The position numbers and the translations under genes were made by a program. From an uncultured virus (IMG/VR IMGVR_UViG_3300046315_000155) (Duplodnaviria > Heunggongvirae > Uroviricota > Caudoviricetes), in the IMG/VR virus record IMGVR_UViG_3300046315_000155: DNA of 64,000 nt, one strand, 5' to 3'. The notes beneath the pieces were generated by a model. The model had not been told where the DNA came from. It saw nothing but the letters and a program-made list of their open reading frames with translations, and did no database searches. Of this stretch, positions 1 through 64,000 are shown piece by piece. How positions within the stretch are numbered: the first letter of the stretch is position 1; each line of letters starts with the position of its first letter.

Positions 1-240
1 ATGAAAATATGTATATCTTTTACTGGATCGATTGTTAAAGCGACTCTATCACTTAAAAATTATGAAAATTTCACAAATCATCGCTGAATTATAGAAAACT
101 AAAGCACAGCATGATAACTTTAAGTTGTCATATCGAAACTTATAGTTATCATGCTACTTCTAAACCTGTTGGGTTTCCATGCGGTAATATTAATGAAAAC
201 ACATTAGAAAATGAAAAAATAGTAATTTTTATTTAATTTT

Positions 241-474
241 ATGGAAAATCCTATCATTTGTCCTGTATGTGGTGTTTATTTCATTGATGGTACATTCAGG
301 TTTTCCTATAAACCTACTCAGCCAATTTCAGCTAATGATGTGGCTGGACTGGTGTGTTCTAATCTTAGTAAAAATCCAAATGGGGTAGCATTAAAACTCC
401 AGTGTATTAATAAAACTGGGGATCCGGCGGAAGGAGATAGTTGGGAAAAACGATTAAAATCTATTGGGGAGTAA
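241..474 (+). CDS. small Cys-containing hypothetical protein
   Basis: 77-aa ORF with a CPVC motif and further Cys residues; no function recognised. Confidence 0.6.
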   Translation: MENPIICPVCGVYFIDGTFRFSYKPTQPISANDVAGLVCSNLSKNPNGVALKLQCINKTGDPAEGDSWEKRLKSIGE

Positions 475-542
475 ACCTATATGGGGCATCAGGTAACTAC
501 ATTTTTTTAATAAATATATATGTATATTTTATTAAAAAATTT

Positions 543-1097
543 GTGGTTACTCATTACGTTTATAAAACATTATTGGAAGGGAATGATAAGTATTATATCG
601 GCAGACACTCAACAACAAAAAAAGATATATTAAATGACGGGTATTTTGGTTCGGGTGTTTGGATTAGAAAAATTAAAGATAAAAATAAATTATCCAAAAT
701 AATTTTAGGCATATACAGTTCGATAGAAGATTTGTATATAGCAGAAGAGTTGTGGATAGAAAAACATTATAGTGACGTGAATTGTATGAACATGATATAT
801 TCTTCCAGTGGGTTTAAACCTGGACATATTATGTCTAATGAAATTAAAAAGAAATTATCTGATGCGAAAAAGGGCAAATCTCTAACAAAAGAACATAAAG
901 ATAATATATCTAAATCAGTGAAGGGAAAAAATATTGGTATACAAAATGGATGTGCAAAATTAACTGAAAAGGATATCGAAGAAATTAAGATACTATATAA
1001 AAAAAATGTTTCTCAAAAACAAATAGCAACAACGTTTAATGTCAATAGAAAAACCATTTATAGAATAATAAATGGAAAATCTTGGCAACATCAATAA
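543..1097 (+). CDS. GIY-YIG (Seg-like) homing endonuclease with NUMOD3-like and C-terminal HTH DNA-binding modules
   Basis: YVYKT...YYIGRHST...YFGSG motif, KKKLSDAKKG repeat, C-terminal HTH ending GKSWQH; probable start is GTG 543 (track ORF begins at 441). Confidence 0.8.
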   Translation: MVTHYVYKTLLEGNDKYYIGRHSTTKKDILNDGYFGSGVWIRKIKDKNKLSKIILGIYSSIEDLYIAEELWIEKHYSDVNCMNMIYSSSGFKPGHIMSNEIKKKLSDAKKGKSLTKEHKDNISKSVKGKNIGIQNGCAKLTEKDIEEIKILYKKNVSQKQIATTFNVNRKTIYRIINGKSWQHQ

Positions 1098-1123
1098 TTT
1101 TATTAAATAAAAACTATAAAAAT

Positions 1124-1261
1124 ATGGGTCATTCTATTGGTGTTTGCCCTCAATGTGATGGGTCGGTTATGGAAGGGTGTAGCTGCAATAATTGTGCGGA
1201 TGACCATATCAGATGGACACTAAAATGTAAAAAAAACAAAGAGATCATCTTGCAAAAGTAG
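1124..1261 (+). CDS. small Zn-finger-like protein (45 aa, below track cutoff)
   Basis: hand translation MGHSIGVCPQCDGSVMEGCSCNNCADD... has two CxxC pairs. Confidence 0.45.
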   Translation: MGHSIGVCPQCDGSVMEGCSCNNCADDHIRWTLKCKKNKEIILQK

Positions 1262-1346
1262 TGGCTAAAGGTAACACTATCATTTTGGTTAAGACAAAAA
1301 CAATTGGACAAATTAAATAATTAAATTTCTAATATCGAGTTTGTCC

Positions 1347-1375
1347 TTGCCAAATCAAAATTAATGTGCTAGAAT
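1347..1375 (+). promoter_or_regulatory. sigma70-type early promoter
   Basis: TTGCCA-17 nt-TAGAAT with extended TG, upstream of the 1406 ORF. Confidence 0.6.
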
Positions 1376-1405
1376 ATAAGAGTAAATCAAAATAAATCAA
1401 AATAT

Positions 1406-1648
1406 ATGCCATCAACCGAAATTGCTTCAAATATTAATAAAAAGTCTAGTGCTATTTCTCAGGTATCTTTTAGTGAAAGTGATAATCAAGTAATTTTAAC
1501 TTTCACTTCTAATCCAGATAAACAATACCCCTATACTGTAGCTGAAGGTCGATTTCATTATGTAGTAGAAGCATTTTCTTTGACTGAATCTGTTGGTGCA
1601 ATTTATCACGAATTAGTCAATAATTCCATCATTTTTCCCTTAAAATAA
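1406..1648 (+). CDS. KTSC-like small protein
   Basis: SSAISQVSF...LTFTSN...YPY...SVG pattern resembles the KTSC domain; paralog of the next ORF. Confidence 0.55.
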   Translation: MPSTEIASNINKKSSAISQVSFSESDNQVILTFTSNPDKQYPYTVAEGRFHYVVEAFSLTESVGAIYHELVNNSIIFPLK

Positions 1649-1650
1649 GT

Positions 1651-1863
1651 ATGTCAACACCTAAATTCATGCCTACTATTACCTTTTCTCCTGATACTAA
1701 CCAAGTATTTTTTTATTTTGAATCTACCCCAAAAATACTATTTCCATTTACTGTAGACGCAGACAAATTTGAATTTGTAACAGCGGCATTTTCTTCTGGT
1801 AATGTTTTTGGGGTATTTTATCAATTACTAAAATCTGGCGTTATTTATCCTACCCATCTATAA
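1651..1863 (+). CDS. KTSC-like small protein, tandem paralog of 1406..1648
   Basis: shared NQV..F.S.P...PFTV....F..V..AFS...V...L....I.P pattern. Confidence 0.5.
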   Translation: MSTPKFMPTITFSPDTNQVFFYFESTPKILFPFTVDADKFEFVTAAFSSGNVFGVFYQLLKSGVIYPTHL

Positions 1864-1865
1864 AT

Positions 1866-2030
1866 ATGTCTAGTCGTTATTCAACTCAAGAAGAAGAAGA
1901 TATTGAACAATTATCTGAAGAATACTATAATGTATTTCTTGAGATGATTAAAAATAGCGAACAATCATTGAATAGCGAAATTTCTGTTTTCAAAAACTTA
2001 ATCACTACAATAGTCTCAGAACTAAGATAA
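1866..2030 (+). CDS. small acidic hypothetical protein (54 aa)
   Basis: hand-translated ORF MSSRYSTQEEEDIEQLSEEYY..., tightly packed in the operon. Confidence 0.5.
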   Translation: MSSRYSTQEEEDIEQLSEEYYNVFLEMIKNSEQSLNSEISVFKNLITTIVSELR

Positions 2031-2037
2031 TAAAATT

Positions 2038-2175
2038 ATGCTACCAATTACTCCAGAAAAACTAAAATCAGCTAAGATTAATTCAATTGACCCAGATTCA
2101 GTTCCAGATTTTGATGATAATGATTGGGATGACTTTGACGATGATGATGCCGATGACGATGACGACGAAGAATAA
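2038..2175 (+). CDS. very acidic small protein (45 aa)
   Basis: hand translation MLPITPEKLKSAKINSIDPDSVPDFDDNDWDDFDDDDADDDDDEE. Confidence 0.55.
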   Translation: MLPITPEKLKSAKINSIDPDSVPDFDDNDWDDFDDDDADDDDDEE

Positions 2176-2463
2176 ATGAATAAATTATACCAGACAAAAT
2201 ATTTCATTATTGCTGTTTTGTCTGGTATAATCGATGGTTGGGTATCACTACAATGAGATCTATAATGTTCAGGAAACAAAAAGAGGATAAAAGAGGATAT
2301 ATTCGAGATGGATATACAGATATTAAGGATTCCTACGATCACTGGAAACTATTAATGTTTAATCCTGCATATGCTAGATCTACTAGAGCATTTTATGCTT
2401 CTTTAGGCTGGTGGCATCACAATGAACAATTTTTAAGATAATGGTTATGGATTTATATAGATT

Positions 2464-3210
2464 ATGATTCACTTTGACATAACACTCAATCTTTATCAAT
2501 TTGATCAACCTCATCATAATATATATAAATCCCATACTGGTGCATTAACATATAATCAATTATTTGTAGATGATAAACTTTATGTACTCAATACAAAGAC
2601 TGGCAAAATTTATACCAATACTGTAGAACTAGATAAAATAAATCTATTAAAACAATATAATTTTTGTGCTGATAATGAAGGTAGATTTAATACAGGTAAA
2701 AATGGTCAAATTGTATATATTCATGAATTAGTATATGAAGTAAAAACTAATCGCAATTATGTAATCAATCATATCGACGGAGATCCTAGTAACAATATAT
2801 TGTCTAATTTGGAATTATGTACTCATTGGTTTAATACAGTGTTAATGAAGAAAAAATCTGGACTATCTATTGGTATAAGATATAATAATAGTGGTACTAG
2901 CTATCTAACAAAAATTGCCATGCCAAGAATACATGGCAAATGTATAAATTTTGGTGCCAAAGAACTTAATTACCTTCAAAATATTCACTATCAGTTCGGC
3001 ACTAAATCAGGTTTAGTTACACCAAAAAGATACCTCAAAGAAACTCCTAATTGGTTGCCAGATCATACTATCCAATTCTCACCAGACCATCAGATAAAAC
3101 TAGACCAATTAATTCAAGCGCATCTAGAAAATCAATCAACTTGGGATATACCTATTGAAGCTTATGTTAATAATATTAAATTACAAGGCTTAAAAAATGA
3201 CTCCATATAA
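2464..3210 (+). CDS. HNH(-AP2-like) endonuclease, repeat family copy 1
   Basis: VINHIDGDPSNN..SNLE HNH motif followed by an AP2-like SGL.IGI..Y...I.MP...INFG segment; at least 9 related copies in the window. Confidence 0.8.
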   Translation: MIHFDITLNLYQFDQPHHNIYKSHTGALTYNQLFVDDKLYVLNTKTGKIYTNTVELDKINLLKQYNFCADNEGRFNTGKNGQIVYIHELVYEVKTNRNYVINHIDGDPSNNILSNLELCTHWFNTVLMKKKSGLSIGIRYNNSGTSYLTKIAMPRIHGKCINFGAKELNYLQNIHYQFGTKSGLVTPKRYLKETPNWLPDHTIQFSPDHQIKLDQLIQAHLENQSTWDIPIEAYVNNIKLQGLKNDSI

Positions 3211-3386
3211 ATGGTCGTTTAGACAAATTATGTTTGGTTGGAGCGACTTTAAATATTCTCTAATTATTTGGAAAAACTTGATGTTCACTCCATATAATAT
3301 TATCACTACCGATAAATTTTTTTTTTATACTACTATGCAATTCTGGTGGTATGATGAACATTTTGATTAATTATTAAATTTAATAA

Positions 3387-3420
3387 AAAGACCTCCTAAA
3401 CTCAATTAGGAGGTCTTTTT
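3387..3420. terminator. bidirectional rho-independent terminator
   Basis: aaagacctcctaa-loop-ttaggaggtctttt; same hairpin family as the HNH-cassette terminators, next to the palindrome at 3371. Confidence 0.75.
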
Positions 3421-3592
3421 GATCTATTCAACTCTTCTTGCTCTCCACTTCTTGTAATGATTTAATTTTCCATTTGCTACATTTGTTAAATTTGCACTTG
3501 CATTCTTACCCAATTCTGGTGTTAATAAACAAAATTGCAATAAATTAGTGATATGGTGTTCTACTCCATTAGGAACGGTAAGTATATATTTT

Positions 3593-3880
3593 TTAGCCAT
3601 TAACTCTGATACTACTTTTTTCTGGTGTTCGCTTTGTGGTTTTGCGTTTGCTTTTCTGGTGGCAATTATCTTTGTTGAAGTTTTTTGTTCGGTCTTTACG
3701 ACACAATCTTAAATTTTCTGGGCATTTTCCCATGTCCTCGTAAAATGAGTCAAAATTTGACTTCCATCGCAGTTCTACTGATATACCCACAGCATCATAC
3801 ATATGATACTGTTTATGGTTTGTATCAAAACATATATCGTTCATTTTGTGATAATATGATTTTGTTCTTGTCCAAGGCAT
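3593..3880 (-). pseudogene. degenerate HNH-type endonuclease fragment
   Basis: GISV..RW...FDSFYEDMG..P....L.R.D...NF.KDNC is typical of phage HNH proteins; the similarity ends after DNC. Confidence 0.55.
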
Positions 3881-3972
3881 AATTTAATGAAAAAATAGAA
3901 CTAAGGTTTTTTACTTCCTTAGTTCTATTACAACAGATTTTACTTATTTTACAATAGGTTTAATAACGTGGG

Positions 3973-5358
3973 TCAGTTCAAGTTCACGATGGAAATTCTA
4001 CGGAAATAAACGTTGGCGTTGGGAGTCAAAGATCCATTAGACTGAGTAGAACCTTGGGAGAATGGGTTAGCACTTACTGCATATCGAGATTTATACCCTA
4101 TCTTGGGTTGGAATGTTTCAGGATCGGTTGCTCGTACCATTTGTAGTGCAACATATGGGGAGTAGTAAATACCTGCATCCCAAGCAGACGCACCTTTATA
4201 CCCTAGTACTGCAAAGTGGGTATCAGAAATATTAGCTGCATAAGGATCTACATAAACTTTGATGCGACTGTTGAACAGACCAGCATATGTACTGGTGGTG
4301 TCATCAGGGACATCATTTACCGCCATTGCTGGAGTATAATCAAGTTGTTTAGCTGCGTGTAAAGCAGATGCAGTATCAGCAGAAACAATCATGAAATTCG
4401 CTTTACCCCGACGAGTGAGATGACCTACAGCGTTTGCTTCACGTTCTAATTGGAAACACAACCCTTTGAAACGTTCTACTGCCCAACGTCCATTTGAATC
4501 CAAGTTGAGGTCAAATTGACCTGGGATAACTACGTTATTTTGTGCCCCTGGTCTAGCAGTAACATAAATGGTACGAATGATTTCGCGGTTGATCTCAGAT
4601 ATAATCTCACTAGACAAGATGTTTGCTAGTTCGGATTCTGCATCTAGACCATGTACTGCTTTCAAATCTTGTTGTAGTTCAAGAGAGTAGCTTGCTTTTA
4701 GCGCACGACCTTTTGCTTCTACTAAGAATTTTTCGATGGAGAAACTGACTTCGCGGAAAGCATTACCACTTTCCCCCAAAGATTCTTGAATAGCTGTTGG
4801 CATACCTTGAGAATAAGTGTATGCACCAGGAATACCACTAGCACCAGGATTTAGTACTGCTGGGTTGTCTTCTAGATTTCCTGCCACTGGTGTGTATACC
4901 CCACCATTAGCAGAACGTGCAGTATCAGTTTCATTATAAAATAGTTCATTGGTGTAAACATTGGGGGTAGCACCATTACCATCTCGATCTGTACCGAAAT
5001 GAGAACGCAGAGAAAATATTAGTCCAGATGGTGCAGTTAGTGGTTGTACCCCACAAACATCATATGCCATCATTTTGGGCATAGAACGACGTACCATCGA
5101 AATTAGCACAGGATCGTAACCTGCTACTGGAGTAGATGCAGCACCGCCAGTAAAACCACCGTTACCAGCAGAGTTGGTAGGAGACTCAAACAACATTTCT
5201 TTTTGTGAACGATTATCTCGTTCTTGGTTCTCCAGTAAGATTGCTGTACATTTTCGTTTATATTCGTCTTTGATTTCTACTTGACTCTGGGCATTTAGTA
5301 CTGGTGCCCATTTTTCCAACAATTGCTCAATTCCTAACATTTGATTTCCGTAAGACAT
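3973..5358 (-). CDS. gp23: major capsid protein
   Basis: T4/cyanomyophage MCP motifs (LLEKWAPVL, DPVLISMVRRSMP, FSIEK..VEAKGRALKASYSLEL, FQPKIGYKSRY). Confidence 0.97.
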   Translation of the reverse strand: MSYGNQMLGIEQLLEKWAPVLNAQSQVEIKDEYKRKCTAILLENQERDNRSQKEMLFESPTNSAGNGGFTGGAASTPVAGYDPVLISMVRRSMPKMMAYDVCGVQPLTAPSGLIFSLRSHFGTDRDGNGATPNVYTNELFYNETDTARSANGGVYTPVAGNLEDNPAVLNPGASGIPGAYTYSQGMPTAIQESLGESGNAFREVSFSIEKFLVEAKGRALKASYSLELQQDLKAVHGLDAESELANILSSEIISEINREIIRTIYVTARPGAQNNVVIPGQFDLNLDSNGRWAVERFKGLCFQLEREANAVGHLTRRGKANFMIVSADTASALHAAKQLDYTPAMAVNDVPDDTTSTYAGLFNSRIKVYVDPYAANISDTHFAVLGYKGASAWDAGIYYSPYVALQMVRATDPETFQPKIGYKSRYAVSANPFSQGSTQSNGSLTPNANVYFRRISIVNLN

Positions 5359-5384
5359 AAATTTATATTTTTTATTATTATTAT

Positions 5385-5392
5385 TATTTATA
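5385..5392 (-). promoter_or_regulatory. T4-like late promoter upstream of gp23
   Basis: TATAAATA on the minus strand about 27 nt before the ATG; the same motif precedes gp22 (6349), gp14 (28769), the Calx-beta gene (30843), gp16 (33342), gp8 (40414), the gp7-like gene (51571) and the PAAR-like gene (57918). Confidence 0.7.
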
Positions 5393-5397
5393 GAAAA

Positions 5398-6324
5398 TTA
5401 CAAAGCACTTACATATTTAGACATACTATCACTAATAACTTCATAATTTCCAGACACATCATCATCCAAGATAGTATATTTTTTTGTTACAGTGGGGAAA
5501 GAACTTTCTTTTAAGATTTGTACTTTATTTGCCAAATCGTCAACGGAGTCTATATTTAATCCTTCTGCTAAAAATCGCAATTTTGCTTTTTGATTTTGAC
5601 TTAAATCTCTACCCACTTCTTCTATAGTTTGTTCTAGGGTAGATTCCTGAAGAACACCATATAGTTCGGTGTTGATATCAATTTGCTCATTCAATTTGTT
5701 TTCTAGCATCTCGATAGTATCATTCATATTACTCAATACATCATATCGTTCTTCGGGAATATCTACATAATTTTCTTGGAATAGATTTTTCATCCCTCCA
5801 ATAAAGTTTTCAAATAGTTCTAATTTGATACCATTTTCAATAGCAATTTCATTTTCTTCTAACCACATTCCAGAAATATAATCTAGTTTGGTGTCAATAG
5901 ATTCAATCAATACTTCTGCTAGTGAGTTAATTTCTTCTTCTAGAGTTTGATTATAGTGTTCCTCAAGATTGGTCATCAATTCAAATGTTTTTTCTTTTAC
6001 TGCTGCTTCAAAAATAACAATCAGTTTTTCTTTAAATTCTTCTGATAAATCAGAACCTTCAAATAAAGTATTGATTGAATCTGTTACACTAATGGATTCA
6101 TCCATGTCACTTTTCTGTAATCCATTCATAGGTACTGGGGGTACAGCATCTTTATTTACGATATTCTTGATTTTTTTGACACCAGCCACATATTTTGCAG
6201 CAGTGTTTGGTTGTTCAGTAGCAATAGGTTCAGAATTAGGTAATTCTTCTACGTTACCATCTGATAAAGAAGTATCCATAGGATCTCCTGCTACTGCGTT
6301 TTTTGTTACCTGATTTCTTCCCAT
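5398..6324 (-). CDS. gp22: prohead core scaffold protein
   Basis: LSEEFKEK...IFEAAV, W..ENEIAIENGIK.EL.E.F..GMK.LF.ENYVDIPEERYDVL; lies between gp21 and gp23. Confidence 0.92.
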   Translation of the reverse strand: MGRNQVTKNAVAGDPMDTSLSDGNVEELPNSEPIATEQPNTAAKYVAGVKKIKNIVNKDAVPPVPMNGLQKSDMDESISVTDSINTLFEGSDLSEEFKEKLIVIFEAAVKEKTFELMTNLEEHYNQTLEEEINSLAEVLIESIDTKLDYISGMWLEENEIAIENGIKLELFENFIGGMKNLFQENYVDIPEERYDVLSNMNDTIEMLENKLNEQIDINTELYGVLQESTLEQTIEEVGRDLSQNQKAKLRFLAEGLNIDSVDDLANKVQILKESSFPTVTKKYTILDDDVSGNYEVISDSMSKYVSAL

Positions 6325-6397
6325 TGTAATTATTTTAATTTATACTACTATTTATATTTATATTTATATTTCATTATTTTTTGTTTTACTTGGTGTA

Positions 6398-7189
6398 TTA
6401 AAAATTTTCTTGGTGCAAATACCCCCCTAAAATTGACCTTTTAGTATTTATTAAACGTTGTCCTCTTTCTAGATGATTTTTATCACTTCCTGGTTTACGT
6501 TGCAAAGATGCTAAAGATAATCTTCCACTCAGCATTCTTTTTTCTTCCCATTTTTCTTGTCCTTTTTTTATTTTAGCTATCCCTTCTTCTCGTTTTTCTG
6601 GAGTATTATTCCTTTTCATGTCATTAATTAATCTATTTTTTTCTTGATAAGATTTAATTTCATGATCTTCTAGTGGATGTAAGTATTTTTGTCCTCGTAA
6701 ATGTTCTTCTGGATGAACGTCTGGATGTTGTTTGACTATACCATACTGGGTTCGTCCATCTTTAGCTAAAGCACCAAATCCTGCTACTTTTCTATATATT
6801 TCCTCTCTTCTATTTCTTTCAGTCTTATCTGCTTTTGTAGCTGGATGATTAGTTACTAAATCTCCAATATTTGTATGGTTTTTAACATAATCATTATGTA
6901 AATGTAAAGCGTCATGTAATGTATGTTTTTTTTGTGTATTATTCATATTATTACGATCAATTAAATTGTTCCAGGACACATGGTGTGAAATATCAGATTG
7001 ACCAGGTGCTATTTTATCAGTTTCGTGGGATTGTGCAGCGTTATATTGGGTATGAACGGTGCTATTAAGTGAATGATATAGATTTCCTGTAGTTTTAACT
7101 TTTCGAGTTTCTATTGGTGAAGATGGTTCTTTGGATAACCCCTCACCTAACAAATAAAATTCTTGAATTTCTTGATATAAGTCTCTCAT
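6398..7189 (-). CDS. putative internal head protein, paralog of 62589..63392
   Basis: likely start MRDLYQEIQEFY; lies in the head operon; shares TLHDA.HLHN, AGFG, QYGIVK and HPEEH.RG.KYLHPLE blocks with the 62589 ORF. Confidence 0.55.
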   Translation of the reverse strand: MRDLYQEIQEFYLLGEGLSKEPSSPIETRKVKTTGNLYHSLNSTVHTQYNAAQSHETDKIAPGQSDISHHVSWNNLIDRNNMNNTQKKHTLHDALHLHNDYVKNHTNIGDLVTNHPATKADKTERNRREEIYRKVAGFGALAKDGRTQYGIVKQHPDVHPEEHLRGQKYLHPLEDHEIKSYQEKNRLINDMKRNNTPEKREEGIAKIKKGQEKWEEKRMLSGRLSLASLQRKPGSDKNHLERGQRLINTKRSILGGYLHQENF

Positions 7190-7199
7190 TTTATTAAAT

Positions 7200-7604
7200 T
7201 TAGTATTTATTATTTTCCCAATACTTAACACCGATCAATACTGCTAAAAAACATAAAGTAGCACGAAACCAATGAATCCCTGTTATATTCATCACCAATA
7301 AAAATAATAAATGACATTCAAACCAAGTTAGTTCATACATTGCTCCATCTATGCTTATAATTCTCCCCTTTTTAAAACATATATAGTCATGCAATAATGG
7401 TGCCACTAAACCTAGTGATGCTCTATCTATAATCCACCTTAATAATTTTGGTACAGATGCTAGATCGGATTTATAATTTTTTGGCACCACTATATCAAAA
7501 TTAAAATATTTACTGAAATTAATTACGTATCTGTCCTTTAAAATATAAATGTTTCCATCATTAGTACTTAATTGAGGAATTGGTAATACATTTTTATCAT
7601 TCAT
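7200..7604 (-). CDS. DUF1353-like protein
   Basis: VPKNYKSDLASVP...LLHDY motif. Confidence 0.7.
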   Translation of the reverse strand: MNDKNVLPIPQLSTNDGNIYILKDRYVINFSKYFNFDIVVPKNYKSDLASVPKLLRWIIDRASLGLVAPLLHDYICFKKGRIISIDGAMYELTWFECHLLFLLVMNITGIHWFRATLCFLAVLIGVKYWENNKY

Positions 7605-8239
7605 TTTATTAAATTTAATAATTTTTTGAATGCACCTAACCGCGCTTCTTCTAATTGTGATTTAGTGTTAGCACTTTGAATATTATATTTGATTTCGTAT
7701 ATTAGTCCATTTTTATCAATATCATACTCGGTGGATTCCATAATTGCATTAACATAAGCATCTGGCGCACTAGGATCCATTACGCAATCTCCAGCAGTAG
7801 ATAATTTATAATCTTCTGATACATATTTTTTACCATTACGCTCTTGAAGTGTGCCTAGTCCTTTACTAGATACACCGAATTTGACTCCACCTTCCATCAA
7901 AGCTTTTACAATTTTCCCATTAGGTGTATCCAATACTAATGCCTTACCAATATAATTATTGCCAGATTCCTTCAAAGAAATAATTTTATGAGATATTAAT
8001 TTTGGATCTGGTAAAATACTGCTGCTGTGACTTAGTTCTCCTACTGCTTTATTTTGTTCTATGGATTCTTTGATATACCGTTTTACTTCTTTATCTAGAA
8101 TGTGTTTTGGATAAATTCTTCCATTTTTGTTTTCTAACTCCGATTGAAGAAAAATCCCCTCAATAAAGTATTGTTTCGTGCCATTTACTTCTTCGGTGAG
8201 GTATTCTATTTGTTCTGCTGATTCTATTAGTAATTTCAT
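7601..8239 (-). CDS. gp21: prohead core protease
   Basis: MKLLIE...YFIEGIFLQ...N.NGRIYP...GELSH...GVSSKGLG...DPSAPDAYV. Confidence 0.95.
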   Translation of the reverse strand: MKLLIESAEQIEYLTEEVNGTKQYFIEGIFLQSELENKNGRIYPKHILDKEVKRYIKESIEQNKAVGELSHSSSILPDPKLISHKIISLKESGNNYIGKALVLDTPNGKIVKALMEGGVKFGVSSKGLGTLQERNGKKYVSEDYKLSTAGDCVMDPSAPDAYVNAIMESTEYDIDKNGLIYEIKYNIQSANTKSQLEEARLGAFKKLLNLIK

Positions 8240-8240
8240 A

Positions 8241-8738
8241 TTATTTGTACTTTGGTAAATGATCTGGATAACGTTTTGTTAGATATTTCGCATGTTTACT
8301 ACTCGATTGTTGTTCTTTGTCTAAGGTATTTAATTCTTCTTTTTCTGAAGGATTTAGGGTAATTCTATTTCTCAAACTATCATGTCTATCACCCAATTTC
8401 ACTCCATAATCCATGCTATCTGGATTATTTAAAGATTTTTTGTAATATTCTCTAGTAGACGCATCTATTCTTGCATCTCTATCCTTGATACTAGGATTTT
8501 TGATTCTGTTGCGCACCCCTTTGGTGAATGTATTGGCGTTATCTTCACGAGTAGCATCCTTTAATCCTTCGTTATAGTCAGAATCAGATGCTTCTTGAAA
8601 TAAAGACTTACCCACATATTCTCTCATCAATTCTATTTTTTCTACACTTCTATCAAGTAGTGCATCTGCAATATGTTGGGATGCACTTACGTTATCTTGG
8701 TCAATAATTGAATTGAATATATCTCTAGCTGTACTCAT
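8241..8738 (-). CDS. prohead core protein (gp67/gp68-like position)
   Basis: lies between portal and protease; N-terminal helix ends KSLFQE, like T4-type core proteins. Confidence 0.5.
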   Translation of the reverse strand: MSTARDIFNSIIDQDNVSASQHIADALLDRSVEKIELMREYVGKSLFQEASDSDYNEGLKDATREDNANTFTKGVRNRIKNPSIKDRDARIDASTREYYKKSLNNPDSMDYGVKLGDRHDSLRNRITLNPSEKEELNTLDKEQQSSSKHAKYLTKRYPDHLPKYK

Positions 8739-8761
8739 AAAATTTAATAATTATATATAGT

Positions 8762-10342
8762 TTATTTAGCAGTATTTTGTGGTGGAGCAGGGGTTTGTGC
8801 AGCAATTTGTGTCATTTGTGCTGGATCTGGAATTAACCCCAGATTTTTCTCCATTTGGATCTGTAAAGCTATTTCTTCTATTTCTCTGTCATTCATTTTC
8901 AGTACATTTTTTTGAATATATTGTTTGCTAAAATAATTGCCCAAATATGGTTCAGTTTGTGCCAATATATTTAATCTATCTACTGCTAATTCAGATGCCA
9001 CAAGTTCTGCATAGTGATTATCAAATATAAAGTCTATTTGTATATCAGATTCTATAGCATCCCACTCATCAACATTTAATATTCCTTTTAATACTAATTG
9101 AGTTTTGAGTGGATCTAAAAATAATTGACTAAATTGTTTTCTCAATCTGCCTACGAATTTAGCAAACTTTATTTCATCTCTGGCTATCTCACTACCTCTA
9201 CCAATATTAAAACTACCAGAGTCCCCACTTTGTCTAGATTCGGGTACATTAAGTGCATGTAGTGCTTTTTTCAAAAAGAACTTTAAATTTTCTCCCAAAT
9301 CTCCCAAATTTTGTCCAGCAGGTAATGTAGAAATTTCTGTACCATTACCACTAGAGCGTCTGGGTAAGAAGAAATCCTCTAACATAGTTGCTTGGTGTCT
9401 TTTGTTAGCAACTTCTCCGGTGACGGAATCATAACTAATTTTATTTTTATATCTATTCACTACCTCTTTCAAATATTGCTCTGCTTTTATTTTTGGTAAA
9501 TTACCTACATCAATATAAAAAATTCTCTTTTCTGTTGCTCTTGTTAGAGCATATATTACAATACTGTCTTCCAACATTCTCAATTGGTTGATTGGCTTAA
9601 TCGCTTTATTTAGGTATGATACATTTATTTTTTTGGTATAATCAACTACTCCACTAGGAATGCTGGTGATTGAATCTTTAGTAAATTTAAGTGCTGACCC
9701 CGCATGTGGACTAGGACTGTAATTATTGTTATTATTGGATGAACTCTTTATATAGATATAATATTCCAAATAATTTTCATTTACGAATTTTTTATCATTC
9801 TCTGATAATATTTGATCATCTTTTATTTTTTGCTTAATCGGCTTGATGTGAATAGGATCGATATTTCTTAATTCTTGAATTCCTTTCTTCAAATTTTTTG
9901 GATCTACTATTTTTTGATAATATAAAATACCATCTACATACCATTTTCTAGTAATACTATGACAATTTTTTTCAAATTTTAATAATTTGCAAATATAATC
10001 AAATTCTTCTCGTATTGCGGTTTTTATATTGTCAGGTATTTGTGATTTTGATAAATCTATCTTTACTGGCATTTCTGTCAGATCGCTAGCAATCATCTCA
10101 TTCACCACATCATCAATTGAGGCATCTACTAACGGATCCAGTGCTATTTGACGATATTTATTAATAAGATCTGCAATATTTTTGAAATTCAATTCTAAGT
10201 CGATCCCCGTACTAAAGAATCCCGCCCCAGATATCATGACTGTGCCATCATCATTATTTTTTGGGATTGGGGATGATGCAGCTTTTTTTCCACGGATTCT
10301 TTCTTCTAAATTAAATCCTAATAATTCTACACCTTTATTCAT
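8762..10342 (-). CDS. gp20: portal vertex protein
   Basis: WYVDG, NQLRMLEDSIVIY, RIFYIDVGNLPKIKAEQYL, MLEDFFLPRR..G.GTEISTLP.GQNLG. Confidence 0.97.
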   Translation of the reverse strand: MNKGVELLGFNLEERIRGKKAASSPIPKNNDDGTVMISGAGFFSTGIDLELNFKNIADLINKYRQIALDPLVDASIDDVVNEMIASDLTEMPVKIDLSKSQIPDNIKTAIREEFDYICKLLKFEKNCHSITRKWYVDGILYYQKIVDPKNLKKGIQELRNIDPIHIKPIKQKIKDDQILSENDKKFVNENYLEYYIYIKSSSNNNNNYSPSPHAGSALKFTKDSITSIPSGVVDYTKKINVSYLNKAIKPINQLRMLEDSIVIYALTRATEKRIFYIDVGNLPKIKAEQYLKEVVNRYKNKISYDSVTGEVANKRHQATMLEDFFLPRRSSGNGTEISTLPAGQNLGDLGENLKFFLKKALHALNVPESRQSGDSGSFNIGRGSEIARDEIKFAKFVGRLRKQFSQLFLDPLKTQLVLKGILNVDEWDAIESDIQIDFIFDNHYAELVASELAVDRLNILAQTEPYLGNYFSKQYIQKNVLKMNDREIEEIALQIQMEKNLGLIPDPAQMTQIAAQTPAPPQNTAK

Positions 10343-10379
10343 ATAAATATTAATAATTATATCCTTACTATTAGTATTT

Positions 10380-11078
10380 ATGGCTGAATTTAAAGAAAAA
10401 AAGTATAATTACCTCTACAAGACAACTTTAGAAGGGAGTAACGATTACTACGTCGGCAAGCATTCATCAGATAAAGACCCCACTAAAGATTCATATAAAG
10501 GATCTGGAAATTGGGTGAGATCTATAAAAAATAAAAAATTACTACATAGAACTGAACTTCAATTTTTTAATACAGCTATAGAATTAAAAAAGGCGGAAAA
10601 GTTATTAATTAAAGAAAATATAGGAAAACATGGTTGTAATAATATATCTCATGGAACAGCAGGAAGTCCGCCAGGAACTAATGCCAGAATCCCTAAGTCA
10701 GAAGAACATAGAAAAAAATTATCTGATGCCAGGACGGGAAAATTTTGTGGGGAAGATAATACTTTTTTTGGTAAAACTCATACAGAAGAATCTAAGAAAA
10801 AAATGTCCAATTCTGCAATGGGTAAAATTGGAAGTAATCATAATAGATTTGGAAAAAATCATACAGAAGAATCTAAGAAAAAAATTTCTGATGCAAGAAT
10901 TGGTAAATATAGTGGAGAAAACAATCCAAGAGCAATACTTAATAATATATCAGTAAAGGAAATAAAAATATTATTAAGAGATGGTCATACTTGTGTATAT
11001 ATTGCCAAACTTTATAATATCAGTCAGGGGGCGATATATGGTATTAAATATGGGAGAACATGGGCACATCATTCATAA
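10380..11078 (+). CDS. GIY-YIG homing endonuclease with NUMOD3 repeats and HTH
   Basis: YLYKT...YYVGKHS...YKGSG; repeated FGK.HTEESKKK.S; ends GRTWAH. Confidence 0.85.
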   Translation: MAEFKEKKYNYLYKTTLEGSNDYYVGKHSSDKDPTKDSYKGSGNWVRSIKNKKLLHRTELQFFNTAIELKKAEKLLIKENIGKHGCNNISHGTAGSPPGTNARIPKSEEHRKKLSDARTGKFCGEDNTFFGKTHTEESKKKMSNSAMGKIGSNHNRFGKNHTEESKKKISDARIGKYSGENNPRAILNNISVKEIKILLRDGHTCVYIAKLYNISQGAIYGIKYGRTWAHHS

Positions 11079-11179
11079 CTAATTAATGGTAATTCTTCTA
11101 GTATTTAGAACTAATATATGTTAGAATATAAATAAAGAACACCATTAATTAGTTATGGTAATAAAAGAGATTTATATTT

Positions 11180-12043
11180 ATGCAAGAATTTTATACAAAC
11201 GGACGGCTATTCATTTTAAGCGACATCCACGGCGAACTTGCCGTCATCTACAGCTACATCACTAGATTTGATTTACAAGGCTGCACAATTATCCAAGTCG
11301 GCGATTTTGGTTACGGATTCACTCAAGAACAATTATCCAAACTCGATTATTATTTGAGGTGTAATGATGTTACTTTACTAATTAATCGTGGCAACCACGA
11401 CAATTACTATAACCATTATCCTGAGTTGGGTTCGCAATATTATAATCATGAACCTCATATTGGTACAAAGGAATATGATCGACCTTTATCCAATATTAAA
11501 TTTTTACCAGACTATTCGGTTATTAATTGGAAAGGGGGTTCTGTATGTAAAAAACTATTGACTGTTGGTGGTGCAACTTCTATTGATCGAGTAGACAGAG
11601 AAAAAAATGTGTCGTGGTGGGAAGACGAATATATACGCCATTTATCAGTTTGTTCTCGCCACGGCGCACAAAAAATAACTAAAGTATCTCCTTATAATGA
11701 TGCTGATAAAATATTAGATAATCTCATAAATGCCAATTACTTTGATATCGTTGTCAGTCATTCTGCGCCGATGCTATTCTATCCCTATTTAAAATTAAGT
11801 TGCTTAGACCAACGATATAAAAACGATCCTACTTTAAAAGAAGATTTAGATAAAGATGCGGTATATCTTAATGGTATATTCAATCGCATCAATCCAGAGA
11901 AATATTACTTTGGGCACTACCATGTCAATGCTCAGTTTGATACAATTGTTGGAGTGTATAATGATCGAGGTTCTTCTATAGGAACAAAACCGTGTAAAGT
12001 CTCTGGTTTGGGTATTAACGAGTTAGTTGAAGTACTTTATTAA
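11180..12043 (+). CDS. calcineurin-like metallophosphoesterase
   Basis: SDIHG, GDFG, GNHD, SH and FGHYH motifs. Confidence 0.88.
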   Translation: MQEFYTNGRLFILSDIHGELAVIYSYITRFDLQGCTIIQVGDFGYGFTQEQLSKLDYYLRCNDVTLLINRGNHDNYYNHYPELGSQYYNHEPHIGTKEYDRPLSNIKFLPDYSVINWKGGSVCKKLLTVGGATSIDRVDREKNVSWWEDEYIRHLSVCSRHGAQKITKVSPYNDADKILDNLINANYFDIVVSHSAPMLFYPYLKLSCLDQRYKNDPTLKEDLDKDAVYLNGIFNRINPEKYYFGHYHVNAQFDTIVGVYNDRGSSIGTKPCKVSGLGINELVEVLY

Positions 12044-12058
12044 ATTTAATAAATTTTT

Positions 12059-12770
12059 ATGAGTAGTAATATGATTCACTTTGATTCATTACTAAAATTA
12101 TGGCAGTTCGATCTTCCTCACCATAATGTAAATAATGGTAATTACAAATTAATATATAATCAATTATTTTTACATGACAAATTACATCTACTCAATATTA
12201 AATCTGGTACAATATATACTAATTCTATAGATCTTGATAAAGTAGATATTCTAAAACAATATAATTTTAATCTTGATAGTAGTGGTAGATTTAAGACAAG
12301 AACTGATAGTGCTAATACATATATTCATCAACTAGTATTTGGAGCGAAGACTAATGAAAATTATGTAATTAATCATTTAGATAGTAATGCTAGTAATAAT
12401 ATACGTTCCAATCTAGAACTATTGACTCAATGGTTCAACACAACAATAAAGAAAAAGTTTTCTGGTTTATTTATTGGGTTACAATATACTAATTATGTTG
12501 GTAGCTATGTGACACAAATCAGGATGCCAAAAGTAAATGGAAAAAGTATAAGTTTTGGTTCTAAAAATCTCAATTACCTTCAAAATATTCATTACCAATT
12601 TGCAACCAAATCAGGTTTAGTGTCCCCCAGAAAGATACTTACAAGAAGTACCTAATTGGTTGCCAGATCCTAATATTGTATTCACAGCAGAACATCAAAC
12701 AAAATTAGATCAATTAATTGAAGCACATCTAGAGAATCAAGCAACATGGGGTAAACCTATTCTGCTCTGA
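12059..12770 (+). pseudogene. HNH(-AP2-like) family copy 2, frameshifted near the C-terminus
   Basis: extra base in the C-run near 12625 (gtgtcccccagaaag); family sequence ERYLQEVPNWLPD...WGKPILL continues in another frame to TGA 12770. Confidence 0.8.
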
Positions 12771-12839
12771 GAGAGGTCTAGGATGCCTCACAACGCACGA
12801 AAACTATAATAATGACTACTAGTGTCAGAATATAAAAAT

Positions 12840-12870
12840 AAGCCTTTCTAGAGTCATCTAGAAAGGCTTT
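12840..12870. terminator. bidirectional terminator between HNH copy 2 and gp19
   Basis: aagcctttctaga-gtca-tctagaaaggctt. Confidence 0.75.
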
Positions 12871-12884
12871 ATTAAATTTAATAA

Positions 12885-13535
12885 TTAATTTGTAGTACTT
12901 GGTAGTACCTCGAAGTACTGGTACGCAAAAGTCACACTGTACTGCGAAATTTGGTTATTGAGTTCGTAACCAAGATCCATTCCAGATAAACTGGATACCC
13001 ATGCACCGTATAACCGATAACTTCTCAAAATCTTATCAGTAGCAGAACTAAATGAACTAGCATTTGCTGGTGTTCTCTCTGGAGCAACATTATCTCTACT
13101 CAATAAATGTAATGTAATATCTTGAATATAACTAATTTTGTTTGTACCCGATCCATTAGAATATCCTAATTCTGATACGTTTTCTGTCAACGCATTGATG
13201 CCTCTAGACCATGCCTCAAATCCTTTGCGTAATCTAAATTCACCATCATTAATTACAGTACAGGAAAAATTCTCAAAACTTCTGTCACCAGCTACTTTTA
13301 ATTCTCTTCCTCTAAATGGAACAGGAATTACTCCAATGTCCATACTAGGTATTTGTGCTGATTTAATCAAAAAACTAGCTGCTGTATTTAATGTTGCTGC
13401 TGATGCTGGTTTATCCCCAGTATTTCCTTTTAATGAATCAATTTGGGAGGGGAAGGACAGATCTACTCTGAACAAGTTGCTTCTAAAGCCACCAAGTAGT
13501 AATTGTGTCCGAAAGTCCATTATATTTAATGCCAT
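12885..13535 (-). CDS. gp19: tail tube protein
   Basis: GGFRSNLF.V, VPFRGRELKVAGDRSF, TVIND..F..R..FE.W, VTFAYQYFE. Confidence 0.95.
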   Translation of the reverse strand: MALNIMDFRTQLLLGGFRSNLFRVDLSFPSQIDSLKGNTGDKPASAATLNTAASFLIKSAQIPSMDIGVIPVPFRGRELKVAGDRSFENFSCTVINDGEFRLRKGFEAWSRGINALTENVSELGYSNGSGTNKISYIQDITLHLLSRDNVAPERTPANASSFSSATDKILRSYRLYGAWVSSLSGMDLGYELNNQISQYSVTFAYQYFEVLPSTTN

Positions 13536-13595
13536 ATGTTTTTTAAAAAATTATTATATTTTGTTATATTAATATTTAGTAATTTCGTAGTATGC

Positions 13596-13624
13596 TTGAC
13601 TCAATAGTTTAAATGTGATATAAT
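13596..13624 (+). promoter_or_regulatory. sigma70-type promoter
   Basis: TTGACT-17 nt-TATAAT with TG extension. Confidence 0.7.
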
Positions 13625-13654
13625 TAAAATATGTAAAAAGTTAAATAAATCATC

Positions 13655-13813
13655 ATGTCAAATCCAAATTCTACAGCAAATATAACTAAAGAAGAATTTA
13701 TCAAATCATTAAATGATAATAATTACGATCAATCTTTGACTGCTAAAGATTTGGGAATTAGTAATACTTCAGTCAGTAGACTAATGTATTGGTTAACTTT
13801 GCTAAATATATAG
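13655..13813 (+). pseudogene. 5' fragment (Fis-like HTH) of a gene interrupted by IS607
   Basis: hand translation MSNPNSTANITKEEFIKSLNDNNYDQSLTAKDLGISNTSVSRLM resembles the HTH in the 23702 ORF; runs into the IS left end. Confidence 0.55.
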
Positions 13814-13839
13814 ACAAACATGGTTATATATAGTCACAT

Positions 13840-14418
13840 ATGAAGTTATCTACTTACGCCTCTTCTCTTGGTATTTCCTACAAAACTGCTTGGCGTATGT
13901 GGAAATCTGGCACTCTATCCGCCACCCAACTCCCTACTGGTACTATTATTGTTCATCCACCTACCACTCCTACTAAAAATGCAGTTATATATACCAGAGT
14001 CTCTTCTTCTCAAAATAAATCTAATCTGGACACTCAAGTGGAACGCTTAGAATCCTATTGTTTATCAAAAGGTTATTCTATTGTTAAAATTATTAAAGAA
14101 GTTGGTTCTGGCGTTAATGACCATAGACGTAAATTTATTGACTTGCTTAATTCTGATAACTATGATATCATAGTTGTAGAACATAAAGATCGCCTTACTA
14201 GAGTTGGGTTTAATTATCTAGATGTTCTACTATCTAAACAAGGCAAATCTATTGATGTGGTTAATATTTGTACCGAACGTACTGATGATCTTATGCAAGA
14301 TTTTGTTAGCATTATTACTTCTTTCTGTGCTAGACTATATTCTATTCGTAGAAGAACTAGAAAATCTTGTCAAATTGTAAATATTATTAATTCTGATGAA
14401 ACTAACTCAACAACATAA
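13840..14418 (+). CDS. tnpA: IS607 serine recombinase transposase
   Basis: N-terminal MerR-like HTH, YTRVSS catalytic motif, EVGSGVN, VVEHKDRLTR.GF, ITSFCARLY. Confidence 0.93.
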   Translation: MKLSTYASSLGISYKTAWRMWKSGTLSATQLPTGTIIVHPPTTPTKNAVIYTRVSSSQNKSNLDTQVERLESYCLSKGYSIVKIIKEVGSGVNDHRRKFIDLLNSDNYDIIVVEHKDRLTRVGFNYLDVLLSKQGKSIDVVNICTERTDDLMQDFVSIITSFCARLYSIRRRTRKSCQIVNIINSDETNSTT

Positions 14419-15616
14419 GTTCTACTCTAATCATCCATTTTATTATGAGTTAGATTCTATTTGTTTCTTATCTAAGAATTTATATAACTATGCAAATTAT
14501 ATAATTAGACAATCTATATTTGCTGGTACTGGTTATCTTAATTATTACAAGATATTAAAGCTTGTTCAGGGTACTATTGATTATACTTCGCTTCCGGCGA
14601 AAGTGTCCCAACATGTCCTGATGGGTCTTGATAAAAATTGGAAATCTTACTTTCAGGCTATCAAATCTTTTACAAGCAATCCATCTAAATTTAATGCGTG
14701 TCCAAAAATTCCAAAATATCATAAAATTGAATCTGGTAGAAATGTAACTTCTTACTCTAATCAAGCTATTTCTAAGCGCAGCTTAACCAAGGATGGACTA
14801 CTTAATCCATCTGGTACCAATATATTTGTTCAAACAGATATCCCATATGAGAAAATCGATCAAGTTAGAATTGTGCCAAAATTGGAGCATTATGTAGTAG
14901 AAATAGTTTACGAAAAATCAATTGTTGATTTGAGATTAGACCAAGCAAACGTAGCAGCTATAGATTTAGGACTGAGTAATTTGGTTGCACTTACATTTAA
15001 TAAAATTGGAACTAAGCCAATGCTGTTAAGTGGGAATCCCCTAAAATCAATTAACCAATTTTTCAACAAGAGATTAGCGCAGCTACAATCAATCTTGAAA
15101 GGTGGTAGTAGTAAGAGGATCAGAAGGCTTTACAATAAGAGAGGAAACAAAATTAGTGATTATTTACATAAAGCTAGTACAACTATTGTAAGGACATTGA
15201 TAGAAAATGATGTGGGCACATTGGTAGTAGGTAAAAACAATGGATGGAAACAAAACATCAATATAGGGAGTAAAAATAACCAGAACTTCGTTCAAGTACC
15301 ATTTAATGATTTGATAGCCAAACTGCATTACAAATGTGAATTGGTAGGTATAAAATTTATCGAACAAGAAGAGAGTTATACAAGTAAAGCAAGTTTCTTA
15401 GATGCAGATTCAATTCCTACTTACAGTGCAGGTGTAAAACGCCAGTTCAGCGGTAGAAGACTGCAACGAGGGATATACAAAGCCAAGAGTGGTCTGAAAT
15501 TTAATGCAGACATAAATGGTAGTTATAATATCATGAGAAAAGCAATCCCAAACGTGTTCAGCAATGGGATAGAGGGTTTAGTAGTACACCCAGTAAGGAT
15601 AAAAACTTACAAATGA
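14396..15616 (+). CDS. tnpB: TnpB RNA-guided nuclease
   Basis: RuvC-I AIDLG, QEESYTSK, RuvC-III NADING; SKNLYN N-terminus typical of IS607 TnpB. Confidence 0.92.
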   Translation: MKLTQQHKFYSNHPFYYELDSICFLSKNLYNYANYIIRQSIFAGTGYLNYYKILKLVQGTIDYTSLPAKVSQHVLMGLDKNWKSYFQAIKSFTSNPSKFNACPKIPKYHKIESGRNVTSYSNQAISKRSLTKDGLLNPSGTNIFVQTDIPYEKIDQVRIVPKLEHYVVEIVYEKSIVDLRLDQANVAAIDLGLSNLVALTFNKIGTKPMLLSGNPLKSINQFFNKRLAQLQSILKGGSSKRIRRLYNKRGNKISDYLHKASTTIVRTLIENDVGTLVVGKNNGWKQNINIGSKNNQNFVQVPFNDLIAKLHYKCELVGIKFIEQEESYTSKASFLDADSIPTYSAGVKRQFSGRRLQRGIYKAKSGLKFNADINGSYNIMRKAIPNVFSNGIEGLVVHPVRIKTYK

Positions 15617-15816
15617 GTAGTAAAGACTTAAATGTCTATATTATTCGATACTATTTAGATTCTCGTAATAATACCTGGATGGCAACAATAATTGCAAATA
15701 AGACCAAGTACCGATTAGGAAGGTTTAAAACTGAAATTGAAGCAGCTAAAGCTTATGATGATGCTGCGAAAATACATCATAAACAATTTGCACACTTAAA
15801 TTTTCCTGATATCTAA
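15613..15816 (+). pseudogene. AP2 DNA-binding domain fragment (3' part of the IS607-interrupted gene)
   Basis: WMATI...K.RLGRFKTEIEAAKAYDDAA......FA.LNFP matches the AP2 consensus. Confidence 0.75.
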
Positions 15817-15894
15817 TATTATGCGCTGAGAGGGGTGTAGAATGCCCCTCAACGCATGATAACTAGAATAATGACTACTAGCATCTAATACAAT

Positions 15895-15922
15895 AAAATG
15901 CCCTCATAGTTGAGGGCATTTT
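15895..15922. terminator. bidirectional terminator after gp18
   Basis: aaaatgccctca-tagt-tgagggcatttt. Confidence 0.75.
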
Positions 15923-15942
15923 ATTAAATTTAATAATTTAAA

Positions 15943-17919
15943 TTAAGTTTCTGTGAAACTTGCACCAGTAGCAGTAACAATAAAATTCAATACGATAAAG
16001 TTTATACTACGTGCAGGTTTGATGTAGATATCCGCAGTAAACTTATTGGCATCAATATCTTGAACACTATTATTAGTAGTGTCGGCAATCACTTGGTATT
16101 CGTAAATTCCGCGATTTGCTTGAATATTCTGTAGATAAGGTGTTACGTTATCTAGAAAATTCTTTCTGCTGTTATCGTCATTGATTTCAAATAATTGATT
16201 TTCTGCAAATTGAGAAATTACTCGTTGTAATTCAATCATCAATCCTCTTACACCAATTCGATCGAATGCCGATGGTGAAGATAATGCAGTTTTGTCACCA
16301 TTTAGAATTACCCCTCTACCTGGGTAGCTAATGATCGAATTTACTCTATGACTATATAGTTGATCTCTTTCAGAACGTTTTGGACTATATGCTAGTTTAA
16401 TTGCATTTTTTATTACCCCATGTGTAACTCCTGCGGGAGATTGCCAAGAATTTAATGTAGATAAAGTTAATCCAGCCACATCAGCAGAGCATGGAATATA
16501 TCTAAAAGTATTATTGTACTTGTCATAAATGTATTTATAATTATCACAGAAAATCATGAATGAACTACTAGGTAGTGTATCAAAGAAATTAATAATTCTG
16601 TTAACTTTATTGTTACTACTGAAACTATTTAAAACATCTGCTTGTGCAGGCGCGACCGCCATTCTACAGTCTCTACGACGTTCGCAAATACTGAGTAATT
16701 TTAATATTCTCTGTGTAGTAATTTTACCAGGGATTAAAAAATCGATATCACCAAATACTTCGGAATCTTCTACAATATCATAGGCAGAACTAATACTGCT
16801 TTCGACAACTGTAGGTAATAGCCAATTGTAAGATGTACCACCTTGTAAATGTAATTTTAATGTTGCTCCACTCGAACTATTCCGAAATAGTCTAAATATT
16901 TTTCCGGCAATTTGATCTCCAATATCTGCTCCAATATATGTAGCATTTGCTGGGATTACTGGAGTTAATGTAGTACCAATATTAAATTTTTGTGAACCAG
17001 GGAAAATATATTTTGAACGATTTAAAATTGCTCGTTTCCAATAAGTGTCTACTCCTTCCGCACTAGTTCCATCTGATGCTTTGGATAGGTATGTGTATGA
17101 TTCTAAAATTGCATTAATATTACCACTAATTTTACCAGTAGTATCAATAATTACTGCATGAAATTCATCAAATTTGCTATTCAAATCTTTAGCTTTTTGA
17201 CTAGTTCCTGGTTGTGGTGCAATAGTTGACCAAGGAAGTCCTGGTAATATATTTTGTGTATTATAAAAATCAGTAATGCCAGTGATTACCCCAATAGGTG
17301 TAATACCATCTACTAGATAAATAGTTTCCCCCAAATTAAATTTTTTGGTGGGGTCATTTATTGTAACTGTATATCCATTTGTATTAATAGAATACACCCA
17401 TCCAAAACTAGTTATCGTTTTTACAATATCCCCAACTGCAATTGTTGGTACTGGATTTGTACCAACATTTATTGTCAGAATTTGATCTGCTCCATGATCG
17501 ATTACCGCTACTGTCACCCCATTGTATAAATCAGATTGACTTTGTGCAGAAAAAATATAGTTATTGGTGTTTAATTCGTATTCTGACATTCCTGATACAG
17601 ATAATGTACTATCAAATCCATTGCTAGTTACGTTTGCTGTTTTTAGTGCAGTGGTACTATCATTTGGGCGAATTACCCCTGCTAGTACTCCATAACGCAT
17701 TACTTCTAATGCGCTAAACCATTCAATGTAATTATTATCATCTGGTTTACCAAATTGCTCTACTAATTCTGCTTCATTAGAAATGTATGTTACTTTATTA
17801 GTTACGCCTTTAGATGCGGGTAATGCAATAATTGCAATTTTGCTATTTTCTGTATTGATTGTTGCGGACTTATCTATTTCTTGAATCGACACACCAGGCG
17901 AGGATAAATTTATAGGCAT
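15943..17919 (-). CDS. gp18: tail sheath protein
   Basis: SPGVSIQEID, FGKP, YKY.YDKYN..FRYIPC..DVAGL, SPAG, GDKTAL..PSAFDRI.VR, IYIKPARSINFI. Confidence 0.96.
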   Translation of the reverse strand: MPINLSSPGVSIQEIDKSATINTENSKIAIIALPASKGVTNKVTYISNEAELVEQFGKPDDNNYIEWFSALEVMRYGVLAGVIRPNDSTTALKTANVTSNGFDSTLSVSGMSEYELNTNNYIFSAQSQSDLYNGVTVAVIDHGADQILTINVGTNPVPTIAVGDIVKTITSFGWVYSINTNGYTVTINDPTKKFNLGETIYLVDGITPIGVITGITDFYNTQNILPGLPWSTIAPQPGTSQKAKDLNSKFDEFHAVIIDTTGKISGNINAILESYTYLSKASDGTSAEGVDTYWKRAILNRSKYIFPGSQKFNIGTTLTPVIPANATYIGADIGDQIAGKIFRLFRNSSSGATLKLHLQGGTSYNWLLPTVVESSISSAYDIVEDSEVFGDIDFLIPGKITTQRILKLLSICERRRDCRMAVAPAQADVLNSFSSNNKVNRIINFFDTLPSSSFMIFCDNYKYIYDKYNNTFRYIPCSADVAGLTLSTLNSWQSPAGVTHGVIKNAIKLAYSPKRSERDQLYSHRVNSIISYPGRGVILNGDKTALSSPSAFDRIGVRGLMIELQRVISQFAENQLFEINDDNSRKNFLDNVTPYLQNIQANRGIYEYQVIADTTNNSVQDIDANKFTADIYIKPARSINFIVLNFIVTATGASFTET

Positions 17920-17954
17920 TTTATTATACTTATTGTTATTACTATTATTTATAT

Positions 17955-18254
17955 TTATAAATTGTCTGTATATACTTTAGTCAAGTTAGATATCATAAAT
18001 AACAATTTTTCTTTTGCTTCTTCTGCGCTTATAAAAAAGTACTCGCCTTCTTTTCGTTTTAAATTAAAATACTGATGCAGTGACTTTTCTATTTTGGTTG
18101 CGTTATATATCGGTTCAGTATGATAGTATAGTTCTAGTTTGCATCCAGAACTGCACTCAAGTTGCCTTAGTCTGCGAGGAATGTTGTTGGTGACTCCTAT
18201 TTTTATTAAATTTAATAATTCATTAAAGATAATATAAACCTGTTTTTTTTGCAT
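17955..18254 (-). CDS. T5orf172/GIY-YIG-like domain protein
   Basis: VYII...IKIGVT.N..RRL.QL...IEK.LH..F...R.EGEYF. Confidence 0.75.
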   Translation of the reverse strand: MQKKQVYIIFNELLNLIKIGVTNNIPRRLRQLECSSGCKLELYYHTEPIYNATKIEKSLHQYFNLKRKEGEYFFISAEEAKEKLLFMISNLTKVYTDNL

Positions 18255-18293
18255 TTATGTGTTATAATTATTATATACTTTATATTGGTAAAA

Positions 18294-18698
18294 ATGATCC
18301 ACTTCTGCAAAACATTAAATCTCTATCAGTTCAATCTGCCTAATCATAATGTAGATAATGGAAAATAAAAATTAAAATTAACATATAATCAATTATTTAT
18401 AGACGATCTATAAATAATTGTTAGTGGCGGTAGTTATCTAACAAATATTGCTATGCCAAGAAAAAATAGTAAAGCTATGACTTTTGGTTCTAAATATATA
18501 AATTACTTACAAAACATACATTATCATTTTGCAGTAAAGTCAGGATTAGTTACTCCAGAAAGATACCTCAGAGAAGTTCCTAATTGGCTACCCGATTCTA
18601 CCATACAATGCTCACCAAAACATCAAACAAAATTAGATCAATTAATTGAAGCACATCTAGAGAATCAATCTACTTGGGAGCAGCCAATTATACTCTGA
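18294..18698 (+). pseudogene. HNH family copy 3, internally deleted
   Basis: MIHFCKTLNLYQFNLPNHNV start and C-terminal ERYLREVPNWLPD...WEQPIIL are kept, the HNH core is missing; TGTGTTATAAT promoter at about 18258. Confidence 0.8.
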
Positions 18699-18750
18699 GA
18701 GATGGCTAAAATGCCCTACAACGCACGAAAACTATAATTATAGTAAGCAA

Positions 18751-19974
18751 TTAAAAGTAATAAATAACTGGCACCTCGTACCCGTACTCATAATAACTGT
18801 CAGTTAACTTAGCATTCCACCACAGATCTCCACCTTCTTCCACAATACCATCTTCTAATTCTTCTCCATTTATCAATAAAGCACCTAATACCGCCATGTC
18901 GTCTTCTATTTCTTGTCTGTGTAATTCCCGAATATCTTTTGCTACGTCTAAATCTGTAAGTTCTTTGAAATACGGCTGGGTAACACACCAAGAAAATAAT
19001 ACGATACAAGCTACTAGATCATCATTACTACCATCATCTGCTGCATAAGAATCCCCTTTTTCTACATATGTTGATAATTCACTAATAATACCAAAATCTT
19101 CTATTAGTAATTTATCATCTTCAATCAAAGATTTCATGTTACTATAACCTAGTCGTTTTGTAGTTTTAGTAATTTGTAATCCAAATTTGCACTTATTACC
19201 GAATCCTTGACCTAGAATTAACCCGTTTCGTCCCACGGTGGCTGTCATAAGTAGGTTGCTATATTCTAGATCGTAATGTAGAATATCTCCTACTTGTGAT
19301 CCAATGCTGTTTAACTCTACAAGAACGTAAGCTTTATTATATTCATTCGCCAATTTCAATATTATGTTGGGGAATACTATTGGTGCAATATTATTGTTTT
19401 TATAAATAGCTGTTATGGTGTATGGTACAGTAGTGATGTCAAACACCATTGCTACTGAATAATCCTTTTCAACACCTTCTGCGGTGTCTGCACAAATCAT
19501 ATATCTATGCGTAGGATTTGGTTTTGCGTAGACAACTATATTGTCATTTCTTTCTATTGGTTCTTTATGGGTTAATGCTGCTAATTTATTGGCATTAAGA
19601 AGGGTGAGCGATGAACCTATGAAGCTACAGTTTTTATTTAATATATCGTTCGCATAATACCAATGATTCTTGCCAGAATTAACAATATCATATAATTCTA
19701 TTTTTTTTCTTATAGTTTTTTTTGTTTTAAGAAAAGTATTATTTACTTTTCCAATTATTTCTATAGTTTTAGTGAGATCTTTAGCTAATATTATACCTTC
19801 TGTGGTGTTTATCGGATGATTAAGTGAGCAAACTAATTTATTGTCGTCTAAGAATTCTAATTCTATATATTTATTTCTATAAATTTTCTGCACTCCCATA
19901 AATTTCTCGAAACCATCTGGTGTTTCTACCAAATTTCCTATATTTTGCTGTAATGACGGAAGTAATTTTAACAT
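18751..19974 (-). CDS. gp17: terminase large subunit piece 3: split-intein C half (aa 1-115) plus C-terminal nuclease domain
   Basis: intein blocks (CSLNHP, LYDIVN, ends ILNKN/C) followed by CSFIGS, DTAEG..DYS, ELNSIG and NDDLVAC gp17 nuclease motifs. Confidence 0.92.
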   Translation of the reverse strand: MLKLLPSLQQNIGNLVETPDGFEKFMGVQKIYRNKYIELEFLDDNKLVCSLNHPINTTEGIILAKDLTKTIEIIGKVNNTFLKTKKTIRKKIELYDIVNSGKNHWYYANDILNKNCSFIGSSLTLLNANKLAALTHKEPIERNDNIVVYAKPNPTHRYMICADTAEGVEKDYSVAMVFDITTVPYTITAIYKNNNIAPIVFPNIILKLANEYNKAYVLVELNSIGSQVGDILHYDLEYSNLLMTATVGRNGLILGQGFGNKCKFGLQITKTTKRLGYSNMKSLIEDDKLLIEDFGIISELSTYVEKGDSYAADDGSNDDLVACIVLFSWCVTQPYFKELTDLDVAKDIRELHRQEIEDDMAVLGALLINGEELEDGIVEEGGDLWWNAKLTDSYYEYGYEVPVIYYF

Positions 19975-20011
19975 GTAAAAACTGAATTTTTATATTGATA
20001 TTTAGATATAC

Positions 20012-20383
20012 TTGACATATCTCACCAATAATGTTATATTATTAGAATACACATCGAGAAAAAATATATTGAACATTATTAATGGCAACTTAGTTAAGTA
20101 CAAAAATAGATCTCAAAGATACTCTGGAATTGTTGAAGATTTAAACGAAAAATATATCAAAATTATTAATATCAGTGTTAATGGTGAATCTGGTATAATA
20201 TTAAAAGATCAAATATTTAAAATTGGTTCGGGACTAAAAGAATATATAGAAGTTGAAAGAATTGACTTAGGGAATTGTGTTGAATTTTATGCGTCGGTTG
20301 CGATAGTTGAAACTGAAAATGAAAAAACCTATTTTCTAAATCGGATGCGTCAGATTGAGATATATTCTATATATTATTATTAA
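20012..20383 (+). CDS. hypothetical protein (start probably TTG 20069)
   Basis: ORF present; the track start overlaps a TTGACA-17-TATATT promoter at 20012-20040. Confidence 0.5.
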   Translation: MTYLTNNVILLEYTSRKNILNIINGNLVKYKNRSQRYSGIVEDLNEKYIKIINISVNGESGIILKDQIFKIGSGLKEYIEVERIDLGNCVEFYASVAIVETENEKTYFLNRMRQIEIYSIYYY

Positions 20384-20385
20384 AA

Positions 20386-21084
20386 ATGATACATTTCTGC
20401 GACAAAATACTCAATTTCTATCAATTCGATCAACCTCACCATAATCTCAATAAACTATATGCAGGTAAACTTACTTACAATCAACTATTTGTAGATGAAA
20501 CGTTACATGTACTGAATACTAAATCTGGTAAAATATATACTAACACAATAGATCTTGATAAAGTAGAATTGTTAAAACTATATAATTGGTATCATAATAG
20601 TGGAGGTAGATTTAGTACAAAAAAAGATGGACAAACTGTAAGAATTCATGAGTTAGTATATGGATATAAAACTAATGCTAATTGGGTAATTAATCATATA
20701 GATGGCGATCCTAGTAATAATAAACGTTCTAATTTAGAAGTAGTTACTCAATGGTTTAACATATTAATACAAAAGAAGTCATCTGGACTCCCTATTGGTG
20801 CAACATATAATAATGGTAGCTATATAACACAAATTGCTATGCCAAGAGTAAATGGTAAACATATAAATTTTTGTTATAAAGATCTCAATTACTTACAAAA
20901 CTTGCATTATCAGTTTGGAGTAAAATCTGGATTAGTCACTCCCGAAAGATACTTACAAGAAGTACCTAATTGGTTGCCAGATCCTAATATTGTATTCACA
21001 GCAGAACATCAATCAAAACTAGAACAACTTATTGAAACGCATCTAGAAAATCAAGCTACTTGGGATAAACCTATTATGCTCTGA
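20386..21084 (+). CDS. HNH(-AP2-like) family copy 4
   Basis: intact 232-aa family member with VINHIDGDPSNNKRSNLE. Confidence 0.82.
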   Translation: MIHFCDKILNFYQFDQPHHNLNKLYAGKLTYNQLFVDETLHVLNTKSGKIYTNTIDLDKVELLKLYNWYHNSGGRFSTKKDGQTVRIHELVYGYKTNANWVINHIDGDPSNNKRSNLEVVTQWFNILIQKKSSGLPIGATYNNGSYITQIAMPRVNGKHINFCYKDLNYLQNLHYQFGVKSGLVTPERYLQEVPNWLPDPNIVFTAEHQSKLEQLIETHLENQATWDKPIML

Positions 21085-21155
21085 GAGGGGTCTAGGATGC
21101 CCCTCTCAGAGCATAAAAATCACAAATATGACTACTAGTATCAAATCATAAAATA

Positions 21156-21185
21156 ATGACCTCCTAATTGATTTTAGGAGGTCAT
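21156..21185. terminator. cassette terminator
   Basis: atgacctcctaa-ttgatt-ttaggaggtcat; related copies at about 46520, 51510, 56997 and 62540. Confidence 0.75.
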
Positions 21186-21249
21186 TATTAAATTTAATAA
21201 TTAAAAACACACCAATAAATATCAGTATAGAATTATTAAATTTAATAAA

Positions 21250-23661
21250 ATGGCTGAGTTTGTACAAGAAAAATATACTAATGATTGGCAAGTACTAACG
21301 CCTACTGGATATAAAGATTTTGCTGGAGTAGGGCAAACTATTAAATATAATGTTTGGAACGTATACACCACCCAATATCATCTATCTTGTGCTGACGATC
21401 ATATTCTAATTAGATTGAATGATAAAGATGAGTATGAAGAAACTAAACTAGTAGATTTAATAGTTGGGGACGAGATATTGGTAATGGATGATGGTGGATA
21501 TTTGTATCCTGATATAATTCTTGCTATTAATGAATCAGATAATATTGAAAATATGTATGATTTATTGAATGTAGAAGATGACCTCTACATCACCAATAAT
21601 ATAGTTTCACATAACTCGACTACGATGATTTGCTATGCCCTCTGGGTCGCACTATTTAAACCTCATCAAAATATTGCAATATTAGCAAACAAAAGAGATC
21701 TATCTATGGAACTATTAGGTAGACTACAAATGGCATATGAAAATTTGCCAATGTGGTTACAACAAGGAGTAATACAATGGAATAAAACACATATCGAACT
21801 TGAAAATGGTTCTCAAATATTAGCCTCATCCACCAGTGCCACCTCTGTTCGCGGGTCTACCTTCAATATCGTATTTTGCGACGAATTCGCATTCGTCCCT
21901 AATGGTATCCAAGAAGAGTTTATGACCTCGGTATATCCTACTATTTCGTCATCTAAAGAATCTAAATTAATTATCACTTCTTGTGTAGTGAAAAATACAT
22001 ATATTCTCACCACTAAAGGTTATACTCGCATCGAAACTTTTATTAAAGATCAATTAGAGAAAAAATCATATCATATCCCACCATATGAATTAGTGGGTAT
22101 GAAGGGAAATAATAAAGGTACTGTTATGTGTAATAACGGTAAATCAAACGTTAGAAAAATATATACTAATTTTACTGAATTGGAGTGTTCGACTACTCAT
22201 AAACTTTATGCCTGTAAGCAAGGCAAATATGGTTGGTTTAGGGCATCTGAGTTGGAACCTAATGATTTTATTGCAGTCAGATATAATACTCAAATATTTG
22301 GTAATTTGGATACATTAGATTCTGAAAAATTCCCAATAGTTACTCCAGAATTTGCTTATTTTTTTGGTATATATGCTGGTAGTGGTTATATAACTGATGG
22401 CAGATTTATTACTCTGACTCTTCGTATTACGGATAGTGGATATTTGGATGAGGATTGTTATGATGATGCCATAAAAAATATTGGACTGGATTATGAGTTT
22501 GATGGGGTTAATTACATTATAGATTCAATTGAACTAGCCAGTGTATTAAAAAAATTGAAGTACACTTCTCCTGATAAGTATACTACTTTTGGAAATGGTC
22601 TAACTGATATTCCCCTTCGGTGGTCTAAAATTAATACTGTTACCTTTCTCCAAGGATGCTTCGATAGTATGGCACTAGTGAATCATCGTAAAAAAAATAA
22701 CAATTATGGTGATATATACATCACTAATACTAATGAAGACCTATTGGAACAAATACACCTATTATTATTGAATATTGGTGTGGTTAATTCTATCAAAAAG
22801 GGGTTATATGAACAACGAAGATATTATTGGCATATGAGAAGAAAAATGAGATACTCTCGTCGCACTTTGCTGAAGATACCAAATTGCTACACCCCAGAAT
22901 TTTTTGAAATAATTAATTTTAAACATCCTCACAAACAACAATGGAATTGCTATCAGACTAATATCAGAAAATTTCGTAAACAGAGTGATTCTATTCCATT
23001 TTTTATTCCATTCATTAAACAACATCTCCCATTAGAAACACAAAAGAAATATATTAAACAATATTTTGCTTTTAATGGGGAGGGACAACACAAATATGTA
23101 CACATGAATCGACAAAATGCTCTTAAAAAATTACCAATCATTCAATCTGTAATTAATAGTAGTGTTAGCGAATTTGTTGAATTGAATGTTAGACCGGATT
23201 TGTTGTGGACTAAAATTCGTCGGATTAATGACGACCACATCGAACAGTTATATGATTTTTCTCTAGATAATGTTCCTAACGATCCTTGGTGTCATTCCGT
23301 TATCTATAATGGATTTGTTGGTGAACAAACCCCCCGTGGGCTAAACTTATTTTATCGTATTTTTGTTGATGCAAAGAATGGTAAGAATGAGTATGTGCCA
23401 GTAGAGATTACATGGGATATGATTCCAGGAAGAGATGCGGAATTTAAACGAATGACCATCGCGAATACGAGTGCTAAACAATTCGAGCAGGAGTTTGAGT
23501 CGCTTTCATCTTGTAGTATTGTTCGTATCATCGATCTAGAGGGGGTTGAGAGAGACATACAATTAGGAGAATTATACAATTTATTAAAAGAACAGAACAT
23601 ATTAGAGCAGAAGCAAGAGTGCATAGATATTGATTCAGAAATAGTACTTGACAAAGAATGA
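21250..23661 (+). CDS. gp17: terminase large subunit piece 2: split-intein C half (aa 1-122), ATPase extein, contiguous intein (aa 245-693), extein, split-intein N half (aa 751-803)
   Basis: IVSHN/STT junction; ILANK, LGRLQMAYENLP.W.QQG, VRG, Walker B VFCDEFAF; ITS/CVV...GEQ/TPRG; EQEFE/SLS. Confidence 0.93.
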   Translation: MAEFVQEKYTNDWQVLTPTGYKDFAGVGQTIKYNVWNVYTTQYHLSCADDHILIRLNDKDEYEETKLVDLIVGDEILVMDDGGYLYPDIILAINESDNIENMYDLLNVEDDLYITNNIVSHNSTTMICYALWVALFKPHQNIAILANKRDLSMELLGRLQMAYENLPMWLQQGVIQWNKTHIELENGSQILASSTSATSVRGSTFNIVFCDEFAFVPNGIQEEFMTSVYPTISSSKESKLIITSCVVKNTYILTTKGYTRIETFIKDQLEKKSYHIPPYELVGMKGNNKGTVMCNNGKSNVRKIYTNFTELECSTTHKLYACKQGKYGWFRASELEPNDFIAVRYNTQIFGNLDTLDSEKFPIVTPEFAYFFGIYAGSGYITDGRFITLTLRITDSGYLDEDCYDDAIKNIGLDYEFDGVNYIIDSIELASVLKKLKYTSPDKYTTFGNGLTDIPLRWSKINTVTFLQGCFDSMALVNHRKKNNNYGDIYITNTNEDLLEQIHLLLLNIGVVNSIKKGLYEQRRYYWHMRRKMRYSRRTLLKIPNCYTPEFFEIINFKHPHKQQWNCYQTNIRKFRKQSDSIPFFIPFIKQHLPLETQKKYIKQYFAFNGEGQHKYVHMNRQNALKKLPIIQSVINSSVSEFVELNVRPDLLWTKIRRINDDHIEQLYDFSLDNVPNDPWCHSVIYNGFVGEQTPRGLNLFYRIFVDAKNGKNEYVPVEITWDMIPGRDAEFKRMTIANTSAKQFEQEFESLSSCSIVRIIDLEGVERDIQLGELYNLLKEQNILEQKQECIDIDSEIVLDKE
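21982..23328 (+). mobile_element. contiguous 449-aa intein with degenerate LAGLIDADG endonuclease, C-terminal Gln
   Basis: C1 block A CVVKNTYI, block B LECSTTHKL, FAYFFGIYAGSG and FLQGCFDSMA helices, block F LYDFSL, ends GFVGEQ/T. Confidence 0.85.
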
Positions 23662-23676
23662 TGTGGATGTTATGAT
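23648..23676 (+). promoter_or_regulatory. sigma70-type promoter
   Basis: TTGACA-17 nt-TATGAT with TG extension. Confidence 0.65.
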
Positions 23677-23701
23677 TAATTTATTGAATTAAGATGTATA
23701 G

Positions 23702-24742
23702 ATGGCTAATAAAATAACTTTAACGAAAAAAGAATTGCTTGATATTGCTAAAACTGTACATAGTGGTTCTGATATAGCTAAACAATTAGGATACAGTGTA
23801 ACTGGTATTCATCTTCACATTAAACGATTGGGGATTAATAAAAAGGAACTAATATTTCTACAAAAACCTAAATTCAGCAGCATTAGTCGAGAACAGTTGA
23901 TGGAAGCATTGGAAGAATGTAATTGGCATCAATCAGAAGCAGCTAAATTACTTAATAGTTCGCCATCTACAATAAATCGATTAATTGATAAATATAATAT
24001 TGTGCGAGTAGTTCGTGCATATATTGAATTAGATATTAATTTTAATATTTTTGGTGTGCCAATTGTAAATAAATTAGGATTGAGTGATATATATTTGCAA
24101 GATATGATCGAAAAATTGGAAGGTAAGATAGATGTAATAGATGAAAATACTTGGTTGTGTAAGTATAGTACCACTAATGGCTATCCTAAAATCACTTTAT
24201 GTAAAAATGGAAAACCATCATCTCATAAAATACATAGAATCATATATCAACTAACAAAGGTAGTATTAACTTCAGATATATGTTTATGTCATAAAGATGA
24301 TAATAAATTAAATGTTCACCCAGATAATTTATTTGAAGGTTCCAGAATAGACAATAATAATGATAAAGCCGAGAAATTCCGAACTAATTCTGATTTAAGT
24401 GAAGAAGATATTCTCCATATTGTAGAATTGTATGATATACATAAATGGACACAAAAAGAAATTGGTGAGAAATTCCAAATCAGTCAAGTACAAGTAGGGA
24501 GAATATTGAGACGAGAATGCTTTAAACATGTGGAGCGTAAAATATTCCCAGGTGTTGTCATCAAATCTCGTACAATGGTTGGAAGTTCGCACAAGAATAG
24601 TAAAGTATCTGACGAACAAGTATTAGAAATAAGAAGATTATGGAGTGAAGGAGTAAGTAAAGGAGAATTATCTAGACGTTATAGTTTGGATAGAAAAACT
24701 GTTTCGGATATGGTAGAAAGACGTACTTGGAAACATATTTAA
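23702..24742 (+). CDS. HNH homing endonuclease with multiple HTH domains
   Basis: GYPKI...HRIIY...CHKDDNKLNVHPDNLFEG...NNND; Fis-like HTHs at the N-terminus; ends RRTWKHI. Confidence 0.82.
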   Translation: MANKITLTKKELLDIAKTVHSGSDIAKQLGYSVTGIHLHIKRLGINKKELIFLQKPKFSSISREQLMEALEECNWHQSEAAKLLNSSPSTINRLIDKYNIVRVVRAYIELDINFNIFGVPIVNKLGLSDIYLQDMIEKLEGKIDVIDENTWLCKYSTTNGYPKITLCKNGKPSSHKIHRIIYQLTKVVLTSDICLCHKDDNKLNVHPDNLFEGSRIDNNNDKAEKFRTNSDLSEEDILHIVELYDIHKWTQKEIGEKFQISQVQVGRILRRECFKHVERKIFPGVVIKSRTMVGSSHKNSKVSDEQVLEIRRLWSEGVSKGELSRRYSLDRKTVSDMVERRTWKHI

Positions 24743-24750
24743 TTAAGAAC

Positions 24751-25128
24751 ATGAAACCAACAAAAGAAGAAATAATTTTATTAGCAAAAACAAGTTGTAG
24801 TCGTACAGATATGGCTATGCAGTTAGGTATTACAGTACCAGAAATTTGTGATTTGATTAAAGAATATGGGATACTAAACAAACAACTTCATTATATGCCG
24901 AACCATAAAGTTCGTGAGTTGAGAGGAGTCGATCCTGCTAATAATTATTCACAAATTAAAAAAGTAGATCTGGTAGTTAATACAAAACCAGATGAAGTCT
25001 GGAAAGACTTACCAGAAGGTAAATTAGAAGAATTGTCTCAAAAAATATATGAAGACATTATGGTTACTGCGAATGGTGCGGAATTTACTGCATTATATCA
25101 AACTTGTGTGGGATATGTGAAGCTATGA
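24751..25128 (+). CDS. hypothetical protein with HTH-like N-terminus
   Basis: ORF; probable ATG 24751 (MKPTKEEII...). Confidence 0.5.
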   Translation: MKPTKEEIILLAKTSCSRTDMAMQLGITVPEICDLIKEYGILNKQLHYMPNHKVRELRGVDPANNYSQIKKVDLVVNTKPDEVWKDLPEGKLEELSQKIYEDIMVTANGAEFTALYQTCVGYVKL

Positions 25129-25325
25129 ATACTAAACTAAAATATTATTGTTTTCAATATCAGCTACCCTTATTATCTGGTGTAGTGATTGTTTATAAAC
25201 AACCATATGAAACCATATTACAGACAGCCACTATACAATTAAGGAATCGATTGAGGATGCAATTGCCATTAGGTTACGATCACTTTTCATTAGTAGGTGA
25301 AGGATATATAGAAATCGATGATTGA
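25125..25325 (+). CDS. hypothetical protein
   Basis: ORF coupled to the previous stop codon (ATGA overlap). Confidence 0.45.
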   Translation: MNTKLKYYCFQYQLPLLSGVVIVYKQPYETILQTATIQLRNRLRMQLPLGYDHFSLVGEGYIEIDD

Positions 25326-25350
25326 CAATAATTAATTTTAGTGATACGAT
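25322..25350 (+). promoter_or_regulatory. sigma70-type promoter of gp43
   Basis: TTGACA-17 nt-TACGAT with TG extension. Confidence 0.65.
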
Positions 25351-25375
25351 AGTATTAAAATAAGGAAATTGAAAC

Positions 25376-27862
25376 ATGTCTGCACAGTATGTTAGCTGCA
25401 AACTTTTCGGAAATATTATATATTATATTGGGTATCAGGATGGGAAAAGGGTTCAATTCAAAGAACCAATTTCCCCATCTTTATATCTAAAATCAAATAC
25501 TCCCACTGATTATAAAACTTTATCTGGCGAATTTGTATCACCAAAATCCTTCAATACCGTCAAAGAAGCAAAGGATTTTATTAAGGAGTACGAGTATGTA
25601 ACTGATTTCAAAGTGTATGGTTATGAGAAATTTAACTATATATGGTTATCAGAAAAGTTTCCAGAAATTATTAAATTTAATAATGAACTGGTCAGGAAGT
25701 TCTATTTGGATATCGAAACTACCAGCGAATATGGATTTCCCAATGTAAACGATCCACAAGAGAGTATAATTTGTCTTACTTTATACGATTCATATACAAA
25801 GATATACAATGTGTATGGTATTGCAGATATAACTTTAGAAGAAGTAGATACGGTGTATCACCAATATAGCACTGAACCTGATATGCTGATTGGGTTTCTT
25901 AATTATTGGAAAGATAATTATCCAGATGTTCTTTCTAGTTGGAATGGTATAAAATTTGATATTCCCTATATAATTAATCGAATCAATCTAGTCTTGGGTG
26001 AATCATATAGCAAGAAGTTGTCACCTTGGGGTAGGATTCATACTAAAAAGGATTATGATTTTGGTAATGAATATACTGTGTATGAGATCGTAGGGGTATC
26101 TCACTTAGATTATATGCAGCTTTACAAAAAGTTTACATATAAGAATCAAGAAAGTTATTCATTGGATCATATTGCTAATGTGGAATTGGGGGCAGAAAAG
26201 TTAGATCATAGCGAGTATGGTAGTTGGATTTCATTCTACACTGAAAACATTTTCAAATTTACTTCTTATAATTTACAAGATGTACGATTACTCCGGCGAT
26301 TAGAAGAAAAGATGGGTCTACTAGACTTAGCATTAGTAGTATCATATGATGCCAAAATTAATTTCTCTGATGTATATTCTCAAGTATGTTGCTGGGATAA
26401 TATTATCTATAATTACCTCAAAGAAAGAAATATAGTAGTTCCTTCTAAAGCTTATAATACCAAAGATGACAAATTTGATGGTGCATTTGTCAAAGAACCT
26501 AACCCTGGTATGTATAGTTGGGTTGTGTCATTCGATTTGGCATCTCTGTATCCTCACATTATCCAACTGCTTAATATCTCCCCAGAGACTATACGAGGAT
26601 TTGACCCACAAATAACAATAGAAAAGGTATTGAATGAAAGTTTAGACTTCTCTCGATACACCGATTATTGTATTTCTCCTTCTGGTACGTTGTATGATCG
26701 TACTAGTGAAGGTATGTTATCTCAACTAATGTCAAAGTACTATAGTGAACGAAAACATTATAAAAAATTACAAAAAGAAGCAGAAAAGGAATATCAAATT
26801 AATCCTACCGAGCAATTAGCGATAGATATATCTACCTACAATAACATACAGCTTGCCAAAAAAATTGCCATGAATAGTGCTTATGGTGTTCTAGGATCGC
26901 CATATTTCAGGTATTATAACTTAGCAAACGCTACTTCAATTACGCATACTGGACAAGTCGCTATTCGTTGCGCGAGTGACAGAATTAACATATTTATTTC
27001 TGAACTAGTAGGCAAGAGTAAAGACCGTATTATTGCTAACGATACAGATTCTATGTTTATTGATTTTAACGATTTAGTATTGGCTAAATGTGAAGGTATG
27101 AATAATGAGCAAATAGTTGATTATTTGGACGAATATTGTCAAGCTATTATCAGTCCAAAGATATCAGAAATATATGACGAACTGGGAGAATATTTGCATG
27201 TGTATAAGCAGTGTCTTACGATGGTTCGGGACACGATTTCTAGTAAATTCTTGATTACTGGTAAAAAACGATACATATCTAATGTTTATGATGCAGAAGG
27301 GGTGCGCTACAAAGAACCAAAATTAAAGGTAGTTGGATTAGAAGTAGTACGTTCGTCTACTCCTAAGTGTTTTCGAGATAAGTTGAACTCTGCATATTCT
27401 GTTATCATCAATTCTAATAATTCAGAATTGATTGAATATGTAGATCGGGTACGGTCTGATAGCAAAAAGCTAACTTCTGCCGAAATTGGTGTTGCGCGTG
27501 GAGTGTCTGATGTGAACAAGTATACGGATCCGTATAGTAATGGATACATAAAAGGGACACCTATTGGTGCAAGGTCTGCAATTGTATATAATGGATATAT
27601 TCTTGTTAATAATTTGGAAAAAAAATATCAATTAATCAAAAATGGTGATAAAATTAAAACGGTATATCTAAAGATGCCCAATCCCATCCACGAGAATATT
27701 ATTGCCTTTTTTGGCAGCATACCGCCAGAAATGGGGTTAGAGCAGTATGTGGATCACGACTTAATGCTAGAGAAATGTTTCTTAACTCCCCTAGAGGGCG
27801 TTCTAAATGTTGTAGGATGGGAATTAACTGAATCCAATACACTAGAAGATTTGCTGTTCTAG
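25376..27862 (+). CDS. gp43: family B DNA polymerase
   Basis: exonuclease DIETT, FDIPY, YN.QD; polymerase SFDLASLYP, K...NSAYG, NDTDS, KKRY; uninterrupted. Confidence 0.97.
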   Translation: MSAQYVSCKLFGNIIYYIGYQDGKRVQFKEPISPSLYLKSNTPTDYKTLSGEFVSPKSFNTVKEAKDFIKEYEYVTDFKVYGYEKFNYIWLSEKFPEIIKFNNELVRKFYLDIETTSEYGFPNVNDPQESIICLTLYDSYTKIYNVYGIADITLEEVDTVYHQYSTEPDMLIGFLNYWKDNYPDVLSSWNGIKFDIPYIINRINLVLGESYSKKLSPWGRIHTKKDYDFGNEYTVYEIVGVSHLDYMQLYKKFTYKNQESYSLDHIANVELGAEKLDHSEYGSWISFYTENIFKFTSYNLQDVRLLRRLEEKMGLLDLALVVSYDAKINFSDVYSQVCCWDNIIYNYLKERNIVVPSKAYNTKDDKFDGAFVKEPNPGMYSWVVSFDLASLYPHIIQLLNISPETIRGFDPQITIEKVLNESLDFSRYTDYCISPSGTLYDRTSEGMLSQLMSKYYSERKHYKKLQKEAEKEYQINPTEQLAIDISTYNNIQLAKKIAMNSAYGVLGSPYFRYYNLANATSITHTGQVAIRCASDRINIFISELVGKSKDRIIANDTDSMFIDFNDLVLAKCEGMNNEQIVDYLDEYCQAIISPKISEIYDELGEYLHVYKQCLTMVRDTISSKFLITGKKRYISNVYDAEGVRYKEPKLKVVGLEVVRSSTPKCFRDKLNSAYSVIINSNNSELIEYVDRVRSDSKKLTSAEIGVARGVSDVNKYTDPYSNGYIKGTPIGARSAIVYNGYILVNNLEKKYQLIKNGDKIKTVYLKMPNPIHENIIAFFGSIPPEMGLEQYVDHDLMLEKCFLTPLEGVLNVVGWELTESNTLEDLLF

Positions 27863-27867
27863 TGTAT

Positions 27868-27899
27868 TGGTTATCCGCCAAATGGCGGATAACCATTTT
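27868..27899 (+). terminator. terminator after gp43
   Basis: tggttatccgcca-aa-tggcggataacca followed by tttt. Confidence 0.75.
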
Positions 27900-27941
27900 A
27901 TGGAGATGGTGTCATAATATATAAGTAGCGAAAGATTAATT

Positions 27942-28178
27942 GTCAAGAACCACGGGGTTAACCCCGTGGCTTGGGTATAACAATATATCTAACTCAAGTC
28001 TTGTCTAGATCATTTGTGGTCTGACCACATCTACAATACATATCCTGGCACATACGTTCAGATATTTTCCTAGGCTGTACCTCTATAAATCTAATTGTTT
28101 AGATTCTATTAAATAGGACATCTTGGATATGTTGGTCTAAGGAACTTGTAACTTTATTAGTAAGTACGGGTCATTCAA
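27942..28178 (+). ncRNA. orphan IsrB/IscB-type omegaRNA (HEARO-like) scaffold / IS200/IS605 end, no associated nuclease ORF
   Basis: GTCAAGAAC plus perfect palindrome ccacggggttaaccccgtgg plus cttg...caagtcttg.ctaga, ggcacatac, ttcctagg, ggacatc...atgttggtctaaggaac..gtaact; this layout is recalled from cyanobacterial IsrB leaders. Confidence 0.6.
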
Positions 28179-28190
28179 ATATTAATAACA

Positions 28191-28583
28191 ATGAACTATA
28201 AAAGTTTGTCCGCAGTCTATCGAGAATATTTTAAATTTCGAGAAATGTCTAAATATAACCTCATTCGTTATATACCCACTGGTGATTTTCCAATGTTTGA
28301 TTATGATAGTGGATTACTATCGATCAAATTACGTCAGTCTATAAAATATGTAAAAAATATTAAACAAAATGGTGCGGCAGTTAATGTGACTATTAATAAC
28401 ATTGATGATGGTGATTGGTCAGCAGAAACTGTATTAATATCAGACGATGCAGATTTTGATTTTATATTCAACAAAGTTGAATACTACCTTAATAATTTAT
28501 CAAAATTGCCAACTGTTTCCGAATTTTTATTAGAGTTATCAATTGCTGGAGAAACTATGTTCACATCACTACATAAACTATAA
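28191..28583 (+). CDS. hypothetical protein
   Basis: 130-aa ORF with no RRXRR/PLMP or other recognised motif. Confidence 0.55.
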   Translation: MNYKSLSAVYREYFKFREMSKYNLIRYIPTGDFPMFDYDSGLLSIKLRQSIKYVKNIKQNGAAVNVTINNIDDGDWSAETVLISDDADFDFIFNKVEYYLNNLSKLPTVSEFLLELSIAGETMFTSLHKL

Positions 28584-28800
28584 TGGACACCAAATTAAAA
28601 ACACTGATTTTTAGTATAAAAAACGATAAGCAAATGATTTGTAAACTAGTATCGCGCCGCAGGTATTTAATTAATAATGGGTTAACCGCAGAAGATGCAG
28701 CTAGACAAACTTTGGAAGAATATAATTATTAAATTTAATAACTCCCTGTTAATAATGGGGAGTTTTTTTATAAATATTAATACCAATATTTGGGGTTACA

Positions 28801-29661
28801 ATGGCTAAATCACCGTACTTTAGAAATTCTTCGGAAAATGAGCAGAGATTATATGAAAACATCATCACTGAATCCATCTATATCATGGGTGAGGACATTC
28901 TATATCTTCCTCGCACAATTGTCAATTTTGATACTTTATTTGGTGAGGATATTCTGTCCAAATACACGGAATCTTTTTTATTAGAAGCATATATGGACAA
29001 TCAAAACTCTGGGTTTGGGAATCAAGCTAACATTTTTGGTAAGTTTGGGATAGAAGTTAAGGATGAAGCAATATACACCATCTCTAAAACTAAGTTTGAG
29101 CAAGTGGTATTGGACAACAATCTTTCATCACTAACCAGACCATTGGAAGGGGATCTTATATATTCTATCGTTTCTAGAGAACTGTTTCAAATAAAGTTTG
29201 TTGAAGAAGAGAACCCCTATAGACAGTTCGGTAAGATACAAACGTACAAATTAAGTTGTGAAGCTTACAAATATAGCAATCAACGTATTAATACTGACAT
29301 TGTGGAACGAGAAGCAAACGGGTTTAGCACTGCACTTACTATCACATTAGATGCTGGAGTTGGTGATTTTATTATTGGCGAAGCGGCAAATAATGGAACT
29401 GTTAATGGTAAGGTAGTTGACTGGAATATAGTCACTAGAGAATTGAAATTAATTGATATGAATGGTGCGGTGAATGAGATTTTACCTATAATTAGTGGTT
29501 CTACTGTCTGGAGTATTGCCAAATTTAAGACCACTGATGATACTAATATTTTGATGGATATAAATGATTTACTAGAGAAGAAGGCAGATACTATTGTAGA
29601 TCAGAGCGAAGTCAATGCTTTAGGCAAAATCGTGACAAGTAATTTTATGAATAACTTTTAA
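28801..29661 (+). CDS. gp14: neck / head completion protein
   Basis: EQRLYE.II.ESI..MG.D..YLPR, FGED..SKY, KFG.E..DE, RPLEGDLIY, L.CE.YKYS. Confidence 0.92.
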   Translation: MAKSPYFRNSSENEQRLYENIITESIYIMGEDILYLPRTIVNFDTLFGEDILSKYTESFLLEAYMDNQNSGFGNQANIFGKFGIEVKDEAIYTISKTKFEQVVLDNNLSSLTRPLEGDLIYSIVSRELFQIKFVEEENPYRQFGKIQTYKLSCEAYKYSNQRINTDIVEREANGFSTALTITLDAGVGDFIIGEAANNGTVNGKVVDWNIVTRELKLIDMNGAVNEILPIISGSTVWSIAKFKTTDDTNILMDINDLLEKKADTIVDQSEVNALGKIVTSNFMNNF

Positions 29662-29703
29662 TTTTTTGTGTTATAATGATTATATACTTTATATTAGCAA
29701 ATT

Positions 29704-29967
29704 ATGATTCATTTCTGTAAAATATTAAATCTTTGGCAGTTCGATCAACCTAATCATAATGTATATAAAAAAATGCTAATAAAAAGATAGTTTATCGGAG
29801 ATTTGGGTAAAAACCCCTTACGGGGTAATTAGATAGCAATTGTTCTGAGAAACGCAGAGGAATCCCTGAGCGAAGCGATGCTTTAGCACAGGGAGGTATG
29901 TCAAAATCAATTAATTGAAGCACATCTAGAGAATCAAGCAACATGGGGTAAACCTATTCTGCTCTGA
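29704..29967 (+). pseudogene. HNH family copy 5, centre replaced by an IS605-type right end
   Basis: MIHFCKILNLWQFDQPNHNV start and QLIEAHLENQATWGKPILL end flank about 115 nt of foreign sequence. Confidence 0.8.
29790..29904 (+). mobile_element. IS200/IS605 right end / TnpB reRNA-like scaffold remnant
   Basis: gaatccctg...ctttagcacagggaggtatgTCAA resembles the canonical GAATCCC..CTTTAGC..GGGAG..GTCAA right-end hairpin. Confidence 0.65.
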
Positions 29968-30034
29968 GAGAGGTCTAGGATGCCCCACAACGCACCATAA
30001 CTCTAAATATGAATACAAGTATCAAAATATAAAA

Positions 30035-30832
30035 ATGTTAGGAAATAGATGGTTTTATAACGAATCAATTAAACGAATTATTATAGCATTCGGCACTCTA
30101 TTCTCGAACATTGAATTACGAAGATATGACAAGACCAACACATTGATCCAAACTATCAAAGTCCCGATCCACTACTCGAACAGAGACCGCCTTCTAGCGA
30201 GGGCACTAGAAGTACCAGATCTGGAAGATACTACTTTGATTGGAATGAAGTATCCTCAGATCGTTTTTGAGATGATCTCGCTCCAATACGATCCAGAACG
30301 AAAACTGAATACCTTAAACAAACTCTACAATTGCAGTATTGATGGGAAGTCCTCAACTTTAGTACCAGTGCCCTACAATTTAGATTTTGAAGTCAATATA
30401 CTCACTATTTCTAATGATGATGTTCTACAAATAGTCGAACAAATATTACCATACTTTACTCCCACATTCACTATAAATATAGTCAGTACGGCAGGATTCC
30501 CAAGTACAGAAGTACCAATCACCCTGAATAATATTAATTATAGTGATAGTTATGCGGGGAATTATATGGATTCCACTAGAGAAATTATATATACATTAAG
30601 ATTTACGGCTAGTGGTAATATATTTGGAGCAATTACTGATAACAGTAATAAGTTGATTAAACATGTAACCGTAAATATAAATACAGTCAATAATAGTGTC
30701 GTGCCTGCATCTACATTAGTAGTAACGCCAGTAGCTAAGACCGATCTGAATAATGATGGGGCAATAAATCAATTAGATAATAATTTATTAACTGCTACTA
30801 GTGATTTTGGATTCGCATTGGCAATAAATTAG
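30035..30832 (+). CDS. gp15: tail sheath stabiliser / tail terminator
   Basis: FYNESIKR..IAFGTLF, KVPI.Y, FEM..LQYDPERKL, PVPYNL.F, QIVEQILPYF.P. Confidence 0.93.
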   Translation: MLGNRWFYNESIKRIIIAFGTLFSNIELRRYDKTNTLIQTIKVPIHYSNRDRLLARALEVPDLEDTTLIGMKYPQIVFEMISLQYDPERKLNTLNKLYNCSIDGKSSTLVPVPYNLDFEVNILTISNDDVLQIVEQILPYFTPTFTINIVSTAGFPSTEVPITLNNINYSDSYAGNYMDSTREIIYTLRFTASGNIFGAITDNSNKLIKHVTVNINTVNNSVVPASTLVVTPVAKTDLNNDGAINQLDNNLLTATSDFGFALAIN

Positions 30833-30867
30833 CTGAACTAAATATAAATATTAAATTTAATAATTTT

Positions 30868-33183
30868 ATGCCAATATTAATTTCTGATGATACTAGAGTT
30901 AGAGTTTATAATTCGGTAAATACTATACATTATATCGAATTTACATTTATTAGAACTGGTAGTACAGACAATCCATTGACTATTTTTTATAGATTTACTG
31001 ATAGTAATAATGTTGGTGCGATTTCTGCCAAAATTCCCATCGTCATCCCCGCCGGATCTAATACTACTACATTAACTATTAATCCTCGCACAACTAATCT
31101 TACTCAATTGTATGAGGCTATTTCTTTAACATTAGTGGATAGTGCTGATTATGCTGTAGATACTATTACCCCAATTATAGTAAATATAATTAAAGATGTC
31201 GGGGTCAGTGTATCTGCCACTATTTCTACTGCTGATGAAAATAGTGCTACCAATCTAGTATATACATTTACTAGAACTGGGTATAACAATTATGACTTGG
31301 TGGTAAATTATATATTAAGCGGTTCTTGTACTAATGGTTTTGATTATGCGTTATTACCTGATAATATTATAATACCTGCGGGATCTGATACTGCCACCCT
31401 GATAATCGATCCTACTTCTGATAATATTGTAGAATTTACAGAAACGATTTCTGTAGAATTACTTGATGATACAGAATATATTAAAAATACTGTTAATCCA
31501 GTTGTTGTAAATATTATTAATTTTGAGTTGGTAAGTAATATTCAGGTTAGTGTTACTGCATCTACGGCAACTATTGTTGAAAATGAAGTATTAAATGCTA
31601 CATATACATTCACAAGAAGTGGTTCCACTGCTAATCCTCTAACTATTAATTACACATTAGGTGGTACTGCGGTTAATGGTGTTGATTATGAATTAATTAG
31701 TACCTCAGCTATATTTGCTACCAATTCTTCTACCACCACACTAGTAATCAATCCTATTGTTGATAATGTTGAAGAGGAAACAGAAACAATATCATTAAAT
31801 TTAATAAATGGTAGCGGATATATTTCTATTAGTATTAATCCGGTAATTATTAATTTATTAAGTAATACTATTCCCGTTGATGTTAGTTTATTTGCGACTA
31901 ATACTAATATCACTGAAGATGGAAACACCAATTCCGTATATACATTTACAAGAAATGGCGATATTACTAATCCATTGACGGTTAATTATATATTGGGTGG
32001 TACTGCTACCACTAGTGCAGATTATGTTGCGGTAGGTAATTCTATTATTTTTGGTGCCAATTCTGCTACTTCTACTTTGGTAATCGTTCCTATTGTGGAT
32101 GCAGACAGCGAAGCAACGGAAACCGTTTCTATTACATTAGTCGATGGTAGTGGATATGTGTCTATTACTCCCGATCCGGTAAGTATTAATATTTTAGATA
32201 GTACTACTGCACTTCCTGAAATCACCACTGTTGCTAGTACTACGAGCATTGTTGAAAATGAAGTAGTAAATGCTACATATACATTCACAAGAAGTGGTTC
32301 CACTACTAATCCTTTAACTATTAATTACACATTAGGTGGTACTGCTACTGATGGGGTTGATTATACAGTAATTAATTCTTCTGTCATAATTGCTGCTGGT
32401 TCTGCCACTGCTGAATTAATAATTGATCCTACTATTGATAACGTAGCAGAACCAACTGAAAATATTCAATTAACTGTGCTAGGCAGTAGCGAATATACCG
32501 TTATTACTCCTAATCCCGTTACTATTAATCTTAACGATTCTCTTGCTGGTGTGATTATGAATGCAGCTAATTTTCCTGTTGTTGTGGAAAATGATGACTT
32601 CATTGGGACGTTCACATTACAAAGAACTGGTTCCAATACTAATCCTCTAACTATTAATTACACATTAGGTGGTACTGCGGTTAATGGTGTTGATTATGAA
32701 TTACTGGATAATACCGTCACATTTACTCGTGGTTCTGAATATGCCTTTATAACTATACGTCCTATTCTTGATGCGCTTAATGATGGTTCTGAGACAGTTA
32801 CTATTACATTAGTTGCTGGAGGTGGATACGAAATACTTACACCAGACATATTTATTATGACTATTATTGATCCTACTGATGTTAGTGTGGTTGCTAATGC
32901 TAATAACACTGGATTTACTTTTACGAGGACTGATGGTAATACTAGTATTATGAGCGTTAATTATATATTAGGTGGTATTGCGGTTAATGGTATTGATTAT
33001 GAATTAGTTGACACAGTTATTACATTTGATAATAATAATATTCTTACCACAGAATTAATAATTACTCCTATTACTGGTGCTTTTGTAGAAGGTAATAAGA
33101 CGGTTACTCTTACTTTGGTTTCTGGTAATAATTATTTAATAGCTACTCCTGACCCAGTGAGTATCAGTATAATTGATGTATGA
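30868..33183 (+). CDS. Calx-beta/Ig-like repeat virion protein (about 7 repeats of roughly 110 aa)
   Basis: repeated YTFTR.G.T.NPLT.NY.LGGTA..G.DY...P..D...E..ET..LTL..G..Y; late promoter upstream. Confidence 0.78.
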   Translation: MPILISDDTRVRVYNSVNTIHYIEFTFIRTGSTDNPLTIFYRFTDSNNVGAISAKIPIVIPAGSNTTTLTINPRTTNLTQLYEAISLTLVDSADYAVDTITPIIVNIIKDVGVSVSATISTADENSATNLVYTFTRTGYNNYDLVVNYILSGSCTNGFDYALLPDNIIIPAGSDTATLIIDPTSDNIVEFTETISVELLDDTEYIKNTVNPVVVNIINFELVSNIQVSVTASTATIVENEVLNATYTFTRSGSTANPLTINYTLGGTAVNGVDYELISTSAIFATNSSTTTLVINPIVDNVEEETETISLNLINGSGYISISINPVIINLLSNTIPVDVSLFATNTNITEDGNTNSVYTFTRNGDITNPLTVNYILGGTATTSADYVAVGNSIIFGANSATSTLVIVPIVDADSEATETVSITLVDGSGYVSITPDPVSINILDSTTALPEITTVASTTSIVENEVVNATYTFTRSGSTTNPLTINYTLGGTATDGVDYTVINSSVIIAAGSATAELIIDPTIDNVAEPTENIQLTVLGSSEYTVITPNPVTINLNDSLAGVIMNAANFPVVVENDDFIGTFTLQRTGSNTNPLTINYTLGGTAVNGVDYELLDNTVTFTRGSEYAFITIRPILDALNDGSETVTITLVAGGGYEILTPDIFIMTIIDPTDVSVVANANNTGFTFTRTDGNTSIMSVNYILGGIAVNGIDYELVDTVITFDNNNILTTELIITPITGAFVEGNKTVTLTLVSGNNYLIATPDPVSISIIDV

Positions 33184-33373
33184 GGCATATCATTGGTGAG
33201 AAATGCTGCAAAGCAGCTGTCACCAATGATATATCCAAAATGATTTTAATTAGCATATTTGAATAATTTGATACTACTACCGCGGTCGCGGTAGTGATTG
33301 GAATCACAGTCGGCAGAACATGGAAACATGTAACAATTTGATATAAATATAGTCAGATTCAAAAAAAAATAAA

Positions 33374-33799
33374 ATGTCAATATTTGATAAACTTACAGAA
33401 TCATTGGACATAGAAAATGTGTCTATTACCCCAGTAGAGGTTGTAGATGCCGAACCTATTACTACTACTATTGGTGACACATCTATAAATACTAATCTAG
33501 ATGTAGATTATGTTCGTACCAGAAGCAATTTACATGCTCTTTCAGAAAAACTAAACGGATTGATCGACAATGCAATAGATGTCGCCCAAGCATCAGAAAC
33601 TCCCCGCGCATATGAAGTCGCTGGTGGGTTGGTGAGAGAGGCGGTTGAACTGAATTTATCTTTGATCAAATTGGCGAATGAAGTCAAAAAGGTCAAAGGA
33701 TTGAATGGCGGCAATACTAACAATACTACTAATAATAGTATTTTCGTTGGAAGTACGGCGCAGTTATTAAAATTTATAAATAAGAAATCTGATATATAA
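33374..33799 (+). CDS. gp16: terminase small subunit
   Basis: DY..TR.NL, A..SE.PRAYEVAG, TNNS.FVGSTA.L. Confidence 0.92.
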   Translation: MSIFDKLTESLDIENVSITPVEVVDAEPITTTIGDTSINTNLDVDYVRTRSNLHALSEKLNGLIDNAIDVAQASETPRAYEVAGGLVREAVELNLSLIKLANEVKKVKGLNGGNTNNTTNNSIFVGSTAQLLKFINKKSDI

Positions 33800-33861
33800 A
33801 AATATTTATGTTATAATAGTAATGTTGTCATTACTATTATTTTTTATGGACAAACGACTTA

Positions 33862-35718
33862 TTAACAAACAATATTGGACAAAATTGGAATAATATCGCT
33901 AATCACTACCGTATCGATTGGCGTTACCACATCTATCACTACTGGATCGACTACTTCTTCCTCTATGGAAATATCATCAATGATTACAATATCATCAACA
34001 GACACCACTGGGGGCAATACTACTGGCACTAATATACCCCCAGTATTATCTATGTCTAGCGTATCTGGTATAGTCACAATAGTTAGATCGTTAGTATCCA
34101 CATTTAGATCAAATTCGCCAGTTTTAGGATCTATCGTACCTACATTGGAATCCATATTCCAAGAATATACATCCCCATCCGATGTATACTTCTGCTTCTC
34201 TACTATTCCACTATCTCCTACAGACACAATTCTATAGTTTGTCCCATTCTGATTATAGGATTTACTCATCAGGGAAAATAATTTGCAGTTATCTGATTTA
34301 ATCTTGTTGCCAATATTTCCCTTATAATTACCATTATTACTACTCAACTCATCCACTAGCACTAGTTTAATTTTTGCCGATAGGATGGATTTGTCCAAAT
34401 TATAAATGATTGATTCTAACCTATTACCATAAAAACCATTAGCAAAGTCTTCTGTGGCGACGTAATCGTTTATTGCAGTACTAATTTTTTCTATTAGTTT
34501 ATCGATATAAGTAGGCAATTTCTTCAGATCATATTTGATATAAGATCGGATCTTCAATTTGGTATACTTTGCGTCCTCTATGATGATTATATTTGTTAAG
34601 TTGTATCGCTTCAAAAATTGTAATATATTGTTTTTCTGTACTTGATTCAGCTTATTTCCATCTTTATTTTGTATAATTAGCTTCACATGACCGTATCTTG
34701 GTGGTACTAATGTTTCTCCACCAATGACCATCACTGAGTTGATAAAAGGGAAATGTTCTATCAACAACGCTTGATAGTCACTAGCTACTACTGCTCTATC
34801 CTGTGCAGTATACAAATTTCTAGCATTAAATTTGATCTGTTTAAGCGGCTGGCTATCTGTCCCACCACTACTAACAGCAATTGTTCCTACTGTAATATCT
34901 CCTAATGGTACTATTATACCAATTGCATTGTTGTCAAAGTAGTATTTGATGTTTCCTACAAATGTACCTTGATTAATATTATTACCATTAGAACCATTAT
35001 TAGTGAGGTATGATACTGTTACCGTATCACCAATATTCGGAGATTTTCCCAAAATATTACCACCAAATTGAATTTCTATGTTTTGATCTTGTATTAAAGA
35101 GACATAGAATGTTGTATCTGTAGCGTTATTTCGGTCAAATTTAGTATAATTTATCCCATTTGATGTAACTCGAATTGTGTTGATGTCGATTTTGTCATTG
35201 AACAGAATGATTCGATCTGCATCTTCTTCACCATAAATGTAAGAATTTGTTAGCAATACACCTTCACTTAGCGTTAATGTAGTTGTTACATTACCATTTG
35301 TTGCTGGCAAGATCTTTCTATCTACATTATTGAATGTGTAACCAATGTTGTCTGTAGATTTAGTGCCGACAAACATTATTCCTGATGGAATCTCTACAAA
35401 TTTTGCACCAGCGGGAACGGTGAACGTGAGTGGCAAATCTAGAAGTGCTGAAGAATAGTTGTTAGGTGTGTATCCGAGTTCATTCGCTTTAGCTGTGACA
35501 TTATCTCGTAATGTTGCAGTTTCTAACGATAATTCATTTAATGCTAAGTTGAGTTGAAACTGACTTAGAAATGTATTATACGCAAGCAAATTTATCAGTT
35601 GAGTGATATTTGAACCATTATAGTCATAATCACTAAATGTAGTGTTATCTTTCAAAAATAGCTTTAGATCTGTTTTAATGCTTTCGTAGTCGAGATTAGT
35701 CAACGGGGAGATCTTCAT
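33862..35718 (-). CDS. gp6: baseplate wedge subunit
   Basis: LTNLDYE.IK..LK.FL...FSDYDY.GS, ATLRDNV..A..LGY.P, FG...LGK, QDRAV..SDY, GGE...PP.YG.V. Confidence 0.92.
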   Translation of the reverse strand: MKISPLTNLDYESIKTDLKLFLKDNTTFSDYDYNGSNITQLINLLAYNTFLSQFQLNLALNELSLETATLRDNVTAKANELGYTPNNYSSALLDLPLTFTVPAGAKFVEIPSGIMFVGTKSTDNIGYTFNNVDRKILPATNGNVTTTLTLSEGVLLTNSYIYGEEDADRIILFNDKIDINTIRVTSNGINYTKFDRNNATDTTFYVSLIQDQNIEIQFGGNILGKSPNIGDTVTVSYLTNNGSNGNNINQGTFVGNIKYYFDNNAIGIIVPLGDITVGTIAVSSGGTDSQPLKQIKFNARNLYTAQDRAVVASDYQALLIEHFPFINSVMVIGGETLVPPRYGHVKLIIQNKDGNKLNQVQKNNILQFLKRYNLTNIIIIEDAKYTKLKIRSYIKYDLKKLPTYIDKLIEKISTAINDYVATEDFANGFYGNRLESIIYNLDKSILSAKIKLVLVDELSSNNGNYKGNIGNKIKSDNCKLFSLMSKSYNQNGTNYRIVSVGDSGIVEKQKYTSDGDVYSWNMDSNVGTIDPKTGEFDLNVDTNDLTIVTIPDTLDIDNTGGILVPVVLPPVVSVDDIVIIDDISIEEEVVDPVVIDVVTPIDTVVISDIIPILSNIVC

Positions 35719-35806
35719 TCTATTAAATTTAATAATTCTATAGATATTTATGATTGCGATACATCAATATCTGTGTTATGATGATTATATACTTTATTAT
35801 ATTAAA

Positions 35807-36535
35807 ATGATTTACTACGACACAACGCTGGATTTATGGCAGTTCAATCAACCTCATCATAATGTAGACAATGGTTACAATTTAATATATAATCAATTCT
35901 TTACTTATGACCAACTGTATGTACTCAATACTAATACTGGTATATTATATACTAATTCTATAGATCTTGATAAAGTAGATCTATTAAAACTATATAATTT
36001 TAATCCTAATAATACAGGTAGATTTCTAACATATAAAAATGGACAAACTGTAAAAATTCATGAATTAATAGTTGGATTGAAGACTAATAATAATTGGGTG
36101 ATCAATCATATCGACGGAGATCCTAGTAATAACAAATTATCTAATTTAGAAGTAGTCACTCAATGGTTTAATATAGCATTAATGAAGAAGTCATCTGGAC
36201 TCCCTATTGGTATAAAATGTGCTAATGGTGGTAGTAGTAGCTATAAAACACAAATTCGTATGCCAAGAGTAAATGGTGAGAGAATAAGTTTTGGTTCACA
36301 ATCAATAAATTACCTTCAAAATATTCACTATCAGTTCGGCATCAAATCAGGTTTAGTATTGCCAGAACGATACCTCAAAGAAACTCCTAATTGGTTGCCA
36401 GATCATACTATCCAATTCTCACCAAAACATCAGATAAAACTAGACCAATTAATTGAAGCACATTTAGAAAATCAAGCATCTTGGGAACAACCTATTATGC
36501 TCCCAGAGGGGTCTAGAATGCCCTACACCGCATAG
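35807..36535 (+). CDS. HNH(-AP2-like) family copy 6
   Basis: intact family member; probable ATG 35807; TGTGTTATGAT promoter at about 35773; reads 10 codons into the conserved 3' tail. Confidence 0.82.
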   Translation: MIYYDTTLDLWQFNQPHHNVDNGYNLIYNQFFTYDQLYVLNTNTGILYTNSIDLDKVDLLKLYNFNPNNTGRFLTYKNGQTVKIHELIVGLKTNNNWVINHIDGDPSNNKLSNLEVVTQWFNIALMKKSSGLPIGIKCANGGSSSYKTQIRMPRVNGERISFGSQSINYLQNIHYQFGIKSGLVLPERYLKETPNWLPDHTIQFSPKHQIKLDQLIEAHLENQASWEQPIMLPEGSRMPYTA

Positions 36536-36575
36536 AAACTCTAAATATGACTATTAGTATCAAAACATAAAAATT

Positions 36576-36944
36576 ATGCCAGACTTGGATTTATCATTCA
36601 GCCAAACTAATAGTCACGATATCACAATCTTAAATACAAAAGCAGCCGTAAAAGCATCAGTAAAAAATATTATACTCACCGAAAGAGGTAGTGCAATTTT
36701 CCAACCTTATTACGGTACATCACTATCAAAATATTTATTTGAAGTTGCAGACAACAATCTTGGGAACGAAATACTTGAAGAGATCAGAACCTCCTTGACG
36801 TTATGGGAGAATCGTGTTATTATAGAAAAAATAGAAGTTATTTTAGAAGATGATAATATTACATTATCTGTTTATCTAGAATACACTATTAAACAACTGG
36901 AAGAAACAGATTCATTCACTGTAAACTTAGTGAGAGATAGATAA
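36576..36944 (+). CDS. gp25: baseplate wedge subunit
   Basis: DL.LSF, AVK.SVKNIILT.RG...FQP..GT....LFE, WE.RV. Confidence 0.9.
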   Translation: MPDLDLSFSQTNSHDITILNTKAAVKASVKNIILTERGSAIFQPYYGTSLSKYLFEVADNNLGNEILEEIRTSLTLWENRVIIEKIEVILEDDNITLSVYLEYTIKQLEETDSFTVNLVRDR

Positions 36945-36950
36945 ACAGAC

Positions 36951-38654
36951 ATGACGCTCCAGAATAGTTACAAAAAAACTTTAACAATTAACCCACCCCT
37001 ACCCATATTTTATACTGACGACACCACATTTGCCCATGTTTTCGTCATCCCATCAAATCAATTAACTCTTAATCTGTCCACGGCTAATAAAGCAGATACT
37101 CGAACAGAATCTACCCCAGAAAACGTAGATAACTATACATTAGATTTACAAGGCACTATTCAATTAGTTGCTACTGCTATATCTGTAATACCTAATCCTA
37201 ATGCTACCATTTATTATGCAGATATGACTACTAATGCAGTCATATTTGACTACATTATAAACCCAAGGTCTAATAAAAACTTACTAAAATTGGGTGATAC
37301 ATTTAATAATGGAATTATTACAAAAGTGGTTAATTTGTTTGACAAATATTCATATTTTGAATATACTGGCACTGCTACTTTTACTGTCAATCAGGTTATC
37401 ACAGTTAATGGAATTCAAGTCATAATATTAGCTGGAAAAGGAATATTAGATCGTGCTGGAGTAGTTGGTAAATATTCCACAGATTATAAAAATATATCGT
37501 ATTATGCCAAATTTACACCAAATTTACCTACAAATTCAGATTCGGTGAGTAATTTTAGTAATTATGATCTAAAATTGCCAAATCCCTATACTGAACAAAA
37601 TAATACCAAATATGTGGATAATTCGCAAATTGTCCCCATCTCCACCCCAAATAACAGATTATCTACTGCTAATAGTATATTATCTACTGCTAATAGTCAC
37701 ATCTCATCTATTGCAGATCTCAATGGTGCAACATTTGTCAAAAATGATAGTCCTGTAGATGGTATCAGTAATATAGATAATCCTATAGTAGTGACTTCTT
37801 GGCTGGATATCCCCATCAAAACTAATATTGTTGGTTTCGGCGTTAGTAACATTACCCCCAAAAATAACGATTTTACTTATGTTTCTCCTAGTTTTGGGGC
37901 AATAACTATTAAATTTAATAGGTTCTATTCACCAATTCCTATCACTAACCCTCCTGCTACTACTCTTAATTCTCGTGTCATTGATGGCTGGCTGTTACAT
38001 ACTTATAACTATACCACTACTGTCACTCCAAATATAGATCCACAAGTACCTGATGATATTACATATTCTGCACCTCCATCTATAAGATACAATAAAGATG
38101 CCAATAATTATGTCAATTTTGTAGGATATACTAATAACACTACCACTAATGTATTATTTGCTGGTAATGATGTAGTTTATGAAACTACTACTCATGTATT
38201 AGACTACGATATCGAACCATATGGTTCGTCTAATGTTACTAATTTGCGCGACATCCAAAATCAGATCGATATTTCTACAAAATACAGCTTTGGTGCAGAA
38301 AAAATAAAATTAGTTAACGATATTGGTGGTAATTATGAATACCCCACTCCTGCCATTACTACGATGACTACCGATTTGCTAATTGGTCAAAGAGTCATTA
38401 ATGTTGTTGACACTAGTGAATTCATGAGTTCTGGTTATTTACAATTGAACAAATTTAATGTAACCTTTACCACTAGTGGTTCTAATGAAATTAGAAATTA
38501 TGAATATGTAGGAAGTGAAATAGTATATTATTCTATGAAAACTTTAACATCTTTTTGGATTGATGCGAATACTCAATATAGCTACGAAGAAATAGGTTCT
38601 AACGAAATAAATAATTGGTTTGCTGAGGTGGTGCAGATTTTCCCATTTATTTGA
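36951..38654 (+). CDS. probable virion structural protein
   Basis: 567-aa T/N-rich beta-type ORF co-transcribed with gp25. Confidence 0.55.
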   Translation: MTLQNSYKKTLTINPPLPIFYTDDTTFAHVFVIPSNQLTLNLSTANKADTRTESTPENVDNYTLDLQGTIQLVATAISVIPNPNATIYYADMTTNAVIFDYIINPRSNKNLLKLGDTFNNGIITKVVNLFDKYSYFEYTGTATFTVNQVITVNGIQVIILAGKGILDRAGVVGKYSTDYKNISYYAKFTPNLPTNSDSVSNFSNYDLKLPNPYTEQNNTKYVDNSQIVPISTPNNRLSTANSILSTANSHISSIADLNGATFVKNDSPVDGISNIDNPIVVTSWLDIPIKTNIVGFGVSNITPKNNDFTYVSPSFGAITIKFNRFYSPIPITNPPATTLNSRVIDGWLLHTYNYTTTVTPNIDPQVPDDITYSAPPSIRYNKDANNYVNFVGYTNNTTTNVLFAGNDVVYETTTHVLDYDIEPYGSSNVTNLRDIQNQIDISTKYSFGAEKIKLVNDIGGNYEYPTPAITTMTTDLLIGQRVINVVDTSEFMSSGYLQLNKFNVTFTTSGSNEIRNYEYVGSEIVYYSMKTLTSFWIDANTQYSYEEIGSNEINNWFAEVVQIFPFI

Positions 38655-38662
38655 TATCTGTG

Positions 38663-38890
38663 TTATGATGTTCTTATAGCATAATTGTACTCAGCAATTA
38701 TATATTTTTCAATAGAGTCCCTATCTTTAATTGCAGTTACCCACACGCCAGATCCCATGTACGAATCTAATTGTGGTTCTACTTTAGAAGTCCTTCTGCC
38801 TACATAATATTGCCCATTTTTGTGTCGAATGATATAAGTGTAATAGTATTTCTTATTTTTATCCATAAAAAATAATAGGAATGACAACAT
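38663..38890 (-). pseudogene. truncated GIY-YIG endonuclease
   Basis: YTYII...YYVGRRTS...YMGSG then an early stop; own TGTGTTATAAT promoter at about 38900. Confidence 0.7.
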
Positions 38891-38923
38891 TCCTATTATA
38901 ACACAAATTTTAATTATTTGTCA

Positions 38924-40399
38924 TCAGAGTTCAATTATGAGAAGTATCTGCTCTGTTTGATCGAGACTTCTATTGATCGCCCCCCTGTTTTCTATGTAAA
39001 GTATTTCACCAGAATATTTTTCGATCTCGCTAGTGGAATATCCATTAATGAAAGTATTGTAATTCAATACACCATTAAAAGCAATTTCAGGAACTCCAGT
39101 CAACCCACCAGCAGTTACAGTATTTGCGCCAGCAAAGTCATCAACAACAAAATTGTTTTGAAACTGATTCTGATACACAGACAATATCTTATTAACTACA
39201 TCCCACGCCACTACATTACCAATTGCGCCAGTTATAGCTTGCACAACTCGCTCACCTAACACAAACGTACCTACGAAAGTATTAGGAAATTTGATACGAG
39301 TGGTACAATTACCAGTAGCAGCATCAAATAATGTATCCGTGCCAGCAACTTTTGGATTTATGAACAAACCAAACTGACGATACTGGATATTTACGGGAAT
39401 ATCTTGATCGATAGATTCTAATTTGGGAGCGATAACTACGCGATGAGCGAACAATTCTTTTTCCGGATCGCTCCCATGCCCTAATATTGGTGGAATAATT
39501 ACTTCCAAATACTGTACTGAATTATTAATAGTGCCAATATTAGAAGGAATGGTACACAGAATGTCACTAAAGACAGCACCCAAATTAACTTTAGCATAAG
39601 TATAATCAGTACCACCAGAAATAACAGATACACTACCAATTTTTTGATTAAATGGGTCTAAAGTATCATTGGGAACAATAATTCTAATAATCCCACCTTC
39701 ACCATTACCAATAATTCTGGAGTAATATGTACCTGGAGTCAGGTTTGTACCTCTATTAAGGATATTCAATTGAGAAATTGAACCAGGAGCAGCAGCAATG
39801 CTAACAACACTATCTACTAGTACAGGAATATAATTGTTATTTGCAAATTTCAATACTTGATTAGTGGTCAGAGAGAATAAATATTTCCATTTATATCCAT
39901 CTGACGTAGTGACAATAGCGGTAGAAGAACCTATTACAGTAGGTTCCGACCCGATAGTAGTTGGTATCCCTAATGGAGTTTCTGGGGTTTGTCCGTTATA
40001 TATACATTTAAAAACTTGAAATTGGCTGTTGACTATGTAAAAATTACTATCCGCCAAAATAGTAGAACCAGTGGCGGTAGGATTATTTTGAGAGTAATTA
40101 TGCTTATACATATCATAAATTACGCCTGGTTGCCATACAATTTTCTTAATCACAAGCGAGAGATCGGTAGAATTAATTTTCTTAATCCCGATCATATTAT
40201 TGTGACTATTCACAAATTCAGCAGAATTGTCATTAGGCACTGGGGGGGTTAATTCACTGACGGCAGGATTACCAGCATACTCTTCAGACTGCCATTGTTG
40301 TGGTCTAGAGATGAAGAGATATAAATTGTCAGTGGCGGCAAGAGATAAAAAATTCTTTGCAATAGCAGTACGAAATTGATTTGTAATGATTGAACTCAT
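38924..40399 (-). CDS. gp8: baseplate wedge subunit
   Basis: MSSIITNQFR, YDMYKHNYS, FY.VNS..QV.KCI.NG, DGY.WKYL, GHGSD...EL, YSGEILYIENR. Confidence 0.9.
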   Translation of the reverse strand: MSSIITNQFRTAIAKNFLSLAATDNLYLFISRPQQWQSEEYAGNPAVSELTPPVPNDNSAEFVNSHNNMIGIKKINSTDLSLVIKKIVWQPGVIYDMYKHNYSQNNPTATGSTILADSNFYIVNSQFQVFKCIYNGQTPETPLGIPTTIGSEPTVIGSSTAIVTTSDGYKWKYLFSLTTNQVLKFANNNYIPVLVDSVVSIAAAPGSISQLNILNRGTNLTPGTYYSRIIGNGEGGIIRIIVPNDTLDPFNQKIGSVSVISGGTDYTYAKVNLGAVFSDILCTIPSNIGTINNSVQYLEVIIPPILGHGSDPEKELFAHRVVIAPKLESIDQDIPVNIQYRQFGLFINPKVAGTDTLFDAATGNCTTRIKFPNTFVGTFVLGERVVQAITGAIGNVVAWDVVNKILSVYQNQFQNNFVVDDFAGANTVTAGGLTGVPEIAFNGVLNYNTFINGYSTSEIEKYSGEILYIENRGAINRSLDQTEQILLIIEL

Positions 40400-40471
40400 T
40401 TTATTAAATTTAATATTTATACAGATATTTATATTAAACTAAATATTAAAAAGAATACAAAAATTTCTAGT

Positions 40472-43400
40472 ATGACCGACAAAATCAACACAAACATCCC
40501 ACCGTATCATGATGATTTTGGCAAATCCAAAAATTATCACCAAGTATTATTTAAACCAGGATATCCGATCCAAGCTAGAGAATTAAATAATCTACAAAGT
40601 ATTGCTCAGAATCAAATAAAATCTTTATCTGATGTACAATACCAAAATGGAGATTTGATTTCTGGTGGTGAGATTACTCATGACAAAGAGGTAGATGTAG
40701 TATTATTAAATGATCTATTTAATGGCAATACACCCGATGTAGAAATAAATAAACTAATTGGCAAAACTATTAAAGGTAATACTACAAACGTACAAGCCAT
40801 AGTAGTTGCATATGTAAGCAAAAAGAATAGTACTATATCCAAACCATCATTATATGTAAAATATGTTAGTGGTGGTACTGTATTGATGGGAGTACAATAT
40901 AACAAATTTGCAGATAATGAAATATTGTCATTCAATAATATTAAATTTGCCACAACTATTAGCACGAATAGTACACTATATAATTCAAGTATAGTACACG
41001 TAAATCAGGGCACATTTTATTGGGACGGGTACTATACCAACCTGAACAATACTAGTGTGGTATTAGATCAATACACCAACACAGGTAATTATAGTATTGG
41101 GATACAATTTACTCCTAAATTTGTCACTGCTGTAGATGACGCAACTTTAACAGATAATGCGAATGGATTCAATAATTGTGCTGCTGTTGGAGCAGACAGA
41201 TTACAAATATTAGCAAATGTAGTAAAACTTACTTATGGTTCCGCCATTCCTACTAATTACACAGAGTTAGTACAAATATTGAATGGAAATATCAATTACA
41301 AAATCGATGTAAGTGTAAATACTCAAATTATTGATGCAATTGCGGTTCAGACTTACAAACAAGCTGGCAATTATGTACTCAAGGATTTTGACATTAATGT
41401 ATACCCAACACTAGATAATTTATTTAATAATGGTGTATATAAAGTAAATGAGGTAGACGATCAAAATAGAACAGTAATCAATGTAGATCCATTGGTGAGT
41501 GAACCAAATAAGATCAATGGAAATGATTACTTTTCTGTGGAATTGTCTGCTGGCGATGCTGTAGTAAAGGGGTACAATTACAAGTTTCCAGATAAACAAT
41601 TAATAACCGTAGACCTACCCACCAAAACAAACCGAAGAATAAATCACCAATCATTCATAGATTGTGGGTCTTATCTTGAAATTAGTGGCATAGGCGGTAT
41701 GTTAGATGTATCATCATCACCACAAAATATAAATTTATATAGTACTAGCACTGTAGCTACCCCATCGAAGATTATTGGGGTAGCCAAAGCCGTATCGATT
41801 AATTATCTTCAAAATTCGGTGAGACTGTATGTGATAGATTTATCCACTCACACCGATTTAAGAGTAAGTGGGGCATTAACTAATATCGTCTATGGCGATC
41901 ATGTGACTGGAACAATTTCTGGTTCTTCTGGATATGTATATTCAGTAGTTGGTGATATGATTACGTTGGAGAACAATACAGGTACATTTATTTTGAACGA
42001 ACCAATTATTAACTCAAAAAACAATATCATCAACAATATATTGGAAATAAGAGATTACTTGATTGATGATATTAGAAGTATTGGTAGAGTCGGATTTGCG
42101 GCATCAACATTAAAAACAGAATTTGTTTTGACTGGTAGCAACTTCAATGTCAATGGCACAACCTTAACGGGTATTAATTCTAAATTTATATCAGAATTAC
42201 ATGTTGGAAGTAATATAAATTTGGCTGGGGTTATTACCACAGTTGATGGCATTTTAAATAATACTACTCTTTCTTTATCCAATAGCTTTACTTCTCAAAA
42301 TATTGATACCATCTACAAATCTGTTACTATACTAAAAAGTAATAACAAAAACTTATATGTGCCATTAACAGATAAGAATATCAAAGACACCACCAACAAA
42401 ACTATTTCTATTATAAGAAACAGTTCAATATCGTTCACAAATAATGTGGGCGTACTGCCAAATCAAAATATTAATGAAATTTATAGTGGAGATACGCTAG
42501 TGCAGACCAGTGTAGGAAGTTTTGTTGGTACATTTACAGGGATTAACACAATAACTTTAGTAAATCTAGGAGTGCCCTTTACTGGGAATGGGTTAGTTTC
42601 TTATACCGTAGAATTACTCACCCCAACCATTACTACTAATACTTTAATACAAAATAAAGTAATAAAGTACATTAAGTCAAAAACTGATGTAGTTCCTTCT
42701 GACTATGGTATTCGTTATGATGATCCTGAACTATCTTTAGGATATAGTAATGTGAGTAATGTATTGGCAGTCAGATATTCTAACAATGACAATACCAATA
42801 ACAACTACACTAATGAATGTTTCGACAATATCACTATATCCAACAATTCATTATTTAATGTAGGTGATATTGTTTATAACAAGAATATAAAAGCCAAAAT
42901 AATAGGCATAACTGGTAATATATTAAATTTAATATATTACAGTAGCAATCATTTTAATATTGCTGATACAGCGTTCAATTGGAATACTGCAACTACTAGT
43001 ACAGTGACAAATGTATATAGAGGAAATTATATTGATGTAACTGGCAATTACAAATTAATAAAAAATAGTAATAATAACATTCATGACATCGACAAATTGA
43101 CCATAATCAATAATAGTAACATACCCACCAATCATTTAGTAGTGGTGTTTGATTATTTTAACACTAGTATAGGAGATATAACGAGTATTGATTCTTACAT
43201 CAACCCAACTGATGATATAGAGACTAATATAATCGATTTGAGATACTATGCTAAATCTCCAACAATTGTTGGACTAGGCAATCTCCTATCCCCATATAGT
43301 TTGTTGTATAGTGGTCTAAACCCCAGCACCAGACTATTAAAACTAAGATCATTTCCTGCACCAAGCACCATACTAAAAGGTGATTATAATTATTACACTC

Positions 43401-46400
43401 CTAGAACAGATTTACTAATAATAGATACTACTGGTAAATGTAGAATAATTAGTGGTATTTCGGCAAACAATCCAAATAATCCCGATCTGCCACAAGATTG
43501 TTTGGCGATAGCAACATTACAAATCCCACCAGTAGTTAAAGCTATTAGTGACATTAAAACTGTGGTGTATCCAAACAAGAGATACACTATGGAAGATATT
43601 GGAAATTTAGAAAAAAGAATAAAAAATACAGAAAATGAAATAGCATTAAACAAATTAGAATCTACTGCCAATAATACAGTATTACTAGACAATACTGGAA
43701 TAGTTCGACTAAAGACTGGATTTGTGGTAGATGAATTTTTAAATTACCAATTATCCGACATAAGTAATTTAGCATATAAAAGCAGCATAAATCCCGATGA
43801 TCAAACTTTAGTACCAAAGACTGCAAGTAAAAATATAAAATTGAAAATTAATAATGGTAGTTACAAAATAAGCAATAATTTAATCAGTCTACCATATACT
43901 GAGGCAACATTTATCGAACAAAATAACAAAAATTATGTATTGAAGGTCAATCCATATGCGTTGAATAATTGGGAAGGTGTTATAAACACTCATCCTAGTT
44001 CTGACAATTGGTTTTATGGAGATTACTCTGACAAAGAAAATTGGTTGCCTATCACCAGCAACAAATCTACTAAGAAAAATACTAACACCAACAATTACTT
44101 AAAACAACAAACTATAAAAATAAATATAGATGCACTAAAACCAAACACTAAACTGGATGTATATATAAATTCAAAAAATATTACAGATCTAGTAGTACCC
44201 TCTACTTGTGTAATTAAAAAGGATGGTACTAATGGCACTAATACTATATCATTTGTAGTTGGTGAAAAATTGTTGTGGAGAAATGTCAATACTAGAGTAT
44301 TAACAGGTTCAAGATATCAGCCAACAGTACTATCAAATTATATATCCGCCAAAGTAGATAGTTTATCTAGTGGAGTGTACACTGGCACCACTAACACCAT
44401 AAAAATAAATTGGAATGACGGGTATCAGTTTAATGTGGAGGATATTGGAGTCGGCACATACATCATTGGACAAACTTCGGGGGCAATTGCAATTTTGACA
44501 AACACTGATATCATTAGTGATGACAATGGTAATTTTGCAGGAAATGTATTTATTCCCAACCCAACTAAAAGCGATTACAAATTTTCAGTAGGAACACTAG
44601 TGTTATCCGCAATTGGTAATACTACATTTGCTAAAACCATATTTCAGTGTGGTGGCAATTCTAACATCGAAACTAAAGACATCATCTCACTAAGCATTCC
44701 TGAAAATAATGACACTAACATAATTCAAAATCAGATCAATGGTAATATCATCAACAATAATGGTTGGAATAGTCCAATAACTCAATCATTTAATAACAAT
44801 ATTGTTGGTGGCTGCTTTATCACCTCATTAGAACTATTCTTCAACAAAAAAGATAATTTCATCCCTTTAATAGTTCAGTTGAGAACTGTTGAAAATAACT
44901 ATCCTACTGAAACTATTCTACCATACTCAGAAATAAGCGTAAATACAAAAGATATAGTTACCAGTAGTGATGGAAATACGCCTACTATTATTAAATTTAA
45001 TAATATGGTATACTTAAAGGACAATACTCAATATTGTATTTGTGTACTATCTAACTCAAATAATTATGAAATATTCAGTAATGACTTTGAAGTAAAAAAT
45101 ACAACTGATATAGTTTCAATCAAAAATCCTAATATTTCCAATCTATACGTCCCACAAAACTATAAAAATTGGATCGCAGACAATAAGAAATCGATAAAAT
45201 TCAAGTTGAATAAAGCAAAATTTAGTTTGACTGGAAATATTAATTTTAATAATGAAGACAATCTCCCAGAAATTATTGGAAATTATATAACCACAACAAA
45301 AAATAGCAACTTAGTTAGTGTATATTCCAAAAATCATGGGATGCACACCACTAATAACAGTGTGACTATAAAGAATATAGTGTCTAATTATATTCCAACT
45401 ATATTGACTGATATTATTTCTGACACTCAGTATACAGTGGCTACAACGATACCAGTAGAAACTCCTGAATTGGTACCTCAATTTATAAATAATCTACCAA
45501 TATCTATCACCAATCCAGGTTATATCAAAATAGATGATGAGATCCTATCATATATTAATGTGAATAATGGCACAAAATTAATCACTATCCCTGCTGGTGG
45601 TAGAGGTAAGAATAACACTTCAATCATTCAGCATTTAACAAATAGTGTAGTAGAGATTTATTCTATAAATGGTATTCCACTAGTAGAATTAAATAAAACC
45701 TTTACTTCGATTGTACCAATTGATTTAGATAATTTTGGGGTATACGCTATTTCTAGTGCCAATTATACGAATGTTTGTGGTGGGGATAATATTAGTGTTT
45801 CTGTCAATCACCAATATGAATCAGTCACACCAAACATATCTTATAAATATTTCCCAGAAACTAATGTTAATTTATCATTAATCGCCACTACTGGAACTAG
45901 TATTTCTAGTACTAATCTAATCCAACCATCATATATTCCATTTACTTCTGATCTGTCTATAGATAAAACTACTAATTTCAACAAACCATTATTGGTGGCA
46001 TCTACCGATAATGAAGCGATATTGGGCACCAAATCTATGAAATTAAATATAGATATGTCCACCAGTAACGAAAATATCTCACCAATTATTGACTATGATA
46101 AATGTTCTGTAGTAGCTACCACCAATATAATTAATAATGTTGCTGGGAATGAGTTGTTACCTAATTATATTATGTCATCATTCGTATACATCACTAAACC
46201 TATATCATTAATTCTTCCGTCGCAAGCAATTACTATCATATTGGATGCAACTAGAAACGCCAGTGAGAGTATTGAAGTATATCTAAAGTTATCCAGAGAA
46301 GACAATTCTCCTAATTTTGATAATAATAACTTTGTATTGGTTCCATCTATTGTATACCCAGCCAATAGTGATTTTAAAGAGTTTAGATTTGAATTACGAA

Positions 46401-46507
46401 ACATACCACAATACAAAAAATTTCAAATCAAGATTGTTTGTAAATCTGACAATCAAGCATCGTACCCAACCATAAAAAATCTTAGAATTATCAGTACTGC
46501 TTCTTAA
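40472..46507 (+). CDS. large cyanomyophage virion protein (VrlC/DUF4815-like)
   Basis: PYHDDF...NY..VLFKPGYPIQARELN.LQS, GADRL, NKRYTM.DIG.LEKRI, GF.VD.F, ends P.IKNLRII. Confidence 0.82.
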   Translation: MTDKINTNIPPYHDDFGKSKNYHQVLFKPGYPIQARELNNLQSIAQNQIKSLSDVQYQNGDLISGGEITHDKEVDVVLLNDLFNGNTPDVEINKLIGKTIKGNTTNVQAIVVAYVSKKNSTISKPSLYVKYVSGGTVLMGVQYNKFADNEILSFNNIKFATTISTNSTLYNSSIVHVNQGTFYWDGYYTNLNNTSVVLDQYTNTGNYSIGIQFTPKFVTAVDDATLTDNANGFNNCAAVGADRLQILANVVKLTYGSAIPTNYTELVQILNGNINYKIDVSVNTQIIDAIAVQTYKQAGNYVLKDFDINVYPTLDNLFNNGVYKVNEVDDQNRTVINVDPLVSEPNKINGNDYFSVELSAGDAVVKGYNYKFPDKQLITVDLPTKTNRRINHQSFIDCGSYLEISGIGGMLDVSSSPQNINLYSTSTVATPSKIIGVAKAVSINYLQNSVRLYVIDLSTHTDLRVSGALTNIVYGDHVTGTISGSSGYVYSVVGDMITLENNTGTFILNEPIINSKNNIINNILEIRDYLIDDIRSIGRVGFAASTLKTEFVLTGSNFNVNGTTLTGINSKFISELHVGSNINLAGVITTVDGILNNTTLSLSNSFTSQNIDTIYKSVTILKSNNKNLYVPLTDKNIKDTTNKTISIIRNSSISFTNNVGVLPNQNINEIYSGDTLVQTSVGSFVGTFTGINTITLVNLGVPFTGNGLVSYTVELLTPTITTNTLIQNKVIKYIKSKTDVVPSDYGIRYDDPELSLGYSNVSNVLAVRYSNNDNTNNNYTNECFDNITISNNSLFNVGDIVYNKNIKAKIIGITGNILNLIYYSSNHFNIADTAFNWNTATTSTVTNVYRGNYIDVTGNYKLIKNSNNNIHDIDKLTIINNSNIPTNHLVVVFDYFNTSIGDITSIDSYINPTDDIETNIIDLRYYAKSPTIVGLGNLLSPYSLLYSGLNPSTRLLKLRSFPAPSTILKGDYNYYTPRTDLLIIDTTGKCRIISGISANNPNNPDLPQDCLAIATLQIPPVVKAISDIKTVVYPNKRYTMEDIGNLEKRIKNTENEIALNKLESTANNTVLLDNTGIVRLKTGFVVDEFLNYQLSDISNLAYKSSINPDDQTLVPKTASKNIKLKINNGSYKISNNLISLPYTEATFIEQNNKNYVLKVNPYALNNWEGVINTHPSSDNWFYGDYSDKENWLPITSNKSTKKNTNTNNYLKQQTIKINIDALKPNTKLDVYINSKNITDLVVPSTCVIKKDGTNGTNTISFVVGEKLLWRNVNTRVLTGSRYQPTVLSNYISAKVDSLSSGVYTGTTNTIKINWNDGYQFNVEDIGVGTYIIGQTSGAIAILTNTDIISDDNGNFAGNVFIPNPTKSDYKFSVGTLVLSAIGNTTFAKTIFQCGGNSNIETKDIISLSIPENNDTNIIQNQINGNIINNNGWNSPITQSFNNNIVGGCFITSLELFFNKKDNFIPLIVQLRTVENNYPTETILPYSEISVNTKDIVTSSDGNTPTIIKFNNMVYLKDNTQYCICVLSNSNNYEIFSNDFEVKNTTDIVSIKNPNISNLYVPQNYKNWIADNKKSIKFKLNKAKFSLTGNINFNNEDNLPEIIGNYITTTKNSNLVSVYSKNHGMHTTNNSVTIKNIVSNYIPTILTDIISDTQYTVATTIPVETPELVPQFINNLPISITNPGYIKIDDEILSYINVNNGTKLITIPAGGRGKNNTSIIQHLTNSVVEIYSINGIPLVELNKTFTSIVPIDLDNFGVYAISSANYTNVCGGDNISVSVNHQYESVTPNISYKYFPETNVNLSLIATTGTSISSTNLIQPSYIPFTSDLSIDKTTNFNKPLLVASTDNEAILGTKSMKLNIDMSTSNENISPIIDYDKCSVVATTNIINNVAGNELLPNYIMSSFVYITKPISLILPSQAITIILDATRNASESIEVYLKLSREDNSPNFDNNNFVLVPSIVYPANSDFKEFRFELRNIPQYKKFQIKIVCKSDNQASYPTIKNLRIISTAS

Positions 46508-46960
46508 TATACAAAAATATGACCTTCTAATTGATTTTTAGAAGGTCATATTTTTATGATTATGACACTAGCACTCGTATTTATAGTTATCGTGCATTGT
46601 GGGGCATTCCAGACCCCTCTTAGAATCTAATAGGCTTATCCCAAGATGCCTGATTTTCTAAATGTGCTTCAATTAATTGGTCTAGTTTATTCTGCTGTTC
46701 TAGTGAGAATTGGATAGTAGAATCGGGCAACCAGTTAGGAGTTTCTTTGAGGTATCGTTCTGGAGACACTAATCCTGATTCTGTACCAAACTGAAAATGA
46801 ATATTCTGGAGGGAATTAAGATCTTTAGAAGTAAAATTTATTTGCTTACCATTTACTCTTGGCATAATAACTTGTGTTTTATAGCTACTGCCATTGGCAT
46901 ATGTTATATTTATCGAAGTTTTGCCATACTAATAATAAACGATATAATCATTATAACATA
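46505..46960 (-). pseudogene. HNH family copy 7, internally deleted, inverted, with promoter, 3' tail and terminator
   Basis: 46620..46865 encodes the family C-terminus; TATGTTATAAT at about 46950-46960 (minus strand); tail and hairpin at 46505-46620. Confidence 0.8.
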
Positions 46961-46988
46961 AATATATAATAAATACAGCATTATAACT

Positions 46989-47204
46989 ATGTACAAGATA
47001 ATCTCTGAACCATCATTATGTAAAGACCCTATTACTGGTGCTATACTATTACAAGATAGTGATATGTATAAACAATATATAGATAATCTTGCTAATATTC
47101 AAAACAATAATCTCAGATTAGTTAATTTAGAAATTTCTGTAATAGAGTTGTCAGAAAGTTTATTAGAAATAACAACACTATTAAAACAATTACTACAAAA
47201 ATGA
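46989..47204 (+). CDS. small coiled-coil protein
   Basis: L.KDP.TGAI...D...Y..Y plus a coiled coil ending LLKQLL, as in the cyanomyophage gene that follows VrlC-like genes. Confidence 0.6.
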   Translation: MYKIISEPSLCKDPITGAILLQDSDMYKQYIDNLANIQNNNLRLVNLEISVIELSESLLEITTLLKQLLQK

Positions 47205-47608
47205 AAACCATTATAAAGAATTATGAAGTTAAACAGTTTTCAACGTTTCTAGAAACAATCAAGATATTGAATGATAATCGCTCACCAAAAGACATTACCA
47301 GTTGGGCAATTTCTGGAGCAATACAAGGAGTGTACAATTCTTCAGAAACTATATATATATTATGTAATAAAACTAATCCATTATTAGGAGAATTTACTAT
47401 AGAGTTGACTAATCTTACTACCTCTAGTATGGCGACTGGGCAATATGTATATGATATATCGACATTAGTAGATACAAACACAGTATACAGATTATATTCT
47501 GGCACAATAACCGTGACTCAAGGGGTGACTGACATATTAAATACAGCTATACCACCAACTAATGATGGTGATAATGACTATTTTATAGACGGGGGAAATT
47601 TTCCCTAA
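47201..47608 (+). CDS. putative virion structural protein
   Basis: G.F.I.LT...T..M..GQYVYD...R...G.I.V..GVT pattern of cyanophage structural proteins. Confidence 0.6.
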   Translation: MKTIIKNYEVKQFSTFLETIKILNDNRSPKDITSWAISGAIQGVYNSSETIYILCNKTNPLLGEFTIELTNLTTSSMATGQYVYDISTLVDTNTVYRLYSGTITVTQGVTDILNTAIPPTNDGDNDYFIDGGNFP

Positions 47609-47636
47609 CTAACACAAAATTATTAAATTTAATAAA

Positions 47637-48434
47637 ATGTCAATAAATTCTCGCACAGCATTGTTTGATTACGCAAAAAAGAAATTAGGTGCGCCACTAA
47701 TAGAAATAAATGTAGAGAATTCCCAGTTAGAACAACTTCTTGATGACGTACTCCAACTATACCAGGATCGTGTGTATGACGGCACAGAAGAGGTGTATCT
47801 TAAATATAAAATTACACAGCAAGATATTGATAACAAAAAGACACACACACAAATATTGAATCCTGGTGGATTGTCATTCTTTGACAATCAAAACTTTTTA
47901 ATAGTTCCTGACTATATAATTGGCATTACTAGTGTTGCCAGAACAAATAATAATTACCTACATGACATGTTCGGTCGATCCCCCGAATTCTTCATAATGG
48001 AACAGTTTAACTTTTATGGTGGTCAGATGTTAGATCTGACTGATATTTATCTACTACGTCAAAGCATTGAAAACATTATAAATATATTGAATGCGGAAAC
48101 TGCTATTAAATTTAATAGAAATAATGGTAGATTATATCTAGATTTTGATATTGAATCAATGTTAGATCGTTTTATAATTATTCAGTGTCAACGCGCACTC
48201 GATCCTGTTCAATTTGCGAAGATATATAATGATAGATTCGTCAAAGAATATTTCGCAATACTTGTCAAAATACAATTTGGGCAAAATCTAAGAAAATTTT
48301 CTAATATACAACTTCCTAGTGGGGTGATGTTTAACGCTGACTCACTATACAACGACGGTGTTCGAGAAAAAGAAGCATTTTTGGCGAAAATGTCATCAGA
48401 ATGGGAGGAATATCCTATATTCATGATAGGCTAA
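47637..48434 (+). CDS. gp13: neck protein
   Basis: SR..L.DY...KLGAP.IEINV...Q, DG.E, FN...RLYLD, K.QFGQNL.KF...QLP.GV. Confidence 0.93.
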   Translation: MSINSRTALFDYAKKKLGAPLIEINVENSQLEQLLDDVLQLYQDRVYDGTEEVYLKYKITQQDIDNKKTHTQILNPGGLSFFDNQNFLIVPDYIIGITSVARTNNNYLHDMFGRSPEFFIMEQFNFYGGQMLDLTDIYLLRQSIENIINILNAETAIKFNRNNGRLYLDFDIESMLDRFIIIQCQRALDPVQFAKIYNDRFVKEYFAILVKIQFGQNLRKFSNIQLPSGVMFNADSLYNDGVREKEAFLAKMSSEWEEYPIFMIG

Positions 48435-48518
48435 ATTTTTATATGTTGCCATATTTTATTTTTATTTATATTGCGTATAAATATTATTACTCAAACACTT
48501 ATCCAAGCAAAAATAAAA

Positions 48519-48797
48519 ATGGCAAGAAAAAAAGAACTGGAAAACTCTTTTCAATCGAATCCGCTCCTAAAAAGAATTGGTGTAGACATAGAATTTGATG
48601 AGGATAATGTAAACGAATTTATGAAGTGCAAAAAAGATATAAATTATTTTGCAAATAATTACATCAAAATCGTTACATTGGATAAAGGGTTGACAAATAT
48701 AAAACTTTATAAATATCAGGAAAAATTGCTGAAGACGTTTGACCGCAACCGCTTCGTTGTCGTTAAGTATCCTTTTTTGTCCCCGATTGCCGCATAA
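48519..48797 (+). CDS. gp17: terminase large subunit piece 1a (N-terminus, homology to KYP at 48773)
   Basis: NP.LKR....EF.....EF.KC..D..YFA.NYIKIV.LD.GL....LY.YQEKL...F..NRF...K.P matches the gp17 N-terminus; ATG 48519. Confidence 0.88.
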   Translation: MARKKELENSFQSNPLLKRIGVDIEFDEDNVNEFMKCKKDINYFANNYIKIVTLDKGLTNIKLYKYQEKLLKTFDRNRFVVVKYPFLSPIAA

Positions 48798-48829
48798 TCA
48801 ATAAACTGGTTAGCTAATATTGGGGACAA

Positions 48830-48940
48830 CCTCGTCAAAGCGGGAAATGTGTTACAGGTGACACCGCAATCACCATCAAAAACCGAATTACCGATGAAGT
48901 AAAAATTATAACTATTGCAGAATATTTCAACTCCATATAG
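48830..48940 (+). CDS. gp17: terminase piece 1b: Walker A PRQSGK plus 30-aa split-intein N half, in a different frame and with no start codon
   Basis: hand translation PRQSGK/CVTGDTAITIKNRITDEVKIITIAEYFNSI*; in-frame TAA upstream at 48815. Confidence 0.85.
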   Translation, partial: PRQSGKCVTGDTAITIKNRITDEVKIITIAEYFNSI

Positions 48941-48973
48941 TATAAGCCTCATCATGTAAAACTGAATAACACA

Positions 48974-49012
48974 TAACACAAATCCCTGGATAACTCTGGG
49001 GATTTGTGTTAT
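48974..49012. terminator. long hairpin after gp17 piece 1, overlapping the TGTGTTATAAT promoter of the next gene
   Basis: ataacacaaatccctgga-taac-tctggggatttgtgttat. Confidence 0.6.
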
Positions 49013-49043
49013 AATAATTATATTATCTTATAAATTAACTGTT

Positions 49044-49382
49044 ATGTTAAATAGTGTAATATGTGTTAATTGTAATAACTTCTATGACAAATATAATTTA
49101 AGATTTCATGTTAAATCTCATGGATATCAAAATTTATCAGATTATAAAAAATTTCATAATATATATATATATCAAAAGAAATCAAAAGTATGTGAATATT
49201 GCAACAGGGAATTCGTACCAATTAAAAAAAAACAAACTTTGCGCGAATGGTGCATTGCATTTAATCTAAGCTACAATACAATACATTCCAGATATAGACA
49301 AGGTTGGGTAGTCCCTAAATTATTTAGTTCAATAAAAAGGAAAAAAATAGAAATTGGTGAGTTTTTTCGTGATTTATCTTGA
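49044..49382 (+). pseudogene. Zn-finger / endonuclease remnant
   Basis: C..C...H...H and CEYC motifs plus a QTL.EW....N..Y.TI..R...GW tail of phage HNH-type proteins; no nuclease core. Confidence 0.5.
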
Positions 49383-49407
49383 CAAAAACGAGAATCTGTT
49401 ATATACT
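49379..49407 (+). promoter_or_regulatory. sigma70-type early promoter
   Basis: TTGACA-17 nt-TATACT. Confidence 0.65.
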
Positions 49408-49432
49408 AGTAATAAGCCAACATTATTAATAT

Positions 49433-49639
49433 ATGATTGACAAACAACTGGCAGAAAATATCTTTAAACTACTCCTAGCAAGTGAAATCGCATATTACGA
49501 AGATGATCTACCAGCTAAGAGTGCAGCACAACAAGCAACAGCAATGGTAGAGTTTTTTAATGTGCTACAACCAACATTAAACAAAGAAGAACTAAAACAG
49601 ATGGACAGACTGCGAGAATATCTTCCCAAACACCGCTAG
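49433..49639 (+). CDS. hypothetical protein
   Basis: 68-aa ORF after the promoter. Confidence 0.55.
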   Translation: MIDKQLAENIFKLLLASEIAYYEDDLPAKSAAQQATAMVEFFNVLQPTLNKEELKQMDRLREYLPKHR

Positions 49640-49683
49640 AATGCCCTACAACGCACGAAAATTAATTTTTTGAGGAAAGCATC

Positions 49684-50115
49684 ATGATTGAAAAAATAAC
49701 CAAATTAAAAGAAAACTTCGCCACATTTGAACAAACATACGGCAGGTTGATGAGAAATACAGATGAAGATGGATACGAGTTTTGTGCAGAAGGAATTTTA
49801 GGACTTACTGCTGGTCTTGACATCAAAATTCATCCAGAACATAACGTCTCCATGTTTTGTATTAATGGGGTATATCTATATTTGAATATTCCTCATAATA
49901 TCTATGATAATTTAGATTTGCCGTTGCTTATATCTACATCAAAATTAATAGGATGGGGGGAACAATTAAAGTTGACAAAAAAGCAAATTAAGGCTATTAT
50001 GCAGGAAGGCGAACAAATTTGTTGGGCATCTTTGAACGATGGGGTCAGATTAACTTTTTCCCAATTTATTTTACTGCTGGACATTCTGGACAAACTATAT
50101 ATATATCATGATTAA
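49684..50115 (+). CDS. hypothetical protein, tandem paralog 1 of 4
   Basis: shared K...LKENFA..Q...L...CAEG.L...L.LP...L.LT..Q...W..LND...LTF.QF.LLLD. Confidence 0.7.
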   Translation: MIEKITKLKENFATFEQTYGRLMRNTDEDGYEFCAEGILGLTAGLDIKIHPEHNVSMFCINGVYLYLNIPHNIYDNLDLPLLISTSKLIGWGEQLKLTKKQIKAIMQEGEQICWASLNDGVRLTFSQFILLLDILDKLYIYHD

Positions 50116-50515
50116 TAAATTAGAACAATTAAAAGAGAATTTTGCCAAATATGAACAAGGATTTTGTAAATTAGTGACTGGCGAATGCCTGTGTGCAGAG
50201 GCTATTTTGGCTATATCTAATGGTTTAATTATCAAAAAACAATATTCATTTTCTGACGATATGGTTTACGAAGAAGAAAATAGTTGCTATTTTGAGTTTT
50301 CTATACCCAGCTACCATTATACAGAGTTAAATTTACCCAAATATATAACAAAAATTGAACTTCTTTGGTGGGCAAAAAAATTACAACTAACTTCGAGACA
50401 AATAGATATGCTACAAAGTCTTAATTCTCTCATTTCTTGGGCAAATCTAAACGATATTGTCAGATTAACCTTTCCACAATTTATTTTACTGCTGGACATC
50501 CTGAACAAATTATAG
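50108..50515 (+). CDS. hypothetical protein, tandem paralog 2 of 4
   Basis: same family motif. Confidence 0.7.
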   Translation: MINKLEQLKENFAKYEQGFCKLVTGECLCAEAILAISNGLIIKKQYSFSDDMVYEEENSCYFEFSIPSYHYTELNLPKYITKIELLWWAKKLQLTSRQIDMLQSLNSLISWANLNDIVRLTFPQFILLLDILNKL

Positions 50516-50532
50516 ATAGATATATATATATC

Positions 50533-50943
50533 ATGATTAATAAATTAGAACAATTAAAAGAGAATTTCGCCAAATATAATCAATATCACCGAAGATTGGT
50601 GTCTCTTGATGGGTGTTCTCTATGTGCTGAAGGGGTATTAGCAATTACTGTGGGGGGAACAATTGCTAATGTTCCTATGCACAATAATATAAAAATGATA
50701 CTATTGGATGGAGGATACTATTATAGTACTATACCTGGCAGTGTGTATCAACAATTAAATTTACCCAACCCCATTCCTAAAACTTTATTATTAACTCATC
50801 AAAAACAATTAAAATTAACAAAATTTCAAATTGTTAGCATTAATAAAGAATTTGATTCATTTTTTTGGCATGATATTAATGATTATATTAACTTAACCTT
50901 CTCCCAATTTTCTTTGCTGCTAGATTTATTGAATGAACAATAA
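50533..50943 (+). CDS. hypothetical protein, tandem paralog 3 of 4
   Basis: same family motif; start ATG 50533 (MINKLEQLKENF). Confidence 0.7.
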   Translation: MINKLEQLKENFAKYNQYHRRLVSLDGCSLCAEGVLAITVGGTIANVPMHNNIKMILLDGGYYYSTIPGSVYQQLNLPNPIPKTLLLTHQKQLKLTKFQIVSINKEFDSFFWHDINDYINLTFSQFSLLLDLLNEQ

Positions 50944-51012
50944 ATATGCTCCCCCTACTAGTTCTAGAGTGTCCCTCAAGTCACATAAACTAATTTTTTT
51001 GAGTAAATTATC

Positions 51013-51437
51013 ATGATTAACAAATTACAAGAACTGAAAGACAACTTCGCAAAATATAAACAAGGGTTTTGTAGTTTGGTTGATAAAAATGATCAAACTT
51101 GCCTATGTGCAGAGGGAATACTAGGAATTACTACTGGGTATTCTATTAAGAAGAATGAGGACAATGGAATGAATTCTTTGTATTTTAAATGGAGATATTA
51201 TTATAATAATATCTCTGATAAGGCATATACAGAATTAAACTTGCCAGAATTTATATCTGGTGAGTTTTTATTAAAATATCAAACAGAATTAGAATTGACT
51301 AAAAAACAAGTGAAGTGAAGTGGATTAGTGACCCCAAAAAAAGACATAGTTGGTTTATTTTAAATGATATGTTGAAATTATCATTCCATCAATTTTGTCT
51401 ATTGTTAGATATCTTAAACACATCATACATACACTGA
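51013..51437 (+). pseudogene. tandem paralog 4 of 4, frameshifted by a 5-nt duplication
   Basis: gtgaagtgaagtgg at about 51310; removing one tgaag restores ...WFILNDMLKLSFHQFCLLLDIL... Confidence 0.7.
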
Positions 51438-51609
51438 GGGGGGGTCTAGAATGCCCTGTAAGGCACGATAATTTAAATAATCACTACTAGTACCAAATCA
51501 TAAAAATAATGACCTTCTAATTGATTTTAGAAGGTCATTTATTAAATTTAATAATTACACGCATGATAACTATAAATATGAATATGAATAAAAGTATCAA
51601 ATTTATTAA

Positions 51610-54600
51610 ATGAAAGTAACTAGTAGTCTCACCGTCTCATCACTATTACCAGATCACATTGTAGAGAGTTACCCTAAATTTGTACAATTCATTGAGGAAT
51701 ACTACAAGTCTCAAGAACAGCCGTTGGGCAATTTGGATCTGATGAACAATCTGATTGAGTACTACAATATTCAAAACTATAAAATACAAGATCTTACAGA
51801 TAAACAAAACCTGATCTTAGACCAGTTTAGATACAAATATCTAGGAAATCTACCACAAAAATTGAATCCTAAAATCAATTACTCGACATTAATACCCCAC
51901 ATCAAAGATTTCAACACCAGCAAAGGTACTGAGGAATCGATCAAAACGTTATTCAAATTGTTGTTCGATGACACTACCACCAAAATTAAAGTACTGCTGA
52001 GAGGTTCTGGTGCGGTAGTATTGTTAGAAGTGTTGAATGGCAGCGTAGCTACTGCTACTATAATTAATGGCGGTTCTGGCTATAACAACAATTTCAAACC
52101 AACAATTGATGTGATTGGTGCTGGTACTGATGCGGTTTTGCAAATAGATAATATAGTCGCTGGAGTGATTACTGCGGTGTCCATAGTAAATCCTGGTACT
52201 CTATACAACAACAATAATAATGTAGTAATTCTTGAACGTGATTTTGATATCAATTCTATTGTTACTGGCAGTATTAGTGGCGCGAAGGGTAAAATTACAT
52301 ATTGGAACCCCGATATAAATGAATTATATTTGAACGAAACTGATAAAAGTTTTAGAATTGGTGAGTCTATAACTAGTACCAATTGTACAGCAGTAATAAA
52401 CAATATAGATATTACTACCGAAGAACCTTCTGTAATATTACCGTACGAGTATACGATTAAAACAAATTCTGACAACAGTGTATATTCTGAAATATTATTA
52501 GAATTAAATGATACCACTACCAATTTTGAGCAGATCAGATCAGAGAAGAATATTGTATTAACACAGAATAAAATAAGTATTTATACCTCGGATTTAAGTG
52601 TAGTTTATCGGGATAATGAAAGAGTAATAGTCAAGATTATCACTGATAAAAATAACTCACTATATGTGCCACCAACTACCAAATTAATTCCAATAGTAGG
52701 AACTGATATTATTGTTGATTCTACTATTGGATTTCCTACTGCTGGTACAGTCAGTCTAAATGGTGAGTATATAAATTATACATCTAAGACTATCAATAAA
52801 CTGATTGGTATTACGAGAAATGTATTGATTCCTGGTACGCAAAATTATAGTATGGTTGGCGAAGATGTGGTAAAATTGTATAGAATTTATAGCGATAATC
52901 AATATCGTACAGCTACCGTTGAATTGAGTTCCGGCAACAAAAAATGTCAGTTTTCAGTAATTAGTAGTGGGTCGGGTGCCGTGATTTTAGATGGTGCCAG
53001 TGGGTATAAAAATGATAGTATCTTTGATAGTATATCTCCAATCACTAAAGATGCTACCGAATACAATGTGTGGAGTAATATTTATGGTATATATGATACT
53101 GATGATTATATGTATATTACTGCTGATGGTAAGCCAGTAAGTACTACGAATACTAGATCATTTTCGGAACAAACTATCCTGAAAAGATTTATCAAAAATA
53201 ATATAGTCGAACCAAGTCCAACCAATAAAGGTATTGGCTTAACCACCAATGGGGTAGAAATTTGTAGTTATAAAGGGGCAACTATTGACTATGGTAACTT
53301 GACTAATATCGATATTATTAGTAATGGGGATGATTATTTTTTACCGAATAGAATTAATGAATCTATTCCAGAGTTGTATGTTAATACTCAGAATTACAGC
53401 AATATTATAAAAATATATGGAAGTTTGAAGAGAATAACATTGGATGGTATCAGCCAAGATTTATTGAGTGGATATAATAAAAAGCCAGAAGTAATTGTCA
53501 CCAGAAATATTAATGATGTTACTGGGATAGATATGGAGTTGGAAGTTGATTATGATGTGAGTGGAGTAATTAATGGAATAATAATAAAAAATCCTGGTAA
53601 ATGGTATACAGAGATCCCAGAAATAAAAATAGTTAATGGTGGGAAATATCTAACTCCATTAACTATTCCCACTACAAACGTGTATATATCTGGTTTTGTA
53701 GGTAAATATTATTTTCTACCTACAGAACTATCAGATGTTGACTTTGATCCTATCAACTACAAATCATTAGCCATCCCAAACACCGATGTATATTCTGCCA
53801 CTCCAGAAGTATATTTAAAATCTGGTAGTGGAGTGGTATTTAGTATAGTGGTAGAATTGGGAGTAATTGTGTCCGTATCGGTAGAAAATAGTGGTATAAA
53901 CTACTTCACTAGTCCAGAATTAAAGGTAATCAATACTACTGGTAGTGGTGCTAAATTTTCTGTCAATGTTGAATTCGGTAGAGTAGTGTCTGTAGAAGTA
54001 ATAAATGGTGGTTCTAGCTACTTCAATAATCCAACATTGGTAGTCAATTATTTTCCAAACTCTGCGGTATTTGCTGCGACTATAAATAGCTGGACGTACA
54101 ATATTGCAAATAATGCCCCTATAGATAGTACTGGTGGATATGTATATAATCAAGGAGATAGTGGGGTCGGCGAATCTAATCTACCTGATACTAATTTTTC
54201 GCCACAATATTTACAATTAGTACACATTGAACCAGTAAGAACAGTACATTCTCCCATAATTGGTTGGGCATTTGATGGTGTGCCTATATATGGAGCATAT
54301 GTAGATGCGCCAAGAGGGGGGGTTGATAAACTATACTCTAGTTGGACACTCAAGATTACTACTTCTACTAATAGACCAACCGCACCATTAGGAACATTTA
54401 TTGAAGATTATGAGTATATTGGTGGTGTTTTGGATGAGTATAATGGGGTGTTTGCGTATACCCCAGAATTTCCAGAAGGTAGATATTGCTATTTTGCAAC
54501 CGACGCATTTCCTTATTTTGTCGGTAATCAATACAAATACAAATTTGATTCCTATAATCATCTGAAATTGCAAAATAATTGCAATATTCCTAGTGGTTCA

Positions 54601-56916
54601 ATCAGAATATACAATGATGAAGTTAAATTCCCTTCACCAAATAATAAAATTTATCCATATTTGGCAAAGGTGGATAATATTAGCTATGGGGCAATAGATG
54701 ATTACCTAATAGAGATTCCTGGTATTAATTATGCAGTAGGAGATATTATAAAATTTGAAGATGTTAATATAAAAATAATCGTTTCAGCAGTATCTAATAC
54801 TGGTGGGATTATTGGAGTAAACATAATTGATAACGGCATTAATTTAGAATCCATCCCACCACATACTATATTATCACAATATGGAGTTGGTGCAGTTATT
54901 ATATTTCGTAGTGATACTATTGGAACTATTAAAAATATTAAAAATATTACCAATGGAGATGGGTTTGGTGGCGACCCTACTATAAATTATTCAGTGGATA
55001 GTGATGTGATTTTAGATATTAAATTTAATAATACCATCACCGATTTTATAATTATCACTAATGGTATTGGCTATACTGAAAATTCTGTAGTATTAAATAA
55101 TCAGTTTTCTGCTAGTTTAGTGGTTGCTAATAGTGTTATTAGTAGAATTGACATTATTGAAAGTGATAATTATTTTGAAAGTATTCCTATTGTTTCTATA
55201 TCAATTGGTATTGGTGCAACTATCATTCCAATATTAAGCAAATCTGATATCAATACCAGTATTGTTTATTATGGATTAACTAGAAATAATTATGTGGCAA
55301 AGGGTAAAATTAATTTATATAATAAAATTGCTTCGACTTTGCAAGTGAAATCATTATTTGGAAAATTTGTAGTGAATAATGATTATTTTTTGTGGGATGA
55401 ATCTGGACGAAAAATTGGTAAAATTCATAATGTCCGTACAGCAGAACTAATTTGTACTCCAACCAGCAACAAAACTATTCAAGATTTTACTGATAATTTG
55501 GATAGTATTATTACTTCTAATAATGTGATCGCAGACAACCTTACTCATCAACAATATTCTTATTCAATAAAATCCCCACATTCACTAATAGAATGGAAAA
55601 ATTTTGTGGTGGATAATGTACATATGCTCGGTAATAAGATATACAGCATATACAGCATAGATAATATAGTGAAGATGTACCTACATAGAGAGACACAGAT
55701 CAACAATGTTATTGACTATAAGATCAATATCGAGAATATTTTAAGTATATTAGCCGAAAAAAACGAAACTGATTTCGTTATTAATATCGATTCATTACCA
55801 GAAGATCTATACAAAAATACTAAATTCAAAAAACAATATTTCGACTACATTTGGAATGATAATGATTATGTTCACAGCAACTACTCGTCCTTTATCAATT
55901 ATGATTACGGAGATCTAGTATGGCTGACAGAAAATCATAACAGATTGATATTAGAAAAAATTAATTCTAATACCGTATTGGCAACTGACTATAGTATTAT
56001 TAAATTTAATAATTTGGTTAGTAGGATTGCCAGTAATTCAATTTTGTACATCAATGGAGTTACACAACATCCATCTTATGATTATTCGGTGGCTAACAAT
56101 AACGTAACTATTCATCAAACAATAAATGATTTGAGTGACCGGGTCTCTATACTCAACCTACCGAGTTCATTTTTAACTTATACGGACAAAAAAGTATTAA
56201 CGAACTCCAATACTACCACACTCACCACAAATACTAACCTTTTTGTCCCTGTAGATGTTTCAAAATTGATTATGTTTGTAAATAATGTACCAAATAATGA
56301 ATTTAGTATTGTTGGTAATAATGTTGTCTTTACACAAAATATTACTGGTACGGCATATGGGGTCTATAGTGATAATTTTACTGCATTAAATTTAGTCAGC
56401 CTTACCAATAAAATCTATACCATTACCAATAACCCCACTAATAGAAACATAATACTATTTGTAAATGGAGTTATCCAACCATCTGCAAATTATACTACTA
56501 CTAGTACAACACTTACTGTTAATTCTACTGATTTTATTACTCATTTGAGTGCTTGGATCGTTGATGATACTATTGGAGTAGATGATGTATATTCTATTGT
56601 ATATAATAGTAATAATGATAAAGACGTGATCCCCGCTGAATTCAAATTTAATATTGTTGGGGGCGAATTGACTGGCGTTGATATTGTGTATGCTGGATTG
56701 CATTATCCCCGCTACATGATGTTAGCGGTAGAGGGGGTTGCTGACCCTGCTAAGATCTTATTAGAATGTTTGAACGGTAGTATTGTTAGAGCAAAAATTA
56801 TTGATGCTGGTAGTGGGTTAACTAATACCAACTATACTACAAAATTGTACTATTATGGGCAAATTGAATCTGAACATTATTGTATGATCGAGTCTGATGT
56901 TTCTATTATTGTTTAA
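51610..56916 (+). CDS. baseplate wedge initiator-like large structural protein (gp7-like) with a YHYH-type segment
   Basis: LP....E.YPKFV.F..EYY.SQE, SKGT.ES.K.LFKLLF, repeated I.N.G.GY motifs, HSPIIGWAFDG.PIYG...FIEDYEY...LDEYNG...TPEFP.G. Confidence 0.78.
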   Translation: MKVTSSLTVSSLLPDHIVESYPKFVQFIEEYYKSQEQPLGNLDLMNNLIEYYNIQNYKIQDLTDKQNLILDQFRYKYLGNLPQKLNPKINYSTLIPHIKDFNTSKGTEESIKTLFKLLFDDTTTKIKVLLRGSGAVVLLEVLNGSVATATIINGGSGYNNNFKPTIDVIGAGTDAVLQIDNIVAGVITAVSIVNPGTLYNNNNNVVILERDFDINSIVTGSISGAKGKITYWNPDINELYLNETDKSFRIGESITSTNCTAVINNIDITTEEPSVILPYEYTIKTNSDNSVYSEILLELNDTTTNFEQIRSEKNIVLTQNKISIYTSDLSVVYRDNERVIVKIITDKNNSLYVPPTTKLIPIVGTDIIVDSTIGFPTAGTVSLNGEYINYTSKTINKLIGITRNVLIPGTQNYSMVGEDVVKLYRIYSDNQYRTATVELSSGNKKCQFSVISSGSGAVILDGASGYKNDSIFDSISPITKDATEYNVWSNIYGIYDTDDYMYITADGKPVSTTNTRSFSEQTILKRFIKNNIVEPSPTNKGIGLTTNGVEICSYKGATIDYGNLTNIDIISNGDDYFLPNRINESIPELYVNTQNYSNIIKIYGSLKRITLDGISQDLLSGYNKKPEVIVTRNINDVTGIDMELEVDYDVSGVINGIIIKNPGKWYTEIPEIKIVNGGKYLTPLTIPTTNVYISGFVGKYYFLPTELSDVDFDPINYKSLAIPNTDVYSATPEVYLKSGSGVVFSIVVELGVIVSVSVENSGINYFTSPELKVINTTGSGAKFSVNVEFGRVVSVEVINGGSSYFNNPTLVVNYFPNSAVFAATINSWTYNIANNAPIDSTGGYVYNQGDSGVGESNLPDTNFSPQYLQLVHIEPVRTVHSPIIGWAFDGVPIYGAYVDAPRGGVDKLYSSWTLKITTSTNRPTAPLGTFIEDYEYIGGVLDEYNGVFAYTPEFPEGRYCYFATDAFPYFVGNQYKYKFDSYNHLKLQNNCNIPSGSIRIYNDEVKFPSPNNKIYPYLAKVDNISYGAIDDYLIEIPGINYAVGDIIKFEDVNIKIIVSAVSNTGGIIGVNIIDNGINLESIPPHTILSQYGVGAVIIFRSDTIGTIKNIKNITNGDGFGGDPTINYSVDSDVILDIKFNNTITDFIIITNGIGYTENSVVLNNQFSASLVVANSVISRIDIIESDNYFESIPIVSISIGIGATIIPILSKSDINTSIVYYGLTRNNYVAKGKINLYNKIASTLQVKSLFGKFVVNNDYFLWDESGRKIGKIHNVRTAELICTPTSNKTIQDFTDNLDSIITSNNVIADNLTHQQYSYSIKSPHSLIEWKNFVVDNVHMLGNKIYSIYSIDNIVKMYLHRETQINNVIDYKINIENILSILAEKNETDFVINIDSLPEDLYKNTKFKKQYFDYIWNDNDYVHSNYSSFINYDYGDLVWLTENHNRLILEKINSNTVLATDYSIIKFNNLVSRIASNSILYINGVTQHPSYDYSVANNNVTIHQTINDLSDRVSILNLPSSFLTYTDKKVLTNSNTTTLTTNTNLFVPVDVSKLIMFVNNVPNNEFSIVGNNVVFTQNITGTAYGVYSDNFTALNLVSLTNKIYTITNNPTNRNIILFVNGVIQPSANYTTTSTTLTVNSTDFITHLSAWIVDDTIGVDDVYSIVYNSNNDKDVIPAEFKFNIVGGELTGVDIVYAGLHYPRYMMLAVEGVADPAKILLECLNGSIVRAKIIDAGSGLTNTNYTTKLYYYGQIESEHYCMIESDVSIIV

Positions 56917-57114
56917 TATGCCCTGGGAGGGGTCTAAAATGCCATGTAGCAGGTCTTAATTGAAATAATGACCACTAGCATCAAATCATAAAAATAATGA
57001 CCTCCTAATTGATTTTTAGAAGGTCATTATTAAATTTAATAATTTAGAATTTGGTGGTGGTATTTTGCGCCAATATATGTTAGTATGATAATGCTGTCTT
57101 TATCATTAATTTTT

Positions 57115-57922
57115 ATGACCAACAGAACCCCTAAAAAATATAACTATTTGTATGAAACTATCCTAGTGGGTAGTGATAAGAAATATTACGGTATGCACTC
57201 ATCAGACAAACATCCAGATAATGATCCTTATTTGGGATCTGGTAAATGGGTGAAGTCTATTAAAGATAAGAATCTATTGCGACGAACAATACTTTCTTAC
57301 TATGACACCATAGAAGAATTGATGATAGCAGAGACGGAATTGATCGCCGAACATTTGCACAAACCATATTGTATGAATTTTTCGCCAATTTCTGGTGGTG
57401 GTAACGGGTTATCTGGTGAAAATCATCCTAATTTTGCAAAAGATTTTTCCACATCAACAAGGAAAAAAATGTCTGATTCTCATATCGGTAACACTCCATC
57501 AGAAAAAACTAAACAAAAACTATCAAATTGCAAAGTTGGTAGTAATAATCCCATGTATGGAAAATTTGGGGAAGAACATCCTTTGTATGGATATAAACAC
57601 ACGCAGCAAACTAAGAAAAATATGTCTGCTTCTCAAAAGGGAAAAACTTTATCAGAAGAAGCGAAGAAACATTTATCAGTTGTTATGGCTGGGCGAATTT
57701 TTACCGACGAACATAAAAAAAACTTGTCAGTTTCTTTGTGTGGCGAAAAGGCACCACATGCAAAGTTAAATGAACAACAAGTGCGAGAAATAAAAGTATT
57801 ACTAAGAGATGGGTTTACTGGAGTATATATATATATATATATCAAAAAAATATAATGTTCATAAGGCTACTATTAATGATATAAAGTTAGCAAAAACCTG
57901 GAAGCATGTTATAATATTATAA
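57115..57922 (+). CDS. GIY-YIG endonuclease with NUMOD3 repeats; C-terminal HTH frameshifted at a (TA)n tract
   Basis: YLYET...YYGMHS...YLGSG; ORF stops at 57855, while the HTH tail ...AKTWKHVIII continues in another frame to 57922. Confidence 0.8.
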
Positions 57923-57950
57923 ATATTAAGTGATAAATAAATAAATTTAT

Positions 57951-58268
57951 ATGAGTCAAGTAGCAAATTCATCCTGTTTTGTGTCACTGTCCGCAATACC
58001 CCCCTGCTGCATTTACCCCCAAACACCATTAGTCAGACAAAATAACAACTTCGTAAATGGTTATCCCGTTCTAACTGCGGGATTTTATGGGATTAGAAGT
58101 AATATTAATCTGACCTGTGCATCCCCGTGTTTGCCCGATCAACTATTTGCTGCTGGCACCGCTACAAATTCGTACTCTGGAGGATTGCCAAAATTAAAAA
58201 TTGGTGATAATATAGGTATATACGGAGGGGTAATCATCGGATCGCCTAGCAACACATTTATTAGTTAA
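57951..58268 (+). CDS. PAAR-like spike tip protein (gp5.4-like)
   Basis: small Cys/Pro/Gly-rich ORF with FVNG.PV...G, KIGD, GSPSNTF; late promoter upstream. Confidence 0.6.
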   Translation: MSQVANSSCFVSLSAIPPCCIYPQTPLVRQNNNFVNGYPVLTAGFYGIRSNINLTCASPCLPDQLFAAGTATNSYSGGLPKLKIGDNIGIYGGVIIGSPSNTFIS

Positions 58269-58269
58269 T

Positions 58270-58542
58270 ATGAGCATAATTTCGTCTGGCTGGTTGTCAA
58301 ATTGTAAATGCAAAGATCTTGGTTTGCGTTTATACCATAGTGAAGGTAGCAAATTTCTCAAATCTTTTAATGTTCTAGATTTTTGTGATTGCAAACACGG
58401 ACAAAACTTGAGACAATATTTTCCTCGATTTGAACGAATATACAATCCACACATATTTTGGTCAGAACAATTGAAAAAAATGATGATTGTCGTAAATGGT
58501 AAGTCAATAGAACTTCGCAAATTACTTTACAAATATCAATAA
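58270..58542 (+). CDS. hypothetical Cys-containing protein
   Basis: 90-aa ORF directly after the PAAR-like gene. Confidence 0.5.
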   Translation: MSIISSGWLSNCKCKDLGLRLYHSEGSKFLKSFNVLDFCDCKHGQNLRQYFPRFERIYNPHIFWSEQLKKMMIVVNGKSIELRKLLYKYQ

Positions 58543-58778
58543 ATAATGTTATAATAGATATATTCCACTCTCTCACCAAAATTTTATGACCAACACTGAA
58601 CGAAATGCACAATTAATGAAAGCGACAACTGGCGCAACTCGGTTAGTGACTGATTATTATGTTCTTCCACCAGTTAAAGTAATTCGCAAATCGAAGCCTA
58701 ATACACTTGGATAATTCTTTGTTGGATAACACCACTCAAAATATTAAGAAAGAGAGCAATAATTGCTCTCTTTTTTTG

Positions 58779-58808
58779 TTGACATTCTATAGTGATTGAT
58801 GCTATAAT
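58779..58808 (+). promoter_or_regulatory. sigma70-type promoter
   Basis: TTGACA-18 nt-TATAAT with TG extension. Confidence 0.65.
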
Positions 58809-58835
58809 TATATGAAAGATAGAAATTAATCAAAA

Positions 58836-59336
58836 ATGACTAAACCTAGAATTTCCAACCCAAGTAATCATTGGACGACACCAAAATATTTCTACGATCA
58901 ATTAGTTGATGTACATGGTGAAATGTTTGATGTTTGCCCCATAAATGAAGTAATCACGCCAGAAAATGATGCACTAATCGTCCCTTGGAAAAAAGTTAAT
59001 TTTGTCAATCCTCCATACAGCAAAATAGAAAAAGAAGCATTTGTTATGAAGGGGTTAGCAGAATGGCAAATTAATGGTAATAAATCTGTATTTCTACTTC
59101 CTGTCAGCACGTCTACCAGACTTTATCACCATGTAATTAAACCTCATGCTAGTCAAATTCTATTCATAGAAGGCAGACTAAAATTTGAAGGTATTGGTAA
59201 GATTAAAGTTAATGGTGTACTACAACCCGCCCATATCAATCCTGGCACTGGTATAAATTCTATCCCCAACACAGAACATCTACCAAAAGCTAAAAACTCA
59301 GGTACTTTCGACTCAATGGTGGTAGTATTTGGTTGA
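58836..59336 (+). CDS. phage DNA N6-adenine methyltransferase (Dam-like family)
   Basis: WTTP..F...L....F.D.CP, FVNPPYS catalytic motif, L.P..T.T, GRLKF. Confidence 0.85.
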   Translation: MTKPRISNPSNHWTTPKYFYDQLVDVHGEMFDVCPINEVITPENDALIVPWKKVNFVNPPYSKIEKEAFVMKGLAEWQINGNKSVFLLPVSTSTRLYHHVIKPHASQILFIEGRLKFEGIGKIKVNGVLQPAHINPGTGINSIPNTEHLPKAKNSGTFDSMVVVFG

Positions 59337-59370
59337 CATTTCTCACCATTTTTGTTATAGGGGATTAATT

Positions 59371-60075
59371 ATGATACATTTCTGCAAAATACTCAATTTC
59401 TATCAGTTCGTTCAGCCTCATCATAATATAAATAATGGATCTTGTAAGCCATTAACATATAATCAATTATTTGTAGACGATCTACTACATCTGCTCAATA
59501 CTAATACTGGTAAATTATATACTAATTCTATCGATCTTGATAAAGTAGATCTTCTTAAACTATATAATTGGTGTCCTGACAATAAAGGTAGATTTCTAAC
59601 ATATAAAAATGGACAAACTGTAAAAATTCATGAATCTGTATATGGTGCAAAGACTAATAAGAATTGGGTGATCAATCATATAAATGGCGATCCTAGTAAT
59701 AATACAAGATCTAATTTAGAATTAGTCACTAATTGGTTCAACACCGCAATAATGAAGAAGTCATCTGGACTTCCTATTGGTATACTGTATCATCATGGTG
59801 ATAGTAGCTATCAAACACAAATTGCTATGCCAAGAGTAAAGAAACAAATAAATTTTGGTTCTGAAGATCTTAACTATCTTCAAAACTTGCACTACCAATT
59901 TGCTATTAAATCAGGTTTAGTATTGCCAGAAAGATATCTATTATCAGTCCCAAACTGGCTACCAGATCATACTATCCTATTCACTCCAGAACATCAATCA
60001 AAACTAGATAAATTAATTGAAGCACATCTAGCTAATCAAGCAACTTGGGAACAACCTACTCCACTCACTCACTAA
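59371..60075 (+). CDS. HNH(-AP2-like) family copy 8
   Basis: intact family member; ATG 59371. Confidence 0.82.
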   Translation: MIHFCKILNFYQFVQPHHNINNGSCKPLTYNQLFVDDLLHLLNTNTGKLYTNSIDLDKVDLLKLYNWCPDNKGRFLTYKNGQTVKIHESVYGAKTNKNWVINHINGDPSNNTRSNLELVTNWFNTAIMKKSSGLPIGILYHHGDSSYQTQIAMPRVKKQINFGSEDLNYLQNLHYQFAIKSGLVLPERYLLSVPNWLPDHTILFTPEHQSKLDKLIEAHLANQATWEQPTPLTH

Positions 60076-60219
60076 TTATTAAATTTAATAATCATGTCAA
60101 TTCCTACATTCAAGAGTGTAATAATCTTATGGAAGGAATGACGCTAGAAGAACAACAATCTATGTGTGACAATGTTACTAAAGTATTAGTCAATTATTAT
60201 TCATCTCTTTCGCCAAAAT

Positions 60220-60564
60220 ATGACTCAACAAATCTATCAACTCATTAAACAAATCAATCTCGAAGATACGATTTACTCAATAAACATAAACAATCAAGAC
60301 AATAATTACCTAAGATCAATCAATCTCGAAGATTATATTTGCGTAGTCCCTTCTGTCCAAGAAATTGTAAATTATGTAATCACTAATATGGTTCTTGAAC
60401 TATACCATACCACTAAATCTTTCCCCAAATCTACTCAAATATCTTACAGATTAGAATGTGACGACGATAAAGAATCTCCTATTGTCTGGAATGCTGGTAT
60501 GCCGCCTCATTGCCATTTATGCTTACCTACTATCCTTTATTTGCGAATGAGACAAACTGTATGA
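60220..60564 (+). CDS. hypothetical protein
   Basis: 114-aa ORF between HNH copies 8 and 9. Confidence 0.5.
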   Translation: MTQQIYQLIKQINLEDTIYSININNQDNNYLRSINLEDYICVVPSVQEIVNYVITNMVLELYHTTKSFPKSTQISYRLECDDDKESPIVWNAGMPPHCHLCLPTILYLRMRQTV

Positions 60565-61259
60565 TTCATTATACCAACACTACTAATAAATGGGAATTCG
60601 ATCTACCTCATCATAATGTAAATAAAAGTAATTATAAATTAATTTTTAATCAATTGTTTGTAGATGAAACTTTACATGTACTCAATACTAATACTGGTAG
60701 ATTATATACTAATACTATCGATCTTGATAAAGTAGATCTATTAAAACTATATAATTGGTGTCCGGATTGTGAAGGCAGATTTAGTACAAAGAAAAATGGA
60801 AAAAATGTAAAAATTTATGAATTAATAGTTGGATTGAAGACTAATCAAAATTGGGTGATCAATCATATAGATGGCGATCCTAGTAATAATACAAGATCTA
60901 ATTTAGAATTAGTGACAAATTGGTTCAATATAGCATTAATGAAAAAGTCATCGGGACTTCCTATAGGTATAAAATATAATCGTGGTGGTACTAGCTATCA
61001 AACAATAATCCGTATGCCAAGAATACATGACAAATTTATAAATTTTGGTTCAAAAGATCAGAATTGCCTTCAAAACATTCATTATCAGTTTGCCACTAAA
61101 TCAGGGGTAGTATCTCCCGAACGATACCTCAAAGAAGTACCTAATTGGTTGCCTGATTCTACTATACAATTTACTCCAGAACATCAATCAAAACTAAACC
61201 AATTGATCGAAGCACATCTAGAGAATCAACTTACTTGGGATGCCCCGATTATGTTCTGA
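60561..61259 (+). CDS. HNH(-AP2-like) family copy 9
   Basis: intact family member; ATG 60561. Confidence 0.82.
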   Translation: MIHYTNTTNKWEFDLPHHNVNKSNYKLIFNQLFVDETLHVLNTNTGRLYTNTIDLDKVDLLKLYNWCPDCEGRFSTKKNGKNVKIYELIVGLKTNQNWVINHIDGDPSNNTRSNLELVTNWFNIALMKKSSGLPIGIKYNRGGTSYQTIIRMPRIHDKFINFGSKDQNCLQNIHYQFATKSGVVSPERYLKEVPNWLPDSTIQFTPEHQSKLNQLIEAHLENQLTWDAPIMF

Positions 61260-61312
61260 GATGCCCATAGAATGCCTTACTACACCACTTACATATTCTC
61301 ACCAAATTAACT

Positions 61313-61675
61313 ATGTCTTCTGATACTAAAATTTTTGATTCTCTTGTTGATGCCAAATTGTACCACTTAACAGAACAAATGACTAGTGATGTATTACTAG
61401 TTCCTGTATATCAAGTATTGACAGATTCTGTTCCTGGTTGTAATAATAAACTTGTACCTAACGGCAAAATTCAATACTTTCACAAACGCTCTTTTGTAAA
61501 AAATACTCGGACTATTACAATCTGTCGTAATGCTTATCCCCACAAATTAACTCTTATTCGTTTTGGTGCCGAAATAACCATCAAAATTGAACACTGTAAC
61601 AACACTTATATTGAGACATATACACTATCTTCTGAAGATTTGTCTAATTTAAACTCATTATTGCGAGGATTATAA
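61313..61675 (+). CDS. hypothetical protein
   Basis: 120-aa ORF. Confidence 0.55.
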   Translation: MSSDTKIFDSLVDAKLYHLTEQMTSDVLLVPVYQVLTDSVPGCNNKLVPNGKIQYFHKRSFVKNTRTITICRNAYPHKLTLIRFGAEITIKIEHCNNTYIETYTLSSEDLSNLNSLLRGL

Positions 61676-61679
61676 AAAT

Positions 61680-62060
61680 ATGACTTACACCGAATTTTAT
61701 AACAAATTTGAACACCTCCTCACTAATTCTGTCGGCACTTTGTGGGATCCTCACGAATTCGATGCTAGTGAGAAAATTAACTTCGATTTTATCCACCATA
61801 ACCATCCTATTTATACTATTAAAGGAGTTGATACTATACTTACACAACCCCCCGAACCTATATTTGATGAACTAGAAGAAATATTTAATGCTGTCCATTC
61901 TGGTAGAAGAATGAACAATGATATAAAACTTAAAGAAATTGAAGTTTATATGTCTATTCGACATCAAAAAACTCTTGGTTGGGTTAATCGTGTACCTACT
62001 ACCATTTTGCACCACTTCATTCATATCAGACAGTTCTACAATTTACTATTTTTATACTGA
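61680..62060 (+). CDS. hypothetical protein, tandem paralog 1 of 2
   Basis: FYNKF.HLLT.S.GT.WDPHEF.A.EKI.FD..HH shared with the next ORF. Confidence 0.68.
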   Translation: MTYTEFYNKFEHLLTNSVGTLWDPHEFDASEKINFDFIHHNHPIYTIKGVDTILTQPPEPIFDELEEIFNAVHSGRRMNNDIKLKEIEVYMSIRHQKTLGWVNRVPTTILHHFIHIRQFYNLLFLY

Positions 62061-62446
62061 TGGCATACCAAGATTTTTATAACAAATTTCAGCATTTGTT
62101 AACCAGTTCTATTGGAACAATATGGGATCCTCATGAGTTTTGTGCTGATGAGAAAATAGACTTCGATTATGTTCATCACTCACATCTCATCTCATTCACT
62201 GAAAATGAAGATGGTATCTATGAACAGTCACCAAACCCCCCATTTGATGTTCTTGAAACTATTCTAAGTTGTATACACCCAAATAGATTGAAATGCGATA
62301 TAATTTACAAAGAGTTGGTGATATTTATGGCAATCCAAACCCAGAAGACGGTAGAAGTGATTAATAGTACCCCTGTGACATATTATCACAGATTTATTCC
62401 ACTCATTCAAATTTATAATATTCTTTTTAATAATGACACATATTAG
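62060..62446 (+). CDS. hypothetical protein, tandem paralog 2 of 2
   Basis: paralog of 61680..62060. Confidence 0.68.
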   Translation: MAYQDFYNKFQHLLTSSIGTIWDPHEFCADEKIDFDYVHHSHLISFTENEDGIYEQSPNPPFDVLETILSCIHPNRLKCDIIYKELVIFMAIQTQKTVEVINSTPVTYYHRFIPLIQIYNILFNNDTY

Positions 62447-62459
62447 GGGAACCTATATT

Positions 62460-62583
62460 ATGCTCTCAGACCCCTCTAGGATGCCCTACAACGAATGATA
62501 ATCTAAATAATGACTACTAGTACCAAATTATAAAAATAATGACCTTCTAATTGATTTTAGAAGGTCATTATTAAATTTAATAA
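62460..62583 (+). repeat. stand-alone copy of the HNH-cassette 3' tail, terminator and palindrome
   Basis: atgctctcaga...ctaggatgccctacaacg...atgactactagtaccaaa...gaccttctaattgattttagaaggtcattattaaatttaataa; similar stand-alone copies at 15821-15936, 51432-51554 and 56918-57042. Confidence 0.8.
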
Positions 62584-62588
62584 TTTTT

Positions 62589-63392
62589 CTATTTTTTAGT
62601 TTTTAACTTCGTAATTAGCGCATCAATTGCTGGAGTTTTAGATTTTTGTTTAGAATTTACATAATCTTTGTGATGACTATGTAGTTCTGCTAAATGTTTT
62701 TCATTGTCTGGATGATCGGATTCTGTATCTGTCATATGTTCGGATTCGCTCCCATCTGCATTTATTGCAGTTCCGTGCATTACTCTATTTCTTCGAGTGA
62801 TATGTAATTTCCCCCCTTCTCCATAATCTCTACTCATAGTACGAATTTTTCCATCAGTCGAACCAGCACTAGGTTTATCTCCATGCGCGTTTATTTCATC
62901 ATGTTCTAACGGATGTAAATATTTTTTTCCTCGTTTGTGTTCTTCTGGATGATCGTCTGCGTGTTTTTTTACGATTCCATATTGTTCCCCCGCTTTATTT
63001 AGTCCCCCAAATCCTGCCATTTTTCCATATATTCTTGCTCGTTTGTTTCCTTCGCCATCCGCATCTGGCATAGTATCAGATCTGACTACATCTCCAATAT
63101 CTGTGTTATTCTGTATATAATGATTATGTAAATGTGCTGCATCATGTAATGTGTTCTTTTTGTCTGTTATCGAACTGCTGTTACCCTTTTTTTTATTCAT
63201 CCACGCTACACTATGTGTAACCCCTGAATAATCTTGGTGATATCTACTTGGTGTAAATTCCGCATCTCCCTGATAATGCGTAAGTTTTGTTTGATGATAT
63301 CCTTCATCGGAAATTATATCCGATGATGGCATTTTGCTCAATGCTTCTTGCAATTCATAAAATTCTGTAATTTGTTGATATAATTTTCTCAT
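62589..63392 (-). CDS. putative internal head protein, paralog of 6398..7189
   Basis: MRKLYQQITEFYELQEALSK.PSS N-terminus and shared His-rich core. Confidence 0.55.
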   Translation of the reverse strand: MRKLYQQITEFYELQEALSKMPSSDIISDEGYHQTKLTHYQGDAEFTPSRYHQDYSGVTHSVAWMNKKKGNSSSITDKKNTLHDAAHLHNHYIQNNTDIGDVVRSDTMPDADGEGNKRARIYGKMAGFGGLNKAGEQYGIVKKHADDHPEEHKRGKKYLHPLEHDEINAHGDKPSAGSTDGKIRTMSRDYGEGGKLHITRRNRVMHGTAINADGSESEHMTDTESDHPDNEKHLAELHSHHKDYVNSKQKSKTPAIDALITKLKTKK

Positions 63393-64000
63393 AATATAAA
63401 TTTATTTGTTTATTTATTTATTATTAAAAAAAATTTTAAAAGATTTGTAAATATAGCTGGCAAATCTAAAGACCTTTTCAAAAAAAAAAATTCTAAAAAA
63501 ATTTTAAAAAGATTGGTAAATATATCCGTCAAATGCACTGTCTTAGAAGTCAAATTCTTATAGGAAACCCCCTACCCCCTATTTTAAATCATGCGAAGTC
63601 GATGAGTAAAAAAGTCAGGCATATCCAGCATACTTCACTACACTACAACCACACACTGTCTTTTTGTCCTTCCTGATGTAGTATATTACATGACAACACA
63701 GGCAACAACTACACTTCACTACCACTACACTACAAACACTGTCGATCGGGCATTCTAGCGCAGTTTGAGAGGATGTTAGTAACTAAGCTGAGGTAGGTAG
63801 CGATCGATCTCCAATGGGTTTGTAGTCCTTTTAATGACTTTTTGTCTACAAAAGACTGACTAGATAATGTATATACCACAGCTACATATATTACAGACTA
63901 TAGTGTTTGGGAGTTACAATCTCCGATCTGGATTTTATTACATTAGGTAGCAAGATAGACATACATAATCGGTAGTGCATAATAATACTCTTTGACGTAT

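Follow-up and report, generated by a model that had tools for sequence, protein, structure and literature searches.

Results

A family of HNH endonuclease genes between the genes of a T4-like phage

The DNA analyzed here, a window of 64,000 nt, belongs to a T4-like myophage (phage A), a bacterial virus of freshwater, and carries nine copies of a predicted HNH (HNN-type) endonuclease gene of the free-standing kind, probably with an AP2-like domain. All nine copies named in the original prediction were recovered by tblastn, the full-length ones with E-values near 1e-100, far beyond chance. The five intact ORFs, at 2464, 20386, 35807, 59371 and 60561, share 66-73% mutual amino-acid identity, and every copy in the window is intergenic, located between ORFs and not in an intron or intein. 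Phage A was lengthened beyond the window with virus records to ~156 kb in all. The relatives available for comparison were limited to two long ones and a short contig (median protein identity 55%), including phage B, a related phage of which 119 kb were compared, and phage D, which holds a further comparison copy. Twenty-four freshwater DNA read sets were among the matches listed, and no RNA set was among those listed.

Features are on the plus strand unless stated otherwise, and residues and codons are numbered according to the 232-aa copy at 20386. An intact HNH gene of 248 aa, without leader or tail, occupies 2464..3210 (HNH_3 E-value, 1.3e-6). A frameshifted copy 3' of a phosphoesterase gene (12059..12767) has its homologous start at 12071 and its change of frame near 12625, and its tail and a terminator-like hairpin lie at 12758..12888; the corresponding site in phage B holds a tail only. 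The deleted copy 18294 (18258..18751) is composed of leader, codons 1-40, codons 143-232 and tail, and includes an 81-aa ORF (18453-18698). The intact reference gene (20386..21084), followed by a tail and terminator hairpin (21072..21189), stands 5' of the middle terminase piece, and in phage B a frameshifted copy is present upstream of the same piece. Between the gp14 and gp15 homologues, the deleted copy 29704 (29667..30030) contains, in order, leader, codons 1-24, ~130 nt of foreign DNA that we take to resemble an IS200/IS605 end, codons 212-232, and a tail with TAAATA. The internal deletion proposed for this copy is not a clean one. At the same junctions, a decayed copy of full length with four stops is present in phage D, and phage B has none. 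An intact copy at 35772..36568 comprises a leader, a 242-aa ORF (35807-36535) and a tail (36493-36568) that carries TAAATA ahead of the gp25 homologue. On the minus strand, an inverted deleted copy (46504..46960) combines leader, codons 133-231, tail and terminator, and includes an 81-aa ORF (46620-46865). Two further intact genes are located at 59371..60075 (234 aa, 3' of Dam methylase, without a tail) and 60561..61282 (ORF 60561-61259, 232 aa, with a partial tail).

The proposal that the gene had spread to many intergenic sites holds, with copies sitting between structural and replication genes. Five of the seven window sites that could be compared are empty in phage B, among them the sites of the copies at 18258..18751, 35772..36568, 46504..46960 and 59371..60075, and one phage B site is empty in phage A. 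Several sites are common to both phages, so some of the spreading happened long ago. In ~156 kb of phage A there are 17 traces of a single family, 53-79% identical, of which 6 are intact and 11 broken; 119 kb of phage B hold 11-12 traces, including 9 intact copies. Near-identical young copies are absent, the closest pair being 77% identical in A and 79% in B, and in a quick tree the copies group by genome, A versus B (SH-aLRT 98). The database protein P0007, of which 207 residues are identical to the 2464 copy and the last 55 to the 35807 copy, is supported by a single 1-kb contig, could be a chimera of the assembly, and was left out of these counts. Contigs of four runs, compared with positions 17700-37600, were uninformative: paralogues cross-mapped, and none of the joints listed bypassed an entire copy.

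Pfam detected HNH_3 in 33 of 33 family members, and residues N103, H104, N111/112, N116 and N125 of the HNH/HNN nuclease motif are invariant. Pfam and PHROGs together returned HNH families only and no DDE, HUH, serine or tyrosine recombinase domain, and an Rfam search of the window gave no match. The sole sequence match in the PDB, a weak one (E 0.017, ~60 residues), is I-HmuI (1u3e), a homing endonuclease of the HNH type, with which the HNN-type motif and the preceding hairpin align; the Asp that we take to precede the His of I-HmuI is Asn in this family. Unlike the family described here, I-HmuI is intron-encoded and present in single copy. The HNH protein had no match among annotated phages, 144 candidate stretches in cellular genomes yielded no confirmed homolog, and a metagenome scan returned two distant HNH matches only. 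Neither tail nor HNH gene was present in 26 loci (≤21 kb each) around distant major-capsid relatives.

As to the probable AP2-like domain, Pfam AP2 had no match in the 33 family members, a profile comparison of the HNH protein with the AP2 remnant in the window was negative, and whole-protein fold searches gave nothing clear. The structure model has low confidence in the HNH core (residues 91-137, pLDDT below 50) and positions three strands followed by a helix at residues 140-180. In a fold search with residues 130-232, AP2 domains ranked 1st, 4th and 13th with low Z on a pLDDT 52 model, the best two being 6sy0 (Z 3.6, rmsd 3.7, 58 aligned) and 2gcc (Z 3.3, rmsd 3.4, 56 aligned). In an Atlas comparison, TM was 0.56 to a plant AP2 cluster.

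Flanking modules are shared in part and define no fixed ends

The original prediction had described at least nine copies with a shared promoter, ORF, 3' tail and terminator. Each module recurs, but none of the intact copies carries all four. The leader is exact at 3 of 9 copies (18258, 29667 and 35772) and near-exact at 46960, but not at the others, and its core TGTGTTATAAT also stands before unrelated genes. A full tail accompanies 6 of 9 copies and a partial one the copy at 60561, but the tail is missing at 2464 and 59371. The terminator hairpin follows the tail in three of nine (12071, 20386 and the inverted copy) and is best described as an optional addition to it. Nested relics retain from 173 down to ~7 codons. 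The nuclease core tends to be lost from broken copies, as had been proposed. The inverted copy keeps its leader without recognizable N-terminal codons.

Such an arrangement might reflect a true transposable element, in which the ends of the element are the substrate of its HNH protein, leader, ORF and tail are copied to new sites, and deleted copies as well as solo tails are mobilized in trans, as MITEs are. High copy number, insertion in both orientations, nested deletions with both ends kept (among them a mini-ORF of 19 codons that follows an intact leader, A 110662) and solo tails with a sharp left edge are in keeping with this. An alignment of the copies, however, gave variable junctions: 5' junctions range from the ATG itself to ~40 nt upstream, and the 3' ends differ between phages A and B. 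Terminal direct or inverted repeats or a target duplication above a shuffled null were absent in five of six copies tested, and the sixth had a 9-nt AT-rich match, in a search made without a closely related empty allele. Moreover, the 29704 copy decayed in place, since the complete gene occupies these junctions in phage D, and young copies are lacking. As neither terminal repeats nor a target duplication nor fixed ends were found, a transposon finds no support here, and we regard it as highly improbable. A simpler account is that deleted copies keep their ends because neighboring genes need promoters there.

A 75-nt tail repeat occurs mostly without the gene

The 3' tail is a 75-nt repeat with 34 occurrences, mostly without an HNH gene, and the tails lie among core genes. 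Five gene-less tails in the window had not been noted before: 15817..15890, directly 3' of the stop codon that closes an unrelated ORF, an AP2-domain remnant (15613-15816); 49635..49664, a partial tail consisting of the core only; 51434..51545, with terminator, 5' of the large baseplate gene; 56914..57031, with terminator, beginning at the stop of the baseplate gene; and 62456..62572, with terminator, 3' of ORF 62060-62446. In phage B, an intact copy lies upstream of the homologue of the large baseplate gene, and another after the homologue of ORF 62060-62446. The late-type motif TAAATA is present in 14 of 34 tails, and at gp6|gp25 and gp14|gp15 a TAAATA-like motif, which in B precedes the downstream gene, comes in A from the tail. 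As judged by these motifs, a tail could provide the gene that follows it with a late promoter, which would explain why deleted copies keep their ends. A conserved RNA hairpin was considered for the tail and rejected, only 2 of 10 tails folding better than shuffles. The tail pattern gave 23 scattered single matches in cellular genomes, about chance level by our own estimate, and 12 stretches in viral contigs, of which two, from records that lack the gene, are GC-rich and match the core only.

It is possible that the tail is an independent dispersed regulatory repeat spread by recombination, that the HNH gene hitchhikes or lands upstream of it, and that no solo tail ever belonged to a full copy. 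The PeSL cassettes, promoter-terminator repeats by which T4-like genomes are shuffled, are a precedent in the passages available from PMC2839356 and PMC4122927; like the tail, they are repeated intergenic promoter/terminator motifs that can recombine. In phage A, 21 of 30 strong tails have no coding trace, and 10 of these 21 begin ≤12 nt from a same-strand stop codon. Tails are also present after endonuclease genes of unrelated kinds (15613; B3 52776) and as inverted pairs (A 75084/75187, B4 2539/2640). By contrast, three minimal relics (A 75187, 85240 and 110662) retain a few HNH codons beside leader or tail, and solo tails in A follow four of four orthologues whose B version precedes a full copy, compared with 6 of 68 others (p=2e-4); those four phage B copies have no tail. 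The lack of a conserved RNA fold further argues against a PeSL-like repeat. According to the same passages, PeSLs combine an early promoter with a stem-loop and occupy hyperplastic regions, unlike the tail, which lies among core genes and in 14 of 34 cases bears a late-type motif; no -35/-10 pair was seen in the tail profile that would make it a stem-loop with a sigma70 promoter. An independent origin of the tail is thus unlikely in our judgment.

Diversification of predicted DNA-reading residues

The dN/dS analysis proposed earlier gave 0.39 over 15 phage A pairs and 0.36 over 36 phage B pairs. Selection is thus purifying overall, yet positive selection is favored at some sites. Hypervariable positions common to A, B and a third group of 13 proteins number 12 of 228, compared with 1.7 expected, and are mostly alternate residues of predicted beta-strands on either side of the conserved nuclease core. 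At 18 strand sites picked from the third group alone and then scored in A and B, pN/pS was 1.99 in A and 1.37 in B, as opposed to 0.33 and 0.32, respectively, at 186 sites that are not hypervariable in the third group. A comparison of models M1a and M2a favored positive selection (p=0.004 in A, 1e-10 in B), with our own code and a star tree and with the proviso that recombination can inflate the result; the three best-supported selected sites of phage A (5, 114 and 185) lie off the strands. A gene-conversion test was significant over all sites (p=0.0005 and 0.01) but not over silent sites (p=0.24 and 0.37). The 12-residue code differs in all 18 copies, and 16 near-full copies have at most 5 of the 12 residues in common. 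The most variable positions are likely the DNA-reading ones, as if each copy had been tuned to a new target. A protein binding its own ends should conserve such residues and not diversify them.

Alternatively, the genes could form a domesticated nuclease arsenal against competing phages or satellites, with an arms race, not homing, driving diversification. Six intact copies in A and nine in B, under purifying selection and with diversified reading heads, would fit such a role, and Odn, a domesticated nuclease derived from a homing endonuclease gene and directed against a satellite, provides a precedent in the passages of PMC10448857. Against it, 11 of 17 phage A traces are broken, the full-length copy of phage D has four stops, and sites turn over between phages, as those of selfish genes would. 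We consider an arsenal very unlikely as the driver, and it is compatible with a homing-endonuclease family.

Discussion

Our results are probably best explained by a family of homing endonucleases that spread by rare ectopic repair, was retargeted and is decaying. Free-standing HNH homing endonuclease genes would have multiplied inside one phage lineage. Intact proteins would nick a long target near their own site in a co-infecting genome that has no copy, and recombination repair would then copy the gene across, as in intronless homing. New sites would be gained rarely, by illegitimate repair between genes, and a new copy may persist only if its DNA-reading residues change to suit the new neighborhood, which would place these residues under positive selection. 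Copies would bring their own early-type promoter where they face against the flow of transcription, and their ends would serve the following gene as a promoter or terminator; essential genes may for these reasons tolerate them as neighbors. When empty alleles have run out, the gene would decay by deletion, its flanks remaining because the neighbors use them. Most solo tails could then represent the end state of decay, or could have spread among sites by recombination; their left edge at stop codons is sharper than random decay would predict (10 of 21).

Multi-copy, dispersed and decaying HNN-AP2 genes are already published (PMC2248197; PMC2993671), and judged by the passages available from these papers, phages A and B carry a known kind of gene at an unusual scale. 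The passages of PMC2248197 report seven, six and eight HNH genes in Xanthomonas phages Xp10, OP1 and Xop411, respectively, and propose self-duplication of their HNN-AP2 genes, which as in phage A are dispersed, vary in position by phage and lose the HNH part in degenerate copies. Conserved flanks were not found in that study, whereas phage A has a conserved leader and a tail that also occurs alone; phage A also has more copies, an additional helical part at the C terminus and no match to Pfam AP2. RB16, RB43 and ICP1 carry 6, 3 and 3 HNH-AP2/IPA-HNH genes per genome, respectively, according to passages of PMC2993671 and PMC10448857. These resemble phage A in HNH plus AP2-type architecture (a probable one in A), several genes per genome and proximity to essential genes; the passages do not mention common flanks or site-specific diversification of paralogues, in contrast to the 17 traces of one family in A. 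Parts of PMC2988022 describe the T4 mob and seg genes as intergenic, intronless free-standing homing endonuclease genes, promoter-less or promoter-bearing, as in A. They also state that embedded promoters for downstream genes favor retention, and that MobA and MobE nick. The five mob genes have distinct C-terminal regions, whereas phage A reuses one scaffold with changed surface residues. For I-HmuI, specific DNA contacts near the N terminus are reported in passages of PMC3428280. In open-access main texts, we found no account of phage HNH genes whose paralogues expand, evolve in concert or are under positive selection in this way.

A bolder reading is that an HNH nickase gains access to new intergenic sites when a few DNA-reading residues change or are exchanged between copies, carries a replacement promoter that makes its arrival among essential genes harmless, and acts in trans on the 75-nt tail, which would move like a MITE and have rewired transcript boundaries at over 20 further sites. 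That this constitutes a self-mobilizing element of a new kind appears quite improbable to us.

The routes by which free-standing homing endonucleases reach new sites and specificities have mostly been inferred from distant, unrelated genes. The 15 intact paralogues of the two phages present one scaffold with known insertion sites and about a dozen differing surface positions. This panel is suited to testing specificity against neighboring sequence and to reading the recognition code of an HNH nickase. The family also suggests that the flank of a selfish gene can turn into a genome-wide regulatory repeat.

Genomes and copies of the HNH family

The window (32% GC) spans the part of a T4-like myophage genome devoted to structure and packaging, with PHROGs matches to major head, portal, sheath, tube, baseplate, terminase and DNA polymerase. 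The closest named capsids are those of cyanophages (57-58% identity). Virus records 99.9-100% identical to the window extended it to ~156 kb (phage A). For the related phage B, we infer that records G003-G005 (119 kb in total) belong to one phage, since their gene contents complement each other and their GC is similar; median protein identity between A and B is 55% (77 reciprocal best hits). Phage D, a short record (G015, 6.6 kb), has ~76% DNA identity to A.

All nine predicted copies of the HNH endonuclease gene are present in the window: five are intact (2464, 20386, 35807, 59371 and 60561), one is frameshifted (12071) and three are deleted (18294, 29704 and, inverted, 46504-46960). In A, a family profile search identified 14 loci that keep coding sequence, which with three further minimal relics spotted by eye gives 17 traces, 6 of them intact. 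In B it identified 12 loci, 9 intact, a count in which two contig-end pieces are possibly halves of one copy and which leaves out two weak matches (21.7 and 9.9 bits) in other genes.

The encoded protein has ~232 residues. An HNH_3 domain was found in 33/33 family members, and the sole PDB sequence match, a weak one, is the homing endonuclease 1u3e. The predicted model has strands at 67-80 ahead of the HNH motif, and three strands and a helix at 140-180, C-terminal to it. Pfam gave no AP2 match for this protein; AP2 domains rank on top in a low-scoring fold search and an Atlas structure search, and an AP2 domain is thus plausible rather than proven. The family is narrow, with 42 proteins in a word-indexed search and 10 representatives at E < 1e-10. 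We consider that the copies probably constitute a homing endonuclease family.

Other homing-endonuclease-like genes or remnants are abundant in the window, including a phrog_314 group (three with NUMOD3 repeats), T5orf172 and HNH-HTH types (441-1097, 10380-11078, 57085-57855, 38663-38890, 17955-18254, 23702-24742, 3593-3880 and 49044-49382). An IS607-like pair (resolvase and TnpB/OrfB) at 13840-15616 adjoins the remaining AP2 segment of a different HNH gene, which is whole in B. A second TnpB-like gene and a fragment that we take to be RRXRR-like are located in A beyond the window.

Site turnover, decay and the ends of copies

Occupied and empty sites in the related phages are consistent with the proposed spread. 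Seven of the nine window sites have a comparable junction in B, which is empty at five (18294, 29704, 35807, 46504-46960 and 59371), carries a broken copy at 20386 and a tail alone at 12071; one copy site of B is cleanly empty in A. At precisely the same junctions as the 29704 copy, phage D contains a full-length copy interrupted by four stops, indicating that the 29704 copy decayed in place. Foreign DNA inside the 29704 copy and adjoining two B pieces resembles IS200/IS605 ends, which suggests that other elements contribute to gene breakage.

The original prediction of a cassette with a shared promoter, ORF, tail and terminator holds in part: among the nine window copies the exact leader is found in 3, the full 75-nt tail in 6 and the terminator in 3, a patchy distribution rather than one constant cassette. 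Defined element ends were not borne out, with no constant boundary across copies. A copy's 5' junction coincides either with the promoter or directly with the ATG. A predicted TGTGTTATAAT-type promoter precedes most copies opposing transcription flow, and copies without it share the orientation of the upstream gene. The 3' end is mostly the tail in A; among the 11 copies in B with a 3' end, by our reading, 7 carry TTGACT at the stop, five of them together with a -10-like box spaced as in a promoter, and 2 carry the tail. Direct or inverted repeats at copy ends showed no excess over a shuffled null in 5/6 copies tested. A true transposon would also account for dispersed copies and deleted derivatives; with these variable ends, we regard it as very improbable.

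Intact copies are paralogues that share 66-77% identity within A, 68-79% within B and 53-62% between A and B. They cluster by genome, not by site (SH-aLRT 98 for the split in a quick tree), even at the two sites common to A and B, which implies either within-genome homogenisation or the same sites struck twice. Run tests gave p=0.0005 (A) and 0.01 (B) for all polymorphic sites, and p=0.24 and 0.37 for silent sites. Gene conversion among copies within genomes is likely rather than demonstrated.

The tail repeat

The tail has the core TAGAATGCCC; A contains 34 of these repeats, B 6 and D one, against none in 3 shuffles. Of 30 strong matches in A, 9 lie downstream of coding remains and the other 21 stand alone; by our count 10 of these 21 solo tails start <=12 nt from a same-strand stop. 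The solo tails might suggest an independent repeat, a reading we hold to be unlikely. Tails and copies coincide between the phages: of the 77 orthologous genes, 6 have a sense copy or tail behind them in B, and in A the same holds for all 6 of these, versus 9/71 of the remainder (p=2e-5). This fits shared ancient sites at which A may have lost the ORF; the coincidence may also reflect a small set of tolerant sites that were used more than once.

TAAATA, which we take to be the core of the T4-type late promoter, is present in 14/34 tails. In the 35-nt gap at gp6|gp25 of B, each strand bears this motif; in A the cassette is located between the two, and its tail provides the motif for gp25. In T4, endonuclease DNA is reported to be kept through embedded promoters (PMC2988022). 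Searches of the tails found no conserved RNA fold and no Rfam match.

Selection on the HNH family

Mean pairwise dN/dS is 0.39 in A and 0.36 in B. Per-site variability was compared in A (7), B (10) and a third clade (13 database proteins) and is correlated across the three (Spearman 0.52-0.62). Twelve of 228 positions are hypervariable in all sets (25, 73, 77, 79, 86, 98, 129, 140, 147, 151, 159 and 217), versus 1.7 expected. Eight of the 12 map to the hairpin that precedes the motif or to the sheet that follows it, interleaved with invariant residues; the nuclease core is conserved and the strands on either side of it are diversified. K, R, Q, N and Y account for 104/162 residues at nine strand positions. 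With sites in these regions chosen from the third clade alone, pN/pS is 1.99 (A) and 1.37 (B), compared with ~0.33 at the 186 remaining sites, the regions themselves having first been noticed on visual inspection of an alignment of all groups together. M1a/M2a, run with our own code on star trees, favours positive selection (p=0.004 in A, 6 copies; 1e-10 in B, 9 copies), although recombination can inflate this and similar tests. Selected sites in B include 77, 80, 86, 147, 149 and 159; the three best sites in A lie elsewhere. Judging from the predicted fold and from I-HmuI (PMC3428280, PMC3943268), the hypervariable residues may read DNA. An identical 50-nt stretch across the hairpin in two A copies hints at module swapping. 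Codons 64-88 have few synonymous differences at conserved residues (0.09 and 0.08 in the two phages, compared with 0.14-0.32 and 0.20-0.25 across the four remaining regions), and this stretch nonetheless contains hypervariable residues. A domesticated nuclease arsenal might also display diversified strands; alongside the decay series, it seems improbable to us.

Other features of the two phages

The large terminase is split in three on both strands (48471-48900, +; 21250-23661, +, containing a LAGLIDADG intein; 18751-19974, -), as in B. The pieces appear joined by atypically split inteins, which we presume to resemble AceL-TerL. The first piece has a stop and frame change within the Walker A region (~48770-48830); its near-identical B counterpart (L022 in G005, ~660-730) has the same interruption, which supports a conserved feature rather than an assembly error.

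A search of 124.5 kb of A for the perfect palindrome TATTAAATTTAATA gave 44 occurrences (e.g. at 3372, 7607, 12038, 21186, 35721, 47621 and 60077), 10 of them within long ORFs, versus 0 in 20 shuffles; B has it at only 3 sites in 119 kb. The palindrome is located at transcription-unit starts and ends. Eight near-identical terminator-like hairpins are present in A (3390, 21158, 46521, 51511, 56999, 62541 and two beyond the window), and the same pattern found zero in B.

A second small gene family with a common acidic N-terminal leader (6398-7231, 62589-63392, A 112134 and three in B) has no Pfam or PHROG match; its members are possibly internal proteins of the head that bear a capsid-targeting sequence. 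In B, the gp14|gp15 gap is taken up by a remnant of the family's initial codons. Small unknown ORFs form tandem paralogues at 49684-51318 (four copies) and 61680-62446 (two copies), and a repeat protein at 30868-33183 has a unit of 330-340 nt. The non-coding window end (63400-64000) and L004 beyond it, with 100-190-nt repeats and CGATCG-rich motifs, are a possible origin or control region.

Spread of the family and relation to published systems

In the mechanism that we propose, HNH proteins would nick DNA, copies would spread by intronless homing, and ectopic repair would carry them to new sites; the regulatory motifs in their flanks may act as promoters. Xanthomonas phages are reported to have multi-copy, dispersed and decaying HNN-AP2 genes, for which self-duplication was proposed (PMC2248197), the T4-like RB16 six HNH-AP2 genes (PMC2993671) and ICP1 three (PMC10448857); PeSL repeats are a precedent for dispersed regulatory cassettes (PMC2839356, PMC4122927). 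We found no published account of such paralogue diversification in the main texts of the open-access literature. Multi-copy HNH-AP2 genes are thus already known, and the phage described here differs by scale within one family, by conserved flanks with solo tails and by a recurrent pattern of diversification.

Follow-up and report, generated by a model that had tools for sequence, protein, structure and literature searches.

In the accessible portions of the literature, efficient long-distance bypass in bacterial-type translation is established for one lineage, phage T4 gene 60 and its homologues. The T4 gene 60 cassette is a 50-nt translational bypass with homologues in myovirus topoisomerase genes (10.1101/2022.08.31.505936; PMC5009743). 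The tRNA is reported not to scan the 5′ third of this gap (10.1101/2024.12.09.627546). According to the available excerpts, the gene 60 take-off stem contains the take-off codon and is followed by an unstructured, AU-rich 3′ half, and the cassettes carry a mini Shine-Dalgarno (GAG, GGG, GGA or AGG) 5–7 nt 5′ of the landing codon. In the same body of text, the A site holds a stop, rare or unused codon at every established efficient bypass site, and the rules of bypassing (hungry A-site codon, take-off stem and nascent peptide) derive from the gene 60 lineage alone.

Two further systems are relevant for comparison. The byps of Magnusiomyces capitatus mitochondria are short frame-breaking inserts that are corrected in translation and are regarded as selfish but rendered harmless (PMC5009743). 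In the large terminase (TerL) of Streptomyces phage phiHau3, a candidate UUA-triggered bypass of 10-nt gaps is supported by mass spectrometry in E. coli (Antonov et al. 2023, PMC10732093).

TerL genes also carry atypical split inteins in 'fractured genes', among them AceL-TerL, GOS-TerL and the consensus Cat-TerL (Dassa et al. 2009, PMC2677866; PMC11766414). In the accessible text, the family is active in vitro (PMC11766414), and a freshwater gp17-like terminase from Lake Gatun has a 122-residue IntC (Dassa et al., PMC2677866). The same portions of these papers describe no N-extein coding gap for the AceL, GOS or Cat-TerL inteins (PMC2677866, PMC11766414), and bypassing is mentioned there only as an unlikely alternative to split inteins (Dassa et al., PMC2677866). 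Among titles and abstracts on terminase bypassing and coding gaps, none reports a hairpin gap of about 50–60 nt at the TerL Walker A motif.

Anatomy of an interrupted terminase fragment

The window analysed is a 64,000-nt stretch from an uncultured member of the Caudoviricetes (IMG/VR record IMGVR_UViG_3300046315_000155). In this window a 59-nt hairpin interrupts the first piece of a split terminase gene, just 5′ of the ATP-binding loop. The TerL N-extein ORF (48519..48773, forward strand) runs for 85 codons from its ATG to CCT 48771–48773, the proposed take-off Pro codon. Translated in frame 0, it reads ...RNRFVVVKYP up to this codon, continues as FLSPIAA and ends at a TAA within the inner stem of the hairpin (48795..48797, forward strand), which gives an un-bypassed product of 92 aa (...KYPFLSPIAA). 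Coding resumes in another frame at a second CCT (48830..48832, forward strand), the proposed landing codon, which is followed by CGT CAA AGC GGG AAA to give PRQSGK, then CVTGDTAITIKNRITDEVKIITIAEYFNSI and a stop at 48938–48940. Decoding would resume at CGT 48833. The segment RQSGK (48833..48844, forward strand) is the Walker A start of TerL and the end of the N-extein, and matches PRQ[ST]GK of homologues. Translation of the remainder (48845..48940, forward strand, with the stop codon) gives a short IntN of 30 aa (CVTGDT...FNSI), predicted to belong to an atypical split intein.

The non-coding gap between the two CCT codons is 56 nt long, or 59 nt with one CCT (48774..48829, forward strand), and consists of TTT followed by a 53-nt hairpin (48777–48829). 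Homologues need exactly one Pro at the junction, as seen in the S-SKS1 TerL and in related IMG/VR loci. Residues 1–79 of the S-SKS1 TerL share 50.6% identity with the N-extein (tblastn) and its junction reads NICKMPRQTGKS; gap-free KMPRQ[ST]GK is present in 77 of the 80 related IMG/VR loci kept. The peptide upstream of the gap, ...KLYKYQEKLLKTFDRNRFVVVKYP, is conserved TerL sequence with no extension added. In the 38 nt that precede the resume codon, CCT 48830–48832 is the sole CCN triplet, and the other CCN triplets of the gap are confined to its 5′ third. The sequence GGGGA (48822..48826, forward strand), a putative mini Shine-Dalgarno, lies in the 3′ arm of the stem and ends 3 nt before the second CCT.

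None of the three frames stays open across the gap, so no single or double frameshift joins the two parts. Besides the frame-0 stop, the landing frame has a TAA (48815..48817, forward strand) that blocks −1 rescue at the T-run, and the third frame is stopped at about 48802 and 48811. A slippery heptamer, U UUU UUG (48773–48779), does lie directly before the hairpin. Frameshifting or termination-reinitiation, giving two polypeptides or an insert-containing protein that still works, is nevertheless a very remote explanation. The −1 frame ends at TAA 48815, which led to rejection of −1 programmed frameshifting, and the +1 frame ends at about 48802. Between 48818 and the IntN stop, the landing frame lacks any ATG, GTG or TTG at which translation could reinitiate. 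Neither a 19-aa insert in the P-loop nor a TerL lacking its first 85 residues has a counterpart among 150 family representatives.

The hairpin has an 11-bp outer stem (48777–48787 with 48819–48829, one G-U pair) and an inner stem (48792–48800 with 48807–48814). It begins 3 nt past the take-off codon and closes directly before the landing codon, bringing both gap junctions side by side. By themselves, the 59 nt have a folding energy of −23.1 kcal/mol (z = −5.46), a value equalled by none of 200 shuffles, and 65-nt windows over the 64 kb average −7.7 (sd 4.0). Among non-overlapping windows on the two strands of the whole 64 kb, the hairpin ranks about 29th. Flanking stem-loops, sought as a gene-60-like 5′ stem-loop and a forward-slippage barrier, were not significant (z −0.85 and −1.26).

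The preliminary description of this DNA, made from the letters alone, had placed the break in gp17 homology at CCT 48771 and its resumption, in a different frame, at CCT 48830; these coordinates were confirmed. Its two stems were recovered in the fold of the 59 nt, and its GGGGA is present 3 nt 5′ of the second CCT. It was also right that a −1 slip on the T-run cannot rescue translation, that the sequence on either side of the gap is intact, and that no stop directly follows the take-off codon: the next codon is TTT, and the first in-frame stop comes seven codons later.

The TerL gene is fractured into three fragments. It carries two split inteins of the atypical kind and a single cis intein, and all of these are intact. 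Fragment B (21250..23661, forward strand, 803 aa; Terminase_6N, intein and LAGLIDADG matches) encodes, in order, an IntC partner (~122 aa, ...VSHN before STT), extein 2, a cis intein with LAGLIDADG, extein 3 and a second short IntN. Its residues 10–122 match PDB 6dsl_B, 'Consensus engineered intein CatC' (E 3.5e-8). Fragment C (18751..19974, reverse strand, 407 aa; Terminase_6C) encodes a second IntC (~116 aa, ...ILNKN before CSF) and the nuclease-domain C-extein. Between fragments C and B is an HNH homing endonuclease gene (20386..21084, forward strand; HNH_3) of a multi-copy family that repeats in the genome at 77–83% identity. Assignment as split inteins follows from a short IntN (25–37 aa) in its own gene, starting with Cys right after the Walker A GK, and a long IntC (about 104–122 aa) ending in HN before a Ser, Thr or Cys at +1. 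Of 150 family representatives, 20 have the architecture with a short IntN after Walker A. The ORFs of fragments B and C are intact, and no other lesion was found in them or in the N-extein, IntN and IntC. With the rest of the TerL system intact, an active terminase needs the gap to be skipped.

Homing endonuclease genes and inteins abound in the genome. Neither the window nor G001 yielded a tRNA gene, and hence no phage tRNA-Pro. The ORF after IntN (49044–49382) has only a sub-threshold zinc-finger match. Non-exhaustive scans of the window for ORF junctions and hairpins returned candidates, and the one checked, a hairpin at 11074–11157, is intergenic.

Occurrence of the gap in the phage and its relatives

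The gap is real DNA, not an assembly artefact, and is fixed in an abundant phage population. Three IMG/VR metagenome assemblies (L004, L005 and L006) are 100% identical to the window over 5.3–6.3 kb including the gap. Logan contigs from three of the four runs examined (X16, X18 and X23) carry the gap sequence with no differences; they span the 5′ junction by over 31 letters in both directions and extend 28, 18 and 1 letters, respectively, to the right of the 3′ junction. The fourth run, X13, yielded only short, unlike pieces at the locus and no long piece. A 390-nt contig in X13 and X16 matches 48767–48801 with five differences before continuing as unlike sequence, and was treated as a chance match. 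The exact truncated ORF occurs on 12 contigs, the longest of 156,966 nt. All 24 freshwater runs listed contain the stretch or part of it, and none of them is an RNA run carrying the locus. The preliminary description had allowed that the 59 nt might be an assembly artefact or rare variant, which the identical gap in three assemblies and in contigs of three further runs speaks against. It had also allowed for another gp17 N-terminus; none was found in the 124,517 nt searched of a genome of at least 157 kb.

Within the same 124,517 nt of known genome the gap is single-copy. A search of IMG/VR with the arm pattern gave at least 120 matches, and among the 80 loci fetched, resemblance beyond the arms was found only in the same phage. 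No Y1_Tnp transposase was found in G001. A MITE or a palindromic element of the IS200/IS605 type was rejected on these grounds: the single copy in 124,517 nt, the lack of further resembling loci among the 80 fetched and the lack of Y1_Tnp in G001.

The reading frame breaks at the same spot in three diverged relatives with 58–79% aa identity: P0004 (79%), P0005 (64–69%) and P0006 (58–59%). All three stop seven codons past the break, at a position homologous to TAA 48795. Their tails are within 4, 8 and 3 nt, respectively, of the first 21 gap nt (P = 5e-4, 0.067 and 5e-5 against 20,000 random 7-mers from the window). Judged by these distances, the tails of P0004 and P0006 are clearly homologous to the frame-0 tail of the interrupted ORF, and the homology of that of P0005 is marginal. 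A natural gap-free allele, P0156, is 92% identical to P0006 and reads ...VVKFPRQSGKC; IntN and the same part of P0156 share 19 of 33 residues. Together the relatives' breaks and the gap-free allele indicate an insertion that comes and goes. The preliminary description had put forward a check of related phages; a break at the same spot was found in three of them, and on this sequence evidence the gap is heritable.

All four lineages, down to 58% identity, keep open N-exteins of 83–87 codons with family-typical conservation. Differences among the four N-exteins fall on columns that are variable in 92 gap-free TerLs (2.44 versus 1.35 bits, Mann-Whitney p = 1.4e-6), although the 92% identity of P0156 and P0006 means that the insert may have spread or been lost recently, so that this test may measure divergence older than the insertion.

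Searches for the relatives' DNA were negative in the collections covered. A degenerate-motif scan of viral contigs gave 12 matches, none of them TerL, and scans of viral contigs with the N-extein, with P0006 and with the four-sequence alignment did not return the relatives' DNA among the matches listed. Metagenome contigs gave at least 11 loci, all at or below 47% identity among the matches listed; genome contigs gave four loci, all at or below 55% identity; and GenBank phages gave 2273 records by tblastn, all below 60% identity. A 40-aa query from the landing frame had no match among near-length or longer proteins.

These data bear on whether a selfish or accidental insertion has simply inactivated the N-fragment, leaving the phage defective, dependent on another terminase (from the unseen part of the genome or a helper) or reliant on rare unprogrammed hops. 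We regard this as unlikely. The gap is identical and fixed in every assembly and run examined, the phage recurs across the runs listed, the N-extein, IntN, IntC and both other fragments are without further lesion, the four lineages keep their N-exteins open, and no second N-terminus was found in 124.5 kb. There is indeed an insertion, given the gap-free allele, and neither a hungry codon nor a dedicated nascent-peptide signal is present. With so many homing endonuclease genes and inteins in the genome, breakage of the DNA and repair scars at the gap site are plausible, and the part searched falls short of the whole genome. Of the MITE-like, gene-killing insertion suggested in the preliminary description, the insertion therefore stands, the repeat family falls with the single copy, and the killing of the gene is unlikely.

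A hairpin flanked by direct repeats is a classic substrate for slippage deletion, and this hairpin is flanked by direct CCT repeats. Precise deletion by slippage between them in some replicating genomes could supply a working template, and from the gap-free allele it is clear that the gap has been exactly lost, or exactly gained, in evolution. This is a highly improbable account of the phage. No joined, gap-less form was found in the contigs of four runs, although rare variants are lost from contigs. Slippage would be poorly served by a 3-nt repeat and an 11-bp stem enclosing 31 nt, no Y1 transposase was found in G001, and a deletion that restores the gene is expected to sweep, yet the gap is fixed.

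Possible skipping of the gap at the RNA level or on the ribosome

The preliminary description called for either hopping or exact RNA excision. At the RNA level, a nuclease of the host or phage could cut the hairpin out at its base and an RNA ligase join the ends, or an unknown small ribozyme could remove it. The stem places the two junctions side by side, and, owing to the 3-nt repeat, four equivalent registers are available for exact excision. Among the proteins encoded in the genome is one of the RNA_ligase family (PF09414, E 7.4e-13, G001:16891–17421); RNA ligases are common in T4-like phages, so its presence is not specific. No RtcB was found, and we know of no precedent for nuclease-plus-ligase splicing of mRNA in bacteria. 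A search of Rfam in and around the gap gave nothing relevant, even at E up to 10, and there is no bulge-helix-bulge geometry. The excision registers end in A, C, C and T; none ends in G, so there is no group-I omega-G. A group I self-splicing intron was rejected for lack of this terminal G and of an Rfam match, and for its length, since group I and group II introns are far longer than 59 nt. RNA-level removal is held to be improbable, and the micro-intron of the preliminary description is disfavoured, while its hopping is best supported, by indirect evidence.

The best reading of the sequence, to which we give about an even chance, is a programmed 59-nt translational bypass between matched Pro codons. 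The ribosome would read to CCU 48771–48773 (Pro85), where the peptidyl-tRNA(Pro) would release the codon and stay in the P site. The mRNA would slide by 59 nt, the tRNA would re-pair with the matched CCU 48830–48832, and decoding would resume at CGU to give ...VVKYPRQSGK-IntN. The 30-aa IntN would then meet the ~122-aa IntC of fragment B, and protein trans-splicing would build the Walker A loop (GK/ST). Ribosomes that do not hop would end at TAA 48795 with a 92-aa dead-end peptide, so the gap may also throttle TerL output. That removal takes place on the ribosome, not in RNA or DNA, is inferred, as are the codons of take-off and landing and this throttle.

Bypass is favoured by the closure of every frame in the gap, by the matched CCT codons flanking a highly stable hairpin and by the single Pro that homologues and P0156 require. 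GGG has a spacing of 5 nt to the landing codon, within the 5–7 nt of gene 60 cassettes, and the remaining CCN triplets occupy the third of the gap that goes unscanned in gene 60. Bypass is also favoured by the lone TerL N-terminus in the known genome, the intact fragments B and C, the presence of the phage in 24 of 24 runs, the heritability of the gap and the precedents of gene 60 and phiHau3 TerL. Against it, the hairpin begins just past the take-off codon and takes up almost all of the gap, the stem-loops on its flanks are not significant, the A-site codon UUU is common (30.2 per 1000 in 73 long ORFs of the genome), the putative mini Shine-Dalgarno is base-paired within the stem, and the upstream peptide is ordinary conserved TerL with no dedicated nascent-peptide extension.

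A wider reading is tentative, and as a whole doubtful. The gap may represent a second, mechanistically distinct class of long-range programmed hopping in bacteria-type translation, carried by a mobile hairpin 'hop element' of ~56 nt. Such an element would insert with a 3-nt duplication into the part of split-intein terminase genes that encodes Walker A, at codons that differ slightly between lineages, and could be lost again. It would be skipped without a stop or hungry codon, the closed hairpin setting the landing codon beside the take-off codon. It may persist by throttling a toxic enzyme or by destroying the target of a homing endonuclease.

If the gap is bypassed, its occurrence in another essential phage gene, without two of the gene 60 signals, would test the generality of the bypass rules and offer reporter studies a new, compact recoding element. 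The coding gap, the split and cis inteins and the homing endonucleases would then be three selfish layers in one gene whose enzyme still works. Gene callers will systematically annotate gap-bearing terminases as broken.

Comparison with known systems

The locus resembles T4 gene 60 in having a gap of about 50–60 nt in an essential, itself split phage gene, with a landing codon that matches the take-off codon, a stable stem-loop at the gap start, stops in all frames within the gap and an AU-rich interior. A G-rich triplet, GGG 48822–48824, lies 5 nt 5′ of the landing codon as a candidate counterpart of the gene 60 mini Shine-Dalgarno, but is paired in the stem. Both systems sit in genomes full of homing endonucleases and are present or absent among close relatives, and the junction seemingly varies by up to two codons between relatives. 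Unlike gene 60, the interrupted gene is terL rather than a topoisomerase gene, the matched codons encode Pro rather than Gly or Asp, and take-off is followed by the common UUU rather than a stop or rare codon. Here the take-off codon lies outside the stem, which takes up 53 of the 56 gap nt. The gene has gained no N-terminal extension for a nascent-peptide signal, and no MobA-type gene adjoins the gap, the HNH genes lying elsewhere.

As in byps, a short inserted block breaks the reading frame. In the available text byps occupy 81 positions in one genome, with an unused A-site codon and relaxed mitochondrial decoding (PMC5009743), whereas the gap described here is single-copy, in a bacterial-type system and followed by a common A-site codon.

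The accessible account of phiHau3 likewise has an interrupted large terminase, frame-shifting gaps for which hopping is proposed, and secondary structure that brings the landing codon near. Its 10-nt gaps, ribosome-stalling rare UUA codon, high-GC host and regulatory rationale are particular to phiHau3; the present gap, 59 nt long and free of rare codons, is located at the Walker A motif of a split-intein fragment. That fragment and its partner follow the AceL, GOS and Cat-TerL pattern: the Walker A GK is followed by a 30-aa IntN, the IntC of about 122 aa matches CatC, and free-standing endonuclease genes occur in the vicinity.

The interrupted large terminase gene

The window, from an uncultured freshwater myovirus-like phage, has 31% GC content. 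The first 85 codons of a forward-strand ORF from 48519 encode the N-terminus of a T4-type large terminase (TerL), 50.6% identical to residues 1–79 of Synechococcus phage S-SKS1 TerL by tblastn. In translation this N-extein ends ...RNRFVVVKYP, with Pro85 at CCT 48771–48773, and is followed by a non-homologous tail, FLSPIAA, and TAA at 48795. TerL homology resumes on the same strand in another frame at CCT 48830 with PRQSGK, the start of Walker A, then CVTGDTAITIKNRITDEVKIITIAEYFNSI and a stop. Homologues have one Pro at the break point (NICKMPRQTGKS), so 59 nt are surplus. The gap folds into an 11-bp stem (48777–48787 with 48819–48829) plus an inner stem, at −23.1 kcal/mol (z = −5.46; 0 of 200 shuffles equally stable). 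The hairpin is retained when a 211-nt stretch is folded, and its energy is ~3.9 sd under the mean of all 65-nt windows. Stops close all three gap frames (48795; about 48802 and 48811; 48815), so neither a single nor a double frameshift can connect the TerL parts, and frameshifting or reinitiation is excluded. The preliminary description had reported the break, the frame change, both stems and the inability of a simple −1 slip to rescue the gene, and every detail of its account of the gap holds.

The remainder of TerL was located in two further genes by tblastn. Fragment B (21250–23661, forward, 803 aa) encodes a ~122-aa IntC (...VSHN/STT), extein 2, a cis intein with LAGLIDADG, extein 3, and finally another short IntN. 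Fragment C (19974–18751, reverse, 407 aa) opens with another long IntC and includes the nuclease domain. Within fragment B, residues 10–122 match a solved structure, 6dsl_B ("Consensus engineered intein CatC", E 3.5e-8). These inteins are of the atypical split TerL type, with short IntN and long IntC, described in 2009 by Dassa et al. from a gp17-like terminase of Lake Gatun whose IntC has 122 residues (PMC2677866) and later studied as AceL-TerL, GOS-TerL, and Cat-TerL (PMC11766414). All TerL pieces are intact. Because the gap precedes the sole IntN able to partner fragment B, it has to be skipped if the terminase is to work. The three TerL genes (18751–23661, 48519–48940) occupy both strands, 25–30 kb apart, with two atypical split inteins and one LAGLIDADG cis intein, which appears to end ...GFVGEQ/T, with Gln instead of Asn.

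Copy number and genome context

The gap is real, single-copy DNA. In IMG/VR, a contig from each of three assemblies agrees with the window at 100% identity over 5.3–6.3 kb, gap included; the three represent one population, not independent evolution, and one of them, G001, matches window 15203–64000 with zero mismatches. The gap is also present in Logan contigs of three of four sequencing runs (X16, X18, X23), with 0 differences and the 5′ junction crossed; these contigs reach just 28, 18, and 1 letters right of the 3′ junction, and the fourth run, X13, yielded no informative piece. The truncated N-terminal ORF is recorded on 12 contigs of up to 156,966 nt. Window and G001 merged (124,517 nt) contain one copy of the element and one TerL N-terminus. 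The stem-arm pattern has at least 120 matches in IMG/VR; among 80 inspected, similarity to the element was confined to this phage. One 390-nt contig (depth 23.5; X13, X16) from another organism matches 48767–48801 over 35 nt with 5 differences, probably by chance, and is unlike the window beyond that. A rival explanation, removal of the gap by DNA-level slippage, is opposed by the lack of joined, gap-less contigs in the four runs (X13, X16, X18, X23) and of a Y1 transposase in G001.

Excision at the RNA level is another rival. The genome has an RNA ligase gene, an RNA_ligase-family ORF (PF09414; G001:C1:16891-17421, L304; 283 aa, E 7.4e-13), which matters only as a candidate for sealing the RNA should the gap be excised at that level. 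Against excision, there was no Rfam match, none of the excision registers has an omega-G, and RtcB was not found.

Many HNH endonuclease gene copies are present in the genome (77–83% identity). These HNH_3 homing-endonuclease genes, about 650–750 nt with 77–83% nucleotide identity, number at least six in the window (2461–3156, 12107–12888, 20370–21086, 35769–36502, 59416–60058, 60590–61261), with more in G001. Lone short ORFs resembling the HNH C-terminal domain (18453–18698, forward; 46620–46865, reverse) adjoin TerL fragments. An ORF at 10380–11078 has repeated NUMOD-like motifs and, judged by eye, resembles GIY-YIG-type endonucleases. After it, and before a phosphoesterase-like gene, comes an 84-nt hairpin (11074–11157, 17-nt perfect arms), which was rejected as a coding gap because it is intergenic. 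A perfect intergenic palindrome with 16–18 nt per arm (type AATAATGACCTCCTAA / TTAGGAGGTCATTATT) recurs at 3374–3431, 21152–21189, 46513–46555, and 62535–62572 and may act as a common terminator or regulatory hairpin. Four tandem paralogues at 49684–51437 encode proteins of ~135–168 aa (MI.KL..LKENFA...); one was tested and had no Pfam match. In the last of them, a frame change near 51315 leaves two ORFs (51013–51318 and 51315–51437).

Relatives with and without the gap

Gap-free KMPRQ[ST]GK is found at 77 of the 80 closest IMG/VR loci (≤59% identity), and four gap-free IMG/VR loci have a cis intein directly after GK. TerL representatives were searched in a library of 1.84 billion proteins; 20 among the best 150 of 1461 have an uninterrupted N-extein, GK/C, and a short IntN, and are 38–49% identical to the window's. 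The preliminary description had called for relatives to be checked, and three related proteins break at the same spot: P0006 (94 aa, 58–59% identity; ...FTVCKFP/FLPLVAA), P0004 (94 aa, 79%; ...FTVVKYPRQ/FSSLVPA), and P0005 (92 aa, 64–69%; ...FTVVKFPRQ/CVPLTNV). Each tail is seven codons followed by a stop. Codon-wise distances to the first 21 gap nt are 3 (P0006), 4 (P0004), and 8 nt (P0005), against a mean of 11.9 nt for random window 7-mers (fraction at or below observed: 5e-5, 5e-4, and 0.067). These small distances indicate that the insert is homologous in P0006 and P0004 at least; homology is marginal for P0005. Two extra coding codons (RQ) precede the tail in P0004 and P0005, where either the take-off codon would be Gln, two codons downstream, or a longer duplication would flank the insert. 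The RQ state does not follow N-extein similarity, the window's N-extein being closest to P0004, which hints that insertion or small deletions recurred, or that recombination took place. In other public TerL N-terminal ORFs (P0099, P0120, P0012, P0017, P0026), the TerL sequence breaks off within Walker A or immediately ahead of it (RQS/..., NRFTI/...) and gives way to a short unrelated tail; such breaks may reflect additional coding gaps, introns, or simple sequencing errors.

P0156 (123 aa, two contigs), within the 90% cluster of P0006, shares 80 of 87 residues with it as far as the Pro codon and continues RQSGK/CVIGSTKIKIKNKQTGEIKKISISDLYELCA; its downstream part matches the window's landing-frame peptide at 19 of 33 positions. 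From the closeness of this gap-free allele to P0006, the gap is inserted DNA that was either acquired or precisely removed over about 8% of protein divergence. The P0156 sequence is the product expected from a hop.

Another rival is a tolerated or inactivating insertion. N-exteins are open in all four gap bearers, and 40 of 83 columns are invariant. The invariant columns are those conserved in 92 gap-free TerLs (1.35 vs 2.44 bits; Mann-Whitney p = 1.4e-6; Spearman 0.53), a pattern that fits continued function of the interrupted gene. This test is given moderate weight because P0156 implies a possibly mobile insert, and part of the divergence may predate the insertions.

Proposed translational bypass and comparison with gene 60

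The best explanation, which we consider about evenly balanced between right and wrong, would be a programmed 59-nt ribosome hop over a hairpin inserted in a split-intein terminase fragment. Counted for bypass are the matched CCT codons, stops in every gap frame, CCN decoys confined to the 5′ third of the gap, and a G-rich triplet 5 nt 5′ of the landing codon. Gene-60 cassettes have GAG, GGG, GGA, or AGG 5–7 nt before the landing codon (10.1101/2022.08.31.505936), and the 5′ third of the gene 60 gap is described as unscanned by tRNA (10.1101/2024.12.09.627546). With CCU in the P site, the stem's four C-G pairs would lie at +11 to +14, approximately the position of ribosomal mRNA unwinding, and could plausibly pause the ribosome.

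Counted against bypass are a take-off codon outside a stem that fills the gap, base-pairing of the G-rich triplet within that stem, no added nascent-peptide segment upstream, and no significant folding of flanking stem-loops. A further point against is the A-site codon, the common UUU (30.2 per 1000), which bears out the earlier remark that, unlike in gene 60, no stop directly follows take-off.

No description of the TerL gap was found in literature on translational bypassing or coding gaps in terminases, represented partly by titles and abstracts. Phage phiHau3 offers a precedent for bypass in a terminase gene, a junction peptide having been reported in E. coli by MS (PMC10732093). The TerL gap lacks two of the defining features tested for the gene-60 type, so it is not placed in that family; the proposal is limited to a similar way of working.
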